DNA from: an uncultured Acidimicrobiia bacterium
Lineage (GTDB): Bacteria; Actinomycetota; Acidimicrobiia; Acidimicrobiales; AC-14
Length of the DNA: 64,000 nucleotides
Reading direction: 5' to 3'
NCBI GenBank assembly: GCA_963836205.1
Contig: CAWIIV010000006.1
Coordinates: 288,001 to 352,000, forward strand
The position numbers and the translations under genes are program-made. Numbering within the stretch: position 1 is the first letter of the stretch; the number at the start of each line of letters is the position of its first letter. The notes beneath the pieces were generated by a model. The model ran no database searches. It was not told where the DNA came from and saw only the letters and a list, made by a program, of their open reading frames with translations. This document shows, piece after piece, positions 1 to 64,000 of this stretch.

Positions 1-996
1 CGCCAGCGCCTCCAACGTCGTCCGCACCACGTTGACCTCCGGTTGCTGCGCCGTCAGCGACGCCCCTGCCGTCTGGACGTGGAAGCGGCAGCGCAGCGAA
101 CGCTCGTCGGTGGCACCGTAGCGGTCGCGCAGCCAGCGGGCCCACAGGCGGCGGGCGGCCCGGAACTTGGCGATCTCCTCGAAGAAGTCGATCTGGGCGT
201 TGAAGAAGAAGCTCAGCCGGGGGGCGAAATCGTCGACCGCCAGCCCGCTGGCCACCGCCGCCTCCACGTAGGCGAAGCCGTTGCCGAGGGTGAAGGCCAG
301 CTCCTGCACCGCCGTCGAGCCCGCTTCCCGGATGTGGTAGCCCGACACCGAAAGGGGGTGCCACTGCGGCATCTCCGCCGTGCACCAGGCGACCACGTCG
401 GTGACCAGCCGCACCGACGGCCGGGGCGGGAAGAGGTATTCGTTCTCCGCCTGGTACTCCTTCAGGATGTCGTTCTGGACGGTGCCCCGCAGCGCCGTCC
501 GGGGCACGCCCGCCTTCTCCGCCGCCACCACGTACATGGCCAGGACGATGGCGGCCGGGGAGTTGATCGTCATCGACGTAGACACCCGCCCGAGGTCGAT
601 GCCTGCGAACAGCACCTCCATGTCGGCCAACGTGTCGACGGCCACGCCGCAGCGTCCGACCTCGCCGCTCGACAGGGGGTCGTCGGAATCCCGGCCCATC
701 AGGGTGGGCAGGTCGAAGGCGATCGACAGGCCGTCGCCGCCGGCGTCGAGGAGGGCCCGGATGCGCTCGTTCGACTCCGTCGCCGACCCGAAGCCGGCGA
801 ACATGCGGTGGGTCCACAACTTCGACCGGTACATCGACGCGTACGGTCCCCGGGTGTACGGGAACACCCCCGGCCACTCGCCGTCGTCGGGTCCGTAGGC
901 CGCCTCCAGGGGGATTCCGGACGACGTCGACGGGGCCGGGGCGCGGGCCGGCGGCGCCGCCTCGTACCCCCGCCGCCAGTCGTCGCGGCCGGACAT
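1..996 (-). CDS. B12-dependent acyl-CoA mutase large subunit (methylmalonyl/isobutyryl-CoA mutase family), 3' end outside window
   Basis: Not in the ORF track; hand translation from ATG at 996 gives MSGRDDW...[29 protein letters not shown]...[17 protein letters not shown]...[12 protein letters not shown]...[10 protein letters not shown]...[19 protein letters not shown]...[15 protein letters not shown], all hallmark MCM-family motifs. Confidence 0.93.
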
Positions 997-1031
997 AGGG
1001 GCAGGGTACAGCCACCGCTAATGTCCAGGTC

Positions 1032-2288
1032 ATGTCCTCGACCTCTGCCCCCCGCACCATCGCCATGCTCGTCGGCGGCGGTCCCGCGCCCGGCCTCAAC
1101 GGCGTCATCAACTCGGTCACCCTGAGCGCCCGGGCCCGGGGGTGGCGGGTCCTCGGCGTCCCCAAGGGCTTCTCCCAGCTCATGGTGGGCGACGTGTCGG
1201 GCGTCCGCGAGCTGACTGAGGCCGACGTCGACGGCATCGCCACCAAGGGCGGCAGCGTCCTCTACACGGCCCGGGCCAACCCCACCAAGAAGCAGGAGGA
1301 CCTCGACGCGGTGGTGGCCGCTCTCGGCAAGCTGGGGGTCACCGACCTGGTCACTCTCGGGGGCGACGACACCGCCTCCAGCGCGGTGAAGGTGGCGGGT
1401 GCCTTCGGCGGAGAGATGCGAGCCGTCCACGTCCCCAAGACGATCGACAACGACCTCCCCCTACCCCTGGAGGCGCCCACCTTCGGCTACGAGACGGCCA
1501 AGTACTGGGGCGCGGAGCTGCTCAAGAACCTGCTGGCCGACGCCAAGACCACCAGCCGCTGGTACATGGTCACGGCCATGGGGCGCTCGGCCGGGCACCT
1601 GGCGGTGGCCATGGCCATCGGGTCGGGGTCGCACCTGGTGTCGATCCAGGAGGAGTTCCCGCCGGGGGCGATCACCGTGGCCCAGGTGGCCGACATGGTG
1701 GAGGCCGCCATCCTCAAGCGCATGGTCGCCGGTGAGGGTTGGGGCCTGGCCGTGCTGGCCGAGGGCCTGCTCGACCAGATGTCGGAAGAGGAGATGTCGC
1801 AGTACGTCACCGAGTACGACGAGCACGGCCATCCTCGCCTGTCGGAGATCGACCTGGGCAAGATCGTCCGCGACGTGGTCGCCGCCCGCTTCAAGGAGCG
1901 GGGCGTGAAGATGGCCTTCATCACCAAGATCATCGGCTACGAGCTGCGCTGCGCCGACCCCATCGCCTTCGACGTCCAGTACACCCGCACGCTCGGATAC
2001 GGCGCGGTCGAGTTCCTGGCCAACGGGTCGGGGAACGCCTTGATCTCGTTGCAGGCGGGCAAGCTCGTCCCGATCGACTTCGCCGACCTCCAGGACCCGT
2101 CCACCGGGAAGGTGCGGGTGCGCAAGGTCGACGTCGACGGCGGTGTGTGGCAGGCGGCGCTGGCCCTCCAGTCCCGGTTGCGGGCGGGCGATCTCGAGGG
2201 CGACTCGCTGGAGGCCCTGGTGGCGGTGTCCAAGGAGGACGGCGCGGCCCTGGCCGCCCGCTTCGCCGGGCTGGTCGGCCAGGGTTAG
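1032..2288 (+). CDS. pfp: 6-phosphofructokinase family, probably PPi-dependent
   Basis: GGGPAPGLN, GGDDT, PKTIDND, MGRSAG, IGYELR motifs; the GGDD plus PKTIDND combination is the PPi-type signature. Confidence 0.88.
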   Translation: MSSTSAPRTIAMLVGGGPAPGLNGVINSVTLSARARGWRVLGVPKGFSQLMVGDVSGVRELTEADVDGIATKGGSVLYTARANPTKKQEDLDAVVAALGKLGVTDLVTLGGDDTASSAVKVAGAFGGEMRAVHVPKTIDNDLPLPLEAPTFGYETAKYWGAELLKNLLADAKTTSRWYMVTAMGRSAGHLAVAMAIGSGSHLVSIQEEFPPGAITVAQVADMVEAAILKRMVAGEGWGLAVLAEGLLDQMSEEEMSQYVTEYDEHGHPRLSEIDLGKIVRDVVAARFKERGVKMAFITKIIGYELRCADPIAFDVQYTRTLGYGAVEFLANGSGNALISLQAGKLVPIDFADLQDPSTGKVRVRKVDVDGGVWQAALALQSRLRAGDLEGDSLEALVAVSKEDGAALAARFAGLVGQG

Positions 2289-3469
2289 CTGGTACTCCCG
2301 TCGAGCACCGATCGCAGGCCGGGCGGGGTCAGGCGCGAGAGCAGCTGCACCGCCCGGGCCTGGGCCCGGTGGCGATCGACGGCCGTGGCCTGGGCCAGGG
2401 ATGCCCGCCCACCCCAGTCCACCTGCTGCGCCATGCGAGCCGCCTCCACCTCGGCCAGGCGGAGGGCGGCGCCGCCGGAGCTCACCGACGCCGACCACAG
2501 GAGGGGACTCTTGGCCGCCCGCTCGGCAGTGGCCATCATGGGCACGTCGTAGCGCCGCAGCTCGCCGGTGGCCATCAGGATCCGGGGGTTGGCGGCGAGG
2601 TCGTCGACGACGACGGTGGCGGTGGCCGCGGCCAGGGCGTCGGCCACCCACTGGTCGAGGATGGGCTTGGGATTGACCGCCGCCCCGCCGCCGGGATGGA
2701 TCTCGAAGTGGACGTGGGCCGGTCCTCCGGCGGCGTTGCCGGTGGCGCCGGTGAAGCCGACCACCTCGCCCTGTTCGACCGTGTCGCCGGTGTGGAGGCC
2801 GGGCGCAAAGCCGGCCAGGTGAGTCATGTAGTAATAGGTGCCGTCGTCGCCGGTGACGTAGACCGAGATCCCGCCCACCACCTCGCCGGTGAGCTCGACC
2901 TGGCCCCGGGATGGGGCCCGCACCGGGGTGCCGTGGTCGGCCCAGATGTCGTTGCCCTGGTGGTAGTGGGGCGTGGGGTTGTAGCGGGGATCGCGGAAGT
3001 CGTCGCTCCACGTGGCCAGGCCCGCCACCGGGAACTGCCCCATCCCCAGCACGAACACCTCCTGTTCGCTGAAGCCGAGGGCGGTACGGGGCCGGAGGGC
3101 TTCGAGGAGGGCATCGGTGCTGCTGTCACCGGTGCGCGGCCGGGTGTCGAGGGGCAGGTCGAAGACAGGCGGGTCGCCGGTCTCGGCCCCACCGTCGCCC
3201 ACCGGGGGTACGGCGGACGGATCGGGGGCCGGGGTCGTGGCTCCGTCGGTCGGCGGAGCAGGGACCACCGTCGTCGAGTCCGAGGGCTGCTCGACCGGCG
3301 GCGGGGTGGTAGTCGTCGTCGGCTCGGTGACGGGCGGAGGCGGCGTGGTCGTGGTGGAGTCGACCTGGCCCCGGACGCCGGCCGCTCGCGCCGGCCCCGC
3401 CCCAGTCGCGGCCAGGACGACGGCCACCGCCACCGCGACCAGGACCACGACCGAACGGCGATGAGACAT
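2285..3469 (-). CDS. Secreted M23 family metallopeptidase with Thr/Pro-rich linker
   Basis: Signal-like N-terminus (MSHRRSVVVLVAVAVAVVLAA), HQGND (HxxxD), YYYMTHL, GATGNA, HVH motifs. Confidence 0.85.
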   Translation of the reverse strand: MSHRRSVVVLVAVAVAVVLAATGAGPARAAGVRGQVDSTTTTPPPPVTEPTTTTTPPPVEQPSDSTTVVPAPPTDGATTPAPDPSAVPPVGDGGAETGDPPVFDLPLDTRPRTGDSSTDALLEALRPRTALGFSEQEVFVLGMGQFPVAGLATWSDDFRDPRYNPTPHYHQGNDIWADHGTPVRAPSRGQVELTGEVVGGISVYVTGDDGTYYYMTHLAGFAPGLHTGDTVEQGEVVGFTGATGNAAGGPAHVHFEIHPGGGAAVNPKPILDQWVADALAAATATVVVDDLAANPRILMATGELRRYDVPMMATAERAAKSPLLWSASVSSGGAALRLAEVEAARMAQQVDWGGRASLAQATAVDRHRAQARAVQLLSRLTPPGLRSVLDGSTS

Positions 3470-3500
3470 GGCTCTGGCCACCCCCAGGGCCGCCGCGTCC

Positions 3501-4310
3501 CTACCCATCCCCGGCGTGGCGCCACACGCCGCGCTTGGCGGCCCAGGAGTCGAAGGCGGCCACCAGGTGGTCGTCGGTGCCGAGGTCGTGCTCGCCGTCG
3601 GCCACCACGATGTCGCTGAGCTGCGCCGCGTCGGCGTCGGCCCATCCCCGGGCCACGCCCACCACCTGCCCGTCGCGGCGGGCGGTGATGGTGACCGGCT
3701 CCCGCCGTTGGCGCAGGAACCCGTCGGCCGACGGGTCGGTCTGCTCGGAGACGGTGAGCTCCACCGGCAGGCCGCCCCGTCCGATCACCGCCGGCGGGGC
3801 GAAGGGGAAGTCGGCGATCGGGCCCCACACCCGGCCCGGCCCTTCCTCGAGCAGGTGGAGGCGGTCGAAGTCGATGTCGACGTGGTAGCCGGAGAGGGCC
3901 TGGCGGGCGGCCTCGATCCGCTCCGGAGACACCTCGTCGGCCACGGTGACGTGGGGGACGAACGGCCAGGTGAGGGGCCGGGCGAGGGGGTCCTTGAACA
4001 CCCGGTCACGCGCCGCCAGCACCGCCTCGGTCCCCGACGTCACCGGGAGGTAGAGGACGGGGTTGTCGGGCAGGAACGTGGTGGGGGCGCCGAGCCCGAC
4101 CCGGAACGGCTTGGTCGCGCCGGCCGCCTCCCGCAGGAGGGCGAGGGCGTCGTCGAAGCGGTCGGCCCGCACGTTGACCGGGGGGACCAGGGTGAGGTGG
4201 GCCGGAACCCGCCCGTAGGTGCCGTCACCCACCGCCCGCCGGAGGCCGTCGATCTCGCGGTCGACCGGTGTCGGGATGAGCAGGACGACACCGACGCGGA
4301 AGCGCGACAT
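3501..4310 (-). CDS. 2H phosphoesterase (2'-5' RNA ligase family) with short GNAT-like C-terminal extension
   Basis: Two HxT motifs (PAHLTL, VPHVTV); start moved to the ATG at 4310 (MSRFRVGVV). Confidence 0.8.
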   Translation of the reverse strand: MSRFRVGVVLLIPTPVDREIDGLRRAVGDGTYGRVPAHLTLVPPVNVRADRFDDALALLREAAGATKPFRVGLGAPTTFLPDNPVLYLPVTSGTEAVLAARDRVFKDPLARPLTWPFVPHVTVADEVSPERIEAARQALSGYHVDIDFDRLHLLEEGPGRVWGPIADFPFAPPAVIGRGGLPVELTVSEQTDPSADGFLRQRREPVTITARRDGQVVGVARGWADADAAQLSDIVVADGEHDLGTDDHLVAAFDSWAAKRGVWRHAGDG

Positions 4311-4317
4311 CGCCGGA

Positions 4318-5208
4318 CTAGGCCGCCATCGCCATCGCCAGTTGGGCGAGGACGTCGTCGGGCCGGTACCGGATGTCGGCCCAAGTGAACTGCAGGATCC
4401 GCCAGCCGAGGGCGAGCAGCCGGTTGAGCTTGCGACAGTTGCGCTGCAGGTCGTCCGCCCCGGAGTGGAAGGCCAGCCCTTGGACCTCGACGCCGAGCTT
4501 CCGAGCCGGACAGGCGAAGTCGAGCCGCACCCCGCCGACCTGGTACTGACGCTCGAAGTCGTCGATGCCCGCCTGCCGCAAGAGCCCCGCCATCCTGTCC
4601 TCGAGCACGCTCTCGGTAGCCGCCGCCCCCGCCCCCCGCTCCTCCAACACCCGCCGCAACGCGGCAACGCCGCTGCGCCCCGGCCGCCCGTGCCGCTCGA
4701 CCATCTCCGCCAGTCGCTCGACGGTGGTGAGCCGGCGGAGGATCGCGTCCTCCACCGCCGACTCGAAACGGTCGGGCGAGACAACGGCCCCCAGCACGAG
4801 CAGCGTGGCCGCCGGGCTCGTGACCGGAATCCCCCGTCTGGTCGTGAGAGCGTCGGGCGACCGCCGATGCAGGACCACGTCGTGAAGCCTCGGACACCGG
4901 TCGGCAGGCACGGTGACCTCCACCGGCGCCTGCTCGAAGCCCCTGAGGGCCCACAGCACCGCGGCGCTGCGATGCGACGCGGCCGCTCCGACCCCTGCCG
5001 CCATGCAGGCAGCCAGCACCCGCTGCTCCCACGTGACCGGAGCACCCGCCAGGCGGACGACGTTGGGCTGCGTCCGCACGTAGAGGCCTGACTTCGCTCG
5101 CGTCTGGAACTGGCGCGTCGTCATTCCCAGGGCAACGGCCTGGTCCCGGTGGACCAGGCTTCGCTGACGAGCGGCCACCCGGGCCACGGCGACATCAACC
5201 GAATTCAC
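4318..5208 (-). CDS. AbiEi-like N-terminal domain plus DUF559/Vsr-like nuclease-fold protein
   Basis: AARQRSLVHR...ASHRSAAVLW...GIPVTSPAATL...ESVLE...QYQV...RLDFACP...KLGVEVQG..FH...LGWRILQFTW pattern typical of actinobacterial DUF559 proteins; start uncertain (5208 or 5238). Confidence 0.8.
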   Translation of the reverse strand: MNSVDVAVARVAARQRSLVHRDQAVALGMTTRQFQTRAKSGLYVRTQPNVVRLAGAPVTWEQRVLAACMAAGVGAAASHRSAAVLWALRGFEQAPVEVTVPADRCPRLHDVVLHRRSPDALTTRRGIPVTSPAATLLVLGAVVSPDRFESAVEDAILRRLTTVERLAEMVERHGRPGRSGVAALRRVLEERGAGAAATESVLEDRMAGLLRQAGIDDFERQYQVGGVRLDFACPARKLGVEVQGLAFHSGADDLQRNCRKLNRLLALGWRILQFTWADIRYRPDDVLAQLAMAMAA

Positions 5209-5261
5209 GACGAAAAGTGAACCACGGACGAGAGACACCGACCTGCGCCGAGGTTTCCGGC

Positions 5262-5310
5262 GCTTTGTGAAGCAAAAACGACATGGGAGGTCGCTTTTGC
5301 TTCAGAAAGC
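5262..5310. repeat. AT-rich imperfect inverted repeat (21-bp arms, 19/21 match, 7-nt loop)
   Basis: gctttgtgaagcaaaaacgac-atgggag-gtcgcttttgcttcagaaagc between atpC and the DUF559 gene. Confidence 0.85.
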
Positions 5311-5482
5311 ACGCAGACCGCCGGCCGACCAGCCGAGCTGGGCAGTCGCGCCAGATCGGGTCGGCCCGGGTGGGGCTGGTACACGCCGGCCGGCGGGCCA
5401 CCCAGGCGGCTGGGAGAAGGGCCGGCGGGGTGCCTGGAGCCGGGGGCGGGCGCAGGAACGGCCGTCGCGGCGAGGGGGCCGG

Positions 5483-5871
5483 TCAGCGGCTCCCGCGTTC
5501 GGCGGCGGCGAGGCGGGTGTTGGCCCGGCGGAGGGCGGCCTCGGCCTCGGCGTCGTCCATGCCCGACTCCTTGCGCTCGGCCGCCTCCTTGGCCCGGCGG
5601 GCCCGCTCGACATCGACCTGGCTGGCCAGCTCGGCCACGTCGGAGAGCACGATCACCCGGTTGTCGCGCACCTCCACGAACCCTCCGTGGACAGCGGCCA
5701 CCTCCTCGCCGGAACTGGTCTTGATCCGCACCAAGCCGTCGCCCAGTGCGCCCAGGAAGGGTGCGTGGCCGGCCAGAAAGGCGATCTCACCCCCGTCGAC
5801 CGTTCGCGCCACCACCATCTCGGCCTCGCCCGAGAACAGGATCCGCTCCGGCGACACCAACTCGACGTGCA

Positions 5872-5872
<1 letters not shown>
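5483..5872 (-). CDS. atpC: F1Fo ATP synthase epsilon subunit
   Basis: HVELVSPERILFSGEA...GHAP...AVHGGFVEV; last gene of the atp operon. Confidence 0.96.
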
Positions 5873-9950
<4,078 letters not shown>

Positions 9951-9951
<1 letters not shown>

Positions 9952-10478
9952 TACATCGCTTCCTTCAGGAGTTCGAGCTTGTGGCGGACGCTGCCGTCGA
10001 TGACGACGTCGCCCACCCGGGCCACGATGCCGCCCATCACCGACGGGTCGACGATCACCCGCAGGTCGACGGGCTGGCCGAGCATGGTGCCGAGGGCGGT
10101 GGTGAGTCGCTTGAGCTGGTCCTCGTTGAGGGGGACCGCGGAGCGGACCTCGGCCACCGCCCGCTGCCGCTCGGCCGCCACCATCGCCAACAGGGCGGTG
10201 ACGATCTCCGGCAGCTCGCGGATGCGACCCAGCCCGACCAGCAACGACACCATCTGGACGGTGATGCGCGACGCCCGGTCGGCGAGGAGGTCCTCGATCG
10301 CGGCCTGGCGCCGGTCGACCGGCATGGTGGAGTTGCCCAGCGCGTCGCGCAGGGCCTCCGACCGCTCGAGGAGGGCGGAGACCCGGTGAAGCTCGTCGCT
10401 CACCCGGTCGACGGAGTCCTCGGCCAAGGCCAATGCGAACAGGCCGGCGGCGTACCCGTCGATCCGCTTGGTCGTCAT
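9951..10478 (-). CDS. atpH: F1Fo ATP synthase delta subunit
   Basis: GYAAGLF...VRSAVPL...[22 protein letters not shown]; operon position. Confidence 0.93.
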
Positions 10479-10491
10479 GGGCGCTCGCTCA

Positions 10492-11061
10492 TCAGCCCGC
10501 CGGCTGCCGGGAGGCTTGCTCGATGAAGCTCTCGATGAGGGCCATGTTGGTGTCACGGTCGAGGTTGCGCTCGACGACCTTCTCGGCCAGGTCGATGGTG
10601 AGGCGGGCCACCTCGGTGCGGAGGTTGGCCTTCACCCGCTCGACGTGGGCGTTGATGTCGGCCGTGGCCCGCTCCCGGATCTCGGCCACCTCGGTCTCGG
10701 CCTGCTTCTTCAGCTCCTGGCGCACCCGGTCGGCGTCCTGACGGGCGGCCTCGATGATGCGGGCCGCCTCGGTGCTGGCGTCGGCCAGCTTGCGCCGGTA
10801 CTCCTCGAGGATGGTGTCGGCCTCGTCCTTGGCCTTCTCCGCCTCGGCCAGGCTGGCCTTGATCTTCTCGGCCCGGGCGTCCATGCCCTTCTTGACCGCG
10901 GGGAAGCCCTTCTTGACCATGAAGAACAGGAGGATGGCGAACGACAGCGCCCCCCAGATGATCTCGTTGGTGGCGGGGAGGATCGGGTTGACCTTCTCCT
11001 CGGCCTCGGCGACGTGCTCACCCGCCTCCTGGGCGAAGGCGAGGACGGTGGCGATCATCAT
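10492..11061 (-). CDS. atpF: Fo subunit b
   Basis: NPILPATNEIIWG + one TM helix + Ala/Glu/Lys-rich coiled coil; operon position. Confidence 0.94.
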   Translation of the reverse strand: MMIATVLAFAQEAGEHVAEAEEKVNPILPATNEIIWGALSFAILLFFMVKKGFPAVKKGMDARAEKIKASLAEAEKAKDEADTILEEYRRKLADASTEAARIIEAARQDADRVRQELKKQAETEVAEIRERATADINAHVERVKANLRTEVARLTIDLAEKVVERNLDRDTNMALIESFIEQASRQPAG

Positions 11062-11072
11062 GTCGCCGCCTC

Positions 11073-11348
<276 letters not shown>

Positions 11349-12143
11349 CTAGTGCTCTGGGTGCATGGCCCCGCCGATGTAGACGGCGGTGAGAATGGTG
11401 AAGATGAACGCCTGCAGCCCGGCGACGAGGATCTCGAAGCCTGTGAGCAGGACCAGCATGATGAACGGCAACGGCAGGATCACCGCGAGCAGCGTCTTGC
11501 TGAAGAGGGCGGCCGACAGCACCGCGAAGGTGACCAGCAACAGGTGGCCGGCGAGCATGTTGGCGAAGAGCCGGACGGCCAGCGAGAAGGGCCGGACGAT
11601 GAAGGTGGAGATGAACTCGATGAGCGCCACGAGGGGCAGGATGCCCTTGGGCACGCCCGGCGGCATGACGACCGACTTGAGGTAGCCGATCGGTCCCTGG
11701 GCCTTGATCCCCATGAAGTTGTAGATGCACCACACGACGACGGCGAGGAAGATCGGCAGGGCCATGCGGGCGTTCACGGGGAACTGGATGCCGGGGATGA
11801 CCTCGAACAGGTTGGTCACGAAGATGAAGAAGAACATCGTCGTGAGGAACGGGGCGAAGCGCATCCCGTCGTTGCCCATCGTCTGCAGGATGATGTCCTT
11901 GCGGACGAACTCGATGCCCGACTCGGCGATGTGCTGCACCCCGGCGGGGACCAGGTTGCCCGACTTGATGCCGATCGCCGACTTACGTCCCGCAGCCCAG
12001 AACAGCCCGCCCACGATGAGCACGCCGGCCCACATGAGGAGGACGACCTTGTTGACCTCGAAGGCCGTGCCCTTGAGGAACAGGCCCTCCCACTCCACCA
12101 GCTCCTTGATGGGAGGGAAATGGAGCGCCAGGATCGAGGTCAT
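11349..12143 (-). CDS. atpB: Fo subunit a
   Basis: RPFSLAVRLFANMLAGH, FEILVAGLQAFIFTILTAVY. Confidence 0.96.
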   Translation of the reverse strand: MTSILALHFPPIKELVEWEGLFLKGTAFEVNKVVLLMWAGVLIVGGLFWAAGRKSAIGIKSGNLVPAGVQHIAESGIEFVRKDIILQTMGNDGMRFAPFLTTMFFFIFVTNLFEVIPGIQFPVNARMALPIFLAVVVWCIYNFMGIKAQGPIGYLKSVVMPPGVPKGILPLVALIEFISTFIVRPFSLAVRLFANMLAGHLLLVTFAVLSAALFSKTLLAVILPLPFIMLVLLTGFEILVAGLQAFIFTILTAVYIGGAMHPEH

Positions 12144-12616
12144 CGTCCCCTTCCTGCATCTTTGGGCCTTCCAGCTCTTGAGACGGAAGTCGGCTTGAGG
12201 GCCGGAAAGGCGAGGGAGGCGGATATGTGGCGGGTCTCCCAGATGAGCAGGCCCAGGTGGGTGACGACGAGGGTGAGGGAGAGGGCAACCAGGTCGACCC
12301 AGCCCTGGTCCTTGACCAGGATGACGACGCCGGTGAGCACGGCCAGGCGGATCACGAAGCCGCCCAGGGCAGCCACCATCAGCAGGGGGAGGGAGATGCG
12401 GGCGGCGGTGGCCAACAGCCAGGCGGACGCGGCCAGGTTGGCCAGCACCAGGAGGATGGCGAAGGCGGCCGAGGTGGCGCCGTCGACGCCCCACACCAGG
12501 CCGGCGACGAGCACGAGCACTGGCACCGCGGGCAGGACGCGCCGGGCCATGTCGAGGGCCACCTGGGGCTCGACGGCGGGGCCGTGATCGGCGGTGAGGA
12601 GGGGGGTCTGGGTCAT
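12140..12616 (-). CDS. atpI: ATP synthase subunit I (membrane accessory protein)
   Basis: Four hydrophobic segments, directly upstream of atpB with overlapping stop/start. Confidence 0.8.
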   Translation of the reverse strand: MTQTPLLTADHGPAVEPQVALDMARRVLPAVPVLVLVAGLVWGVDGATSAAFAILLVLANLAASAWLLATAARISLPLLMVAALGGFVIRLAVLTGVVILVKDQGWVDLVALSLTLVVTHLGLLIWETRHISASLAFPALKPTSVSRAGRPKDAGRGR

Positions 12617-12909
12617 CAATCAGGGGTCCGAGCAGGGGCCTGCTTGGCCCACGGCCCGTCCTGCTCGTGAACCTTCATGCGGGCGTCGTAGCCGTACCAC
12701 ATCGTGGCGATGAGTCCGATCATGGCGGTGAGAAAGAAGACGATGGTCAGGACAGGGACGATGCCCAGGAGGCGGTCGAGCAGGTAGCCGAAGGCAGCGA
12801 AGATCGGAGGCGTCAGCGCAAGCTCGAACGACCGCGACAGACTGTCGCCGAAGCCCCGGTACAACTCGCCCTGCTCACCCTGCTCGCGACCTTGCAAACC
12901 GACTGACAT
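12616..12909 (-). CDS. AtpZ/AtpI-family small membrane protein
   Basis: ELALTPPIFAAFGYLLDRLLGIVPVLTIVF (GxxLDxxxG motif); first gene of the operon, TGATG coupling to atpI. Confidence 0.8.
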   Translation of the reverse strand: MSVGLQGREQGEQGELYRGFGDSLSRSFELALTPPIFAAFGYLLDRLLGIVPVLTIVFFLTAMIGLIATMWYGYDARMKVHEQDGPWAKQAPARTPD

Positions 12910-12913
12910 CCCC

Positions 12914-12959
12914 TTGTGAAACAACGCGCAATCTACGGGACACGCCCCCGAAACCGCAA
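12914..12959 (-). promoter_or_regulatory. Putative sigmaA promoter of the atp operon with an overlapping Rex-like operator
   Basis: Minus strand TTGCGG-N18-TAGATT (12959-12930); plus strand TTGTGAA-ACAA-CGCGCAA at 12914-12931 resembles TTGTGAA-N4-TTCACAA. Confidence 0.5.
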
Positions 12960-13131
12960 ACTGACCAGGCAGCGCCGACCGACGTCCACCACGCCGACCC
13001 TCACTCGGTGTTCGCTGGCGACTCCACCCCAGGCCGATTTCGCCGAGTGCCTCCGGTGGGGCTGATCCGCCGGTCGGCGGTAGGCACCGGACTCTCCTCG
13101 CCACGGGCAGGAGGTGGCGGTACCGTGTGAC

Positions 13132-15749
13132 GTGGGCCGTTGCACCGATTTCGGCGTGACAATCCAGTCCGGCTGCAACCATGCCATGCGGCGCGAGCAG
13201 TCCTCGTGCGCGTGTCCCGAGTGCAGCGTGGTGTGCCGCGGCAAGTACACCGGCCGCCCCGACGTGTGGGCCGCCGGCACCCGGGCCGAGGCGCCCACCG
13301 TCGTCCGTACGGGCGACCCCCGCGGCGCCGCTCCCGCTTGGAATGCCGAGGCCGACCCGCCGGCCACGGCCACGCCATCTGGCCCCCCCGCCAAAGTGTC
13401 CAATCGCCGGGCCGGCCGTGCCCAGGGTGGCGCGACCGATAGCGAATGGGTGATCGCCCGCTGCCGCCGGAGTCGATGGCGGGAGCAACTCCGCCGGCGC
13501 CACCGTCCCGGCCCACCCCGCGCTCCAAGACGGTGAAGCGCCGGTCCGGCCGCGCCCGCGGTGTCCGCATGGGCCCCGAATGGATGCTCGCCCCGCTGCC
13601 GACGGAGTCGCCGGCGAGCTCCGTCCCCCCAGCCCAGTCCGCTCCGCCCCCCCCACCAGCCCAACCAGCCCAACCAGCCCCACCAGCCCAACCAGCCCAA
13701 CCAGCCCCACCAGCCCCACCAGCCCCACCAGCCCAACCAGCCTCGCCAGCCTCGACCGGCCCGCCAGTCCGGTCAGTCCGGTCGACTCCGCAGGCCCCGC
13801 CGCCGGTGCCGGCTCCACCTGTGCAAACGGCCGTAACCCTGCCGCCGGTTCAGCCGGGCCCGCCGGAGCAGTCGGCACCCACATACGACGAGCGGGCGGC
13901 GGTGGCCCTGGACCGGCTCGAACAGCGGGCGGCGGAGATCGACGAGCGGGCGGCGGCGGTCGCACGAGCACTGGAGGGCGAACGAGCCCGACTGGAGCAG
14001 ATGGCCGTCGACCTGGCGGCCCGGGTACCCGTGACCGACGCGCCGGCCGCGGCGTCGGTGGCGGTGCTGGCCCGGCTCGAACAGCGGGCGGCCGAGATCG
14101 ACGAGCGGGCGACGGCCCACAACCGGGCGTTCGACAACGACCGGGCCTGGCTGGAGCGGCTGGCGGCGGAGTTGCCGGCGAAGGCCCGCCAACTCGACGA
14201 CCGGGCTGAAGCCCATCGCCTCGCGCTCGACCGCGAGCGGGCCTCCTTGGACGGCCTCGCCCGCGAGCTGACCGCTCGTTCCGAGGAGCTCGACGCCCGG
14301 GCGGCAGCCCACATGAAGGCCCTCGAGCGCGACCGCTCGGCTCTGCCCGACGACCTTCGGCGCTCGCTCGGCGCGACCCTGCCCGCCCTGGTGGCGGATG
14401 CCGTCCGGCTCGACGCCGCCCGCCGGGCCGAGCGCCAACCGCCCGCCCGGCCCGACTCCCCGGCCCCCCGCTCCGAGCCCGACCCCGTTGTCGAAGCTCG
14501 CCAGCGTTCGCTGGAGAAGCGCCTCGACGGCCTCACCCGCCGGGCCCAGGAGATAGACGAGCGGGTCACCACCCGCCTCCGGGCCATCGACGACGACCGG
14601 GCCGTCCTGGCCGACGTGGTCCGTCACCAGGACAAGATGGCCCAGGCGATAGCCGACGCCGACCTCGACGGCCGTCATCAACGACTGGTGGAGTGGGTCA
14701 ACGACGCCATCCCCCAGGCGGTGGCGGAGGCGGTCGACGCGGCCATGAAGGTGAAGGCGGCGGCGTTGTCGACGGCCGTCGGGCGGGTCGAGAAGGTTCG
14801 AACCGAGACCAAGACCATGGCCGAGACCATCCAGGAGTCGTCGGAGCGGATGCTGGAGGCCCTCTTCCGCCGCGACCAGGACAGCGCGGCCCAGCTCCAG
14901 GCGCTGGCCGAGGAGCAGGCGGCGATGACGGCGATGCTCGAGGGAGGTCGCGACGAGATCGCCCGGTCGGTGGTCAACAACCTCCCGGCGTTGGTCGAAG
15001 TCGCCGTCCGCACGGCCATGGAGCGTTACGCCACCGAGCGGAGATCGGGCGTCCAGGAGCTGTCCAGCCGGCTGCGGGCCGACTCCGACGTCATGCGGGA
15101 AGCCCTGCAACGGTCGTTCGAGAAGATGATGGAGGCGCTCGCCACCCGCGAGCAGTCCCTCGACGACCGGGCCGCCAGCCACGTCAAGGCCCTTGAACAC
15201 GAGCGGGGGATCGTGTCCAACCTTTGGGACCAGGCGGCCCGCACCGTCACCGCCGCCATGCCGACCCTGGTCGCCGACGCGGTCAAGGCCGCCGACCAAC
15301 TCGACCGGGCCGAGCTGGAGGCGGTCCGGCAGGAGACGAGAGCGGTGCGCGAGCAGACGGAGCGGGTGCGCGAGGAGAGCGAAGCCATCGCCGCCGAGCT
15401 CCGGGAGGCGATCGCCGACCTGAAGGAAGCCCTGGTCGACCGCGACGGAGTGGTCGAACGGCAAGCCGCTGCCTACGAGCGCGCCGTCGATGGCCTCCGA
15501 GTTGCCATGGCCCGGAAACCGGTCGAGCCGAAGGCGAAGCCGGCGGCCGAGCCGGAGCCCGCATTGGTGGCCACGGTCGTCGACGAGCCCGGTGGCGGCC
15601 GGGCCAGGTTCGGCGCCTCGGCGGTGCCCCGGGCCCAACGGGTGGAGCGCCGCATGCTGAAGATCGACGACCGCGACGACGCCGCCTGGCCCGCCCTCGG
15701 CCGCCGGCAAGCGGCGCTGTCCGACCTCCTGGACGCCGACGACGACTGA
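13132..15749 (+). CDS. Cys-rich N-terminal domain + Pro-rich linker + long repetitive coiled-coil protein (paralog A), probable 1-nt deletion at 13457-13459
   Basis: ORFs 13114..13536 and 13446..15749 join if one C is added to the CCC run; the restored RRAGRAQGGATDSEWVIAPLPPES matches the downstream internal repeat RRSGRARGVRMGPEWMLAPLPTES; N-terminus matches paralogs at 63366 and 63613. Confidence 0.75.
13653..13742 (+). repeat. Ten tandem 9-bp units (c[c/a]accagcc) encoding PPA/QPA
   Basis: Counted directly; in-frame coding minisatellite. Confidence 0.92.
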
Positions 15750-15790
15750 GCCGGCGGGGCCGCGCTGCCCCCGGCCGCGAGACCCAAGCG

Positions 15791-16093
15791 TCAGCTCGGC
15801 GGGTTCCCGACGACCGTGCAGGTACCGCCTGCCCACTCGGCCGTCCAAAACCGTTCCGGCTTGCTCGCGTTCTGCATCACGACGTAGTCCCGGCAGGCCA
15901 CTTCGTCGACCGTCAGGGTCTCCCGCAGCGGCCCGGGCACGAAGATGGTCCTGGGTTCCGTCGGCGGCGTCTCGCCTGTCCCTCCGGGATCGTCCCCCCT
16001 GCAGCTCCCGACCAAGAGCCCGACAGCCAGCACAACGACCGCCCGACGTAGCACCTCCCGCCCTCGTGAAGCGATCGCGGCAGGAACGCGCAT
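15791..16093 (-). CDS. Small putative lipoprotein, hypothetical
   Basis: RRAVVVLAVGLLVGSC lipobox-like signal, two further Cys residues; start uncertain. Confidence 0.45.
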   Translation of the reverse strand: MRVPAAIASRGREVLRRAVVVLAVGLLVGSCRGDDPGGTGETPPTEPRTIFVPGPLRETLTVDEVACRDYVVMQNASKPERFWTAEWAGGTCTVVGNPPS

Positions 16094-16125
16094 GACGCCG
16101 GCAAGGGTGTCACGCCGAGGGGCGG

Positions 16126-17142
16126 TCAGCTCGTCGCCCGGCGTCGGGCCCGGCGGGCGGGGCTGCGGAGCCACGGGCTTGCGGCATAGAAGGCCAGGAC
16201 CGCGACAGCGAGGAGGTCGGCGACGACCCGAGCCGCGATCGAACTCCCGAGCGACACGAGGCCGAGGGCTGAGCATAGGGCCATCAAGGCGGCCACGAAC
16301 CCGGTCGTTCGGGCGTGTGACCAGCCCAGGGACGTCAGCCGCTGGTAGGTGTGGGTGCGGTGCGGGAGGTAGAAGCGTGGCCCCACCTCCCGGATCCGCC
16401 GGCACGCGGTGCTCACCGTGTCGACCATGTAGAGGGAGAGCGGCGCCAGGACGGCCTCCGGTGCGATGCCCGCCCTCATGCCGAGCACAGCGAGCACCGC
16501 CATCCAGGCCCCGAGGACGTGACTCCCCACGTCACCCAGGAAGATCCTGGCGCCCGGGAAGTTGTAGGGCAGGAACCCCAGCGCCGCGGCGGCCACGACG
16601 GGGCCGCCGACGAGGAGGGCGGAGACGTGCTCGGCATCCCCGACGATCGCCCATGCCCCGCCGGCCACCACGGCCTGGGCCACCGAGATGCCGTTGATCC
16701 CGTCCATCTGGTTGAACACGTTCACGTAGGCCACCAACCAGATCAGGCAGCCCGCCCCGAAAACGACCCGCCACGCTGGCGGGCCGCCCAGCCCGTCCAA
16801 CAACCACACCAGGGACAGCCCGGCCAACGCGGCGTGGATCGCCGCCCGCAGGATCTGCGGCACCCCGCGCAGGTCGTCGACGAGGCCGACCAGACCGAAG
16901 GCCACGACCGCGAAGACAAGGGCCTTCCGGACGGTGGGGTCGACCGGCGCGGCGACGGCGAGTCCGACCAGCAGCCCGAGGGCGCAGGCGATGCCCCCAC
17001 CGCGCGGCGTGGGTATGACATGGGACGACCGTTCGTTCGGTTTGTCGACCAGCCCGAGAGGTCCGGCGAGCGCTAGCACCGCCGGCACGGTCGCTCCGGT
17101 CACCGCCAACGCGACGAGCGCGGCGATCCCCGTGCTCGCCAT
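16126..17142 (-). CDS. MraY/WecA (WbpL-like) polyprenyl-phosphate sugar-1-phosphate transferase
   Basis: DKPNERSSHVIPTPRGGG, GLVDD, NVFNQMDGING, FLGDVGS, HRTHTYQRL; multiple TM helices. Confidence 0.92.
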   Translation of the reverse strand: MASTGIAALVALAVTGATVPAVLALAGPLGLVDKPNERSSHVIPTPRGGGIACALGLLVGLAVAAPVDPTVRKALVFAVVAFGLVGLVDDLRGVPQILRAAIHAALAGLSLVWLLDGLGGPPAWRVVFGAGCLIWLVAYVNVFNQMDGINGISVAQAVVAGGAWAIVGDAEHVSALLVGGPVVAAAALGFLPYNFPGARIFLGDVGSHVLGAWMAVLAVLGMRAGIAPEAVLAPLSLYMVDTVSTACRRIREVGPRFYLPHRTHTYQRLTSLGWSHARTTGFVAALMALCSALGLVSLGSSIAARVVADLLAVAVLAFYAASPWLRSPARRARRRATS

Positions 17143-17216
17143 AGGAAGGATCGTACGACGCGCACCGCGGGCAAGTGGTTGTCGGAGACCGGGCGGCGCC
17201 GCGAGAGACTGAGCCG

Positions 17217-18176
17217 GTGAGACTCCTCCTCGTAGGCGAAAGCACCCCGTCATCGCCGGTCGAGCCGCTGAGGCAGGGACTCGCGGCCGCCGGGATCGAG
17301 GTCACCTTCGTCGACTCCACCCGGGCCGGCGGCGTCGAGCCGGCCACGACCCTCGGGCGCGTCCGCCTTCGCCGTCGGGGGCGTACGGCCGGCGAACGGC
17401 TCGTCGAGGCCGCAACCCAGCTCGCGCCCGACGCTGTGCTGATCGTCCACGGTCGCGGCATCGGGCCCGAGGCCATCGAGAGCGTGCGGTCGATGTCCTG
17501 CCCGGTGACCATCTACTACCCCGACAACCCCTTCTGGAGAAGTGCCGACTGGGACCCGGCGATGCCTCGGCTGGCTGCGGCCGACGCCGTCGCCGTGACC
17601 ACGGAGCGAATCGCGGGCCTGCTCGACGGGCGGGTGCGCTCGAAACCGGCGGTCGTGCCCCTTGGGTACGACGACCAGCGGTTTCCCTTGACGACGCCGG
17701 GCGCCGACCGCCACGGCCTGGCGTTCGTCGGTTCGTGGTCCCCCCGTCGGGAGCGATTCCTGGCCGCCCTTGATGGCCTGCCGCTGACCGTCGAGGGTTC
17801 GGGCTGGGAGCGCAGCCGTGTCCGACCTTCTCCCCCGGCACCGTCTCGGCGGGCTGCGGTCGGTGTGAACCTCCTCCACCCCCGCGCCGGCGGCAGCCAC
17901 AACGCCCAGACCCGCCAGATCCCGGCGTCGGGCGCGATGCTCCTCACCGATCCGGGAACCGACGGCACCCCCCTGGTCGACGGCGAGAGCTGCGTCTGGT
18001 TCCACTCGCCCGACGAGCTGCGAGCCAAGGCGGAATGGGCGTTGCAGCACGCCGATGAGGCAGTGGCGATCGCATTCCGGGGACAGGCTTTCGTAGCCGC
18101 CGACACGTGGACCCAGCGAGCCCGGGTGCTGGCCGGTCTGATCGGCGCCCTCGAAACCCAGGGAGCCCCCAGTTGA
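17217..18176 (+). CDS. Glycosyltransferase, CgeB-like (GT-B)
   Basis: YYPDNP, FVGSWSPRRE, SHNAQTRQIPASGAMLLT, DGESCVWFHSPDEL. Confidence 0.75.
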   Translation: MRLLLVGESTPSSPVEPLRQGLAAAGIEVTFVDSTRAGGVEPATTLGRVRLRRRGRTAGERLVEAATQLAPDAVLIVHGRGIGPEAIESVRSMSCPVTIYYPDNPFWRSADWDPAMPRLAAADAVAVTTERIAGLLDGRVRSKPAVVPLGYDDQRFPLTTPGADRHGLAFVGSWSPRRERFLAALDGLPLTVEGSGWERSRVRPSPPAPSRRAAVGVNLLHPRAGGSHNAQTRQIPASGAMLLTDPGTDGTPLVDGESCVWFHSPDELRAKAEWALQHADEAVAIAFRGQAFVAADTWTQRARVLAGLIGALETQGAPS

Positions 18177-19258
18177 GGATCGTCCACATCTACAAGGATT
18201 TCTTTCCGCCGCTCGCCGGCGGGATCACCCGCTACCTGAGCGATATCGCCGACGAGGCCGCCCGTCGCGGGCATCAGGTCGACGTCCACGTGGCCGGGGT
18301 CCGGCACTCGAGACGGGACGTGCTCCCGAGTGGCGTCGTGGTGCACCGCCACCGCGAGCTGGCCCGCATGCTCTCGACGCCGATCGCGCCGGGGCTCGTC
18401 CGGGAGCCAAGTCTCCATGGCGACGTCGTCCACGCCCATATGCCCAACCCGCTGGGCGAGCTCGGGATCGCCTTGAGCCGGCGCCACGTCCCGACGGTCG
18501 TGTCGTTCCACGGCCAGCTGGGCCGCCAGCGGATCCTCGAGCCCTTGTACGGCCCCGTGCGCCAACGCGTGCTGGACCGGGCGGCGGTGGTGTTCGCGTC
18601 CTGCGACAAGATGGGGGAAGCGGAGGAGCTGGCCTCCGTGCGGTCCAAGGTCGAGGTCCTGCCCTACGGGGTCTCACCGTCGGTGATCGCCCAGCCGGCG
18701 GCCGACACACACGCCGACGACCGGCTGCGAGTGATCTTCGTCGGTCGCCTCGTCTACTACAAGGGGCTCGACATCCTGCTCGACGCCATGTCGCGAGTGC
18801 CGGACGCCAGCCTGACGATCGTGGGTGAGGGGCCCCTCCGGAGCGACCTGGAGGCGCAGGCCGTCCGGCTCGGGATGCAGGACAGGGTTCGACTGGCCGG
18901 ATCGGTCAGCGACCAAGCCCTGCGGGAGCTCTACGGCAGCCACGACGCCGCGGTGCTCCCGTCGGTGTCCCGCGCCGAGGCGTTCGGGCTGTCGATGGCA
19001 GAGGCGATGGCCAGCGGCCTGCCGGTGGTGAGCACCAGGCTCGGAACCGGCACCGACTGGGTCAACGTGCACGAGGAGTCGGGGCTGGTCGTCGAGCCGG
19101 GCGATGCCGAAGCCCTCGCGGGGGCGCTGGCCCGGCTTGTGGATCCGGCGGAACGGCGCCGACTGGGCGCCGGCGCCCAGGCCCGGGCTCACCGCCTGTT
19201 CTCCTTCGACGACCACGTCGACCGCCTCCTCGCCGTGTATGAAGAGGTGGCCGGGTGA
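18173..19258 (+). CDS. GT4 family glycosyltransferase
   Basis: HIYKDFFPPLAGGI, HMPNP, FVGRLVYYKGL, EAFGLSMAEAMASGLPVV. Confidence 0.92.
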   Translation: MRIVHIYKDFFPPLAGGITRYLSDIADEAARRGHQVDVHVAGVRHSRRDVLPSGVVVHRHRELARMLSTPIAPGLVREPSLHGDVVHAHMPNPLGELGIALSRRHVPTVVSFHGQLGRQRILEPLYGPVRQRVLDRAAVVFASCDKMGEAEELASVRSKVEVLPYGVSPSVIAQPAADTHADDRLRVIFVGRLVYYKGLDILLDAMSRVPDASLTIVGEGPLRSDLEAQAVRLGMQDRVRLAGSVSDQALRELYGSHDAAVLPSVSRAEAFGLSMAEAMASGLPVVSTRLGTGTDWVNVHEESGLVVEPGDAEALAGALARLVDPAERRRLGAGAQARAHRLFSFDDHVDRLLAVYEEVAG

Positions 19259-20061
19259 CCACGACCACGCTCGTGGTGGGGGCCGCCGGCTACATCGGCG
19301 CGGCGGTGGCCTCACAGCTGGCCGCCATGGGCCACACCGTCACCGGCACCTCCCGCGCTCCGTCCCGGGCCGACCATGTGGTCGGAACGGCCGCCGACCT
19401 TCGCCGGTTGCTGGCGGAACACCCGTTCGATCAGGTCGTCTTCCTGCCCCACCTTGCTGGCAGCGGAGTAGATGCGCTGCTCGATCTGGTCGACGGTCCC
19501 CGGTGGCTGGTGTTCTCGTCGGCCCAACTCGCGTCCGCGGTGCCGGCCCCGGGCACCGAGACAGCGTTACAGCGGGAGAAGGACGCCTTGTCCCGGGGGG
19601 CCACGGTCATCCGCCCCACCATGGTGTTCGGGCGGGGTGGCGACCCGAGCATCACGCGCGTCATCCGCTTCCTCCACCGCTGGCACGTCGCCCTGCAGAT
19701 CGGCGACGGCAACCAGCAGGTGCAGCCGGTGCATGCCGACGACCTGGCTCTCCTGGCCGCCAGCCACGCGTTGCACCCGGTCGAAGGCCTCTACGGCGCC
19801 GGCGGGGCCGAGGTGGTCACCATGCGCGAGGTGGTCGACATGATCCGCGAGGTCGTCGGTGCCCGCCTTCCGCCTCTGCGGGTCAGGTCGTCCTGGCTGC
19901 GCCGGGTGGCCCCGATGGGCATCGCCGGGTTGCGGCTCGACCAGGTGCTGCGCCTCGACGAGGACAAGACCATCGACATCTCCAACACCCGGGCCACGTT
20001 CGGATGGGATCCGCTCCCGCTCGGCCAGCGCGTCGAGCAGGCGGTGTTGGAGGCTCTCTAA
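19255..20061 (+). CDS. Atypical NAD-dependent epimerase/dehydratase (SDR)
   Basis: VVGAAGYIG, IRPTMVFG, QPVHADDLA. Confidence 0.75.
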   Translation: MTTTTLVVGAAGYIGAAVASQLAAMGHTVTGTSRAPSRADHVVGTAADLRRLLAEHPFDQVVFLPHLAGSGVDALLDLVDGPRWLVFSSAQLASAVPAPGTETALQREKDALSRGATVIRPTMVFGRGGDPSITRVIRFLHRWHVALQIGDGNQQVQPVHADDLALLAASHALHPVEGLYGAGGAEVVTMREVVDMIREVVGARLPPLRVRSSWLRRVAPMGIAGLRLDQVLRLDEDKTIDISNTRATFGWDPLPLGQRVEQAVLEAL

Positions 20062-20783
20062 ACCTTGTCAGTGGACGGGACGGCGCGATCGAGGAACGCC
20101 TCGGCCGGCGCCGTCATCCGGATCACATGGAACGCCTCGGCGTAACCCACACCCACCTGGCTACCCCGGAAGAGAGCCAGGGCCCGAACCGCCTCCGACG
20201 AACGCGCGCCCGGGAACGGCTGGCACTGGCTCTCGTAACAAGCCATCGCCGCCAGCTTGGTGTCGATCTGGCCGCTGATGTCGACGGTCCAGTTCGGCGT
20301 GAAGGCCGGTTCGAGGTGAGGGGCGTTCCAGTGCGTCTCCGAAAGGACCTCATATGCGGCGAGGAGCTGGATCGACCGTTCCGATCCGATCGGCCGGGTT
20401 GCCACCATGGCCGCCTCGAACACCTTGCGGTGGTCGACGTGGCGGTCGGGGAAGGGCACCAACACGATGTCGGGCCGCACGTCGTGGACGATCTGGTGGA
20501 TACTCCCGTTGAACTCGGGGAGCGGGATGTCGCCGAGCAGCACCGCCGGGTAGTTGAGGAAGAGCGATTCCTTGACCCCGAGCTGGGCATGGGCCAGGCG
20601 GGCCTCCTCGAGGGTCTGCTCGTGGACGCCCGCCGGGTAGAGGGGCGGCATGTGGGCGGCGACTGTGAGCACGGTGATGTGCCCGCCGGCCTGCGCGAAC
20701 CTGGCCAGGGTGCCGCCCGCCCCGAGAGTCTCGTCGTCGGGATGCGGGGCCACGACCAGCAGCCGGGGCGACCTTTCGCTCAT
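20058..20783 (-). CDS. PIG-L family N-deacetylase
   Basis: APHPDDETLGAGGT, DRHVDH, ACYESQ, YAEAF. Confidence 0.9.
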   Translation of the reverse strand: MSERSPRLLVVAPHPDDETLGAGGTLARFAQAGGHITVLTVAAHMPPLYPAGVHEQTLEEARLAHAQLGVKESLFLNYPAVLLGDIPLPEFNGSIHQIVHDVRPDIVLVPFPDRHVDHRKVFEAAMVATRPIGSERSIQLLAAYEVLSETHWNAPHLEPAFTPNWTVDISGQIDTKLAAMACYESQCQPFPGARSSEAVRALALFRGSQVGVGYAEAFHVIRMTAPAEAFLDRAVPSTDKV

Positions 20784-22531
20784 GCCGGGCTGACCCCCGG
20801 CTTGTAGACCAGGAAGTCGCCGGCGGCAAGCACCTCGAGCCCCGTGGCCCAGAAGGTGCGCAGGGCGTCCTGGATGGTGCACACGATCGGCTCGCCCTTC
20901 ACGTTGAAGGACGTGTTCAGCAGGACGGGCACCCCAGTGCGCCGTTCGAAGGCCATCAGCAGACGATGGTACCGAGGTAGCACGTCGAGATGGACCATCT
21001 GGACCCGAGAGGTGCCGTCGACGTGGACGATGGCGGGCGCGTCCTTCTTGAGGCGATCATTGGCGGGGAAGGCGACGATCATGAACGGGGCGTCGGTGCA
21101 CCGGTCGAAGTAGCGGTCGGCCGCCTCGGCCGCCATCGACGGGCAGAAGGGTCGCCAGTATTCCCGGAACTTGACGATGGCGTTGACCCGGTCCCGGTTG
21201 CCCACGTCGGCGGGGTTGGCGAGGATGCTGCGCTGGCCGAGGGAGCGGGGGCCGGCTTCCATGCGGCCCTGGAACCAACCGACGATGCGGCCGGCGACGA
21301 GCTCGTCGGCCACAGACTCGCAGATGTCGGCGGGGCGGCTGTAGGAGAGGTGGGCGAGCTGCAACATCTGCTCGATGTCGGCGTCCGAGTCCTCCCACCC
21401 GAGGGCGAGGGTCCGCAGCGGGCGCGGGTAGACCCCGGTGGCCTGGGCGCAGGCCGCCAGGGCGGCACCAACCGCGGCCCCTCCGTCGGAGCACAGCGGT
21501 TGGGCGAAGACGTCGGCCACCTCCGGGTTGAGGAAGAGCCGGCTGTTCATCTTGACGTTGAGCCCGACGCCACCGCCGATGCAGACGTTGGCGATGCCGG
21601 TCTCACGGACCCCCCACACCACCAGCCGCTCGACGGCATCCTCGAGGCTCTCCTGCACCGCGTAGGCGAGGTTCTCGTGCCACTCAGTGATCTCTTCCTC
21701 GCGCAGGCGGGGCGGACGACCGAACAGCTCGACGAGACGGTCGGTGAAGCGATCGGAGTACTGGTGCGGGCCGTAGTGGATGTACGTTGGGTCGACCCGG
21801 AACTCGACGCCGTCGGGGGCAATTGACACGATCTGATCGACCTTGGCCCGGAGCTCGGCATCTGGACGCCCATAGGCAGCCAGGCCCATCACCTTGTACT
21901 CGCCGTCGTAGGCTTCGAAGCCCAGGAGCTCGGTGAAGGCGGCGTAGACCCATCCCAGGGAATGGGGCATCAGGATCTCGCGCACGGGCGTGATCTCGTG
22001 CCCACGCTTGCACCAGAGGACGGTGGTGTGCTGGTCGCCGGAACCGTCGACGGTGAGGCAGATCGCGTCTTCGAACGGCGATTCCATGGCCGCATGGAAC
22101 GCGTGGGTGTAATGGTGCGGTATTGGTACGAGGGGAGGAAACTTCACGTCGCCGAACGCTCGACGCCATTTCTTCTCGTGATAGGCGCGGCACGAAGCCT
22201 CATTGAACTTTCGGCACACTGCGCCTTGCCAGGCGATCGTCTGGGCGTCCACGGGCCATTCTTGGCGGAGGCCATCGAAGAACCGCGCCATGGTCCCGTC
22301 AGTGAAGGCCGGAAGATTCCAGTTGACGCCTACCCCAGCCACCTCCTCGATAGTGACGCCAGCGACGTCGAGGCAGTACTGGAGCGCCCGAATGGGATAG
22401 ACGTTGTAAGCGTGCTTGAAGCGGATGTGGCGTTCCTCCTCGGCGTACGCGAGGACCTCGCCGTTTCGCACCACCGCCACCGCGGGGTCGAAATGGCCCT
22501 CGAACATCCCGAGAAACACCTCGTCACTCAT
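20780..22531 (-). CDS. Carbamoyltransferase (NodU/CmcH/TobZ family)
   Basis: EEERHIRFK, HHYTH, DGSGD, EYKVMGLAAYG, GGVGLNVKMN, GRMEAGPRSLGQRSILA, HVDGTSRVQ, LLNTSFNVKGEPIV. Confidence 0.95.
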   Translation of the reverse strand: MSDEVFLGMFEGHFDPAVAVVRNGEVLAYAEEERHIRFKHAYNVYPIRALQYCLDVAGVTIEEVAGVGVNWNLPAFTDGTMARFFDGLRQEWPVDAQTIAWQGAVCRKFNEASCRAYHEKKWRRAFGDVKFPPLVPIPHHYTHAFHAAMESPFEDAICLTVDGSGDQHTTVLWCKRGHEITPVREILMPHSLGWVYAAFTELLGFEAYDGEYKVMGLAAYGRPDAELRAKVDQIVSIAPDGVEFRVDPTYIHYGPHQYSDRFTDRLVELFGRPPRLREEEITEWHENLAYAVQESLEDAVERLVVWGVRETGIANVCIGGGVGLNVKMNSRLFLNPEVADVFAQPLCSDGGAAVGAALAACAQATGVYPRPLRTLALGWEDSDADIEQMLQLAHLSYSRPADICESVADELVAGRIVGWFQGRMEAGPRSLGQRSILANPADVGNRDRVNAIVKFREYWRPFCPSMAAEAADRYFDRCTDAPFMIVAFPANDRLKKDAPAIVHVDGTSRVQMVHLDVLPRYHRLLMAFERRTGVPVLLNTSFNVKGEPIVCTIQDALRTFWATGLEVLAAGDFLVYKPGVSPA

Positions 22532-23181
22532 GATCCGAGGCTCGCGATCGGATAGATGTCGACAGGGAGGACCCGGTGCCGGTAGACCTCGCCGAGCGTG
22601 CACCACGGCGAGTCCATGATGAGGGATGTCATCGCGTCCCGCGACACGTGCATGTGGTTGACCCCCATGTAGGTCGTGACCGGATGGTCAAGCCGCTTCA
22701 ACTCGGACAGGTACTGCTCGACGACGACAGTGCCGGCCGGCCCGCCGTCCCATTGCGAGCGACGGTCCTCGGGAAGGTTCCGGTGGGCTCCGCTAGCACT
22801 CGGCACATAGGGTGGGTTGAACACGACAGTGTCAACGCGCTCGGTCACATCGTCGAAGAACCGCGAGCAAACCACCTGGATCGGTGCCTCGTTCAAGGCA
22901 ACATTGGCCCGGGCCAACTCGACGATGTCGGGGTTGATGTCAGCCGCGGTGACGTGGCACCCGACGCGCTTCCAAAGGGCTATCCCCAGGACGCCCACCG
23001 ACCCAGTCCCGAGATCGAGAACGCGCGAGTCGGCAGAGAGAAGTTTCGCCATCCGCCGGTAGAGCACGACGGACGTGACGTCAAAGTAGAGGTCATCCTC
23101 GGGCAGCGGTTGGAACCGGATACCGAAGACAACACGAGCGAGGATCCGCTGCCGGGCGAGAGCGTCCGACGTGCGAGCCAA
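22528..23181 (-). CDS. Class I SAM-dependent methyltransferase with NPPY motif
   Basis: VLDLGTGS, ADINP, FNPPY, WDGGPAG; coupled to the carbamoyltransferase. Confidence 0.85.
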   Translation of the reverse strand: MARTSDALARQRILARVVFGIRFQPLPEDDLYFDVTSVVLYRRMAKLLSADSRVLDLGTGSVGVLGIALWKRVGCHVTAADINPDIVELARANVALNEAPIQVVCSRFFDDVTERVDTVVFNPPYVPSASGAHRNLPEDRRSQWDGGPAGTVVVEQYLSELKRLDHPVTTYMGVNHMHVSRDAMTSLIMDSPWCTLGEVYRHRVLPVDIYPIASLGS

Positions 23182-23370
23182 GATTGGGTGCAGCGTGAGA
23201 TCACCGCCTTCAGTGGGATGGGCGGAGCAGCCACGTGTGCATCGAGCCGCTCGACCAGAGCCTACTCAGCGTCGATCCCCCGGCGGTGCACCCCGACTGT
23301 CGCCGAGTCACGAACGCGTTCGGGGGAGCGGTCGCCCGCTCCCCGAACCCCACTGCGGTGCGTCTGTGCT

Positions 23371-26190
23371 CTACGGCACGTTGGTCACCGTGTCGCCGAC
23401 ATCCGAGCTGGCGGTGTCGGTGCCGTTGCCACCGTCGGCGGAGTCACCCGGGGCTCCGTCGGCCACGTTGAGGGAGTCGTTGCCGTCCCCGCCCTGGACG
23501 TCGTCGACACCGGCGCCACCCACCAGGGTGTCGTTGCCGCCCTTGCCCAGGAGCTGGTCGTTGGATGCGCTGCCGGTGATGGTGTCTCCGGCGGTGCTGC
23601 CCCACACGTTCTCGACGGTGGCGAGGACGTTGTCGTTCTCCCCCGCCGCCCCGTCGCCAATGGCGCTGTCGAGGCTGACGTCGACCGCCGCGGTGCGGGA
23701 GTCGTAGCGGACCAGGTCCACTCCGGCCGAGCCGTCGATGTAATCGGCGCCGTTGCTCACGCCACCTTCCTTGAAGATGTCGTTGCCGTCGTCGCCCCGC
23801 ACCACGTCGTTGCCCAGACCACCGTCGATGATGTCGTTGCCAAAACCGCCGTAGATGCGGTCGTTGCCATCGCCACCGTTGACGGTGTCGTCGCCGTCGA
23901 GGCTGCAGATGGTGTCGTTGCCACCCAGGCCGTCGATGATGTCGTTCGACATGGTGCCGACGATGACGTCGTCGCCGGCCGTGCCCGTGATGGGCCCACC
24001 GCTCCCGAAGATGGTGGCGTCGACGCCGTTGCACTTGCCGAACATCCACTCCAGCACGAACGTGCCGGTGGAGCCGCCGTTGCCATCCACCGCGATGCGG
24101 TAGTTGGTACCACCAACGGCGTTGAAGAACGCCTGGGTCCCTCCCGATCCCACGCTGGTCAGGCCGGTGAGCGATGAGCCGGTGTAGACCTCGATGCCCG
24201 GGAACAACCCGCCACCGATGCCACGCAGCCTAACCGTGGAAGGAGCCGACAGCGTCGGCGTCCACGAGAACCACGACGAGTTATCCGAGTAGGCGCCGCC
24301 ATGGAACTCGGGCGAGCCCGGCTCACCCGTGGACCGGATGGTGGAACCACTGGTGAATCCCTGGAAGCCGGCGGTCACCCTCGGCGTGGCGAAGTCGTCG
24401 TAGCTCGGCCGGTTGACCGACCACTGGAGGGTGATGCTCCCCTGGCCGAGGCTGTACCCATCCACCACGATGCGGTAGGTAGTACCCGCGATGGCGTTGA
24501 ACGTGACCTTCGACTGAAGGCTGAAGGAGTCGTCATTGATCGCGACCTGTGTCAGCGAACCCACCGAGCCGCCGGTGTAGACCCCGAGGACCGTGTCGAA
24601 GGTGGAATCCTTCGTGTTCATGACCGCGGGGCCGCTCTCAGGAGCGATCCACGAGTACCAGACGCTCGAGTTGGGCTCCGTGATGTGGGCCGGCTCCAGG
24701 GGCTCGCCGGTGGCGGCCACATTGCTCCCGAACGCCTTCCCGGTGGGACCGACGAGAGCGGCCGCCGCCGAGAACTCGTCGTTGGCCGGACCGTTGAGAC
24801 CCCACTGCAGGTTGAAGGTGCCGTGGGCGGCGCTGAACCCGCCGACCTGGATGCGATAGGTGGTGCCGCTGACGGCATTGAAGCTGACCCGCGACTGCAG
24901 GGTGATGTAGTCGTCGTTGGTGGCCACCGCTGCCAGTGCGTTCACCGAGGCCCCGGTGTAGACGCCGAGGGTGGTGTCGAAGGTCGAGTTTCGGGTGTTG
25001 AAGATGGTAGGTCCTGATGCCGGTGCCGACCACGAGTACCAGACCGACGTCGACGCCGACAACGAGGCCACGCTGGGCTCGCCGACCTGGGCCGTGGCGT
25101 CGGTGTTGCTGCTGGTCAGGAAGCCCGAAGCCCCGCCGATGGCCGATCCGGCGAAGTTGTTGTTCGAGGGACGGGGCACATTGGAGTCGACGAAGGTGCG
25201 CATGACGCCGCCCCACGACTCGCCGTAGACACCGGGAAAGTTGGGCTGGGCGCAGCCACTGCCCCAGCTGGTGTCGCCCACGAGGGCGGGCTGGAAGCCG
25301 GTGACGAACAGCGGTCCCCCGCTGTCGCCCTGGCAGGTGTCCTGGCCGCCGGCCAGGGGCCCGGCACCGATCATGTTCGCCCCCACGAACGAGCCGCCGT
25401 AGGCACTGGCCATGGAGGCGTCGGACTGGACAGGCAGGTCGACCTGGCGCAGCTCGTTGGCGGCTGCGCCGGAGCCCTGGAAGGTGTCACCGTGGCCGAC
25501 GGCCCGAACGCTCTGGCCGACTCCGAACGGGTCGCCGCCGTCGGCCATGCGGGCCCAGCGGAAGGTCGAGGGCGCATCCAGCTGGATGAGAGCGACGTCG
25601 AAGTTGGGCGCTCCCCCGGCGGTGGTGTACGAGGGGTGCACGAGGATCTGGGCCGCGTTGCGGGTCTCGCCCTGGGAGGTGTCGGTCAGCAGCGTGTTGC
25701 CGATGAGCAGGTCGACCTCGCTGGGAAGCAGGTCGCCGGAGTGGAAGCTGTTGCGGATGCAGTGCCCGGCGGTGAGCACCCATGTCGACGAGATGAGTGT
25801 TCCACCGCAGAAGTGCTTGTTGTAAGGGGTGCCGCCGCCGGCGGCCCACTGCAAGGACACGAAGTAGGGGTACGCGCCCGTTGAGGCGGCGGTGCCGCCG
25901 ACGATGCCGGGGTCGCCGATGGGCGGGGTGCTGGCCATCTGCTTGTCGGCGTCGAGAGGCTTGAGCCCGTCCTCGACCGGTCCCGGAACCTCAGGGGCCG
26001 CGACCTTGGGCGGATCCGAGAGCCGTGCCCGGGCGCCGCTCACGCTCTGGTCCGTCTGACCCGATGCCGGGGCAGCGTCCTGGGCTGATGCGATGCTGGT
26101 GGGCAGCAGCAGCGCGTTGGCAACCCCCAGCGCCAGCAGCGCCTTCCCGATGGAAATGGATGCGCGCGCGCTCCACACGTGCTGTCTCAT
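23371..26190 (-). CDS. Secreted S1 trypsin-like protease + three PPC-like repeats + RTX-type Ca-binding repeats
   Basis: RBS GGAGGAG, signal peptide, IVGG, LTAGHC, DVAL, CQGDSGGP; three PxxDxF...WYSW...TxYRIxVxG units; multiple GGxGND nonapeptides. Confidence 0.92.
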   Translation of the reverse strand: MRQHVWSARASISIGKALLALGVANALLLPTSIASAQDAAPASGQTDQSVSGARARLSDPPKVAAPEVPGPVEDGLKPLDADKQMASTPPIGDPGIVGGTAASTGAYPYFVSLQWAAGGGTPYNKHFCGGTLISSTWVLTAGHCIRNSFHSGDLLPSEVDLLIGNTLLTDTSQGETRNAAQILVHPSYTTAGGAPNFDVALIQLDAPSTFRWARMADGGDPFGVGQSVRAVGHGDTFQGSGAAANELRQVDLPVQSDASMASAYGGSFVGANMIGAGPLAGGQDTCQGDSGGPLFVTGFQPALVGDTSWGSGCAQPNFPGVYGESWGGVMRTFVDSNVPRPSNNNFAGSAIGGASGFLTSSNTDATAQVGEPSVASLSASTSVWYSWSAPASGPTIFNTRNSTFDTTLGVYTGASVNALAAVATNDDYITLQSRVSFNAVSGTTYRIQVGGFSAAHGTFNLQWGLNGPANDEFSAAAALVGPTGKAFGSNVAATGEPLEPAHITEPNSSVWYSWIAPESGPAVMNTKDSTFDTVLGVYTGGSVGSLTQVAINDDSFSLQSKVTFNAIAGTTYRIVVDGYSLGQGSITLQWSVNRPSYDDFATPRVTAGFQGFTSGSTIRSTGEPGSPEFHGGAYSDNSSWFSWTPTLSAPSTVRLRGIGGGLFPGIEVYTGSSLTGLTSVGSGGTQAFFNAVGGTNYRIAVDGNGGSTGTFVLEWMFGKCNGVDATIFGSGGPITGTAGDDVIVGTMSNDIIDGLGGNDTICSLDGDDTVNGGDGNDRIYGGFGNDIIDGGLGNDVVRGDDGNDIFKEGGVSNGADYIDGSAGVDLVRYDSRTAAVDVSLDSAIGDGAAGENDNVLATVENVWGSTAGDTITGSASNDQLLGKGGNDTLVGGAGVDDVQGGDGNDSLNVADGAPGDSADGGNGTDTASSDVGDTVTNVP

Positions 26191-26634
26191 GTATTTCTCC
26201 TCCCATGGGGCGATCAGCCCGGGTCTGCTCGCCCTCCCCAGTGGCTGTCGTCTTACTGATCGGCGAGCGCATCGTAGATACACGAAATTCGCGGCACACG
26301 GGTGCTACCCACCCCATTCAAGTGTCGAGCCCACATGTCCCCCACGGCGCCCGAGAGGGACTGCGGGTTGGAATGCCGCGGTCGGCGGCGTCCTCCACGA
26401 GCTCGACGCGGCCTGGGCGGGCGACGACCTCTCGTGGGGTAGGGCGGGCGTCGGGCCGAAATCGAAGTCCTCGAGCGTCGGGCCGGCCAGGACCGGTCTC
26501 GCGCCACGGACCGACGCCGAAGGTCACGCGGCTGTGTCTCCCACCATCTCGCGGGGAACTGCGGCAGGATCGACGAGGTCGGTCGACGAGAAGGGTTGAC
26601 GAAGTAGCTTGGCGTCGGAACGCTGGGGGCGTAC

Positions 26635-29600
26635 ATGGGTGGTGCACCGATGCGGAGGTACCCGGTCGGGCGTGTCGCACACGTTCGGGGATGGCACGAA
26701 CTGCTCGGGGCCGTGGTCCTCGTGGCGGCGCTCGCTCCCGGAGCGCCCGCGTCGGCGCAGGTCACCACGACGACCGGCCCGACGACCACCACGACGACAG
26801 TCGCGCCGAGCACCACGACCACCTCGACGGTGCCAGCCACCACGACGACGATCGGGCCGAGCACCACGACCACCACGTCGACCGTCCCGGCCACCACCAC
26901 GACGGCAGCGACCACCTCGACCGTGCCTCCTACGACCTTGACGGTCCCGACCACTTCGACAAGCAGGTCCAGGACGAGCATGTTCGCCACGAGCACGTCG
27001 ACCACGAGCACGACTGCATCCCAGCGTCCCGGTCACCCCTCCGCCTGGTCCGTGGCCGGCACCCTCGGCATGGCCCGGTCCCTGCACACCGCCACCCTCC
27101 TGGCCGGGGGAAAGGTCCTGGTGGTCGGGGGCAACAACGGCTCCGCGCTCGCCGGTGCCGAGCTCTACGACGCGGCCGCCAACGCCTGGTCCGCCACCGG
27201 GTCGATGGCCGAGCCCCGGTACAACCACCAGGCGGTGGCGCTGGCCGACGGCCGGGTGCTGGTGGCCGGGGGCCTGAGCGGGGCGGCCGTGCCCAGTGCC
27301 GAGCTCTACGGCCCCTCCACCGGCACGTGGACGGGCACCGGTGCGATGACGGCGCCCCGCTACGGCCACACCCTCACCGTGCTGGGCGACGGCCGGGTGC
27401 TGGCCGCCGGAGGAGGCAACGCCACCGGCGTCATCGCCTCGGCCGAGATCTACGACCCGGCGACGGGCACGTGGTCGGCCACCGGGTCCCTGGGCGCAGC
27501 CCGCTACCTCCACGGGGCGGTGCTGCTGCCGTCGGGCAAGGTGCTGGTGACGGGCAGCTACGGCGGAGGCGCAGGCGCCTCCTGGTTGGCGGGGGCCGAG
27601 CTGTTCGATCCCGCCACCGGCACCTGGTCGGCCACCGGCTCGACGTCGGTGGCCCGCTACGGCCACAGCCTCACCCTGCTGCCCGACGGCAAGGTGCTCA
27701 GTGCCGGGGGCCGCTCGTCGTCCACCACCCTGGCCGGCGCCGAGCTCTACGACCCGGCCGCCGGCACCTGGGCCGCCACCGCCCCCATGGCCTCCCCCCG
27801 CTATCTGGGCGCGCCCGCTCTGCTGGCGTCGGGCAACGTCATGGTGGCCGGCGGCTTCTCCGGCGCCGCGTACCTGGCCACCGCCGAGACCTACAACCCC
27901 ACCACCGGCTCCTGGTCAGCCACCGCCTCGCTGGCCGCCGGCCGCTACGGCCACACCGCCACCGCCCTGGCCGATGGGCGGGTGGTGGCTGCCGGCGGCT
28001 ACGGGGTCGGCTACCTCCGCAGCACGGAGGTCTACTGCTGCGCGTTCCCTCCCGCCGCCCCCAGCGCAGTCACCGCGACGGCCAGCAGTGCCGCCGCCCT
28101 CGTCACCTGGATTCGCCCACCCGGGACCGACGAGGTGACGGGATACACCATCGAGGCGTCACCCGGCGGGGCGTCGGTCCAGGTTGGTGGCGACCGGGCG
28201 ATGGCGATAGTCGGCGGCCTCGTGAACGGCACCACCTACGCGTTCGAGGTGACCGCAGCCGGGCCTGGTGGCACCAGCCCACCCTCGAACGCGGTGACGC
28301 CGGTGGCCTCGAGCGCTGCCGACTTCGCGTGGTCCGAAGCGGGGTCGCTGGCGACGCCGCGGTACCTACAGGCTGCGAACCTGCTTCGGTCCGGGAAGGT
28401 CCTCGTCATCGGGGGCCACAATGGAACCCCTCTGGCCAGCACCGAGCTGTACAACCCTGCCACCAACGCATGGTCGATCACCGGATCGATGGCCACTCGC
28501 CGGTACAACCACGCGTCGGTCACTCTCGCCACAGGCAAGGTCTTGGTCAGCGGCGGGTCCGACTCCACCGCGTTCCTGGCGTCGGCGGAGACCTACGATC
28601 CCGATACAGGCAGCTGGGAAACCACTGGGCCCATGATGACGGCCCGTTACGACCACACGCTAACCCTGCTCGCCAGCGGCAAGGTGTTGGCCAGCGGTGG
28701 CGGCAACGCCACGGGTCGGTTGGCAGGGGCCGAGCTCTACGACCCGGCCACCGGGACGTGGTCGAGCACGGGTTCCTTGTCGAGCCCGCGCTTTATTCAG
28801 AGCGCAGCCCTTCTCCCCTCCGGGAAGGTTCTGATCTCCGGGGGCTACGGGTCCGGGGTGCCCTCGGCATACCAGGCCAGCAGCGAGATCTACGACCCGG
28901 CCACGGGCCTCTGGTCTTTCACAGGGTCGATGACCACGGCGCGCTACCGGCACGTTCTCACCGCTCTGGTCGACGGCCGAATACTGGCCACCGGCGGTTC
29001 GAGCAGCACCGACACCCCGCTGGCGACCGCCGAGATCTACGACCCCGGAAGCGGCACCTGGTCGGCCACGGCCGCGATGTCCACCGCCCGCTACCTCCAT
29101 GTGGCCGCCCTCCTGCCGTCGGGAAAGGTGCTGGCGGCCGGCGGGTACACGGGGTCGGCGTTTCCCACCGCGGCCGAGCTTTTCGACCCCGGCACCGGGA
29201 CATGGACGTCCACTTCTCCCATCGTCCACCGCCGCTACGCGACGACCGGGATCACGCTCCAGTCCGGCGCCGTGCTGGTCAGCGGCGGCTACGGATTGGA
29301 GGGTTTCGTGAGCGCCGCGGAGCGCTTGTACCCGGAGGGTTTGCCGCCCTCACCCGGGGGTGTCAACGCCGCGGCCGGCAACGCCTCAGTCCTGGTGAGC
29401 TGGCGGCCCACCGTGGGCGGGGGCACGATTGCTTCGTACAGCGTCCAGGCGCTTCCGTCCGGACCGTCGGTGACAGTCGGCGGCAACCGGACGATGGCTG
29501 TCGTAGGCGGTCTGGCCAACGGCACGTCCTACACGTTCGCCGTCACCGCCGCCGCCGCGGCGGGTAACGGACCGACATCGGCGCCCTCGAACGCGGTCAC

Positions 29601-32600
29601 GCCCTCCGCGGCCGGCGGTACGGCCTGGTCCGTGGCCGGCACCCTCGGCATGGCCCGGTCCCTGCACACCGCCACCCTCCTGGCCGGGGGAAAGGTCCTG
29701 GTGGTCGGGGGCAACAACGGCTCCGCGCTCGCCGGTGCCGAGCTCTACGACGCGGCCGCCAACGCCTGGTCCGCCACCGGGTCGATGGCCGAGCCCCGGT
29801 ACAACCACCAGGCGGTGGCGCTGGCCGACGGCCGGGTGCTGGTGGCCGGGGGCCTGAGCGGGGCGGCGGCCGTGCCCAGTGCCGAGCTCTACGGCCCCTC
29901 CACCGGCACGTGGACGGGCACCGGTGCGATGACGGCGCCCCGCTACGGCCACACCCTCACCGTGCTGGGCGACGGCCGGGTGCTGGCCGCCGGAGGAGGC
30001 AACGCCACCGGCGTCATCGCCTCGGCCGAGATCTACGACCCGGCGACGGGCACGTGGTCGGCCACCGGGTCCCTGGGCGCAGCCCGCTACCTCCACGGGG
30101 CGGTGCTGCTGCCGTCGGGCAAGGTGCTGGTGACGGGCAGCTACGGCGGAGGCGCAGGCGCCTCCTGGTTGGCGGGGGCCGAGCTGTTCGATCCCGCCAC
30201 CGGCACCTGGTCGGCCACCGGCTCGACGTCGGTGGCCCGCTACGGCCACAGCCTCACCCTGCTGCCCGACGGCAAGGTGCTCAGTGCCGGGGGCCGCTCG
30301 TCGTCCACCACCCTGGCCGGCGCCGAGCTCTACGACCCGGCCGCCGGCACCTGGGCCGCCACCGCCCCCATGGCCTCCCCCCGCTATCTGGGCGCGCCCG
30401 CTCTGCTGGCGTCGGGCAACGTCATGGTGGCCGGCGGCTTCTCCGGCGCCGCGTACCTGGCCACCGCCGAGACCTACAACCCCACCACCGGCTCCTGGTC
30501 AGCCACCGCCTCGCTGGCCGCCGGCCGCTACGGCCACACCGCCACCGCCCTGGCCGATGGGCGGGTGGTGACTGCCGGCGGCCAGGGGGCCACCTACATC
30601 CCCAGCGCGGAGACGTATTGCTGTACCGGCCTCCCCGCCGCCCCGGGTGACGTGGTCGCCACGGCTGGGAACCTCTCCGCCCTCATCCGATGGATTCCTG
30701 CGCCCTCGTCGGCGAGTGCCACGTCCTACACGGTGACGGCGTGGCCCGGAGGTGCTTCGACCACCGTCGGCCCGAACGTCATCCCGACGACATTTAGCGG
30801 ACTGGCCAATGGCCGCAGCTACACCTTCACGGTGACAGCGAACCTCGGCGGGGGAACGAGCCTGCCCTCGGGTCCCTCGAACCCGGTGACGCCCATGGCG
30901 GCCGGTTCGAGCTCGACGGCGTGGTCGCCCGGCGGCACCGTCCTCGGGTCTCGATACCTGCACACCGCGACCGTGTTGCCAAGCGGCAAGGTGTTGATCG
31001 CCGGCGGCATCCACGACATGGCGCTCGCCAGCGCCGAGCTGTACGACCCGGCCACCAACGCGTGGTCGACCGCAGGGTCGATGACCAGCCGCCGGTACTA
31101 CCACCAGGCAGTCATGTTGGCCGGGGGCCAACTACTCCTCGCCGGTGGTCGTAGCGACACGGTCACGCTGTCCGGCGCGGAGCTGTACGACCCCGCGACC
31201 GGGACCTGGTCGACCACCGGATCCATGTCGACACCGCGGTACGGCCACAGTCTCACCCGACTGGCCGACGGGCGGGTGCTGGCAGCGGGCGGCTACAACG
31301 CCACCGGCGCCCTCGCCTCGGCGGAGCTCTACGATCCGGCCACCGGCACCTGGTCGCCCACGGGGCAGTTGGCCGCCCGCCGCTACCTGCACGGGGCCCA
31401 GCTCCTGGCGTCGGGCAAGGTCGTGGTCGCCGGCAGCTACGGCGGCGGTGCCGGCGGCGCGTACCTGGCCACCGCTGAGCTCTACGATCCGGCCACCGGC
31501 ACCTGGTCGCCCACCGGTTCGATGGCCTCTCCCCGGTACGGGTACACCCTCACCCCGCTGCCGAACGGGAAGGTCCTGGCCGCGGGAGGCCGGGGTGCGT
31601 CGTCCCCGCTGGCCACGGCCGAGCTCTACGATCCCACGAGCGGCACGTGGTCACCCACGTCGTCGATGAGTTCGCCGCGGTACCTGGCCGCCGCAGCCCT
31701 TCTCCCGACCGGCAGGGTCATCGTGGCGGGAGGCTTCTCCGGCGTGAGCTACCTGGGTTCGACCGAGTCCTACAACACCGACACCGGAACCTGGTCCGCC
31801 ACCACCCCCATGGCCGCGGTCCGCTACGCGACGACGGCGTCCCCCCTCGCCTCGGGCCGAGTGCTCCTGGCCGGTGGATACGGTGCGGGCTACCCACCGC
31901 TGGCGGAGGTGTACGGAGCCGGGCCGCCGCAGCTACCGGCACCGTCCCTGTCGGCGCCCCCGACGGTCGGTGTCAGCAACGCCTCGTCGACAAGCGTCGG
32001 CGGGAGCCTCTCCCCGCCTGTGGTCTATGACGAGGACTTCGGGTCGGGAAGCGGCGGGTGGACCTACTACGCGGACTGCCCTCCCGCCCCCGGCGGTTGC
32101 ATTCACTCCAGCGAATGGCACGCGGAGGACGGTGGGTACATCCGGTCGTCCGCTCCCTACTGGCTGGATCCCAACCACATCAGTCCCGGTCTCGGTGCCC
32201 TCAACTTGCCCGGTGTCCTGTGGATGAACGGCGTCAACGGCGGCCTGCCTCTCCCATCGCTCGACCTCGGCAACTCGACGATGGAGCTCAGGATCAAGAC
32301 CGTCGGCCTCACCCCCGCGGGCGCACACCTACGCCTGTGGTTTCAGCGCTGGAATCCCGACATCGGAAGATTCGTCAACTACGCGTTCACGGGAGCAGCG
32401 CTGGAGAACCTGGCCACTCCCGGCGCTTGGAGCGACATCAGCATCACGTGGGACGAATCCGGGGCCGGGTGGTCCTGCCTCGGTTCCAGGGTGGCTCGGG
32501 AGGACACGTACGGATGTTCCGACGTCGTAGCTTCCCTGCACGACGTGAACGCCGACTTCGGCCTCATCCTGCTTCCTGTCGACCCGGCCACTCCGGTGAC

Positions 32601-32847
32601 AGGAGCGGTGCTGGTGGGACGGGTTCACATCGTGCGCAACATCTCTGTGCACCTGTCGGCCGACGATCTCGACCCGTCGACACTGCCTGTCACCGCCCAA
32701 ACACCCCTCCTGAACGGCGCTTTCGTCGCCAACCTGGATCTCTCGACGCTTCGTGACGGGGCGATCCGGATCGAGGCGGTCGTCACCGGGGCCAACTCCC
32801 TGCCCAGCCTGCCCGTCACCCGCACCGTGACGAAGGACACCTCGTAG
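26635..32847 (+). CDS. Giant secreted protein: Thr-rich stalk, four 7-repeat Kelch propellers separated by three FN3 domains, unassigned C-terminal domain
   Basis: 28 counted R-Y-x-H...GG...AELYDP..G.W repeats in four blocks of seven; FN3 signatures (V.W..P...Y...GL.NG..Y.F.V.A); start codon uncertain. Confidence 0.9.
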   Translation: MGGAPMRRYPVGRVAHVRGWHELLGAVVLVAALAPGAPASAQVTTTTGPTTTTTTVAPSTTTTSTVPATTTTIGPSTTTTTSTVPATTTTAATTSTVPPTTLTVPTTSTSRSRTSMFATSTSTTSTTASQRPGHPSAWSVAGTLGMARSLHTATLLAGGKVLVVGGNNGSALAGAELYDAAANAWSATGSMAEPRYNHQAVALADGRVLVAGGLSGAAVPSAELYGPSTGTWTGTGAMTAPRYGHTLTVLGDGRVLAAGGGNATGVIASAEIYDPATGTWSATGSLGAARYLHGAVLLPSGKVLVTGSYGGGAGASWLAGAELFDPATGTWSATGSTSVARYGHSLTLLPDGKVLSAGGRSSSTTLAGAELYDPAAGTWAATAPMASPRYLGAPALLASGNVMVAGGFSGAAYLATAETYNPTTGSWSATASLAAGRYGHTATALADGRVVAAGGYGVGYLRSTEVYCCAFPPAAPSAVTATASSAAALVTWIRPPGTDEVTGYTIEASPGGASVQVGGDRAMAIVGGLVNGTTYAFEVTAAGPGGTSPPSNAVTPVASSAADFAWSEAGSLATPRYLQAANLLRSGKVLVIGGHNGTPLASTELYNPATNAWSITGSMATRRYNHASVTLATGKVLVSGGSDSTAFLASAETYDPDTGSWETTGPMMTARYDHTLTLLASGKVLASGGGNATGRLAGAELYDPATGTWSSTGSLSSPRFIQSAALLPSGKVLISGGYGSGVPSAYQASSEIYDPATGLWSFTGSMTTARYRHVLTALVDGRILATGGSSSTDTPLATAEIYDPGSGTWSATAAMSTARYLHVAALLPSGKVLAAGGYTGSAFPTAAELFDPGTGTWTSTSPIVHRRYATTGITLQSGAVLVSGGYGLEGFVSAAERLYPEGLPPSPGGVNAAAGNASVLVSWRPTVGGGTIASYSVQALPSGPSVTVGGNRTMAVVGGLANGTSYTFAVTAAAAAGNGPTSAPSNAVTPSAAGGTAWSVAGTLGMARSLHTATLLAGGKVLVVGGNNGSALAGAELYDAAANAWSATGSMAEPRYNHQAVALADGRVLVAGGLSGAAAVPSAELYGPSTGTWTGTGAMTAPRYGHTLTVLGDGRVLAAGGGNATGVIASAEIYDPATGTWSATGSLGAARYLHGAVLLPSGKVLVTGSYGGGAGASWLAGAELFDPATGTWSATGSTSVARYGHSLTLLPDGKVLSAGGRSSSTTLAGAELYDPAAGTWAATAPMASPRYLGAPALLASGNVMVAGGFSGAAYLATAETYNPTTGSWSATASLAAGRYGHTATALADGRVVTAGGQGATYIPSAETYCCTGLPAAPGDVVATAGNLSALIRWIPAPSSASATSYTVTAWPGGASTTVGPNVIPTTFSGLANGRSYTFTVTANLGGGTSLPSGPSNPVTPMAAGSSSTAWSPGGTVLGSRYLHTATVLPSGKVLIAGGIHDMALASAELYDPATNAWSTAGSMTSRRYYHQAVMLAGGQLLLAGGRSDTVTLSGAELYDPATGTWSTTGSMSTPRYGHSLTRLADGRVLAAGGYNATGALASAELYDPATGTWSPTGQLAARRYLHGAQLLASGKVVVAGSYGGGAGGAYLATAELYDPATGTWSPTGSMASPRYGYTLTPLPNGKVLAAGGRGASSPLATAELYDPTSGTWSPTSSMSSPRYLAAAALLPTGRVIVAGGFSGVSYLGSTESYNTDTGTWSATTPMAAVRYATTASPLASGRVLLAGGYGAGYPPLAEVYGAGPPQLPAPSLSAPPTVGVSNASSTSVGGSLSPPVVYDEDFGSGSGGWTYYADCPPAPGGCIHSSEWHAEDGGYIRSSAPYWLDPNHISPGLGALNLPGVLWMNGVNGGLPLPSLDLGNSTMELRIKTVGLTPAGAHLRLWFQRWNPDIGRFVNYAFTGAALENLATPGAWSDISITWDESGAGWSCLGSRVAREDTYGCSDVVASLHDVNADFGLILLPVDPATPVTGAVLVGRVHIVRNISVHLSADDLDPSTLPVTAQTPLLNGAFVANLDLSTLRDGAIRIEAVVTGANSLPSLPVTRTVTKDTS
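27043..27987 (+). repeat. Copy 1 of a near-identical direct repeat of about 945 bp (Kelch propeller 1)
   Basis: Matches 29623-30570 by eye apart from one extra GCG codon in copy 2. Confidence 0.9.
29623..30570 (+). repeat. Copy 2 of the direct repeat of about 945 bp (Kelch propeller 3)
   Basis: Offset 2580 then 2583 from copy 1; GLSGAAAVPS vs GLSGAAVPS. Confidence 0.9.
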
Positions 32848-32895
32848 CCCCAAAGCCCGACCGGCGGTGCGGCTCCGGCGGCTCCAGGGGCGCAC

Positions 32896-33849
32896 TCAGG
32901 ATCGGCTTGACGGCCACCCGTCAGCGGCCACTCTGCGCAGGAAGCGGCCGACCCGCACGGCGGGGCGCAGGACGACGAGGCGGCGCGCCCGGCGCATGGC
33001 GACCGTGCGCCGCGAATCGGCCGCCGGTGCATACCGGGAATCCGCCTGGTAGGCGGCGACATCGATCTGCTCACCGGCGAGAAGGCGATCCACCACGTCG
33101 TTCAGGAGAGGGGCGGTGGCAAACCTGCTCGTATGGCCCCCCGTCTTGCGCGCGTCGACCGTCACGTCCCCGCCCTTCGATCGCCACTGCTCCACAAGGG
33201 GCACGATCTGCTCGTCGTAGACGCCCGTATCGTCCCGGCAGGACTGTACGAAGAGGTTCGGGAGCGGCTCGGTCGGCACCCGCGTCTCGATCAACCGCCT
33301 GATCTGCCTCGTGTAAGGCCAATTGTGCTCCGCGAGGGGATCCCCGTCGGGACAGACGAACGCGACGTTGTCGAAACGGGGTGTCGTCGCCGCGCAGATG
33401 TCCAGGTCGACGTGGGGCCCGATGGCAACGATGCCGCGCATGCCGTGCAACAGCCCGAACTTGATGGCGGCCGTGCCGCCCGCCGAAGAGCCGACCGCGA
33501 CCGTGTGCGACGGGTCGACAGCGAGCCGGCTCCAGATCGTGGGGAGGATGTCGTTGATGGCCCTCTCCACGAAGAAATCACCCTTCTCGCCCGTGTAGAA
33601 CGTGCCATTCTTCGCGGAACCATAAGAGTCGCAGAAAAACAGCCAGTTATGACGTGCATCATCACCCAGCATTCGCAACCGGTGGAAGTATCCGGAGAAC
33701 TCACGCTGCTGAACACCAGGCAGTTTGATGCGCTCAAAGAAGGCGCTGAAATGAACGACCAGGTCCGTGGCGCCTTCGTACGCTCGAACGGCAAACTCAA
33801 ACTTCCGGCCGCTCGAATCGACAAAATCTTCGAAGGTGACGTTCTCCAT
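32896..33849 (-). CDS. Alpha/beta-hydrolase-fold protein
   Basis: Nucleophile elbow VGSSAGG, candidate Asp (RDD) and His (GGHT). Confidence 0.7.
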   Translation of the reverse strand: MENVTFEDFVDSSGRKFEFAVRAYEGATDLVVHFSAFFERIKLPGVQQREFSGYFHRLRMLGDDARHNWLFFCDSYGSAKNGTFYTGEKGDFFVERAINDILPTIWSRLAVDPSHTVAVGSSAGGTAAIKFGLLHGMRGIVAIGPHVDLDICAATTPRFDNVAFVCPDGDPLAEHNWPYTRQIRRLIETRVPTEPLPNLFVQSCRDDTGVYDEQIVPLVEQWRSKGGDVTVDARKTGGHTSRFATAPLLNDVVDRLLAGEQIDVAAYQADSRYAPAADSRRTVAMRRARRLVVLRPAVRVGRFLRRVAADGWPSSRS

Positions 33850-34008
33850 ACCTATCCTTCCGTTTCACCAAGCAGGCTCGTAGCGACATGTGGAACCAAT
33901 GCCATTCGGGCCACAGAACCAATGGTTTGCAACGCTATCAGGGTGCCGATAGGTTGGCGGCGATCTCGACTCTCTGTCGATCGTGCGTGCTGTGAACTGA
34001 AGGAGCAG

Positions 34009-35469
34009 ATGATCGACGGCAGCGAGGACGACTCGAGGAATGTCCACGAGTCCTCCGACAGCGTCCGATCTCTCATCGGGAGCGGTTCGATCTATGCGGC
34101 CGGCAAGGCGGTCCAACTCAGCGCTGCGGTCCTCGTTCTTCCCGTACTTACCCGGCTGCTGACGCCGGGTGAATACGGAGAGATCGCCACTGCGCTCGTC
34201 GTCATTCAACTCCTCACCTTTCTAGCGGCCGGTGGGTTGCCGGTCGCCATCACTCTTGAGTTCTTCCGGGGCGAGGACGGCCCCCATCGCGCCCGAGGGC
34301 TCGTTCTGTGGACCGCGCTTGTCGGGTCGATAGTCACCCTCACCGCTCAGCTTCTCGCACCGTACTGGATCCGGATATTTGGCACTGCGGAACACCTGCC
34401 AGCCATACGAGTAGCGGTGCTAGCAACGATGCCATTGGTGGTGCTCACCGCAGTGCAGTCCCTGCTGCAGGTCCGCCGCCAACCCAAACAGTATGCCGTC
34501 GTCACGCTGGCAGGCACTGCTGGCGCCCAAGTCATCGGCCTCCTTTTCGTTCTGTTCCTCGATGCTCATGCCAGCACCTATCTAGCGGGAATGGCACTCG
34601 GCGGTGCGATTGCCGCCGGTGCCGGCCTGCTTCTCACCGGTGTCGACCGACGAGCTTGGCGAAACTGGCGTCTGCCGTACGCGGGCCTGATGGTGGGCCT
34701 CCCGACCGTTCCCCACGACGTCTCCATCTACATCATCCTTGCGGGCGATCGGGTGATCTTGGAGCGGTCCCATAGCTTCGCAACCGTCGGCCGCTACCAG
34801 ATCGCATACATCGCCGGCACCTTGGGAATCTCGCTGATGAGTGCGCTGAACAGTGCCTGGCTGCCGATCATCTATGGAGCGGCCGACCAGGTGCGCTGGA
34901 AGCTACTCGCCGACATGACCGTCAACCTCTATTGGCTGGCGGCCCTCGTGACCGGGACGCTCTCTTTGGCAGCACCCCTCATGCTGTCGATGCTTGCCGC
35001 GGATTCGTTCAAGCCTCTCGAGTTGGCGCCCATGGCATCAATGGTCGCCCTGAGCGTCCTGCCGTATGTCACCGTCGCCGCCAACGTTCTCGTCCTGCTC
35101 CATCTCGGGAAGTCAGCCTACCTGGCATGGGCCACACCCCTGTGCGCGGCGTTCAACATCGGACTGAATATCGTGTTCGTTCCCAGGTACGGCATGACGG
35201 CCAGCGCGGTGCTCACCGTGGTCACCTACTGCTTCCAGGCGATGGTCCTCAAGCTGCTCACCCGGCGTCTCGTGACCATTCCTTGGCGCAAGGGAGCGGC
35301 GACGACCCCGTGGCTGGTCGGAATGACGTTAGCCGCGCTCGGGATCGTCGTGCCCACGACAATAGTTTGGCTGGTCCTCCGGGGTGCCATCAGCGCTGTG
35401 CTCCTCGCCGGAGTGACCGCAATCGTTCTCCGGCGCTTCCGGCGAGCCGTGACGCCGGGCGTTGCATAG
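34009..35469 (+). CDS. wzx: Wzx-type oligosaccharide flippase
   Basis: RBS AAGGAG; LPVLTRLLTPGEYG, DRVIL...VGRYQIA, NIGLNIVFVPRYGMTASA; many TM helices. Confidence 0.9.
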   Translation: MIDGSEDDSRNVHESSDSVRSLIGSGSIYAAGKAVQLSAAVLVLPVLTRLLTPGEYGEIATALVVIQLLTFLAAGGLPVAITLEFFRGEDGPHRARGLVLWTALVGSIVTLTAQLLAPYWIRIFGTAEHLPAIRVAVLATMPLVVLTAVQSLLQVRRQPKQYAVVTLAGTAGAQVIGLLFVLFLDAHASTYLAGMALGGAIAAGAGLLLTGVDRRAWRNWRLPYAGLMVGLPTVPHDVSIYIILAGDRVILERSHSFATVGRYQIAYIAGTLGISLMSALNSAWLPIIYGAADQVRWKLLADMTVNLYWLAALVTGTLSLAAPLMLSMLAADSFKPLELAPMASMVALSVLPYVTVAANVLVLLHLGKSAYLAWATPLCAAFNIGLNIVFVPRYGMTASAVLTVVTYCFQAMVLKLLTRRLVTIPWRKGAATTPWLVGMTLAALGIVVPTTIVWLVLRGAISAVLLAGVTAIVLRRFRRAVTPGVA

Positions 35470-35493
35470 ACCGACGCGTCGGAATCCCCGAAA

Positions 35494-36492
35494 TCAGGTC
35501 TCCTCCGATGCGACCAAGACTGGGTTCATGCCTTCCTTGGAAGCCTCGTCCCAGTTGTCGTGCTGAAGCTGATAGTCGTTTCGGGCGAACTCCACCTGCA
35601 CCACCAGCCGATCACCAAACACCGGTGGCGAGCCCTTGTGAAAGGCGCGGGTGTCCTCCGCGAAACCGTGACCGGCGGGGCCCGTGATCTCGACGATCCG
35701 CTCGACACCGTATTCCGCTTCGATCTCCTCGTCGGTGCGCCGGCGAAGCCGGAGCTGATGGCGCAGTGCCTTCTTCGTGTGCGTGCCCCGCACGCAGACG
35801 TGGGGGCCGCTGTTCTCGTCGACGTCCGTGAGGTAGAAGAAGAACTTGAGGAATCGATAGTCGTCCAAGTCGAAGTGGAACATCTGGGCGGCCATCGATC
35901 GCTCCTCGGCGCTAACGTCGACGGCGAAGCTCCACCAGAGCACGGTGGCCAGGAGAACCGGCGGCGCCCGCAGATACGACTCCGCAATCTGTCGCAGGGT
36001 GCCGTCATGTGCGAGCTTCGCGATCGCCGGGCAGTCAGCCTGTGTGTTGTTGTAGGTCCCGATCGCGAACGACTTGTCGAACCGCGCCTTCACTGTCGCC
36101 TTTTCGTCGTAGAGGAACGCGAACGCCGGATTCCGGTCTCCGTAGCACGGGTTCTTGCGGGCGAACTCCCAGATCTCCTTCTGGATCGACGTCGGCAGTC
36201 GCAGCCCGAGGTAGCAGCCGTCACGCTCGAGACCGGCGACGACCTTGGCGACATCCAGATCGGGGAAGACCGTGGGCCCAGGCGCGGTGTCGCTTCGGCG
36301 ACGCCGCATGGACGCAATCGAGCGAGCAATGTCGAACCGCCCAACGGCGCGCATCAACGCCCAATCTGGGTGGTGCCTATAGACGTTGACCTTCGATCTC
36401 ACTTTCGGCCTATTGGCCCTCAGTCGAGCCACGCTCGCGCGCGCTGGGCCCCAGAGGCGCACAGCCATCCTGCCACTTCCCTTCTCGATCAA
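35494..36492 (-). CDS. Phytanoyl-CoA dioxygenase-like Fe(II)/2-oxoglutarate oxygenase
   Basis: FHFDLD (HxD), KFFFYLTDVDENSGPH, EDTRAFHKG, R at DRLVVQ. Confidence 0.82.
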   Translation of the reverse strand: MIEKGSGRMAVRLWGPARASVARLRANRPKVRSKVNVYRHHPDWALMRAVGRFDIARSIASMRRRRSDTAPGPTVFPDLDVAKVVAGLERDGCYLGLRLPTSIQKEIWEFARKNPCYGDRNPAFAFLYDEKATVKARFDKSFAIGTYNNTQADCPAIAKLAHDGTLRQIAESYLRAPPVLLATVLWWSFAVDVSAEERSMAAQMFHFDLDDYRFLKFFFYLTDVDENSGPHVCVRGTHTKKALRHQLRLRRRTDEEIEAEYGVERIVEITGPAGHGFAEDTRAFHKGSPPVFGDRLVVQVEFARNDYQLQHDNWDEASKEGMNPVLVASEET

Positions 36493-37856
36493 CTACCTAT
36501 CAACGAGGGGACGTACTTGTCGATACTAGTCGCCAATTGTGTCATATGGGGTCCGTCGGACCCCTTCCTCTGCCCGAACTCACGCCACGACTCGAAGAGG
36601 TCGGCAGGAATACAGGTGCGGAGCACCTGCCTGACGATCTCCTGGCGTCTCTCCTCATCCGGGAGCACGAAGCCCTCGACACGGCGGGGCAATGTCGCGA
36701 TGTCGGGCCGCGCCTCCAGGCGAAGGAACGCGCCATCCACGAAATAGTAGGGATCCGTGACGATGGACACCCGACCAGCCAGCGCCGCCTGCATTCCCAC
36801 CGTGCCGGCCAGCGTGAAGGTGCCTCGCGTCTCGGCCATGAGCGTCTGCGAAGGGACCTCGTAGGGCACGAACACGACGCGGTCGATCGCAGCCAGTTGC
36901 TCGACGAGCTCGATGCGCTGGAATCCGAACATGTTCGGATGATCCTTGACGAGCACCAAATAGCCGGCGGCCGAAAAGGTCGCAACAACGTCTATCAGGG
37001 TTGCATGATAGTCGAGGAGACTTCGAGATCGGACCCAGTAGTCGATCGTCGACTCCGGGTACACGCCGAGGGCTACGAAGATCCGCCTTTCGACTGGGTG
37101 CTCGTGAGCGACCCTCTTCCAGTCCGCGTTGAAATGCCTCACCACCCCGTAGTCGCGGATCCGCATCCTCCATCCGCAGTCGGGCCGACTGAGCCAGTAA
37201 TGCATGTTGAGCGAATCCCTGTTCCACAACCCGATGGCACGGAAGGCTGGGGCCCGCGCCGTGTAGTGGGCGTACTTCTTCGCGAACTCGAAGGGGCCAT
37301 AATGTGGCCTTGTGGGTAGAAATGGTGCAAACGAGTCTGATGTGACCGACTGAAACGTCGTCGCGACCTCATCGAAGTCAGGTTCGCGGACTTGGTTGTG
37401 CTCACCGCGGGTGGTGACGAGCGTCTGTCCGGCGATGGGCGCACCACTGATCCCGACGTACTTGATGCCACGAGCGGACAGGATCCGATCAAGGATGTCT
37501 ACTGCGTAATAGTCGATGCAGAACGAGAGGAGAAGGTCAGGTTGCTCCTGGTCGATGATATCGACCAGGGCTCTGAGCATCGCGCCCACCATCTTCAGCG
37601 CCACCTGCGGATCAAACTGCCGAAGGAAGCGACAACGCATCCTGATCTCTTCACAGCCCGCTTCCCCGAAAGCGGCCCACGCTGCCGTCTCGTTATCAGG
37701 TCTGCACATCCACCGGTAGAACGACGGCATCACGTATACGTCAGCATCGTTCCGGAACTCGCTGACCACGACGGTGTCTTCGGCGAGCGCGAGTCGAGAG
37801 GCGAGCCGGCGCCACCAATCGGTCTTCCGGTATCGAGAGTAGATCATGACCTTCAC
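36489..37856 (-). CDS. KpsS/capsule-biosynthesis-like GT-B protein, candidate nonulosonic-acid transferase
   Basis: C-terminal ALGVYPESTIDYW, VLVKDHP, TLAGTVGMQAALAG pattern of the Capsule_synth family. Confidence 0.65.
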   Translation of the reverse strand: MKVMIYSRYRKTDWWRRLASRLALAEDTVVVSEFRNDADVYVMPSFYRWMCRPDNETAAWAAFGEAGCEEIRMRCRFLRQFDPQVALKMVGAMLRALVDIIDQEQPDLLLSFCIDYYAVDILDRILSARGIKYVGISGAPIAGQTLVTTRGEHNQVREPDFDEVATTFQSVTSDSFAPFLPTRPHYGPFEFAKKYAHYTARAPAFRAIGLWNRDSLNMHYWLSRPDCGWRMRIRDYGVVRHFNADWKRVAHEHPVERRIFVALGVYPESTIDYWVRSRSLLDYHATLIDVVATFSAAGYLVLVKDHPNMFGFQRIELVEQLAAIDRVVFVPYEVPSQTLMAETRGTFTLAGTVGMQAALAGRVSIVTDPYYFVDGAFLRLEARPDIATLPRRVEGFVLPDEERRQEIVRQVLRTCIPADLFESWREFGQRKGSDGPHMTQLATSIDKYVPSLIGS

Positions 37857-38566
37857 GGCGACCCAGTGTCTCGGGTGACCAGGGGGAGTATTCGGTTCAT
37901 CAAATAGTCGGCGAGGAGCTCGTGGTAGGGCTGCTTCAAATGGAACCAGTCACAGTTCCGAAATGGCCCGTAGGTCTCGGGATCGACAATGGGCCCAGTA
38001 ACCAGGTTGACACCATATTCGGCCCGGAGGCCATGGCAGACCCGGCGCGCCCGATCGTTGTGGGCGGGGCCGAAGACACCGGCAGAGACCTCGAAGATCG
38101 GGATGGTGAGCACGACCGGTGCGTGATGGCTGAGCTGTGCCACAAGCTTCACATGCTCTTCGATGATCTCCTCGACAGTCGCATAATATTCCCCGTGGTT
38201 GCGGACGATGGCCAGGCGTAGCAAGAAGAAGGGAAGGCGGATCACCCAGGCTGGACCGAAGCTCGGAGGCACAAAGAACAGGCCGTCTCGGCAGAATGAG
38301 AAGCCGGCCTTTCTCGCCACCTGAAGTGGACGCCGCGGCATCCTTGGATGCACATCGGGGTTGCCAAGATGCACGACAATGACGTCGTACCGGCCCAAGT
38401 CCTGCTCGAACAGTCTTGGCCGGACCTTTGCGATCGGGACCCCGCCGTAGCTCCTGACGTCGACGATCACGCCGTGGGATGCCATCTTCCGAGCCAGCGT
38501 CTTGGCGTACCCGGAAGCCCCCCATTCGGACCCCACCGAGTCGCACACCAACAGGACTGCTGCCAT
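37853..38566 (-). CDS. SGNH/GDSL hydrolase-like protein
   Basis: LLVCDS (block I variant), VHLGNPD, DWFHL (DxxH). Confidence 0.6.
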   Translation of the reverse strand: MAAVLLVCDSVGSEWGASGYAKTLARKMASHGVIVDVRSYGGVPIAKVRPRLFEQDLGRYDVIVVHLGNPDVHPRMPRRPLQVARKAGFSFCRDGLFFVPPSFGPAWVIRLPFFLLRLAIVRNHGEYYATVEEIIEEHVKLVAQLSHHAPVVLTIPIFEVSAGVFGPAHNDRARRVCHGLRAEYGVNLVTGPIVDPETYGPFRNCDWFHLKQPYHELLADYLMNRILPLVTRDTGSP

Positions 38567-38935
38567 CTACGGCCAGGCTCTCACGGTTTCGCCGGCCGAC
38601 GGCCCGGCCGGTGTCCGGCGCACAGATGCCTTTGCTGCGCCGCCACGCCCGTACCAGCATCTTTCGCAAGCGTCGCTTGGCAGCGGTGGATTCCTCTCAA
38701 CTGGCCGCCCTCGGACGAGCACCGACCCCTTGCTCCCGGACGTTTGCGCCAGAAGGTGCTCGGTAGCCTGTCGCTCCTTGCCACCGGGCGTCAACGTTTC
38801 CAGCCTACTCGGACCACTCGGCCGCGCCGCGTACCCCCCGAGCCTCCATCCCCGAGGTACCAGCACCTCCTAGCGTACGAGTGATGCGCCGGATTCTGCA
38901 TTGCCGAAGGATCTCCGCCGCGTGATCGGTCGTCT

Positions 38936-40384
38936 GTGACCCGACCCTCGATCGTCGACGCGGGGGCAACGCTCGGTGCTCTGGTGGTTCGGGCCGACGC
39001 CGGCCGGGGCCGCGGCCATGGGCACGTGCTCCGTCAGCTGGCCCTCGCCCAGGCCTGGTCCCGCAGGGGTGGCACGGTAACCCTCGTCACCGTCCGTCCA
39101 CCTCCGACCGTGACGGCTCGGTGGCAGGACGAAGGCGCCGAGGTGCTCGATCTCGACGAATGCCCGGCTGCTCGCCTGCTGGAGGTGGCGCTCGAACGCG
39201 CTGCCAACTGGGTGTCGCTCGATGGCTACCACCTCGGTGCCCCCCAGGACCGGCTGCGGGAACAGGGCCTGCGGGTGCTGGTCGTCGATGATCATGGCGG
39301 TATGGGCGCGTGCCAGGCGGACGTGATCGTCGACCAGAACGTCGGCGCCTCGCCGGAGGACTACGCCGACCGGCCGAACGAGGGTTTGCTCCTGCTGGGG
39401 ACTCGGTACGCCCTACTGCGACGACAGTTCATGCCTTCCGCCGGCTGGCAGCGCATCGTCCCCGAGCGACCCCGAACGATCCTCGTCACCCTGGGGGGCG
39501 CACCGCCGGCGGGGCCTCTTGCCCTAATCAGGGACGCCGTCACGTCTGCCTTCCCCGATGCCGAACGGGTCGAACTGGTCGACGAGTCGGATGACAACCG
39601 GATCGTCGACCTCCTGACCAGGAGCGATGTCGCGGTGTCCGCCTCGGGGTCCACGGCGTGGGAGCTGTGCCTGATGCGGGTTCCGACCGCCTACGTCGCG
39701 GTCGCCGACAACCAACGACCCGTGGCCCGTCGGCTCGCGGAGATCGGCTGCGCACTGGATCTCGGAAACGTGAGAGATCTTGAGATGGGTCGACTGACCG
39801 ATGCCCTCCGCCGGCTCTCCGAACCGGGGACCCGATCGGCGATGGCGAGCCGTTGTGCGGGTCTCGTAGATGGCCGCGGCGCGAGCCGCATCGTGACGGC
39901 GCTCCAAGCGGAGCTGCTGGAAGTCCGGCGAGCGACCGGGGCCGACGCCGAGCTCCTGTTCGGTTGGCGAAATGATCCCGCTGCCCGCAGTTGGTCCTTC
40001 AACCCCGCGGAGCTGACCTGGGAGGAGCACCTCGCTTGGCTCCACCGACGGCTCACCGGGGCGGATTGCGTGATCTACGTCGTCAGCGCGCCGTCGGGGC
40101 CGCCCATCGGGCAGGTCCGATTCGACCGGGCGGGCGACGGCTCGGCTGACTCGCAGATCAGCCTGAGCCTGGATGCGAGCGCCAGGGGCCATGGCCTCGG
40201 CGCGGCCTTGATCCGCGCCGGGCTGCGGCGATACCGGTCAGACGCGGGTATCGGCCACATCGAGGCTCGGGTCAAGCCCGGCAACATCGCGTCGGTCGCG
40301 TCCCTCGACCTCGCCGGGTTCGTACCCCACGGCGATGCCGTGGGCGACGGCCTCATGGTGCGTTACGGGTTGGAGCTCGCGTGA
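38936..40384 (+). CDS. pseG: PseG-like UDP-sugar hydrolase fused to PseH-like GNAT N-acetyltransferase
   Basis: VRADAG.G.GHGHVLR, LDGY, VVDD, LLGTRYALLR, ASGSTAWEL, VADNQ, VDGRGASRI; then LLFGWRNDP...EEHLAW...IGQVRFD...GHGLG...NIAS. Confidence 0.88.
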   Translation: MTRPSIVDAGATLGALVVRADAGRGRGHGHVLRQLALAQAWSRRGGTVTLVTVRPPPTVTARWQDEGAEVLDLDECPAARLLEVALERAANWVSLDGYHLGAPQDRLREQGLRVLVVDDHGGMGACQADVIVDQNVGASPEDYADRPNEGLLLLGTRYALLRRQFMPSAGWQRIVPERPRTILVTLGGAPPAGPLALIRDAVTSAFPDAERVELVDESDDNRIVDLLTRSDVAVSASGSTAWELCLMRVPTAYVAVADNQRPVARRLAEIGCALDLGNVRDLEMGRLTDALRRLSEPGTRSAMASRCAGLVDGRGASRIVTALQAELLEVRRATGADAELLFGWRNDPAARSWSFNPAELTWEEHLAWLHRRLTGADCVIYVVSAPSGPPIGQVRFDRAGDGSADSQISLSLDASARGHGLGAALIRAGLRRYRSDAGIGHIEARVKPGNIASVASLDLAGFVPHGDAVGDGLMVRYGLELA

Positions 40385-40535
40385 GCGGCGAGGAGCATCA
40401 GTACGGTCGGCCGGGCCACGGCCCGTCGGCGTCGAGGCTGGTCGGGATAGCATGCACGTCTGGTCGCTTGATGATGAAGGCCGACGTACGCACGCGCAGC
40501 CCGGCCTGGGTCCGGACACGGGTCGAGGATCGACG

Positions 40536-41987
40536 ATGACCTCCAGGATGACCTCCAGCGTGACGCGCCCCGTTCGCCGCCGACGCCGCTCCAAGGTACG
40601 TCGCGTTCTTTTCACAAAATGCTGCCGTACCCCGGCCAGCCTCATGTTCACGGCATGGGGAGCATACGCCGTGCTGTTCATCTTCGGACCGGTGACACCG
40701 GTGGCCCGCATTCGCTGGTCCACCTGGGGATTCATCGGCCTCTGCGTCGCCGTGTTCTTTCTCGGCTGCCTAAGCTCTCGGCGGAAATCAAGGATCTCGA
40801 CAAAGGCGACCGCTGGGCTGCCACTTCGTGACCTGCAACGCCTCATCCAGAGGTTCGCGATCGTCGGTATGGTGGGGGGAGCCTTCGTCGTCATCGACAA
40901 ACTATTCCTGAGCGGGCTGGATCTATCCTCCGGGTTCACCAGCGCCAGATTTCAGTCGGCAGAGCTCGGAGCGGCGTTCTCCAACAGCTACGCACGTTCC
41001 CCACTCCTGTATATCGGGCAGGTGACGTACTCGTTCAGTCTCATCTCCTTTGTGTGCTACATCCTCAACGCGGAGCGGCTCCCGATCCGCCTGCTGTACT
41101 TCACCACAGTGTCGCTGATCAGCCCCTTCGCGGTGGCGATCGTGTATGGCGGGCGGTCGGTGCTCTTCATCGCCCTCGTGCTCCCGATCGGAGCACTCCT
41201 GATCCGGAGATTGCGCGGGCGCAGGAGTGCCGTCAAGCGTCTGAAACCGATGGTCGTCATGTTTCTCATCGTGAGCGTGATGGCCGTCGTGTATGACAAC
41301 AGCATTCAACGGGACCGCCGGACCATTCTCGGAGTCACCGACTACCTTACCGAACTGAAGAACACGGAATCGGCACGAAACTTCCGAACCAAGCCGTGGG
41401 TGGTGGACCTCATCAAGGCCGGTGCACCACCCAACGCAGTCATACAGGTGCTGAGCCTCAGCGTCTATGCCGTTCAAGGCCCGCCGCATTTCGACCTCAT
41501 CATCCATGCCGACAACCCTGTCGGACCATTCTACGGTCAATATGAGATCGCTAGCCTGGGAACCTGGTTCGGAAGGATCGTCCCCGAGCTGAGCGTCGTC
41601 GACCGGATGTATGCCGAACTGGACGACGCGAAGGTCCTCGGAGTGTTCGTCTCGACCTGGGGATCGCTCTTTGTCGATTTTGGCCCGATCGGAATGCTCC
41701 TCATCGCGTTTCTTTGGGGGTGGTTCAGCTCGCGCGTCTGGGCGGCGGCGACGAAGTCGGATCATCTCGGGGCGCAGGTCTTGGCCTCATTTCTCTTCCT
41801 GACGATCATCTCCTGCCCGATCCACTCTGCGATCGGGGCCGGCACCGGCACCTTCCTCGCTTTGGATGTGCTCATCGCCTATAGGCTGCTCTCCCCCAAG
41901 AGGAAACACGTAGGGCGATCTCGACGGGCGGCACCGCGAATTTCGGTCGCCAGGCCGAAGGTCGCATCAACCGTGTCCGGCGCGTGA
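40536..41987 (+). CDS. wzy: Wzy-like O-antigen/EPS polymerase
   Basis: About 10 TM segments, YGGRS, large outer loop, STWGSLFVDFGPIG motif; start uncertain. Confidence 0.7.
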   Translation: MTSRMTSSVTRPVRRRRRSKVRRVLFTKCCRTPASLMFTAWGAYAVLFIFGPVTPVARIRWSTWGFIGLCVAVFFLGCLSSRRKSRISTKATAGLPLRDLQRLIQRFAIVGMVGGAFVVIDKLFLSGLDLSSGFTSARFQSAELGAAFSNSYARSPLLYIGQVTYSFSLISFVCYILNAERLPIRLLYFTTVSLISPFAVAIVYGGRSVLFIALVLPIGALLIRRLRGRRSAVKRLKPMVVMFLIVSVMAVVYDNSIQRDRRTILGVTDYLTELKNTESARNFRTKPWVVDLIKAGAPPNAVIQVLSLSVYAVQGPPHFDLIIHADNPVGPFYGQYEIASLGTWFGRIVPELSVVDRMYAELDDAKVLGVFVSTWGSLFVDFGPIGMLLIAFLWGWFSSRVWAAATKSDHLGAQVLASFLFLTIISCPIHSAIGAGTGTFLALDVLIAYRLLSPKRKHVGRSRRAAPRISVARPKVASTVSGA

Positions 41988-43117
41988 GCCGCGCGCACAC
42001 CGGATACCTTCGAGCCGTGGTTCACGCGTCCTCAGAATTGAACGAGCGGACGGGCGCGACGGCGCGCGTGGCTGCCCTCCCCTTTCGCCTGGTCAACTCG
42101 GTGGCGTCGATCGCACGGGTCCAGGTCGTGCTCCGGCGCATCGTCAAGCAGCTCGACCCGTCGGTGTTCGCCTCGCTCTGGGACGGGCAGAGCCTCCCGG
42201 GCCAGCGGGTGCGACCCGACATCGAGTCGCACGCCATCGACACGCTCCTGGTCGACTGGCTGGAGACCGACCTCGTCGTGGCCGATGTCGGTTCGAGGTG
42301 GGGCGTGCTCGACGTGTGGCGGCAGTTCCAACCCCACGTCCGGGTGGTGGGGTTCGAGCCCGACAAGGTCGAGTGCGAGCGGCTGACGGCCCTCGAGGGC
42401 TCGAGCGGGGTCGTCACCTTCGTGCCCGCCGCCCTCGGTCCGGCCACGGGTTCGGCCACGCTCCACCTCACCCGTTCGCCGGCGTGTTCGTCGCTCTACC
42501 CACCGGTCGAGGAACTGATCCGCCATCGTCCCCGCCTGGCCTCGATGGCGAAGGTGGGCGAGGTCACCGTGCCCCTGACGACGCTCGACGAATGGTTCGA
42601 GGGGTCGGGGCTCGACCACATCGACGTGCTCAAGCTCGACACCCAGGGCTCGGAGCTGGGGGTGCTGCAAGGCTCCGTCGCCGCCCTGGCCACGGTTCGC
42701 CTCATCGAGGTGGAGGTCGAGTTCAACGAGATGTACGGGGGTCAACCCCTCTTCGCCGATGTCGACGGGTTTCTCCGGTCCCACGGCTTCGTGCTGTGGC
42801 GGATCAAGGGGATGATGCACTACGGCCTCAGCGGCGTGCCTTCGAGCGCCTTCCGCGTGACCGACCGCCAGTACTTCGACGGCAAGGCCTGCGACCTGGA
42901 CGCCCAGGGTGGCCAGCTCTTCTGGGCCCACGCCTACTACGTCCGCCAAGCGGTCGCCTTCCCGGACGCCGGTCGGACCGAGTGGCAACAGGCGGTTCGG
43001 GACGCATGCGGGGCGCAGACCTTCGGGTACACCGATCTGGCCCTCAACCTGCTCCGGGGGGCGGCCGACGTCGCTCCCGAGGGCGTTCGGGCCCGACTCG
43101 ACACCCTCTTCACCTAG
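41984..43117 (+). CDS. FkbM family methyltransferase
   Basis: DVGSRWG, GFEPD, TLD, LKLDTQGSELGVLQG, EVEVEF..MYGGQPLF. Confidence 0.9.
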   Translation: MSRAHTGYLRAVVHASSELNERTGATARVAALPFRLVNSVASIARVQVVLRRIVKQLDPSVFASLWDGQSLPGQRVRPDIESHAIDTLLVDWLETDLVVADVGSRWGVLDVWRQFQPHVRVVGFEPDKVECERLTALEGSSGVVTFVPAALGPATGSATLHLTRSPACSSLYPPVEELIRHRPRLASMAKVGEVTVPLTTLDEWFEGSGLDHIDVLKLDTQGSELGVLQGSVAALATVRLIEVEVEFNEMYGGQPLFADVDGFLRSHGFVLWRIKGMMHYGLSGVPSSAFRVTDRQYFDGKACDLDAQGGQLFWAHAYYVRQAVAFPDAGRTEWQQAVRDACGAQTFGYTDLALNLLRGAADVAPEGVRARLDTLFT

Positions 43118-43127
43118 GCGGCGCACG

Positions 43128-44225
43128 ATGACCGCGCCCCCCGCCGCTCCCTCGCCGTTCTCCATCGCCGGCCGCCCCATCGGGCCCGGCCACCCCGTCT
43201 ACGTGATCGCCGAGCTGTCCTGCAACCACCTCGGCCGCTTCGACCGGGCCGCGGAGCTGGTCCGGATCGCGGCCGACGTCGGCGTCGACGCGGTCAAGCT
43301 GCAGACCTACACCCCGGACACCATGACCCTCAACGACAAGTCCGAACGGTTCAGGGTCGGTCGGGGGACGCCGTGGACCGGGCAGACGCTGTACGAGATC
43401 TACCGCGACGCCCAAACGCCCTGGGCGTGGCATGCGCCGCTCAAGGAGCTGGCCGACAGCCTGGGCATCTGCCTCTTCTCGTCCGCCTTCGACCCGACCT
43501 CGGTGGATTTCCTCGTCGACCTCGGGATGCCGGCCTTCAAGATCGCGTCCTTCGAGCTCGTCGACCTGCCGCTGATCCGCCGGGTCGCGGCCACCGGCAA
43601 GCCGATGATCCTGTCCACCGGCATGGCCAGCCTGCCGGAGATCGACGCCGGTGTCTCGGCGGCCAGAAGCGCAGGGGCTCAAATAGCAATCATGCGCTGC
43701 AACAGCGCCTACCCGGCGGCGCCCGCCGAGATGGACCTGCGCACGATTCCGGCGATGGCAAGCACCTGGCACGTGCCGGTCGGCCTGTCCGACCACACCC
43801 TCGGCCAGACAGCGGCGGTCACCGCCGTCGCCCTGGGGGCCACCCTGCTCGAGAAGCACCTCATCCTCGACCGCTCCGAAGGGGGTCCCGACAGCGCCTT
43901 CTCGTGCGAGCCCGACGAGTTCCGATCGCTCGTCACGGCGGTCCACGAGGCAGAGCAGGCCCTGGGGACGGTGCGCTACGGCCCCTCCGAGCACGAGCAT
44001 CCCAGCCTGGCCTTCCGCCGCTCCCTCTTCGTCGTCGCCGACATGCGGGCCGGCGACATCTTCTCGGCGGCGACGGTGCGGGCGATTCGCCCCGGTGACG
44101 GGCTGGCGCCCGGGGCCCTCGACCTGGTCCTGGGGCGGACGGCGCCTGTCGACGTCAGGTGCGGAACACCGCTGTCGTGGGACCTCGTCGGCGGCATCGC
44201 TCCCGACTCCACCCCGCCCGGATAG
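43128..44225 (+). CDS. pseI: Pseudaminic acid synthase (NeuB family, C-terminal SAF domain)
   Basis: VIAELSCNHLG, VKLQTYTPDTMT, FKIASFELVD, STGMA, GLSDHTLG, EKH, DSAFS, FRRSLF, IRPGDG. Confidence 0.93.
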   Translation: MTAPPAAPSPFSIAGRPIGPGHPVYVIAELSCNHLGRFDRAAELVRIAADVGVDAVKLQTYTPDTMTLNDKSERFRVGRGTPWTGQTLYEIYRDAQTPWAWHAPLKELADSLGICLFSSAFDPTSVDFLVDLGMPAFKIASFELVDLPLIRRVAATGKPMILSTGMASLPEIDAGVSAARSAGAQIAIMRCNSAYPAAPAEMDLRTIPAMASTWHVPVGLSDHTLGQTAAVTAVALGATLLEKHLILDRSEGGPDSAFSCEPDEFRSLVTAVHEAEQALGTVRYGPSEHEHPSLAFRRSLFVVADMRAGDIFSAATVRAIRPGDGLAPGALDLVLGRTAPVDVRCGTPLSWDLVGGIAPDSTPPG

Positions 44226-44261
44226 AGTGCGGGCGGGCCACGGCCGGCCTACGGTCATCCC

Positions 44262-45230
44262 ATGGACATCGCTCACTCCACCATCCTGCTCACGGGAGGT
44301 ACCGGCTCGTTCGGGCACGCTTTCGTCGCCCACGTGACGAGGGAGTTTCCCGAAGCGGTCATTCGGGTCTACTCCCGGGACGAGTTGAAGCAGTCGGAGA
44401 TGCGAACCCGCTTCGGTGACGACCAGGTCCGCTACTTCCTGGGCGACGTGCGCGACCGCGGCCGGCTCCTACGGGCCGCCAAGGGTGTTGACCTCATCGT
44501 CCACGCCGCCGCCATGAAGCAGGTGCCGGCGTGCGAGTACAACCCCTTCGAGGCCGTCCAGACCAACGTGCTCGGCGCCGAGAACATCGTCGACGTCGCC
44601 ATCGACGCCGGGGTCTCGAGGGTGATAGCTCTCTCCACCGACAAGGCCGTGAACCCCGTCAACCTCTACGGCGCCACCAAATTGTGCGCCGAGAAGATTA
44701 TCGTCCAGGGCAACGCCTACGCGGCCACGTCGTCCACCAGGCTGTCGTGCGTGCGCTACGGCAACGTCGTCGGCTCGCGAGGTTCGGTGGTGCCCCTGTT
44801 CGTCAAGCAGCGGGCGGCAGGCCTCCTCACGATCACCGACGAGCGCATGACCCGGTTCTGGATCACTCTCGACCAAGCGGTGGACCTCGTCCTCTTCGCG
44901 GTCGACCACTCGACGGGCGGGGAGGTCTTCATCCCCAAGATCCCGTCCATGCGAGTGGTCGATCTCGCCGACGCCATGGCTCCGGGCGTCCCCCGGGAGG
45001 TCATCGGGATCCGACCCGGCGAGAAGCTCCACGAGGTGCTCATCACCGCCGACGAGAGCCGGCACGCAGTCGACGCCGACGACGTCTACATCGTGTTCCC
45101 GGAGCAGCCGTGGTGGGATGCCCATCCCCGGTGGATGGAGGGGAAGCCGCTCGACGAGGGGTTCGTCTACGCCAGCAACACGAACCGCGAGTGGTTGACG
45201 AAGGAAGCCCTCACCGCGCTGCTGTCGTGA
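44262..45230 (+). CDS. pseB: UDP-GlcNAc 4,6-dehydratase (inverting)
   Basis: TGGTGSFG, SRDELKQ, KQVPACEYNP, LSTDKAVNPVNLYGATKL, RYGNVVGSRGSV, MTRFWITL, GIRPGEKLHE. Confidence 0.95.
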   Translation: MDIAHSTILLTGGTGSFGHAFVAHVTREFPEAVIRVYSRDELKQSEMRTRFGDDQVRYFLGDVRDRGRLLRAAKGVDLIVHAAAMKQVPACEYNPFEAVQTNVLGAENIVDVAIDAGVSRVIALSTDKAVNPVNLYGATKLCAEKIIVQGNAYAATSSTRLSCVRYGNVVGSRGSVVPLFVKQRAAGLLTITDERMTRFWITLDQAVDLVLFAVDHSTGGEVFIPKIPSMRVVDLADAMAPGVPREVIGIRPGEKLHEVLITADESRHAVDADDVYIVFPEQPWWDAHPRWMEGKPLDEGFVYASNTNREWLTKEALTALLS

Positions 45231-46305
45231 TCCCCTACGGCCACCAGTCGATCGACGACGACGACATCGCAGCCGTCGTCGAGGTGCTCCGAGGCGATTG
45301 GCTCACCCAGGGCCCCACCGTCGTCGCCTTCGAGGACGCGCTGGCCGAATCGGTCGGCGCCCGCTTCGCCGTGGCCTTCTCCAGCGGCACGGCGGCCTTG
45401 CACGGGGCGATGATCGCCGCCGGCGTCGGCCCGGGAGCCGTCGTCACCACCTCACCTCTCACCTTCGTGGCCAGCGCCAACTGCGCCCGGTACGTGGGGG
45501 CCGACGTCGCCTTGGTCGACATCGACCCGCGCACGCTGCTGATGAACCTCGATCTGGTCCCGGCGACGGGGTGCGACGCCCTGGTCGCCGTCCACTACGC
45601 CGGCCTTCCGCTCGACCTGTCGACGCTGACCCAGCGGCCGCGGGTCGTCATCGAGGACGCCGCCCACGCCCTCGGGGCGATCACGCACGACGGCCCCGTC
45701 GGCAACTGCGCCCACTCCGACATGTGCATGTTCTCCTTCCACCCGGTGAAGCACATCACCACCGGCGAGGGCGGCATGATCACCACGAACTCGGCCGAGC
45801 TGGCGGAGAAGCTGCGCCGGGCGCGGAACCACGGCATCGTCCCGAAACCCAAGGTTGGTGGCTGGTACTACGAGGTGGAAGACACCGGGTTCAACTACCG
45901 GATGACCGACATCCAGGCCGCCCTCGGGTGCAGCCAGCTAGCCAGGCTGGCCGCGTTCGTCGAGCGGCGGAACAAACTGGCCGAGCGCTACCGGCACATG
46001 CTCGCCGGCCTGCCGGTCCAGCTCCCGGAGGCAGCCGCGCCCGGCGCTTTCCACGCCTACCACCTGTTTCCCATCAGGGTCGGCGGCCGCGACGAGATCT
46101 ACCGCCGTCTACGGGGCCACGGGATCGGAGTCCAGGTGCACTACGTGCCGGTGCACCACCACCCTGTGTTCGCCCACCTGGGGTCCGGCGGCCCCGGCTT
46201 CCCCGAGGCCGATCGCGCCTATGAGCGGCTGCTCTCCTTGCCGCTGTTCCCCGGTATGAGCGAGCTCGACCAGGACCGCGTGGTCCAGGAGCTGTCTGCC
46301 GCGCT

Positions 46306-46309
<4 letters not shown>
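45227..46309 (+). CDS. pseC: UDP-4-amino-4,6-dideoxy-N-acetyl-L-altrosamine transaminase (DegT family)
   Basis: IPYGHQSIDDDDI, WLTQGP, EDAAHALG, FSFHPVKHITTGEGG, GFNYRMTDIQAALG, QVHYVP. Confidence 0.94.
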
Positions 46310-47570
<1,261 letters not shown>

Positions 47571-47574
<4 letters not shown>

Positions 47575-48518
47575 CCGTCGTCCCCCGGGTGCTGGTGCTG
47601 GGAGCCGGCTCCATCGGGGCGCGTCATGCCCGCAACCTGGCCGCGGCGGGCGCTGCGGTGTCGATCACGGACCCGGCCCCCGGCCGGGCCGAGGCGGTTT
47701 CGGCCGCGGTCGCCGTGCCGTTCACCGACGGGGCCTTCGAGGGTTACGACGGCATCGTCGTCGCCAGCCCTACCAGCTTTCACGCGACGCACGCCGAGAT
47801 GGCCACCCGTCATTGTGATCGGGTGATGGTCGAGAAGCCGCTGGCGGCGACCGCGGCCGAGGCCGACGCCCTCGCCGACGCGGTGGGCGAGCGCCTTATG
47901 GTCGGCTACAACCTTCGCCTGCACGCGCCAATGGAGCGCCTTGTGGCCCTCGTCCACGACGGCACCGCCGGATCCGTGCTCGGACTCCACATCTGGTTCG
48001 GGAGCTACCTCCCCGACTGGCGGCCCGGCACCGACTACCGGACGACCTATTCGGCCCGGGCCGACCTAGGCGGCGGCGTCCTGGCCGACGCCATCCACGA
48101 GATCGACATGCTCCTCTGGCTGCTCGGGGATGGGCTGGAGGTCGTCGGCGCCGCGATCGGCAACACCGGCACCCTCGAGATCGACGTAGAGGACACGGTC
48201 AAGGCGGTGCTCCGGCACACCTCGGGTGCGACGGTCGACATGTCGCTCGACTACCTGAGCCGGCGCTACCGCCGGGGCGTCGAGGTGGTGGGCGAGCGGG
48301 CCACGGTCAGGCTCGACTGGGCTCGCGCCTTGATCGAGCGGGAGGACGGAGACTCTGTCGTGACCGAGGAGGCGTCTACGCCGGTGCACGTCTCCTACGA
48401 GCGCGAGGCGCAGCGATTCCTCGACTGGATCACGACCGGGGCGCCACCCCCCGTCGACGGCGCGGAGGGAGCCAAATCGGTCCGCCTGGCCAACCGGCTA
48501 CGGGAGTGCGCCCGATGA
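47571..48518 (+). CDS. Gfo/Idh/MocA family oxidoreductase
   Basis: GAGSIGARH, VEKP, VGYNLR, YLPDWRPGTDYR, GGGVL...HEID. Confidence 0.9.
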
Positions 48519-49561
48519 CGGTCCTCGGCGTCGTCCAGGCCCGGATGGGATCCAACCGCCTGCCCGGGAAGGTGGTCGCCGACCTCGGCGGCGGCTATCG
48601 CGTACTGGGGCTGCTGCTCGAGCGGCTCCGGCCGGCTCCGTTGGACATCATCGTGGTCGCCACCACCACCGCGCCCCACGACGACGTCGTGGAGGAACTA
48701 GCCCGCTCGACGGGAGTGGCGGTGGTGCGGGGCTCCGAGGACGACGTCCTTGGTCGCTTCGCCCTCGTCCTCGAGACCTACCCCGCCGACCACGTCGTCC
48801 GAATCACCGCCGACTGCCCCCTCGTCGACCCCTCCATCGTCGCCACAGTGCTGGACAACCACGCGTGGTCCGGGGCCGACTACACGTCGAACACCCTGAT
48901 CCGCAGCTATCCGGACGGCCTCGACATAGAGGTGGTGTCCGCCGCGGCCCTTCGGGCTGCCCACGCCGAAGCGGTCGACCCTGACGAGCGGGAGCATGTC
49001 ACGCCCTTCGTCCACCGCCGCCCCGAGCGGTTCCGGCTGGCGGCCAGCATCGGGTCCCGTCATCTGGCCCACGAGCGATGGACGCTCGACACTCCGGACG
49101 ACCTGGCGTGGCTTCGTGATGTTGTCGCTCGCCTGCCCGATCCGACGCTCGGGTGGGAACAGATCCTCGCCGTGCGGCCCGTGCCACAGGCACCGGCGCC
49201 GGCCCTCAGGCCGGCTACCGGCGCCGATATCGGCCTCGTAGGCGAACCCGTCGACGACCCTGGCAACCGGGTCTGGCTCCTCGACGACGGGGCGGGATCG
49301 CCCCTGTGGGCGCGCCTCGCCGTCCGCTCGGGGTCAGCCCAGTTGACCGTCGGAGGTGACGTGCACGATCACCACCGAAAGGCCCAACTTGTGTCGTCGC
49401 TCCTCGGCGTGCTGAAACAGGATCTTCAGGTCACCGAGCTCAGGTCCGACGGGCCGCCGGAGGCGCTCCACACTGAGAATGGCTTCGTCAAAGAAGAGGG
49501 TTCGGCCGACCTTCTGTGGCGGCTTCGCCCACCATCGGTAGCGGGCGCGGGGGTGGGTTAG
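48515..49561 (+). CDS. pseF: SpsF/PseF-type CMP-nonulosonate synthetase with C-terminal extension
   Basis: QARMGSNRLPGKV, GSEDDVLGRF, RITADCPLVDP, YPDGLDIEV, REHVTP, RWTLDTPDD. Confidence 0.85.
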   Translation: MTVLGVVQARMGSNRLPGKVVADLGGGYRVLGLLLERLRPAPLDIIVVATTTAPHDDVVEELARSTGVAVVRGSEDDVLGRFALVLETYPADHVVRITADCPLVDPSIVATVLDNHAWSGADYTSNTLIRSYPDGLDIEVVSAAALRAAHAEAVDPDEREHVTPFVHRRPERFRLAASIGSRHLAHERWTLDTPDDLAWLRDVVARLPDPTLGWEQILAVRPVPQAPAPALRPATGADIGLVGEPVDDPGNRVWLLDDGAGSPLWARLAVRSGSAQLTVGGDVHDHHRKAQLVSSLLGVLKQDLQVTELRSDGPPEALHTENGFVKEEGSADLLWRLRPPSVAGAGVG

Positions 49562-49984
49562 ACGACACTCGGGCAGATCAGCCGGATCGTGCCGCGATGG
49601 CGAACCTATCGCTGCGATCTTCCTGCGTCGGCTCGCAGTTTTGGGGAGATCGACAGCTGGGACCGGTACGCACTCGCTCGCGACTGTCAGCGGGGGCGGA
49701 GTGGCCTCTCCGTCCAATGTGTCGTTTAGTTTCATACCCTGTTGTGACAGCACCTGCTAGTACCACTTGCGAACTCCCCATAGCGCCACTAGACAGGCGG
49801 CTTGCTGCGCTGGTTGGCGTTGCTGGGGAGAGGACTGGAGGCACGGCGGCCTGCTTGAACGGCGGTAACACCTGCGACTCGCGCCGTAGCTGGCGACCGG
49901 TGCCTTTTGGTCGGCTTTGGGAAGGACCGCGCCCTGCCTTGGGTGCGCTCGGGCAAAAACCGAAGATGGCGGAGGTGCCAGGAG

Positions 49985-52900
49985 ATGATGGCCCAGGTAA
50001 TGAAAGCGAGGCGGTGTTTCAGGAATCTGGTCAAGGTTGCAGTCGGCCTCTTGGCCTGCGCTACGATGCTGGCGGTGGCCACGGGCCCGGTCGCGGCTCA
50101 GGGCGCACCGGCTGACCTCAGGGCCAAGCTCGATGACGCCGCCGGGGGCCAGGCCCGCCTCGCCGACCAGGCCGGCACCGGCTTGCTCCGCTTCTTCGGC
50201 ACCACCAAGGACCACGCCGTGGCCCGGGCCCGGGGCGTGGCGGCCGACGCCACCCCCGAAGTCGCCGCCCGCAGCTTCCTCGGCACCTACGGCTCGCTGT
50301 TCGGGGCCCACGACCAAGGGCATCAGCTCCAGGCCACCCGCTCCACCACCTCCGACGAGGGCCGCTCGACGGTGCGCTTCCAGCAGGTCCACAACGGCGT
50401 GGCCGTCTACGGGGGCCAGCTGATGGTGAACCTCGACGCCGACAAGAACGTCCTGTCGGCCAACGGCGAGCTGCTGCCCTCCCTGACGTTGGGGACCACG
50501 CCCGCCATCAGCGCGGGCGAGGCGCAGGCCGCGGCGATCGCGGCCATCGCCAAGCAGCGCGACCTCGACCCCGCCGGGCTGCGGGCGGGGCCCGGCTCGC
50601 AACAGATTCACAACCCGGTGCTGCTGGGCGACGGCGGGCGGCCGGTCGACTCGCTGGCGTGGCTGACCGAGGTCACCAACCCCGGCGGCGACCCCATCCG
50701 GGAACAGGTGCTGGTCAACGCGAAGACCAAGGCCGTCCTGCTGCACTTCGACCAGATCGCGGAGATCAAGGACCGCACCATCTGCGACCGCAATAACGTC
50801 GTCAACCCCGACGAGAGCTGCACCCCTATCACTCGCATCGAAGGCAGTGGTCCCAGCGGCATCCTCGACGTCGACCGGGCCTACGACTACTCCGGCGCCA
50901 CCTACGACTACTACTTCACCAACTTCGGCCGGGACAGCATCGACGACGCCGGCCTGCCCCTGCAGTCGGTCACCCGCTTCTGCCCCGACGCAGGCAGCTG
51001 CCCGTATGGCAACGCCTTCTGGAACGGCGCCAACATGGTGTACGGCGACGGGTTCGCCTCGGCCGACGACGTGGTGGGCCACGAGCTGACCCACGGCGTG
51101 ACCCAGTACGAGTCGGGCCTCTTCTACTACTACCAGTCGGGCGCCATCAACGAGTCGCTGTCGGACGTGTTCGGCGAGCTGGTCGACCTCACCGACGGGC
51201 TTGGCACCGACACCCCCGGGGTGCGGTGGCTCATGGGCGAGGACCTGCCCATCGGCGCTATCCGCAACATGCAGAACCCGCCGGCCTACGGCGACCCGGA
51301 CTCGATGGCCAGCCTCAACTACGTCACCGGCGCCGGCGACAACGGTGGCGTGCACAGCAACAGCGGGGTCAACAACAAGAACCTGTCCCTCATGGTCGAC
51401 GGCGGCACCTTCAACGGCGTCACCGTGGCCCCCCTGGGCACGACCAAGGCAGGGCACATCTACTACGAGGCCCAGACCAACCTGCTCACGTCGGGCAGCG
51501 ACTACCGGGACCTCTACGAGATGCTCCAGCAGGCCTGCTACAACAAGGTCGGCGTCGCCGGCATCACCGCCGCCGACTGCGCCGAGGTCAAGAAGGCGGT
51601 CACGGCCACAAAGATGAACCAGTCCGCCCCCGGGGGCGGAGCGCTGGAGGCCCCCATCTGCGAGAGCGGCGACAACCCCACCGACCTGTTCTTCGACAAC
51701 ATGGAGGGCCCCACCAACAATTGGACCTCCGAGGGTTCGGTCGACGGTGGGTGGGTCTACAACGGCGGCTACGCGACCAGCGGGAACCTCCATCTCTTCG
51801 GACCTGACCCCGCCTCTGCAAGTGACCAGACAGCCACCCGGGCAGCACCTGTCATCCCGCCGGCAGACAAGACCACCTACCTACTGTTCAACCACGCCTA
51901 CGACGCGGAGGCCAATTGGGACGGCGGCAAGGTCGAGTACAGCACCAATGGCGGCGGCAGCTGGATCGATGCCGGGCCGCTGTTCGTCGACAACGGCTAC
52001 AACCTCACCAACTCCAACGGTCCCTTCGCCGGCGAGTCGGTGTTCAGCAGCAGGAGCATGGGCTATGGCTCGAGTCGGATCGACCTGACCTCCCTGGCCG
52101 GCGCCAGCGTCCTCTACCGCTTCCGCTTCGCCTCCGACGCCTCCGTCGGCGGCCTGGGATGGTTCGTCGACGACGTGCGGGTGTACACCTGCGGGCAGCC
52201 GGCGCCGTCCATCTCCATCAACGATGTCAGCGTGGCCGAAGGCAACACCGGCACAACGCCGGCCACCTTCACCATCTCCCGCAGCGGCGACCTGACTGAG
52301 ACCTCCTCCGTGGACTACTCCACGTCATCGGGCACGGCAACGCCCAACGTCGACTTTGGTGGCCTGTGGTTAAACACCAACTTCGCCGCCGGGGAGTCGT
52401 CCAAGACCGTGATCGTCAACGTCAACGGCGACACCCTCGACGAATCCAACGAGACGTTCTCTGTCGTCCTCCTGCTCCCGGTCGGAGGGATCGTGTCCGA
52501 CGACGTGGGCGTCGCCACGATCGTCAACGACGACTCGGCGCCGTCGCTCACGATCAACGACGTGGCCGTGGTCGAAGGCAACGCCGGCATCACCGTGGCC
52601 GGCTTCACCATCACCCGCTCGGGCGACGTCAGCGGGGCATCCTCGGTGAACTACGCCACCGCCGGCATCCAGGCCACGGCCGGGACCGACTTCGTCAACG
52701 TGGGCACCACCACGGTGAACTTCTTGGCGACGGAGACGACCAAGACGGTGAACATCACCGTCAACGGCGACACCACCGTCGAGGCCCACGAGAACTTCCT
52801 GGTGGCGCTGGCCACGCCCGTCAATGCCGTCATCGCCGACAGCCAGGGCATCGGTACCGTCACCGACGACGATGTCGGCACTCCGGCGAGGATCTCGGTC

Positions 52901-54259
52901 AACGACGTGCCTGTCACCGAGGGCAACGCCGGCACCCTCAACGCCACCTTCACCGTGACCCGGACCGGCAGCACCGCCGAGGCGGTGTCGGTGTCGGCGC
53001 TCACCGCCGCCGGCACGGCCACCGCCGGCACCGACTACACCACCACCGGGCCCACGGTGCTCAGCTTGGGCATCGGGGTGACCTCGGCCAACTTCGTGGT
53101 GCCAGTCGTGGGAGACGTCCTCGACGAGCCCAACGAGACGTTCTTCGTCAACCTCACCCTGCCGGTCAAGGCCACCATCATCGACAGCCAGGGGGTGGGC
53201 ACCATCGTCGACAACGACGGGGTCCCCAATCCCGCAGGCCCGGCCACCTTCCTCGCCGTCAACGACGTCACCGCCAGCGAGGGCAACGCCGGGCTCACCA
53301 ACTTCAGCTTCACCGTCACCCGCTCGGGCAACGTGGCCGGGGCTTCGTCGCTGACCTACAAGACCTTCCAGGGCACGGCCAAGCTGGGCACCGACCTGAT
53401 CCTGGTCGACGACGCGGCGGTGAGCTTCGCCGCCACCGAGACCACCAAGACGGCGGTCGTGCAGGTCTACGGTGACCCCAACGCGGAGACCAACGAGACC
53501 TTCGTCATCAGCCTCCGCAACCCGGTGGGGGCGACGATCTCCGACTCGATCGGCACCGGCATTATCACCAATGACGACGCCGGCCTGCCGGGCAGCCTGG
53601 CCGTCAACGACGTCATCGTCGGTGAGTCCAACTCGGGGACCGCCACCGCCACCTTCACCGTGACCCGCTCGGGCAACTCCGCCGAGCCGGTGACGGTGAA
53701 CTTCGCCACCACCAACGGGACCGCCGCAGCCCCCGGCGACTATGTGGCCATCAGCTCCACCAGCTTGATCTTCGCCGAGCTGGAGACGACCAAGACCGTC
53801 AGCGTGGCCGTCAAGGGCGACGGTACCGTCGAGGGCGACGAGACCTTCTTCGTCAACCTCTCCCTGCCGGTGGGTGCCGCCATCGCCGACACCCAGGGCG
53901 TGGGCACCATCAAGAACGACGATCCGCTGCCCAGCCTCAGCGCCAACGACGTCTATGTCACCGAGGGCAACGGAACCCGCAAGACCGTCACCGTGACGGT
54001 GACCCGCGCCGGCGACCTGTCGGGGGCATCGTCGGTGGCCTACACCACCAGTGCCATCACGGCCACGTTCGGGGTCGACTACCTGCCCGCTTCCGCCATC
54101 CTCAACTTCGCGGCCGGCGAAACGGCCAAGACCATCACGGTCACCATCATCGGCGACAGCGAAGCGGAACCCAACGAGACCACGGCCATCGCCCTGAGCT
54201 CACCCGTCGGCTTGACGATCTCCGACAACGGCTTGATCACGATCGTCAACGACGACTGA
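49985..54259 (+). CDS. Secreted M4 (thermolysin-like) metalloprotease with propeptide, beta-sandwich domain and six Calx-beta repeats
   Basis: Signal peptide, FTP-like VRFQQVHNGVAVYG, NAFWNG, HELTH, GAINESLSD, DNGGVHSNSG; six (I/V)ND..V.EG...E.NETF...I.NDD units; start 49985 or 50000. Confidence 0.93.
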   Translation: MMAQVMKARRCFRNLVKVAVGLLACATMLAVATGPVAAQGAPADLRAKLDDAAGGQARLADQAGTGLLRFFGTTKDHAVARARGVAADATPEVAARSFLGTYGSLFGAHDQGHQLQATRSTTSDEGRSTVRFQQVHNGVAVYGGQLMVNLDADKNVLSANGELLPSLTLGTTPAISAGEAQAAAIAAIAKQRDLDPAGLRAGPGSQQIHNPVLLGDGGRPVDSLAWLTEVTNPGGDPIREQVLVNAKTKAVLLHFDQIAEIKDRTICDRNNVVNPDESCTPITRIEGSGPSGILDVDRAYDYSGATYDYYFTNFGRDSIDDAGLPLQSVTRFCPDAGSCPYGNAFWNGANMVYGDGFASADDVVGHELTHGVTQYESGLFYYYQSGAINESLSDVFGELVDLTDGLGTDTPGVRWLMGEDLPIGAIRNMQNPPAYGDPDSMASLNYVTGAGDNGGVHSNSGVNNKNLSLMVDGGTFNGVTVAPLGTTKAGHIYYEAQTNLLTSGSDYRDLYEMLQQACYNKVGVAGITAADCAEVKKAVTATKMNQSAPGGGALEAPICESGDNPTDLFFDNMEGPTNNWTSEGSVDGGWVYNGGYATSGNLHLFGPDPASASDQTATRAAPVIPPADKTTYLLFNHAYDAEANWDGGKVEYSTNGGGSWIDAGPLFVDNGYNLTNSNGPFAGESVFSSRSMGYGSSRIDLTSLAGASVLYRFRFASDASVGGLGWFVDDVRVYTCGQPAPSISINDVSVAEGNTGTTPATFTISRSGDLTETSSVDYSTSSGTATPNVDFGGLWLNTNFAAGESSKTVIVNVNGDTLDESNETFSVVLLLPVGGIVSDDVGVATIVNDDSAPSLTINDVAVVEGNAGITVAGFTITRSGDVSGASSVNYATAGIQATAGTDFVNVGTTTVNFLATETTKTVNITVNGDTTVEAHENFLVALATPVNAVIADSQGIGTVTDDDVGTPARISVNDVPVTEGNAGTLNATFTVTRTGSTAEAVSVSALTAAGTATAGTDYTTTGPTVLSLGIGVTSANFVVPVVGDVLDEPNETFFVNLTLPVKATIIDSQGVGTIVDNDGVPNPAGPATFLAVNDVTASEGNAGLTNFSFTVTRSGNVAGASSLTYKTFQGTAKLGTDLILVDDAAVSFAATETTKTAVVQVYGDPNAETNETFVISLRNPVGATISDSIGTGIITNDDAGLPGSLAVNDVIVGESNSGTATATFTVTRSGNSAEPVTVNFATTNGTAAAPGDYVAISSTSLIFAELETTKTVSVAVKGDGTVEGDETFFVNLSLPVGAAIADTQGVGTIKNDDPLPSLSANDVYVTEGNGTRKTVTVTVTRAGDLSGASSVAYTTSAITATFGVDYLPASAILNFAAGETAKTITVTIIGDSEAEPNETTAIALSSPVGLTISDNGLITIVNDD

Positions 54260-54289
54260 AGATGGACTCGATGACGCACTCGATGAGCG

Positions 54290-54320
54290 CTCGACCCGCG
54301 GGGAGATCCCGCGGGTCGAG
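54290..54320 (+). terminator. Perfect 13-bp GC hairpin after the M4 protease gene
   Basis: ctcgacccgcggg-gagat-cccgcgggtcgag; no U tract, so the terminator role is inferred. Confidence 0.55.
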
Positions 54321-54332
54321 GCTCGGAATGAA

Positions 54333-54944
54333 GTGGTCGGCGTGTCTCTGAATCTCTCCCGGCGACCGGCGTGGCCGAATGCCGGCGGCAACCGGCAGTG
54401 GGCATCGGCCCGAGTCGCGAAGGCGGCGGCGATCCTCGCCATCGGACTGCTCGCGGCCGTCGCCGCCCTCAACATCGGTCGTCCTCAAAAGAGCCAAGAG
54501 CTCATCCAACGCAACGGGCAGGCCGACGTGAGCGCACCCGGCGCCGTCGCACTCACTCCCACCGGCGACGGCAGCGCGACCGTCGGGTCGGAAGCGTCTG
54601 GCGGCAGCGGGTTGGACTCCTCCACCCCGGCGGGTCCCACCCAGTCTCCTAACGGCCGCCCGGACACCGTGGCATCCGATGCAGGCGGAGGGGGAGGCGC
54701 GGAGCGGAAGGTCGATCCGAACACGACCACCGGTCAGAACGTGCCCGGTGCCGATCCGACCACCGACGACGCGACGACGGCCGAGGACCTGGCGAACCGG
54801 TTGGCCGCGGACCTGCTGGCCCAACCGGCCGATGCCGACATCGATCCCGAGGCCTTCGAGGAGGTTGGCGGGTCAGGAGCCACGGAGCCGATCTCCGGCG
54901 ATCCAGCGACCGAGTCGAACCCCATCGTGCCGCCCCTCAGCTGA
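54333..54944 (+). CDS. Hypothetical membrane-anchored low-complexity acidic protein
   Basis: One N-terminal hydrophobic helix followed by a G/S/T/D/P-rich tail; start uncertain. Confidence 0.5.
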   Translation: MVGVSLNLSRRPAWPNAGGNRQWASARVAKAAAILAIGLLAAVAALNIGRPQKSQELIQRNGQADVSAPGAVALTPTGDGSATVGSEASGGSGLDSSTPAGPTQSPNGRPDTVASDAGGGGGAERKVDPNTTTGQNVPGADPTTDDATTAEDLANRLAADLLAQPADADIDPEAFEEVGGSGATEPISGDPATESNPIVPPLS

Positions 54945-55034
54945 CGTAGGTCAGGTCGCCCGAGGTCCCGCGGCTACGATCGAGGGGTGCCGCGACCCTG
55001 CGGCTTGCTTGTAGCGCTGGGCCCAGGGAGACAA

Positions 55035-56258
55035 ATGGAACTCGTTCGTTGTACGAAATGCATACTTCCTGAGACGCACGAGACGATTACCTTCGACGAG
55101 GACGGCGTCTGCAATATCTGTCGCCAGCAGGAGCACAAGCAGGGCGTCATCGACTGGAGCGAAACCAAGCAACAACTAGACGCCATCGTCGAGAGCTTCC
55201 GTGGCCGGTACGAGTACGACTGCATCGTGCCGTTCTCGGGCGGCAAGGACAGCACCTGGACGCTGTATTACCTGATGAAGGAGTACGGCCTCCGGCCATT
55301 GGTGGTGAGCTTCGACCACGGCTTCATGCGGCCCCAGCTCCTCGAGAACACGAAACGGACTCTGCGCCAGTTGGGTGTGCCATTTCACTCATTCACGCCG
55401 AACTGGAAGGTTGTGCAGCGCCTGATGCTGCAGAGCTTCCTCGAGAAGGGCGACTTCTGCTGGCACTGCCACACCGGGATCTTCGCCTACCCGATGTGGG
55501 TGGCCATCCGGTACGAAGTGCCGCTGGTGATCTGGGGCGAACCGTCGGCAGAGTACACCGCATACTACCGCTACGACCAGCCGGAGGAGGTCGACGAGAA
55601 GCGGTTCAATCGCTTCGTGAACCTGGGGATCACGGCCCAGGACATGTATGTCCGCCTCGAGGGCATGGTCGACGAGCGTGACCTCCTCCCCTTCACATAC
55701 CCGCCGGTGAAGGAGCTGCGGCGCATCGGGTACCGCTCGATCTGCCTGGGCTCCTTCGTCCCCTGGGATGTGAAGCGGCAGGTGAAGATCATCGAGCAGG
55801 AGCTGGGCTGGCAGGGCGACGAGGTGGAGAACGTCCCGCCCGGCTACAGCTACGAGAAGATCGAATGCTCAATGCAGGGTGTGCGTGATTACATCAAGTA
55901 CATCAAGCGGGGCTACACCCGACCCTCCCACCTGGCGTCGATCGACGTCCGGAACGGGCGGCTCAGCCGCGACGAGGCCATGGAGATGGTGGCCGGCTGC
56001 GAGGGCATGCGGCCGCCCAGCCTCGACCTGTTCCTCGAGTTCGTCGGCCTCACCGAGGAGGAGTTCATGGAGATCGCCCTCAGCCACCGGGTGTCCCCGT
56101 GGAGCGAGGACGACGACGCCGTGCCGGTCCAACTCGGCCGCAAGACGCACGATTTCGACCGGTGGACCCGCCAGGGTGCCATGGATCCCGACGACGCCGC
56201 CCAGCAGCTCGACCGCTGGCGCCGTCGCACCAACCGCGTCGTCCTCACCGAAGTCTGA
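55035..56258 (+). CDS. N-acetyl sugar amidotransferase (PseA/WbpG/WbuX family)
   Basis: RCTKCILP...GVCNIC, YDCIVPFSGGKDS PP-loop, CWHCH, WGE, KYIKRGY, RDEA. Confidence 0.92.
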   Translation: MELVRCTKCILPETHETITFDEDGVCNICRQQEHKQGVIDWSETKQQLDAIVESFRGRYEYDCIVPFSGGKDSTWTLYYLMKEYGLRPLVVSFDHGFMRPQLLENTKRTLRQLGVPFHSFTPNWKVVQRLMLQSFLEKGDFCWHCHTGIFAYPMWVAIRYEVPLVIWGEPSAEYTAYYRYDQPEEVDEKRFNRFVNLGITAQDMYVRLEGMVDERDLLPFTYPPVKELRRIGYRSICLGSFVPWDVKRQVKIIEQELGWQGDEVENVPPGYSYEKIECSMQGVRDYIKYIKRGYTRPSHLASIDVRNGRLSRDEAMEMVAGCEGMRPPSLDLFLEFVGLTEEEFMEIALSHRVSPWSEDDDAVPVQLGRKTHDFDRWTRQGAMDPDDAAQQLDRWRRRTNRVVLTEV

Positions 56259-56287
56259 GGCCGGTCCGGCCTGATGGGTCTCCCCGC

Positions 56288-56896
56288 GTGATCGCGGTCG
56301 TCGACACGGGCCACGGCAACCTGCTGTCGGTCTGCAACGCGATCGAGTACCTGGGCTCGACGGCCCAGGTGTGCGATGGGCCCGAGGCCCTCCACGGCGC
56401 AGAGCGGGTGATCCTGCCGGGGGTGGGCGCGTTCCAGGATGCCATGCGGTCTCTGGCGGGTCGGGGCTTCCCGCCTGTACTCGACCAGCTGCGCGCCGCA
56501 GGGGTCCCGATCCTCGGTATCTGCCTCGGGATGCAGCTCCTGGCCCGGTGCAGCTACGAGGGCGGGAAGCACCCGGGCTTGGGATGGTTCGACGCCGAGG
56601 TCGTCCGGCTCGAGCCCGGCCACCTCCGTGTCCCCCACGTCGGGTGGAACCCCACCACGGTCGACCCGGAGAGCCCCTTGTTCAAGGGGCTCCCGGCCGC
56701 GCCCGAGTTCTACTTCGTCCACTCCTACCAGGTGCATTGCGCGGACAGGTCCCAGGTCGACGCCATCTGCGAGTACGGCGGCGACGTCACCGCCGCCATC
56801 CGGCTCGGCAACGTGGTGGCCACCCAGTTCCACCCCGAGAAGAGCCAGGACCTCGGCTTGGCCGTGCTCGACAACTTCCTGCGCTGGAACCCGTGA
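56288..56896 (+). CDS. HisH-like glutamine amidotransferase of the glycan cluster
   Basis: GNLLSV, LPGVGAF, GICLGMQ, VPHVGWN, YFVHSY, QFHPEKS. Confidence 0.92.
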   Translation: MIAVVDTGHGNLLSVCNAIEYLGSTAQVCDGPEALHGAERVILPGVGAFQDAMRSLAGRGFPPVLDQLRAAGVPILGICLGMQLLARCSYEGGKHPGLGWFDAEVVRLEPGHLRVPHVGWNPTTVDPESPLFKGLPAAPEFYFVHSYQVHCADRSQVDAICEYGGDVTAAIRLGNVVATQFHPEKSQDLGLAVLDNFLRWNP

Positions 56897-56900
56897 CTCT

Positions 56901-57689
56901 GTGCTCCGTCGCCGCCTGATCCCCAAACTCCAACTACGCTGTACCAGTCACGGCGCCGGCACCCGGATGGTGCTGGTGACGACGATCGGCTTCAGGGACG
57001 TGATCGAAATCGGTGATCCCGTCTCACAGGCCAAGATCTATCAGGCCCAGGCGGCCGACGAGCTCATCTTCCTCGACCTAGACGCCTGGCGGGACGGCCG
57101 TTCGACGCTACTCGGCATCGTCCGCACCGCGGCTGAGGAGGTCTTCATGCCTTTCACCGTCGGAGGCGGTGTTCGAAGTCTCGAGGACTTTCGATTGCTG
57201 CTGTCCAACGGTGCCGACAAGGTGAGCGTGAATACCGCTGCCGTCGAGGACCCTAACCTGATTGCCCGGGCGTCCGATGCCTACGGCGCCCAGTGCGTCG
57301 TGCTCAGCATCGACGTGGGCTGGGACCCCGAGCTCGGTTACCAGGTCTGGACCCGGGGTGGAACCGTTCGCACGAACCTCGACCCCGTGGCCTGGGCTGT
57401 CGAGGGCGAGCGTCGCGGGGCAGGCGAGATCCTGCTCACATCGATCGACCGCGACGGCTCCCGTCGTGGACTCGATCTCGATGTGACCCGCGGGGTGACC
57501 GAGGCCGTCGGCATCCCCGTCATCGCCTCTGGCGGGTGCGGCGCCGCCTCGCATTTCGTCGACGGATTCCTCGTCGGTGGTGCGGACGCAGTTGCATCGG
57601 GCACGTACTTCTGCTTCCGGGATGAGAACCCGATGCAAACGAGGTCGCAGATCAAGAACGCCGGCATCCCCATTCGACTCCACACATGA
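56901..57689 (+). CDS. HisF-like (WbuZ/AglZ-type) TIM-barrel ammonia-channel protein
   Basis: RLIPKL, GDPV, DELIFLD, PFTVGGG, GADKVSVN, GAGEILLTSIDRDG, IASGG. Confidence 0.9.
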   Translation: MLRRRLIPKLQLRCTSHGAGTRMVLVTTIGFRDVIEIGDPVSQAKIYQAQAADELIFLDLDAWRDGRSTLLGIVRTAAEEVFMPFTVGGGVRSLEDFRLLLSNGADKVSVNTAAVEDPNLIARASDAYGAQCVVLSIDVGWDPELGYQVWTRGGTVRTNLDPVAWAVEGERRGAGEILLTSIDRDGSRRGLDLDVTRGVTEAVGIPVIASGGCGAASHFVDGFLVGGADAVASGTYFCFRDENPMQTRSQIKNAGIPIRLHT

Positions 57690-58237
57690 TCGGCCCGCCG
57701 ATTGAGGGCCAACGGTTGGTCCTCCGGGACATGGTGGCCAGCGACGCTTCCGGCGCCTATCTGGGATGGATGAATGATTCCGGAGTGACGAGGTTTCTCG
57801 AGAGCAGATTCGCTTCCTACTCCGAACGTGACCTCGTGTCCTACATCACTGCGATGCGCTCCCATGCCGATATCCGGTTCCTAGCGATCCTTGTCCGCGA
57901 CACACAACGACACATTGGGAATGTCAAGCTTGGACCCATCGAGCGTCCCCACGGAAGGGCCGATATCGGGATCCTTATCGGGCAGCGCGAATGCTGGGGG
58001 CGTGGCTATGCCAGTGAGGCTGTTTCGATGGTGGCGGACTGGGCATTCGCCGAGCTTGCCCTGTCCAAGCTGACCGCCGGCGCCTACGCCAACAACGTCG
58101 GCTCTATCCGGGCCTTCGTCCGGGCGGGTTTTGAGATCGAGGCGATTCGTCAACGCCACTACCGATGCGGCGACGAACTGGTCGACGGTGTCCTGCTTTC
58201 TATGTTCGCGCCGGAGCCCGACAACGGCGGCGCCTGA
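57686..58237 (+). CDS. GNAT (RimJ/RimL-like) N-acyltransferase
   Basis: YLGWMND..V..FLE, HIGNVKLGPI, IGILIG...WGRGYASEA, NVGSIRAF. Confidence 0.87.
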   Translation: MIGPPIEGQRLVLRDMVASDASGAYLGWMNDSGVTRFLESRFASYSERDLVSYITAMRSHADIRFLAILVRDTQRHIGNVKLGPIERPHGRADIGILIGQRECWGRGYASEAVSMVADWAFAELALSKLTAGAYANNVGSIRAFVRAGFEIEAIRQRHYRCGDELVDGVLLSMFAPEPDNGGA

Positions 58238-58508
58238 TTGAGTCGGCCGGAGTCGAAGCCGCTTATACCGACCTCGCTCGCGCAGACCATGAGCCTGCGA
58301 ACGCCGTGGGATGGCATGGCGGTGGAGCGAAGCATCGGCTCGCTGGAGTGCCGGCTGACGGGGCCGGGGTCACGGCAACTGCGTGTCGGCCTCATGCCTG
58401 TCGGACGGCGAGGTCGGGGATTGCGGATCGGGTTTACCGTTGTGCGTCGTCCGCTTGGGCTGCGGGGCAGCAGGCTCGCCGGCCGGCGAGGCCTGACAGT
58501 GGCAGTTT

Positions 58509-58731
58509 GAGCCTCCACCAGCTTGTCGAGCGTGGACTGTCCTCGAGTCGGTGGCGATCTACACATGCGGGAGGTGGCAGCCGAGCTCGAGCTCCCGCGT
58601 CCTCCTCTTCAGCGGGGGCAAGGACTCGCTGGTGCTGCTGCGGCTGGCCGAGAATACCTCCGGCCGCCAAGTTCCCTTTCCCGATCATGCACATCGACAT
58701 CGGCCACAACCTCCCCGAGGCGTTGGTCTAA
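58509..58731 (+). pseudogene. cysD: Decayed 5' fragment of sulfate adenylyltransferase subunit 2
   Basis: Collinear motifs in three different frames: MREVAAELE / LLFSGGKDSLVLLRLAE / FPFPIMHIDIGHNLPE then stop. Confidence 0.8.
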
Positions 58732-58792
58732 GTGCTCGTCGCCTGAAGTGCTGGGCGGCTCAGCTGCGATCCTCTCTTACACCCGACAACGG

Positions 58793-60486
58793 TCAACCGT
58801 CGTCAGGGCGAGCTCCCGGGCCCCGCCGATGACCTCTGCTCGACGACGATGCCAGGCCGCCGGCCCCGTTCTTGGCCCCTTTGTTCTTCGCGGCCCCGTT
58901 TCTTGCGGCCTGGTTCTTGGCGGCCCCGTTCCTCTCGAATCTTCCACGGCTCGGTGGCGTCTCTGACTCGTAGCGGTAGCCGTAGCCATACCTAGCGTCC
59001 GCCTCGACACCGTTCAGGACAGCTCCGACCAGGGGGCCGTCGACCTGGCGTACTTTTGCGATGGCGGTGGCGGCGTCCTTGCGGGTGGTCTTGCTGGCGG
59101 AGAAAACCATCAGGGTGGCGTCGACGTGCCGGAACATGACCAGCGCGTCGGTCACGGGGAGCACGGGCGGTGAGTCGATGAGAACGATGTCGGCCTCGCC
59201 GGCGAGGGCCGAGAAGACGTCGCCGGCCCGTTGGGACGAGAGCAGCTCTGAGGGATTCGGTGGCATCGGGCCCGACGCCAGCAGCCGAAGGCGGGGGATC
59301 CCAGGGACGGCTTGGAGCGCAGCCGAGACCGGGCGCTCACCAAGAAGGGTCGAAGTGAACCCGACCGCGTTCGACAATCCGAAGAAATCGTGGATGCGGG
59401 GCCGACGCAGGTCGCAGCACACGATGACCACCCGCTTACCCGCCATCGCCATGGTTACAGCCAGGTTGGCTAGGGTAGTGGTCTTGCCCTCGCTGGCGTT
59501 GGCGCTGGTGACCTGGACCAGGCGCATGGGGTGGTCGATGGCTATGAAGTCGATGGCCGTACGCAGGGCGCGGTACGCCTCTGCCGCCGCCGACTGCGAC
59601 GCCGCCGCCGCCACGACCCTGGTGCTGCCCTTCGCCTTCCAGCCGCTCACCTCGGGGATCTCGCCGATAATTGGAATCGCGCCCGTGACCCGCTCCAGCT
59701 CCTCACGACTCTTGATCGTGTCGTCGAGGTACTCGACCAGGAAGGCAAGGCCGACGCCCAGCAGGGAACCGACGACCACAGCCAACACACCGTTGCGGAG
59801 CGGCGTCGGCTTGATGGGTGAGGCGGGCACGGTTGCAGAGCGGACGAACTCGGCACCGCCGGTGATGAGTGCGCTCGTCACCTGCAGCTGGTCGAGGGTG
59901 TTTTGAAACAGCGACTGCTGCTGGACCAGGGCCTGCCGCTGTGACCTGAGCTGTGTTCGGATCGCCTCCCGAGGCTGTCGATCTGGTCTTGGAGGAGGTC
60001 GATCTTGGATCGGACCTCCTTCTGGGCGGCAAGAGAGTCGTCGACCCCCTGCTGGCGCCGGTTGGCGATGTAGGCATCGACGTAGGCGTTGGCCACGGCA
60101 GCAGCCCGTTCGGGATCGGCACTTTCAGCGATGATCTCGACCACCGCAGTGTTTCCCACCGGCCGAACCGTGACGGAAGGGGCCGAACCCAGCCGGCGAC
60201 GTACCTCGTCGCGGACAGGGTCGCCCTTGACCACCTCGATCTCGGTGGCGACGAACTGTGCGGTCTCGTTGCCCTGCTGGTTGGTGGCGTCGAACGGCGA
60301 GAGGCCTGGGCGGGGTTGGATGCGCATCCTCGCAGCAGCCGCGTACACCGGTGTCTGCAGGAACGAAACGAGCAAAGCCAGACCCAAGACGACCGCCAGG
60401 GTCACGGCGATGACGGCGCGACGGCGCCGCAGGACCTGCAGGTAGTCGCGAAGCTCTAGTTCTTCGTCGGACGGCTCATCGAGCAC
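58793..60486 (-). CDS. wzc: Wzc-like polysaccharide co-polymerase/tyrosine autokinase, frame break near 59970
   Basis: ELRDYLQVLRRR Wzz-like N-terminus; AEAYRALRT, SEGKTT, DLRRP, PPNPSELL, DSPP, YGYGYRY Tyr cluster; the downstream frame reads REAIRTQLRSQRQALVQQQ back to about 59972. Confidence 0.88.
58862..58932 (-). repeat. Imperfect short repeats encoding (R/K)NGAAKN in the Wzc C-terminal tail
   Basis: RNGAAKNQAARNGAAKNKGAKNGAG. Confidence 0.7.
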
Positions 60487-60540
60487 CCCGCGAGGCTACT
60501 GGCTCAGGTCGACCCGGGCATCACCGCGATGAGACGCCAG

Positions 60541-62403
60541 TCACCCCTCCAGCCAATCAGTGGTGTCGACCGCCTCGATCGTCGACAAGTAAGCCATGCT
60601 CCCGACAAGGGCGGCCGCGTCGTCCATGGGGTCGAGGGCTTTCGCCTCCACGGGGTCGAGCGGAGGCACGGGGACCTGGGAGATCAGCGGATGGGTTGGG
60701 CGGAGGTCGACTTCGCCCTTGGCCAGCAGGATCTCGTGGAGCTTCTCGCCTGGCCGAAGCCCGGTGAACTCGATCTTCACCTTGCGCGGAGACCGGGCCG
60801 ACACCAGCCGTGCCACCTCGGCGATCGACACCGGCTTGCCCATATCGAGCACCATCGCCTCTCCCGGCCGACCGACGGCCCCGGCCTGGATCACCAACTG
60901 CACCGCCTCCTCGACGGTCATGAAGTAGCGGGTGACGTCCGGATGGGTGACGGTGATCGGCCCGCCCCGCTCCACCTGCGCCTGAAACGTGGTCAGCACC
61001 GAGCCCCGGCTGCCGAGCACGTTCCCGAAGCGCACGCTCAGGTAGGCGGCTCCGGTGATCTCCGAGTAGTGGCTGGTGAGGCGCTCGGTGATGCGCTTCG
61101 AGTACCCCAGGACGCTGCAGGGGTCGGCGGCCTTGTCGGTGGAGATGTTCACGAATCGCCGTACCCCCACCTCGGCCGCCAACTCGAGCAAACTGAGGGT
61201 GGCGAGGATGTTCGTCTTCACCGCCTCCGCCGGGTAGCGCTCGAGCATCACCAGGTGCTTCAGTGCGGCTGCGTGGAACACCACCTCGGGCCGGTGCTCC
61301 TCCAGAACCGCCCGCAGGGCCGGTCGGTCGCGGATGTCGACGAGGACGAGGTCGGGCGAGTCGAGCAGGGCCCGACCCTCGATCGACAACTGCACCGCGT
61401 GCAGGGCCGACTCGTCGCGGTCGACCATCACCAGGTGGGCCGGCGCGAATCGGTAGAGCTGCCGGCACAGCTCGGACCCGATCGAGCCCCCGGCACCCGT
61501 CACCATCACCCGCTTGCCGCTGATGTAGCCGGCGATCGCCTCGATGTCGGTCTTGATCTCGTGCCGACCGAGAAGGTCGGCGGTGGTGACGTCGCGGATG
61601 TCGTCGACCTCGACCCGTCCCTCGAAGAGCTCCCTCACTGGAGGGAGGACCTTCACCGCCAATCCCGCCTGGAGGGCGAGCTCGCTCATCTCGGTTACCA
61701 GGTCGGCAGTCGCACTGGGAACGGCGATGAGCAAGGTGTCGGCGCCGGTGACCGCCGCCACGTCGGCCAGCCGAGAGCGGGTGCCAAGTACGGGCACGCC
61801 CATGATGCGCAACTTGCGCTTCGAGAGGTCGTCGTCGAGCAGTCCGACGGGCAGGAAGCCACTCGTCGGGTCCTTCAGCAGTTGCGGTACGACCTGCGCC
61901 CCGCCTTCGCCCGCCCCGAACACCAGCAGCCGGTGTATGTCGTCCCCACACGGCCGGCGCCGGCGGTCCATGGCCAGCCGCCAGGTGTAACGGATGCCAC
62001 CCATGAGCAGCATCGCCACGAGGCCGGCTACGACAGGGACGGTAAGGGGGACGAGGCGCGGGCTCGTGATGGCGTTGGCCGACGCGACAAGCACGGTCGT
62101 CAGTCCAACTGCCTTGGCCAGAGATGCGACCTCGTCGAAGCTTCCGAAGCGGGACCGGCCGGTGTAGGTGCCGAAGGCGACGCCAGCGAACGCCTGGGAC
62201 GCCACCGCCGCCGGCACGAGGAAGAGGAGGCCGCCGAACTTGCCGCTGGCGTCGACCAGCTCGTAGCGCAGCATGATGGCCGCGACCAGGGCGAAAGCCC
62301 ATGCGGCGGCGTCGAGGAGGCCTTGTATCAGCGCCCGATGGCGACCCAGGCCGACGAAAAGGCGGTTCCCGTCCGGCTCCTCGTCACGACCCCGGGTCGT
62401 CAT
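60541..62403 (-). CDS. Membrane-bound UDP-GlcNAc 4,6-dehydratase (PglF/WbpM/CapD family)
   Basis: Four N-terminal TM helices, FGAGEGG, DLLGR, TGAGGSIGSEL, HAAALKH, STDKA, RFGNVLGSRGSV, GLRPGEKLHE. Confidence 0.94.
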   Translation of the reverse strand: MTTRGRDEEPDGNRLFVGLGRHRALIQGLLDAAAWAFALVAAIMLRYELVDASGKFGGLLFLVPAAVASQAFAGVAFGTYTGRSRFGSFDEVASLAKAVGLTTVLVASANAITSPRLVPLTVPVVAGLVAMLLMGGIRYTWRLAMDRRRRPCGDDIHRLLVFGAGEGGAQVVPQLLKDPTSGFLPVGLLDDDLSKRKLRIMGVPVLGTRSRLADVAAVTGADTLLIAVPSATADLVTEMSELALQAGLAVKVLPPVRELFEGRVEVDDIRDVTTADLLGRHEIKTDIEAIAGYISGKRVMVTGAGGSIGSELCRQLYRFAPAHLVMVDRDESALHAVQLSIEGRALLDSPDLVLVDIRDRPALRAVLEEHRPEVVFHAAALKHLVMLERYPAEAVKTNILATLSLLELAAEVGVRRFVNISTDKAADPCSVLGYSKRITERLTSHYSEITGAAYLSVRFGNVLGSRGSVLTTFQAQVERGGPITVTHPDVTRYFMTVEEAVQLVIQAGAVGRPGEAMVLDMGKPVSIAEVARLVSARSPRKVKIEFTGLRPGEKLHEILLAKGEVDLRPTHPLISQVPVPPLDPVEAKALDPMDDAAALVGSMAYLSTIEAVDTTDWLEG

Positions 62404-62589
62404 GCCATCCCGACCATGGATATCCCTTCACCGCTGCCCCTGGACGTTTTGGGGCGGACGCAGCCTAACCGCGGCGCCCGCCCACGCGTGGATCATCTGT
62501 GAAATCGCCGAGAAGGCGGCTATTCCTATGCGCCCGAGGTCGTCGAGTTCGCCGCCCGCCTCAAGCGGACGCACCGACCTGCATCGCCG

Positions 62590-63366
62590 TCATAGGACCT
62601 CACCTTGATGGATCCCCGTGGCCTCTGGTATGCCGTTCGACCCGGGGGCGAGGGGGTCATCGTTCACACGTCGGCGCTGATCGAGAGAAAGGCCGTCGGG
62701 GGCCGTGGAGGTATCCTGTCGATCGCCCGGGGAGGGGGCAGGCCCGTCGTCGGACCGCTCCCCAGCCGACGCGTTGGTCGACTGCCAAGCCGGGCGCTTA
62801 CCCAGCTGTTCCCAGATCTGGGCGGAGCGGGGCGAGGGCGCGGTCCGGCGCGACTCGAGAAGTCCGACCAGATCGGCCTGCACCTGGCTCACCTTGTCGA
62901 TCCCGGCGCGAATGTCAGGCAAGTCGGCGACAGTGCGGTCAAGCTCGCCAACGGCATCGGCGATCGAACGGAGATCCGAGGCGATCGCGTCGACAGCTGC
63001 TCGAAGCGAAGACAGGGTGTCGTCGCTCTCAGCGCGAGCGCGCTCGGCGCCCTGGAAAATTGTGTACACAGCCTTCAGCTGTCGGCCCAACGTCGCGACA
63101 GAAACCACCACATCCTCGAGTGATGCGGCGGTGTCCGGCTCTACTGTTTCCGCCACCGTTGGGTGCACCACCAGCGCCGATCCGCTTCTGATGCCACGGT
63201 GCGGGGCATGGGTTCGAGGCCCTGCCGCCCAGACCTCCTTGCACCCCGCGTACCGACCGGCACACTCGGTCCCGCAGACGTCGCAGCGACACGACGTACG
63301 GCCGGCCGCCATCGGCTGGCCGCAGGCGTCGTGGATACGCACTCCAAACTCGGCACACCATCCCAC
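62590..63366 (-). CDS. Cys-rich N-terminal domain + coiled-coil protein (paralog B)
   Basis: VGWCAEFGVRIHDACGQPMAAGRTSCRCDVCGTECAGRYAGCKEVWAAGP followed by a heptad-like helical region. Confidence 0.8.
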   Translation of the reverse strand: MGWCAEFGVRIHDACGQPMAAGRTSCRCDVCGTECAGRYAGCKEVWAAGPRTHAPHRGIRSGSALVVHPTVAETVEPDTAASLEDVVVSVATLGRQLKAVYTIFQGAERARAESDDTLSSLRAAVDAIASDLRSIADAVGELDRTVADLPDIRAGIDKVSQVQADLVGLLESRRTAPSPRSAQIWEQLGKRPAWQSTNASAGERSDDGPAPSPGDRQDTSTAPDGLSLDQRRRVNDDPLAPGSNGIPEATGIHQGEVL

Positions 63367-63612
63367 GTCGCGTTACTCCTCGGATATTCCAGTCATTCGG
63401 CCAGCGCGCAACCTGCTCAGGCGGCGAGTATTAGGGGCCGATCCCGCAGATCCGTCATTGTAGACAGCGGGCGGGGGTCACCGACAGGGCGCCGACCCCT
63501 CACTCTGCCGACGAGACCGCGCGACGGCTGGTAGGCGAGCCCACGTCGCGGCCGGGCCCACCCTGTCTGCTTCACTCGGATTTAGAGCACCCGGCCGGTA
63601 GGATCGACGGGA

Positions 63613-64000
63613 ATGGGATGGTGCCGCGACTTCGGCTCGCAGATTGCGGAGGGATGCGACCACCCGATGCAGGCCGACTCCGATTCCTGCCACTGCGAGC
63701 GGTGCGGGGTTGTCTGCACGGGCAGGTTCGAGGCCTGCCCGGCGGTGTGGGCCCAGGGCCCGCAGCCCGTCGTGATCACCTTGACCTCAGCAGACGCCCT
63801 GTTGGACGGTCCCAGGTTCGAGAGCCAGATCACCAACGGTCATCAGACGCTCGAATCGGGGGCCACCAACCCGCCCTCCACGGCCACCCCCGCCGCCCCC
63901 GCGAATGCGCCGCCCGAGACCACGGCTCCCGCCGGCGCTACCGGTGCCGAGGTCTTGCGTTCGTACGAGAGCGCGTTCGATGAGCTCCGCCTGGAAGTCA
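63613..64000 (+). CDS. Cys-rich N-terminal domain protein (paralog C), 3' end outside window
   Basis: Not in the ORF track; hand translation MGWCRDFGSQIAEGCDHPMQADSDSCHCERCGVVCTGRFEACPAVWAQGP...P/A/T linker...EVLRSYESAFDELRLEV, open to the window end. Confidence 0.82.
   Translation, partial: MGWCRDFGSQIAEGCDHPMQADSDSCHCERCGVVCTGRFEACPAVWAQGPQPVVITLTSADALLDGPRFESQITNGHQTLESGATNPPSTATPAAPANAPPETTAPAGATGAEVLRSYESAFDELRLEV

Follow-up and report, generated by a model that had tools for sequence, protein, structure and literature searches.

The DNA analysed here, a stretch of 64,000 nucleotides (hereafter, the window), encodes three members of a protein family in which a small Cys-rich head precedes a long helical rod. 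From the sequences and their gene context we propose, at about even chances, that this is an undescribed family of Acidimicrobiia with a two-metal, probably zinc-binding, head on a rod, which would serve Wzc-type glycan assembly as an adaptor or scaffold. The family is probably an accessory part of surface-polysaccharide machinery that was not known before. The source genome was found to contain five head genes (paralogs A to E), as against the three visible in the window, and these genes and their neighbours are arranged as follows.

13132..15749, + strand: paralog A; one frame (to 13536) covers the head and start of the linker, a second (13446-15749) what follows
13132..13296, + strand: head of A, 55 aa, with Arg for Cys at position 42; match to the head HMM at E 1.4e-28
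16126..17253, - strand: WecA-like glycosyltransferase of family 4 (GT4), convergent with A, where the atp operon gives way to the glycan region
58793..60486, - strand: Wzc-like gene with Wzz/PCP and BY-kinase domains and a C-terminal YGYGYRY cluster
60541..62403, - strand: PglF-like, membrane-anchored sugar 4,6-dehydratase (Polysacc_synt_2 and CoA_binding_3), directly downstream of B
62590..63366, - strand: paralog B, 258 aa, head at 63202-63366; first gene of a co-directional run
63613..64000, + strand: paralog C, divergent from B and continuing past the window end; 400 aa in full (G000:C6:351613-352815)
C6:388757, 37 kb past the window: paralog D
Contig C14: paralog E, its frame split by one frameshift

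The common ungapped N-terminal head that had been noticed at the start of the ORFs at 13132 (+), 63366 (-) and 63613 (+) was borne out by translation and alignment; the start codons are GTG, GTG and ATG, respectively. The heads of A and B are 44% and 45% identical to that of C over 55 aa. Since the inter-paralog heads matched one another at E-values of 4e-13 to 4e-23 (tblastn, 4.05-Mb genome) and the best unrelated match had 0.002, this likeness is far above chance. The consensus of the head, 50-55 aa long, is MGWCHEFG-x-QI-x3-C-x-HPM-x-AG-x3-C-x-C-x2-CG-x2-C-x-GRF-x2-C-x2-VWA-x-GP. Eight potential ligands (C4, C15, H17, C26, C28, C31, C35, and C42) are kept family-wide, all of them ungapped in 132 of 149 representatives, and each position of the block C26-x-C28-x2-C31-x3-C35 is conserved in 146. 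In 128 of the 149, residue 1 of the protein is also the first of the head, and the E-type genes retain it at the N-terminus despite a non-canonical ATC start. The original prediction had listed seven Cys and His17 for the heads of the window, its pattern allowing His or Gln at the latter position; the spacing stands, but A has Arg42 (six Cys and His17), and B is the one with Gln17. The head of paralog E carries Ala at position 17.

Known families and folds were searched. As originally supposed, the head lies outside any curated family, and no significant match was obtained with Pfam, NCBIfam, PDB sequences, or a fold search. Pfam-A hmmscan of the head-bearing ORFs at E<=1 gave no family for A and C and coiled-coil noise alone for B, and NCBIfam gave no match to the heads at E<=1. 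Among 145 members (Pfam, E<=1e-3), no family occurred in more than three, the matches being sporadic and of generic coiled-coil type; no zinc-finger family (zf-HC2 anti-sigma, DZR, Zn_Ribbon_1, DksA/TraR C4, RING, PHD, or LIM) was found in them at this threshold. One Atlas row named Zn_Ribbon_1 with a score of 0.76, under noise level. The DivIVA profile (PF05103) matched neither paralogs A-D nor any of the 145 members. WhiB-like (Wbl) iron-sulfur proteins have four Cys with C-x2-C-x5-C spacing; the head does not fit them, showing C-x-C-x2-C-x3-C spacing and no Pfam or NCBIfam match.

The AlphaFold2 model of the head, of moderate confidence (pLDDT 62.1), consists of three short beta-hairpins with zinc-ribbon-type knuckles. 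A classical zinc ribbon has two CxxC-type knuckles on beta-hairpins and binds one zinc. The head has one classical C-x2-C-G knuckle, C28-x2-C31-G32, which is its sole CxxC pair. Its best structural matches, with a Foldseek E of 1.9 and a VIA Z of 2.1 (48 residues, rmsd 3.2), were insignificant, and the weak rows, all of them zinc ribbons, came mostly from ribosomal proteins, with a minority from the transcription machinery (TFS4, Pol I/II subunits, and pre-initiation complexes). From the ligand pattern, we infer that the seven Cys and one His may hold a pair of metal ions, in the simplest case both zinc, within a knuckle fold resembling that of a zinc ribbon.

Proteins of the family, which range from 70 to about 1,200 aa, run from the head at residue 1 through a disordered linker rich in Pro and Ala and long helices to a disordered tail, with a rod of very variable length. 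In the AlphaFold2 model of paralog C, helices span residues 111-186, 191-250, and 261-328 at pLDDT 86-94, between a disordered linker (48-110) and a disordered tail (329-400). In E-type rods a unit of LPADxxGxYRExxR type recurs about eight times, and A-type rods contain repeated LPxLVxxAV units. Outside the head the paralogs are barely similar; only C and D match (33% over 130 aa). No 19-residue stretch in A-E exceeds a Kyte-Doolittle mean of 1.28, in agreement with the predicted lack of a transmembrane helix, and a hydrophobic 19-mer was found in 3 of 150 family representatives. A signal peptide is absent from the family and a membrane helix is very rare; accordingly, the proteins are considered to be cytoplasmic. 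Tyr is scarce in the paralog tails (1-4 residues each), which are thus not obvious kinase substrates.

The lengths given originally for B (258 aa) and the truncation of C by the window end were confirmed. For A, about 870 aa had been given; reading through with X yields about 872 aa, but only across a frameshift. Because of a frame-3 stop at 13440-13442 and a frame-1 stop at 13534-13536, this single frameshift must fall within 13443-13533; what remains of the linker is encoded, with the helical repeats, in the frame 13446-15749. The A orthologs in the related genomes G002, G003, and G004 are single uninterrupted ORFs of 685, 732, and 752 aa. One frameshift near 59960-59970 likewise breaks the Wzc-like gene into ORFs 59878-60486 and 58793-59881, and these frameshifts, together with that in paralog E, are probably assembly indels.

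A search of 1.84 billion proteins for the head gave 510 clusters (50% identity) at a threshold of E<=1e-3, of which 274 remained at E<=1e-10. The head was present in 14 of 31 related genomes (own genus 7 of 7, own family 12 of 18), in 37 of 401 in the order sample, in 9 of 401 in the class sample, and in 1 of 401 in the phylum-wide sample, namely the source genome alone. As far as sampled, the family is confined to the class Acidimicrobiia. Up to seven paralogs occur per genome.

In the source genome, B is followed on the same strand by the PglF-like dehydratase and the Wzc-like kinase, A adjoins the WecA-like GT4 gene, and a Wzc-like gene is found 3 kb from D; A, B, and D thus each have a close glycan-gene neighbour. 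Downstream of C lies a gene for an FG-GAP protein, and C is without a glycan gene of its own. Four of the five paralogs (A, B, C, and D) are located within a glycan-rich stretch of about 100 kb that interrupts a conserved prfA-prmC-sua5 ... wecA-atp backbone. The claim that three paralogs bracket the whole island did not survive: there are five copies, the glycan genes run past the window as far as D, and the relatives G002 and G003 have an A-type gene next to a C-type gene. The bracketing look is incidental and due to the position of the island.

The tie to surface-polysaccharide loci, on which the functional link had been staked, held in other lineages. The set comprised 28 loci, with 29 head genes among them, sampled at one to six loci per family from 17 families outside the own family. 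Glycan genes were present within 4.5 kb (Pfam) in 22 of the 28 loci and in 14 of the 17 families, counts that come from related genomes and are not independent samples. A Wzz/BY-kinase gene was found within 3.5 kb of the head gene in 12 loci from 9 families. Clustering of neighbours within the same distance gave SDR/PglF-like genes in 9 loci, GT4/DUF4012 in 8, and Bac_transf in 4, and no further shared partner. This recurrent adjacency across lineages exceeds the base rate, as the 14 Wzz-domain genes of five head-positive genomes (19.65 Mb) put about 0.6% of positions within 3.5 kb of such a gene. Indeed, a head gene lies no more than 3.2 kb from 7 of these 14 Wzz genes, and of the four Wzz genes in G726, three, located on three contigs, are each paired with a head gene of their own. 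No glycan gene was nearby in six loci (L042, L045, L046, L047, L052, and L057). Furthermore, the headless genomes G043 and G029 still carry two and three Wzz genes, respectively, indicating that the head protein is not core to the machinery.

On this gene context, the family protein may be a cytoplasmic adaptor or scaffold, possibly a regulator, of assembly machines composed of a co-polymerase/tyrosine kinase, DUF4012, a WecA-like GT4 or other priming transferase, and a PglF-like dehydratase. The head would serve as the docking module and the rod as an oligomerising spacer, and different paralogs would serve different glycan loci. In a bolder form, which we hold to be rather unlikely, metal-headed, cytoskeleton-like rods would dock on the cytoplasmic face of Wzc-type machines and set where, or how actively, each surface glycan is assembled, one dedicated paralog per locus. 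If true, such docking rods in the single-membrane Acidimicrobiia would be a class of BY-kinase partner unknown in any bacterium.

Other explanations were also considered. The proteins could be transcription-linked regulators whose rod oligomerises and whose head targets RNA polymerase, a sigma factor, or DNA, so that envelope loci would be controlled without contact with the assembly machine. The minority of zinc-ribbon rows from the transcription machinery would fit this reading, as would the divergent orientation of the head gene and the Wzc-like gene in at least L059, L061, and L064, the usual layout of a local regulator, and the hrcA gene beside the head gene in four loci. In family f69, where nine of nine genomes are head-positive, both loci inspected lie by rpoD and dnaG, the head gene standing between two sigma-70 genes; if the other seven genomes are alike, the per-locus glycan fraction drops to about 60%. 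We nevertheless regard such a regulator as unlikely: the structural rows are all insignificant, the heads of the paralogs are near neutral (3-7 K+R versus 5-7 D+E), no HTH or other DNA-binding Pfam domain was found in the 145 members, and it would be unusual for a local regulator to have rods reaching about 1,000-1,200 aa and as many as seven paralogs in one genome.

A general cytoskeletal element of envelope growth, similar to DivIVA, Scy, or FilP, would explain the nearness of glycan genes by a shared envelope neighbourhood rather than by a partnership with Wzc. The long repeat rods of the E-type and A-type proteins speak for it, and so do rodA/PBP2 adjoining the head gene in three of four f19 loci, the diaminopimelate-pathway genes surrounding paralog E, and SepF-YGGT-DivIVA 5 kb from the head gene in G258. 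The far greater frequency of Wzz/BY-kinase genes as neighbours, the three Wzz genes of G726 with a head gene each, and the lack of a DivIVA Pfam match in the 145 members make this reading distinctly improbable. It also seems very doubtful that, as had originally been offered as an alternative, the head holds an iron-sulfur cluster, and not zinc alone, as a redox or oxygen sensor on the rod. The dense four-Cys block and the cytoplasmic location would suit a cluster, but the spacing is unlike the ferredoxin, radical-SAM, or WhiB patterns, no Fe-S family was detected by Pfam, the short beta-hairpin knuckles of the head model are of the zinc-ribbon kind, and eight ligands suit two tetrahedral sites; none of these counterpoints is decisive.

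The proposed adaptor shares features with several known systems. Like the zinc ribbons of TFS/TFIIB type, of eS27/eS31/eL43, and of the two-zinc protein YfgJ, the head is a small Cys-rich module with predicted short beta-hairpin knuckles; it differs in its eight ligands (at 4, 15, 17, 26, 28, 31, 35, and 42), its single CxxC pair, and its N-terminal position. The actinobacterial coiled-coil scaffolds DivIVA/Wag31, Scy, and FilP are likewise cytoplasmic long-helix rods encoded near envelope-synthesis genes, and the head family could organise space in a similar manner. However, these scaffolds are not known to have a metal-binding head, there is no homology, the DivIVA Pfam model matching none of the 145 members, and the neighbours of DivIVA-type scaffolds are those of the dcw cluster, unlike the Wzc-type glycan genes found here. 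Known partners and modulators of BY-kinases include the transmembrane activators CapA/TkmA and the contacts CpsD-ParB and PtkA-MinD/SalA. These are encoded beside, or act on, a P-loop tyrosine kinase of polysaccharide assembly, and the head family is likened to them by its gene context; it differs in being soluble, Acidimicrobiia-restricted, and without sequence kinship to them, and in its Cys7His head.

How BY-kinase/co-polymerase machines are controlled and placed from the cytoplasm is little understood, above all in single-membrane Actinomycetota. A cytoplasmic partner that is conserved and lineage-specific would offer a concrete entry to BY-kinase biology, since a 55-aa head lends itself to expression and to assays of metal content and binding. 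Even if its role is ordinary, the head adds a new, predicted eight-ligand metal-binding sequence pattern. Acidimicrobiia are abundant in metagenomes of soil, water, and wastewater, and the head family marks their glycan loci. DUF4012 (PF13196) is another uncharacterised component of the same loci (8 of 28); this separate family is often fused to a GT4 glycosyltransferase and, unlike the head family, is widespread in other Actinomycetota. DUF4012 is mentioned in work on Bifidobacterium longum, in one study of its capsular/exopolysaccharide locus and one of biofilm formation. With its 510 clusters, the head family merits a domain entry: its members now bear the database name "hypothetical protein" or none, with one exception, P0013, to which JGI gives the label "transposase-like protein".

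The same ungapped head, a Cys7/His domain of 50-55 aa, opens three genes of the window (A, B and C), and this part of the original prediction was confirmed by the ORF listings and by direct reading. When the three heads were compared by tblastn with the whole assembly (4.05 Mb, 25 contigs, 71% G+C; the window corresponds to C6:288001-352000), five head loci were observed, with mutual E-values of 9e-09 to 4e-23 and the top unrelated match at 0.002; the predicted count of three paralogs is accordingly incidental. Residues G2, C4, F7, G8, I11, C15, M19, C26, C28, C31, C35, G37, V45, W46 and G49 are invariant in A-E. The predicted set of Cys4, 15, 26, 28, 31, 35 and 42 plus His17 in all three window genes holds for six of the cysteines; position 42 is Arg in A, and His17 is missing in B, being found among A-E only in A, C and D.

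Head-bearing genes of the genome (G000; positions in the window unless a contig or locus is named)
A: start 13132, + strand, GTG start
B: 62590-63366, start 63366, - strand, GTG start, 258 aa
C: start 63613, + strand, ATG start; gene cut by the window end
D: contig C6:388757, + strand, 624 aa
E: contig C14:253536, - strand, about 4257-7537 of locus L002 (G000:C14:246000-259000); true length about 1,090 aa

A profile of the five heads, searched against 1.84 billion cluster representatives, matched 510 proteins at E<=1e-3, of which 274 reach E<=1e-10. The motif is carried by 149 of the 150 best representatives. The head lies at residue 1 in 128 of these 149 and inside the first ten residues in 142, and C4, C15, H17, C26, C28, C31, C35 and C42 are all present in ungapped register in 132; the N-terminal Cys7His module is thus conserved. 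Lengths of the 150 best matches range from 70 to 647 aa (median 270), and the longest open frame among the genome matches is 1,237 aa. The E-type genes of G000 and of another genome, G002 (L068), start with ATC three codons past an in-frame TAG, showing that the head is retained at the extreme N-terminus even where this demands a rare start codon. Records of close relatives are titled as MAGs of uncultured Acidimicrobiia, Acidimicrobiales or Actinomycetota. Two apparently distant matches, one in a Streptomyces record and one in an unclassified MAG, were rejected as out-of-frame artefacts within other genes.

Genomes with head matches in four samples (the relatives and order tallies include four unpublished genomes, G009, G015, G520 and G696, on which no other claim rests; copy numbers in the last three runs are lower bounds, since 16 candidates per genome were scored)
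Relatives: 14 of 31 genomes; own genus 7/7, own family 12/18, other families of the order 1/12; 1-7 matches per genome
Order: 37 of 401 genomes
Class: 9 of 401 genomes
Phylum-wide: 1 of 401 genomes, namely the genome of the window

As originally predicted, the head falls into no known family. The heads gave nothing at E<=1 against Pfam and NCBIfam and no match among PDB sequences, and fold searches were likewise without a significant match. Among 145 members, the commonest Pfam families occur in at most three members each and are all coiled-coil models, with stray matches to 5-FTHF cyclo-ligase and HATPase_c_2 in one member each. A search of longer proteins for fusions of the head to known domains, in itself weak evidence, was empty. 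PHROGs gave zero matches, and scores in the Protein Atlas comparison (at most 0.79) were noise. PADLOC matched only ZorA (tail) and JetC coiled-coil regions, which were set aside as generic coiled-coil similarity. In the source databases the members are nameless or listed as "hypothetical protein", with the single exception of the JGI label "transposase-like protein" (P0013). Within the literature open to full-text searching, no description of the head family was found. The head family is real, unannotated and, in the genomes sampled, lineage-restricted.

An AlphaFold2 model of the head (145 sequences, pLDDT 62.1) contained three short hairpins and one short helix. The Foldseek comparison that the original prediction had proposed gave no confident match to a characterised domain (0 at E<=0.001 against the PDB), and an exhaustive structural scan (VIA wide) placed one of 48,161 chains at Z>=2 (2e9h, Z 2.1). 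Since the weak Foldseek rows, none of them significant, were nearly all zinc ribbons, we describe the modelled head as zinc-ribbon-like and file it under no family. In full-length C (25 orthologs), a disordered linker (48-110) is followed by helices at 111-186, 191-250 and 261-328 (pLDDT 86-94) and a disordered tail (329-400). Foldseek of this model gave nothing beyond the weak head rows; the best VIA wide score, Z 8.2, corresponded to generic long helices and coiled coils and lies within noise for helical models. The lack of a TM helix, another element of the original prediction, extends to all of A-E, and the proteins have a cytoplasmic rod architecture. A hydrophobic 19-mer was found in 3 of 150 representatives. 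Rare membrane-anchored variants were also observed: P0041 and P0094 carry the hydrophobic anchor at the C-terminus, and in the distant member at L043 (G388:C222:3562-4677) the linker is followed by a TM helix and then an extracytoplasmic region.

The paralog tails are hardly alike, the sole match being C against D (33% over 130 aa). A-type tails repeat an LPxLVxxAV unit, and E-type tails contain about eight repeats of an LPADxxGxYRExxR-type unit. After the disordered tail, A-type proteins (window about 15600-15749; orthologs in G002, G003 and G004; P0074) end in RVERRMLK(I/L)DD...W..L.RR.AALS.LLD, and the C-type alignment ends in G-x-RVSLR. These C-terminal motifs are short and conserved, and may serve as linear motifs for docking or membrane binding.

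Two of the five genes, A and E, are broken in the assembly. In A, head and tail are read in different frames, and third-position G+C switches likewise. A frame-3 stop at 13440-13442 and a frame-1 stop at 13534-13536 confine the single -1 shift to 13443-13533. A programmed frameshift was rejected, since the A-type orthologs of G002, G003 and G004 are single ORFs (685, 732 and 752 aa) aligning to both pieces of A, and two more genes of the assembly are broken alike. One is the window Wzc-like gene (58793-60486, - strand), which is split into two ORFs; alignment with six intact homologs places its frame change near 59960-59970. The gene encodes a Wzz domain and a BY-kinase with a C-terminal YGYGYRY cluster. 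The other is E, with a frame change near L002:5800-5900, after which it is still 80% identical to the G002 ortholog. All three are clean single-frame breaks that leave the sequence downstream intact, a pattern suggestive of assembly indels. The linker of A contains a CCAGCCCAA-type repeat (window 13600-13720) encoding PAQPAQPAPP; third-position G+C in this repeat is very low, 0.33, when read in the true frame and 1.0 in a false one, so that frame plots and gene callers can be misled.

The prfA-prmC-sua5-(glyA)-wecA-atp operon is contiguous in many Actinomycetota. According to Pfam annotation, the conserved actinobacterial prfA-prmC-sua5 ... wecA-atp backbone (window 1-17253 and G000:C6:366001-402000; loci L035, L001 and L036) is here pulled apart by about 100 kb rich in glycan genes, including three Wzz-domain genes, two WecA-like GT4 genes and one LMW phosphotyrosine phosphatase gene.

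Gene order in the split backbone (PglF-like, membrane-anchored sugar 4,6-dehydratase)
1: atp operon, - strand
2: A, + strand
3: WecA-like GT4
4: window island, with glycosyltransferases, carbamoyltransferase, genes similar to NeuB, PseB and CMP-transferase, and three giant, probably secreted proteins
5: Wzc-like, PglF-like and B, all - strand
6: C, + strand
7: priming transferase (Bac_transf), DUF4012, second Wzc-like gene
8: APS kinase
9: Rrf2, second WecA-like GT4, glyA, LMW phosphotyrosine phosphatase
10: UDP-glucose dehydrogenase, third Wzc-like gene, GDSL lipase
11: D, + strand
12: sua5-prmC-prfA

E is located elsewhere, amid DapD, aminotransferase and DapF genes. In G002, G003, G004 and G016, D-type genes are flanked by a Wzc-like gene on one side and by backbone genes of the sua5 side on the other. 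A-type genes lie beside the atp operon in G002, G004 and G016; in G003 the A-type gene instead has a Wzz/BY-kinase homolog as its divergently oriented neighbour. G002 and G003 both have their A- and C-type genes side by side in tandem. The paralogs had been described as bracketing the island; this arrangement is incidental and reflects the position of the island between two paralogs that adjoin each other elsewhere.

Neighbours were compared at 28 loci, which carry 29 head genes and come from 17 families other than the own family, each represented by one to six loci. The loci were hand-picked, and kin among them are not independent; f69 is represented by L045 and L046, which seven further f69 genomes probably resemble. 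Pfam annotation of called genes within 4.5 kb revealed glycan genes at 22 of the 28 loci, in 14 of the 17 families, with L040 positive solely via a glycosyltransferase 2.9 kb off amid poor gene calls. The original prediction had staked its functional link on such a neighbourhood association, which was indeed found. No glycan gene was seen within 4.5 kb at L042 (f34), at L045 and L046 (f69; rpoD and dnaG there), at L047 (f19; PBP2 and RodA there), at L052 (transposases only) or at L057 (a 7-kb contig). At the f19 loci L047, L048 and L049, the head gene directly follows the elongation pair rodA-PBP2, with polysaccharide deacetylase, PglF-like and GT1 genes on its other side in two of the three. 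BLAST clustering of neighbours within 3.5 kb of all 28 loci gave the groups below; no other shared unknown partner was seen.

Neighbour groups within 3.5 kb (loci of 28)
Wzz/BY-kinase: 12, in 9 families
SDR/PglF-like: 9
GT4/DUF4012: 8
HrcA: 4
Bac_transf: 4
RodA: 3

Adjacency to Wzc-type glycan loci is recurrent. Five head-positive genomes (19.65 Mb) contain 14 Wzz-domain genes, so that the chance of a random position falling within 3.5 kb of such a gene is about 0.6%; for 7 of the 14, a head gene lies no more than 3.2 kb away. In G726 there are three Wzz genes, each on a different contig, that are individually accompanied by a separate head gene. Wzz genes occur in head-negative genomes too, which makes the head protein an accessory rather than a core part.

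In the reading that we favour, with our confidence evenly balanced, the protein would be an adaptor or scaffold, possibly a regulator, at the cytoplasmic face of the glycan assembly machine. The head would hold two tetrahedral metal sites, zinc being the simplest reading, and would act as a docking module; the rod would be an oligomerising spacer, and the paralogs would be matched to individual glycan loci. A transcription-linked regulator, to which the f69 loci at rpoD and dnaG and the HrcA neighbours point, is unlikely. A general envelope cytoskeletal element would suit the rodA-PBP2 neighbours in f19 and the position of E amid DAP genes; it is opposed by the prevalence of Wzz/BY-kinase, the commonest neighbour, and appears somewhat less probable still. 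We rank an Fe-S redox sensor in the head equally low.

For the favoured adaptor or scaffold, a complex prediction of the B head (1-60) with the BY-kinase domain (55-335) of the window Wzc-like protein and two zinc ions scored 0.00, which is no answer, neither for nor against. A Mantel test of head against kinase distances in 14 adjacent pairs gave r = 0.32, a value reached by 297 of 5000 permutations and confounded by species phylogeny.

The glycan island itself encodes three large proteins that are probably secreted:
23371-26283, - strand: trypsin-like protease with RTX repeats, 970 aa
26635-32847, + strand: Kelch/fibronectin-III protein, 2,070 aa
49907-54259, + strand: M4 (thermolysin-like) peptidase with six Calx-beta domains, 1,450 aa

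Furthermore, window 41984-49561 (+ strand) contains genes for an FkbM methyltransferase, NeuB, a PseB-like dehydratase, an aminotransferase, a GFO/IDH/MocA oxidoreductase and a CMP-sugar cytidylyltransferase, a set that by annotation resembles nonulosonic acid genes (pseudaminic or legionaminic acid).
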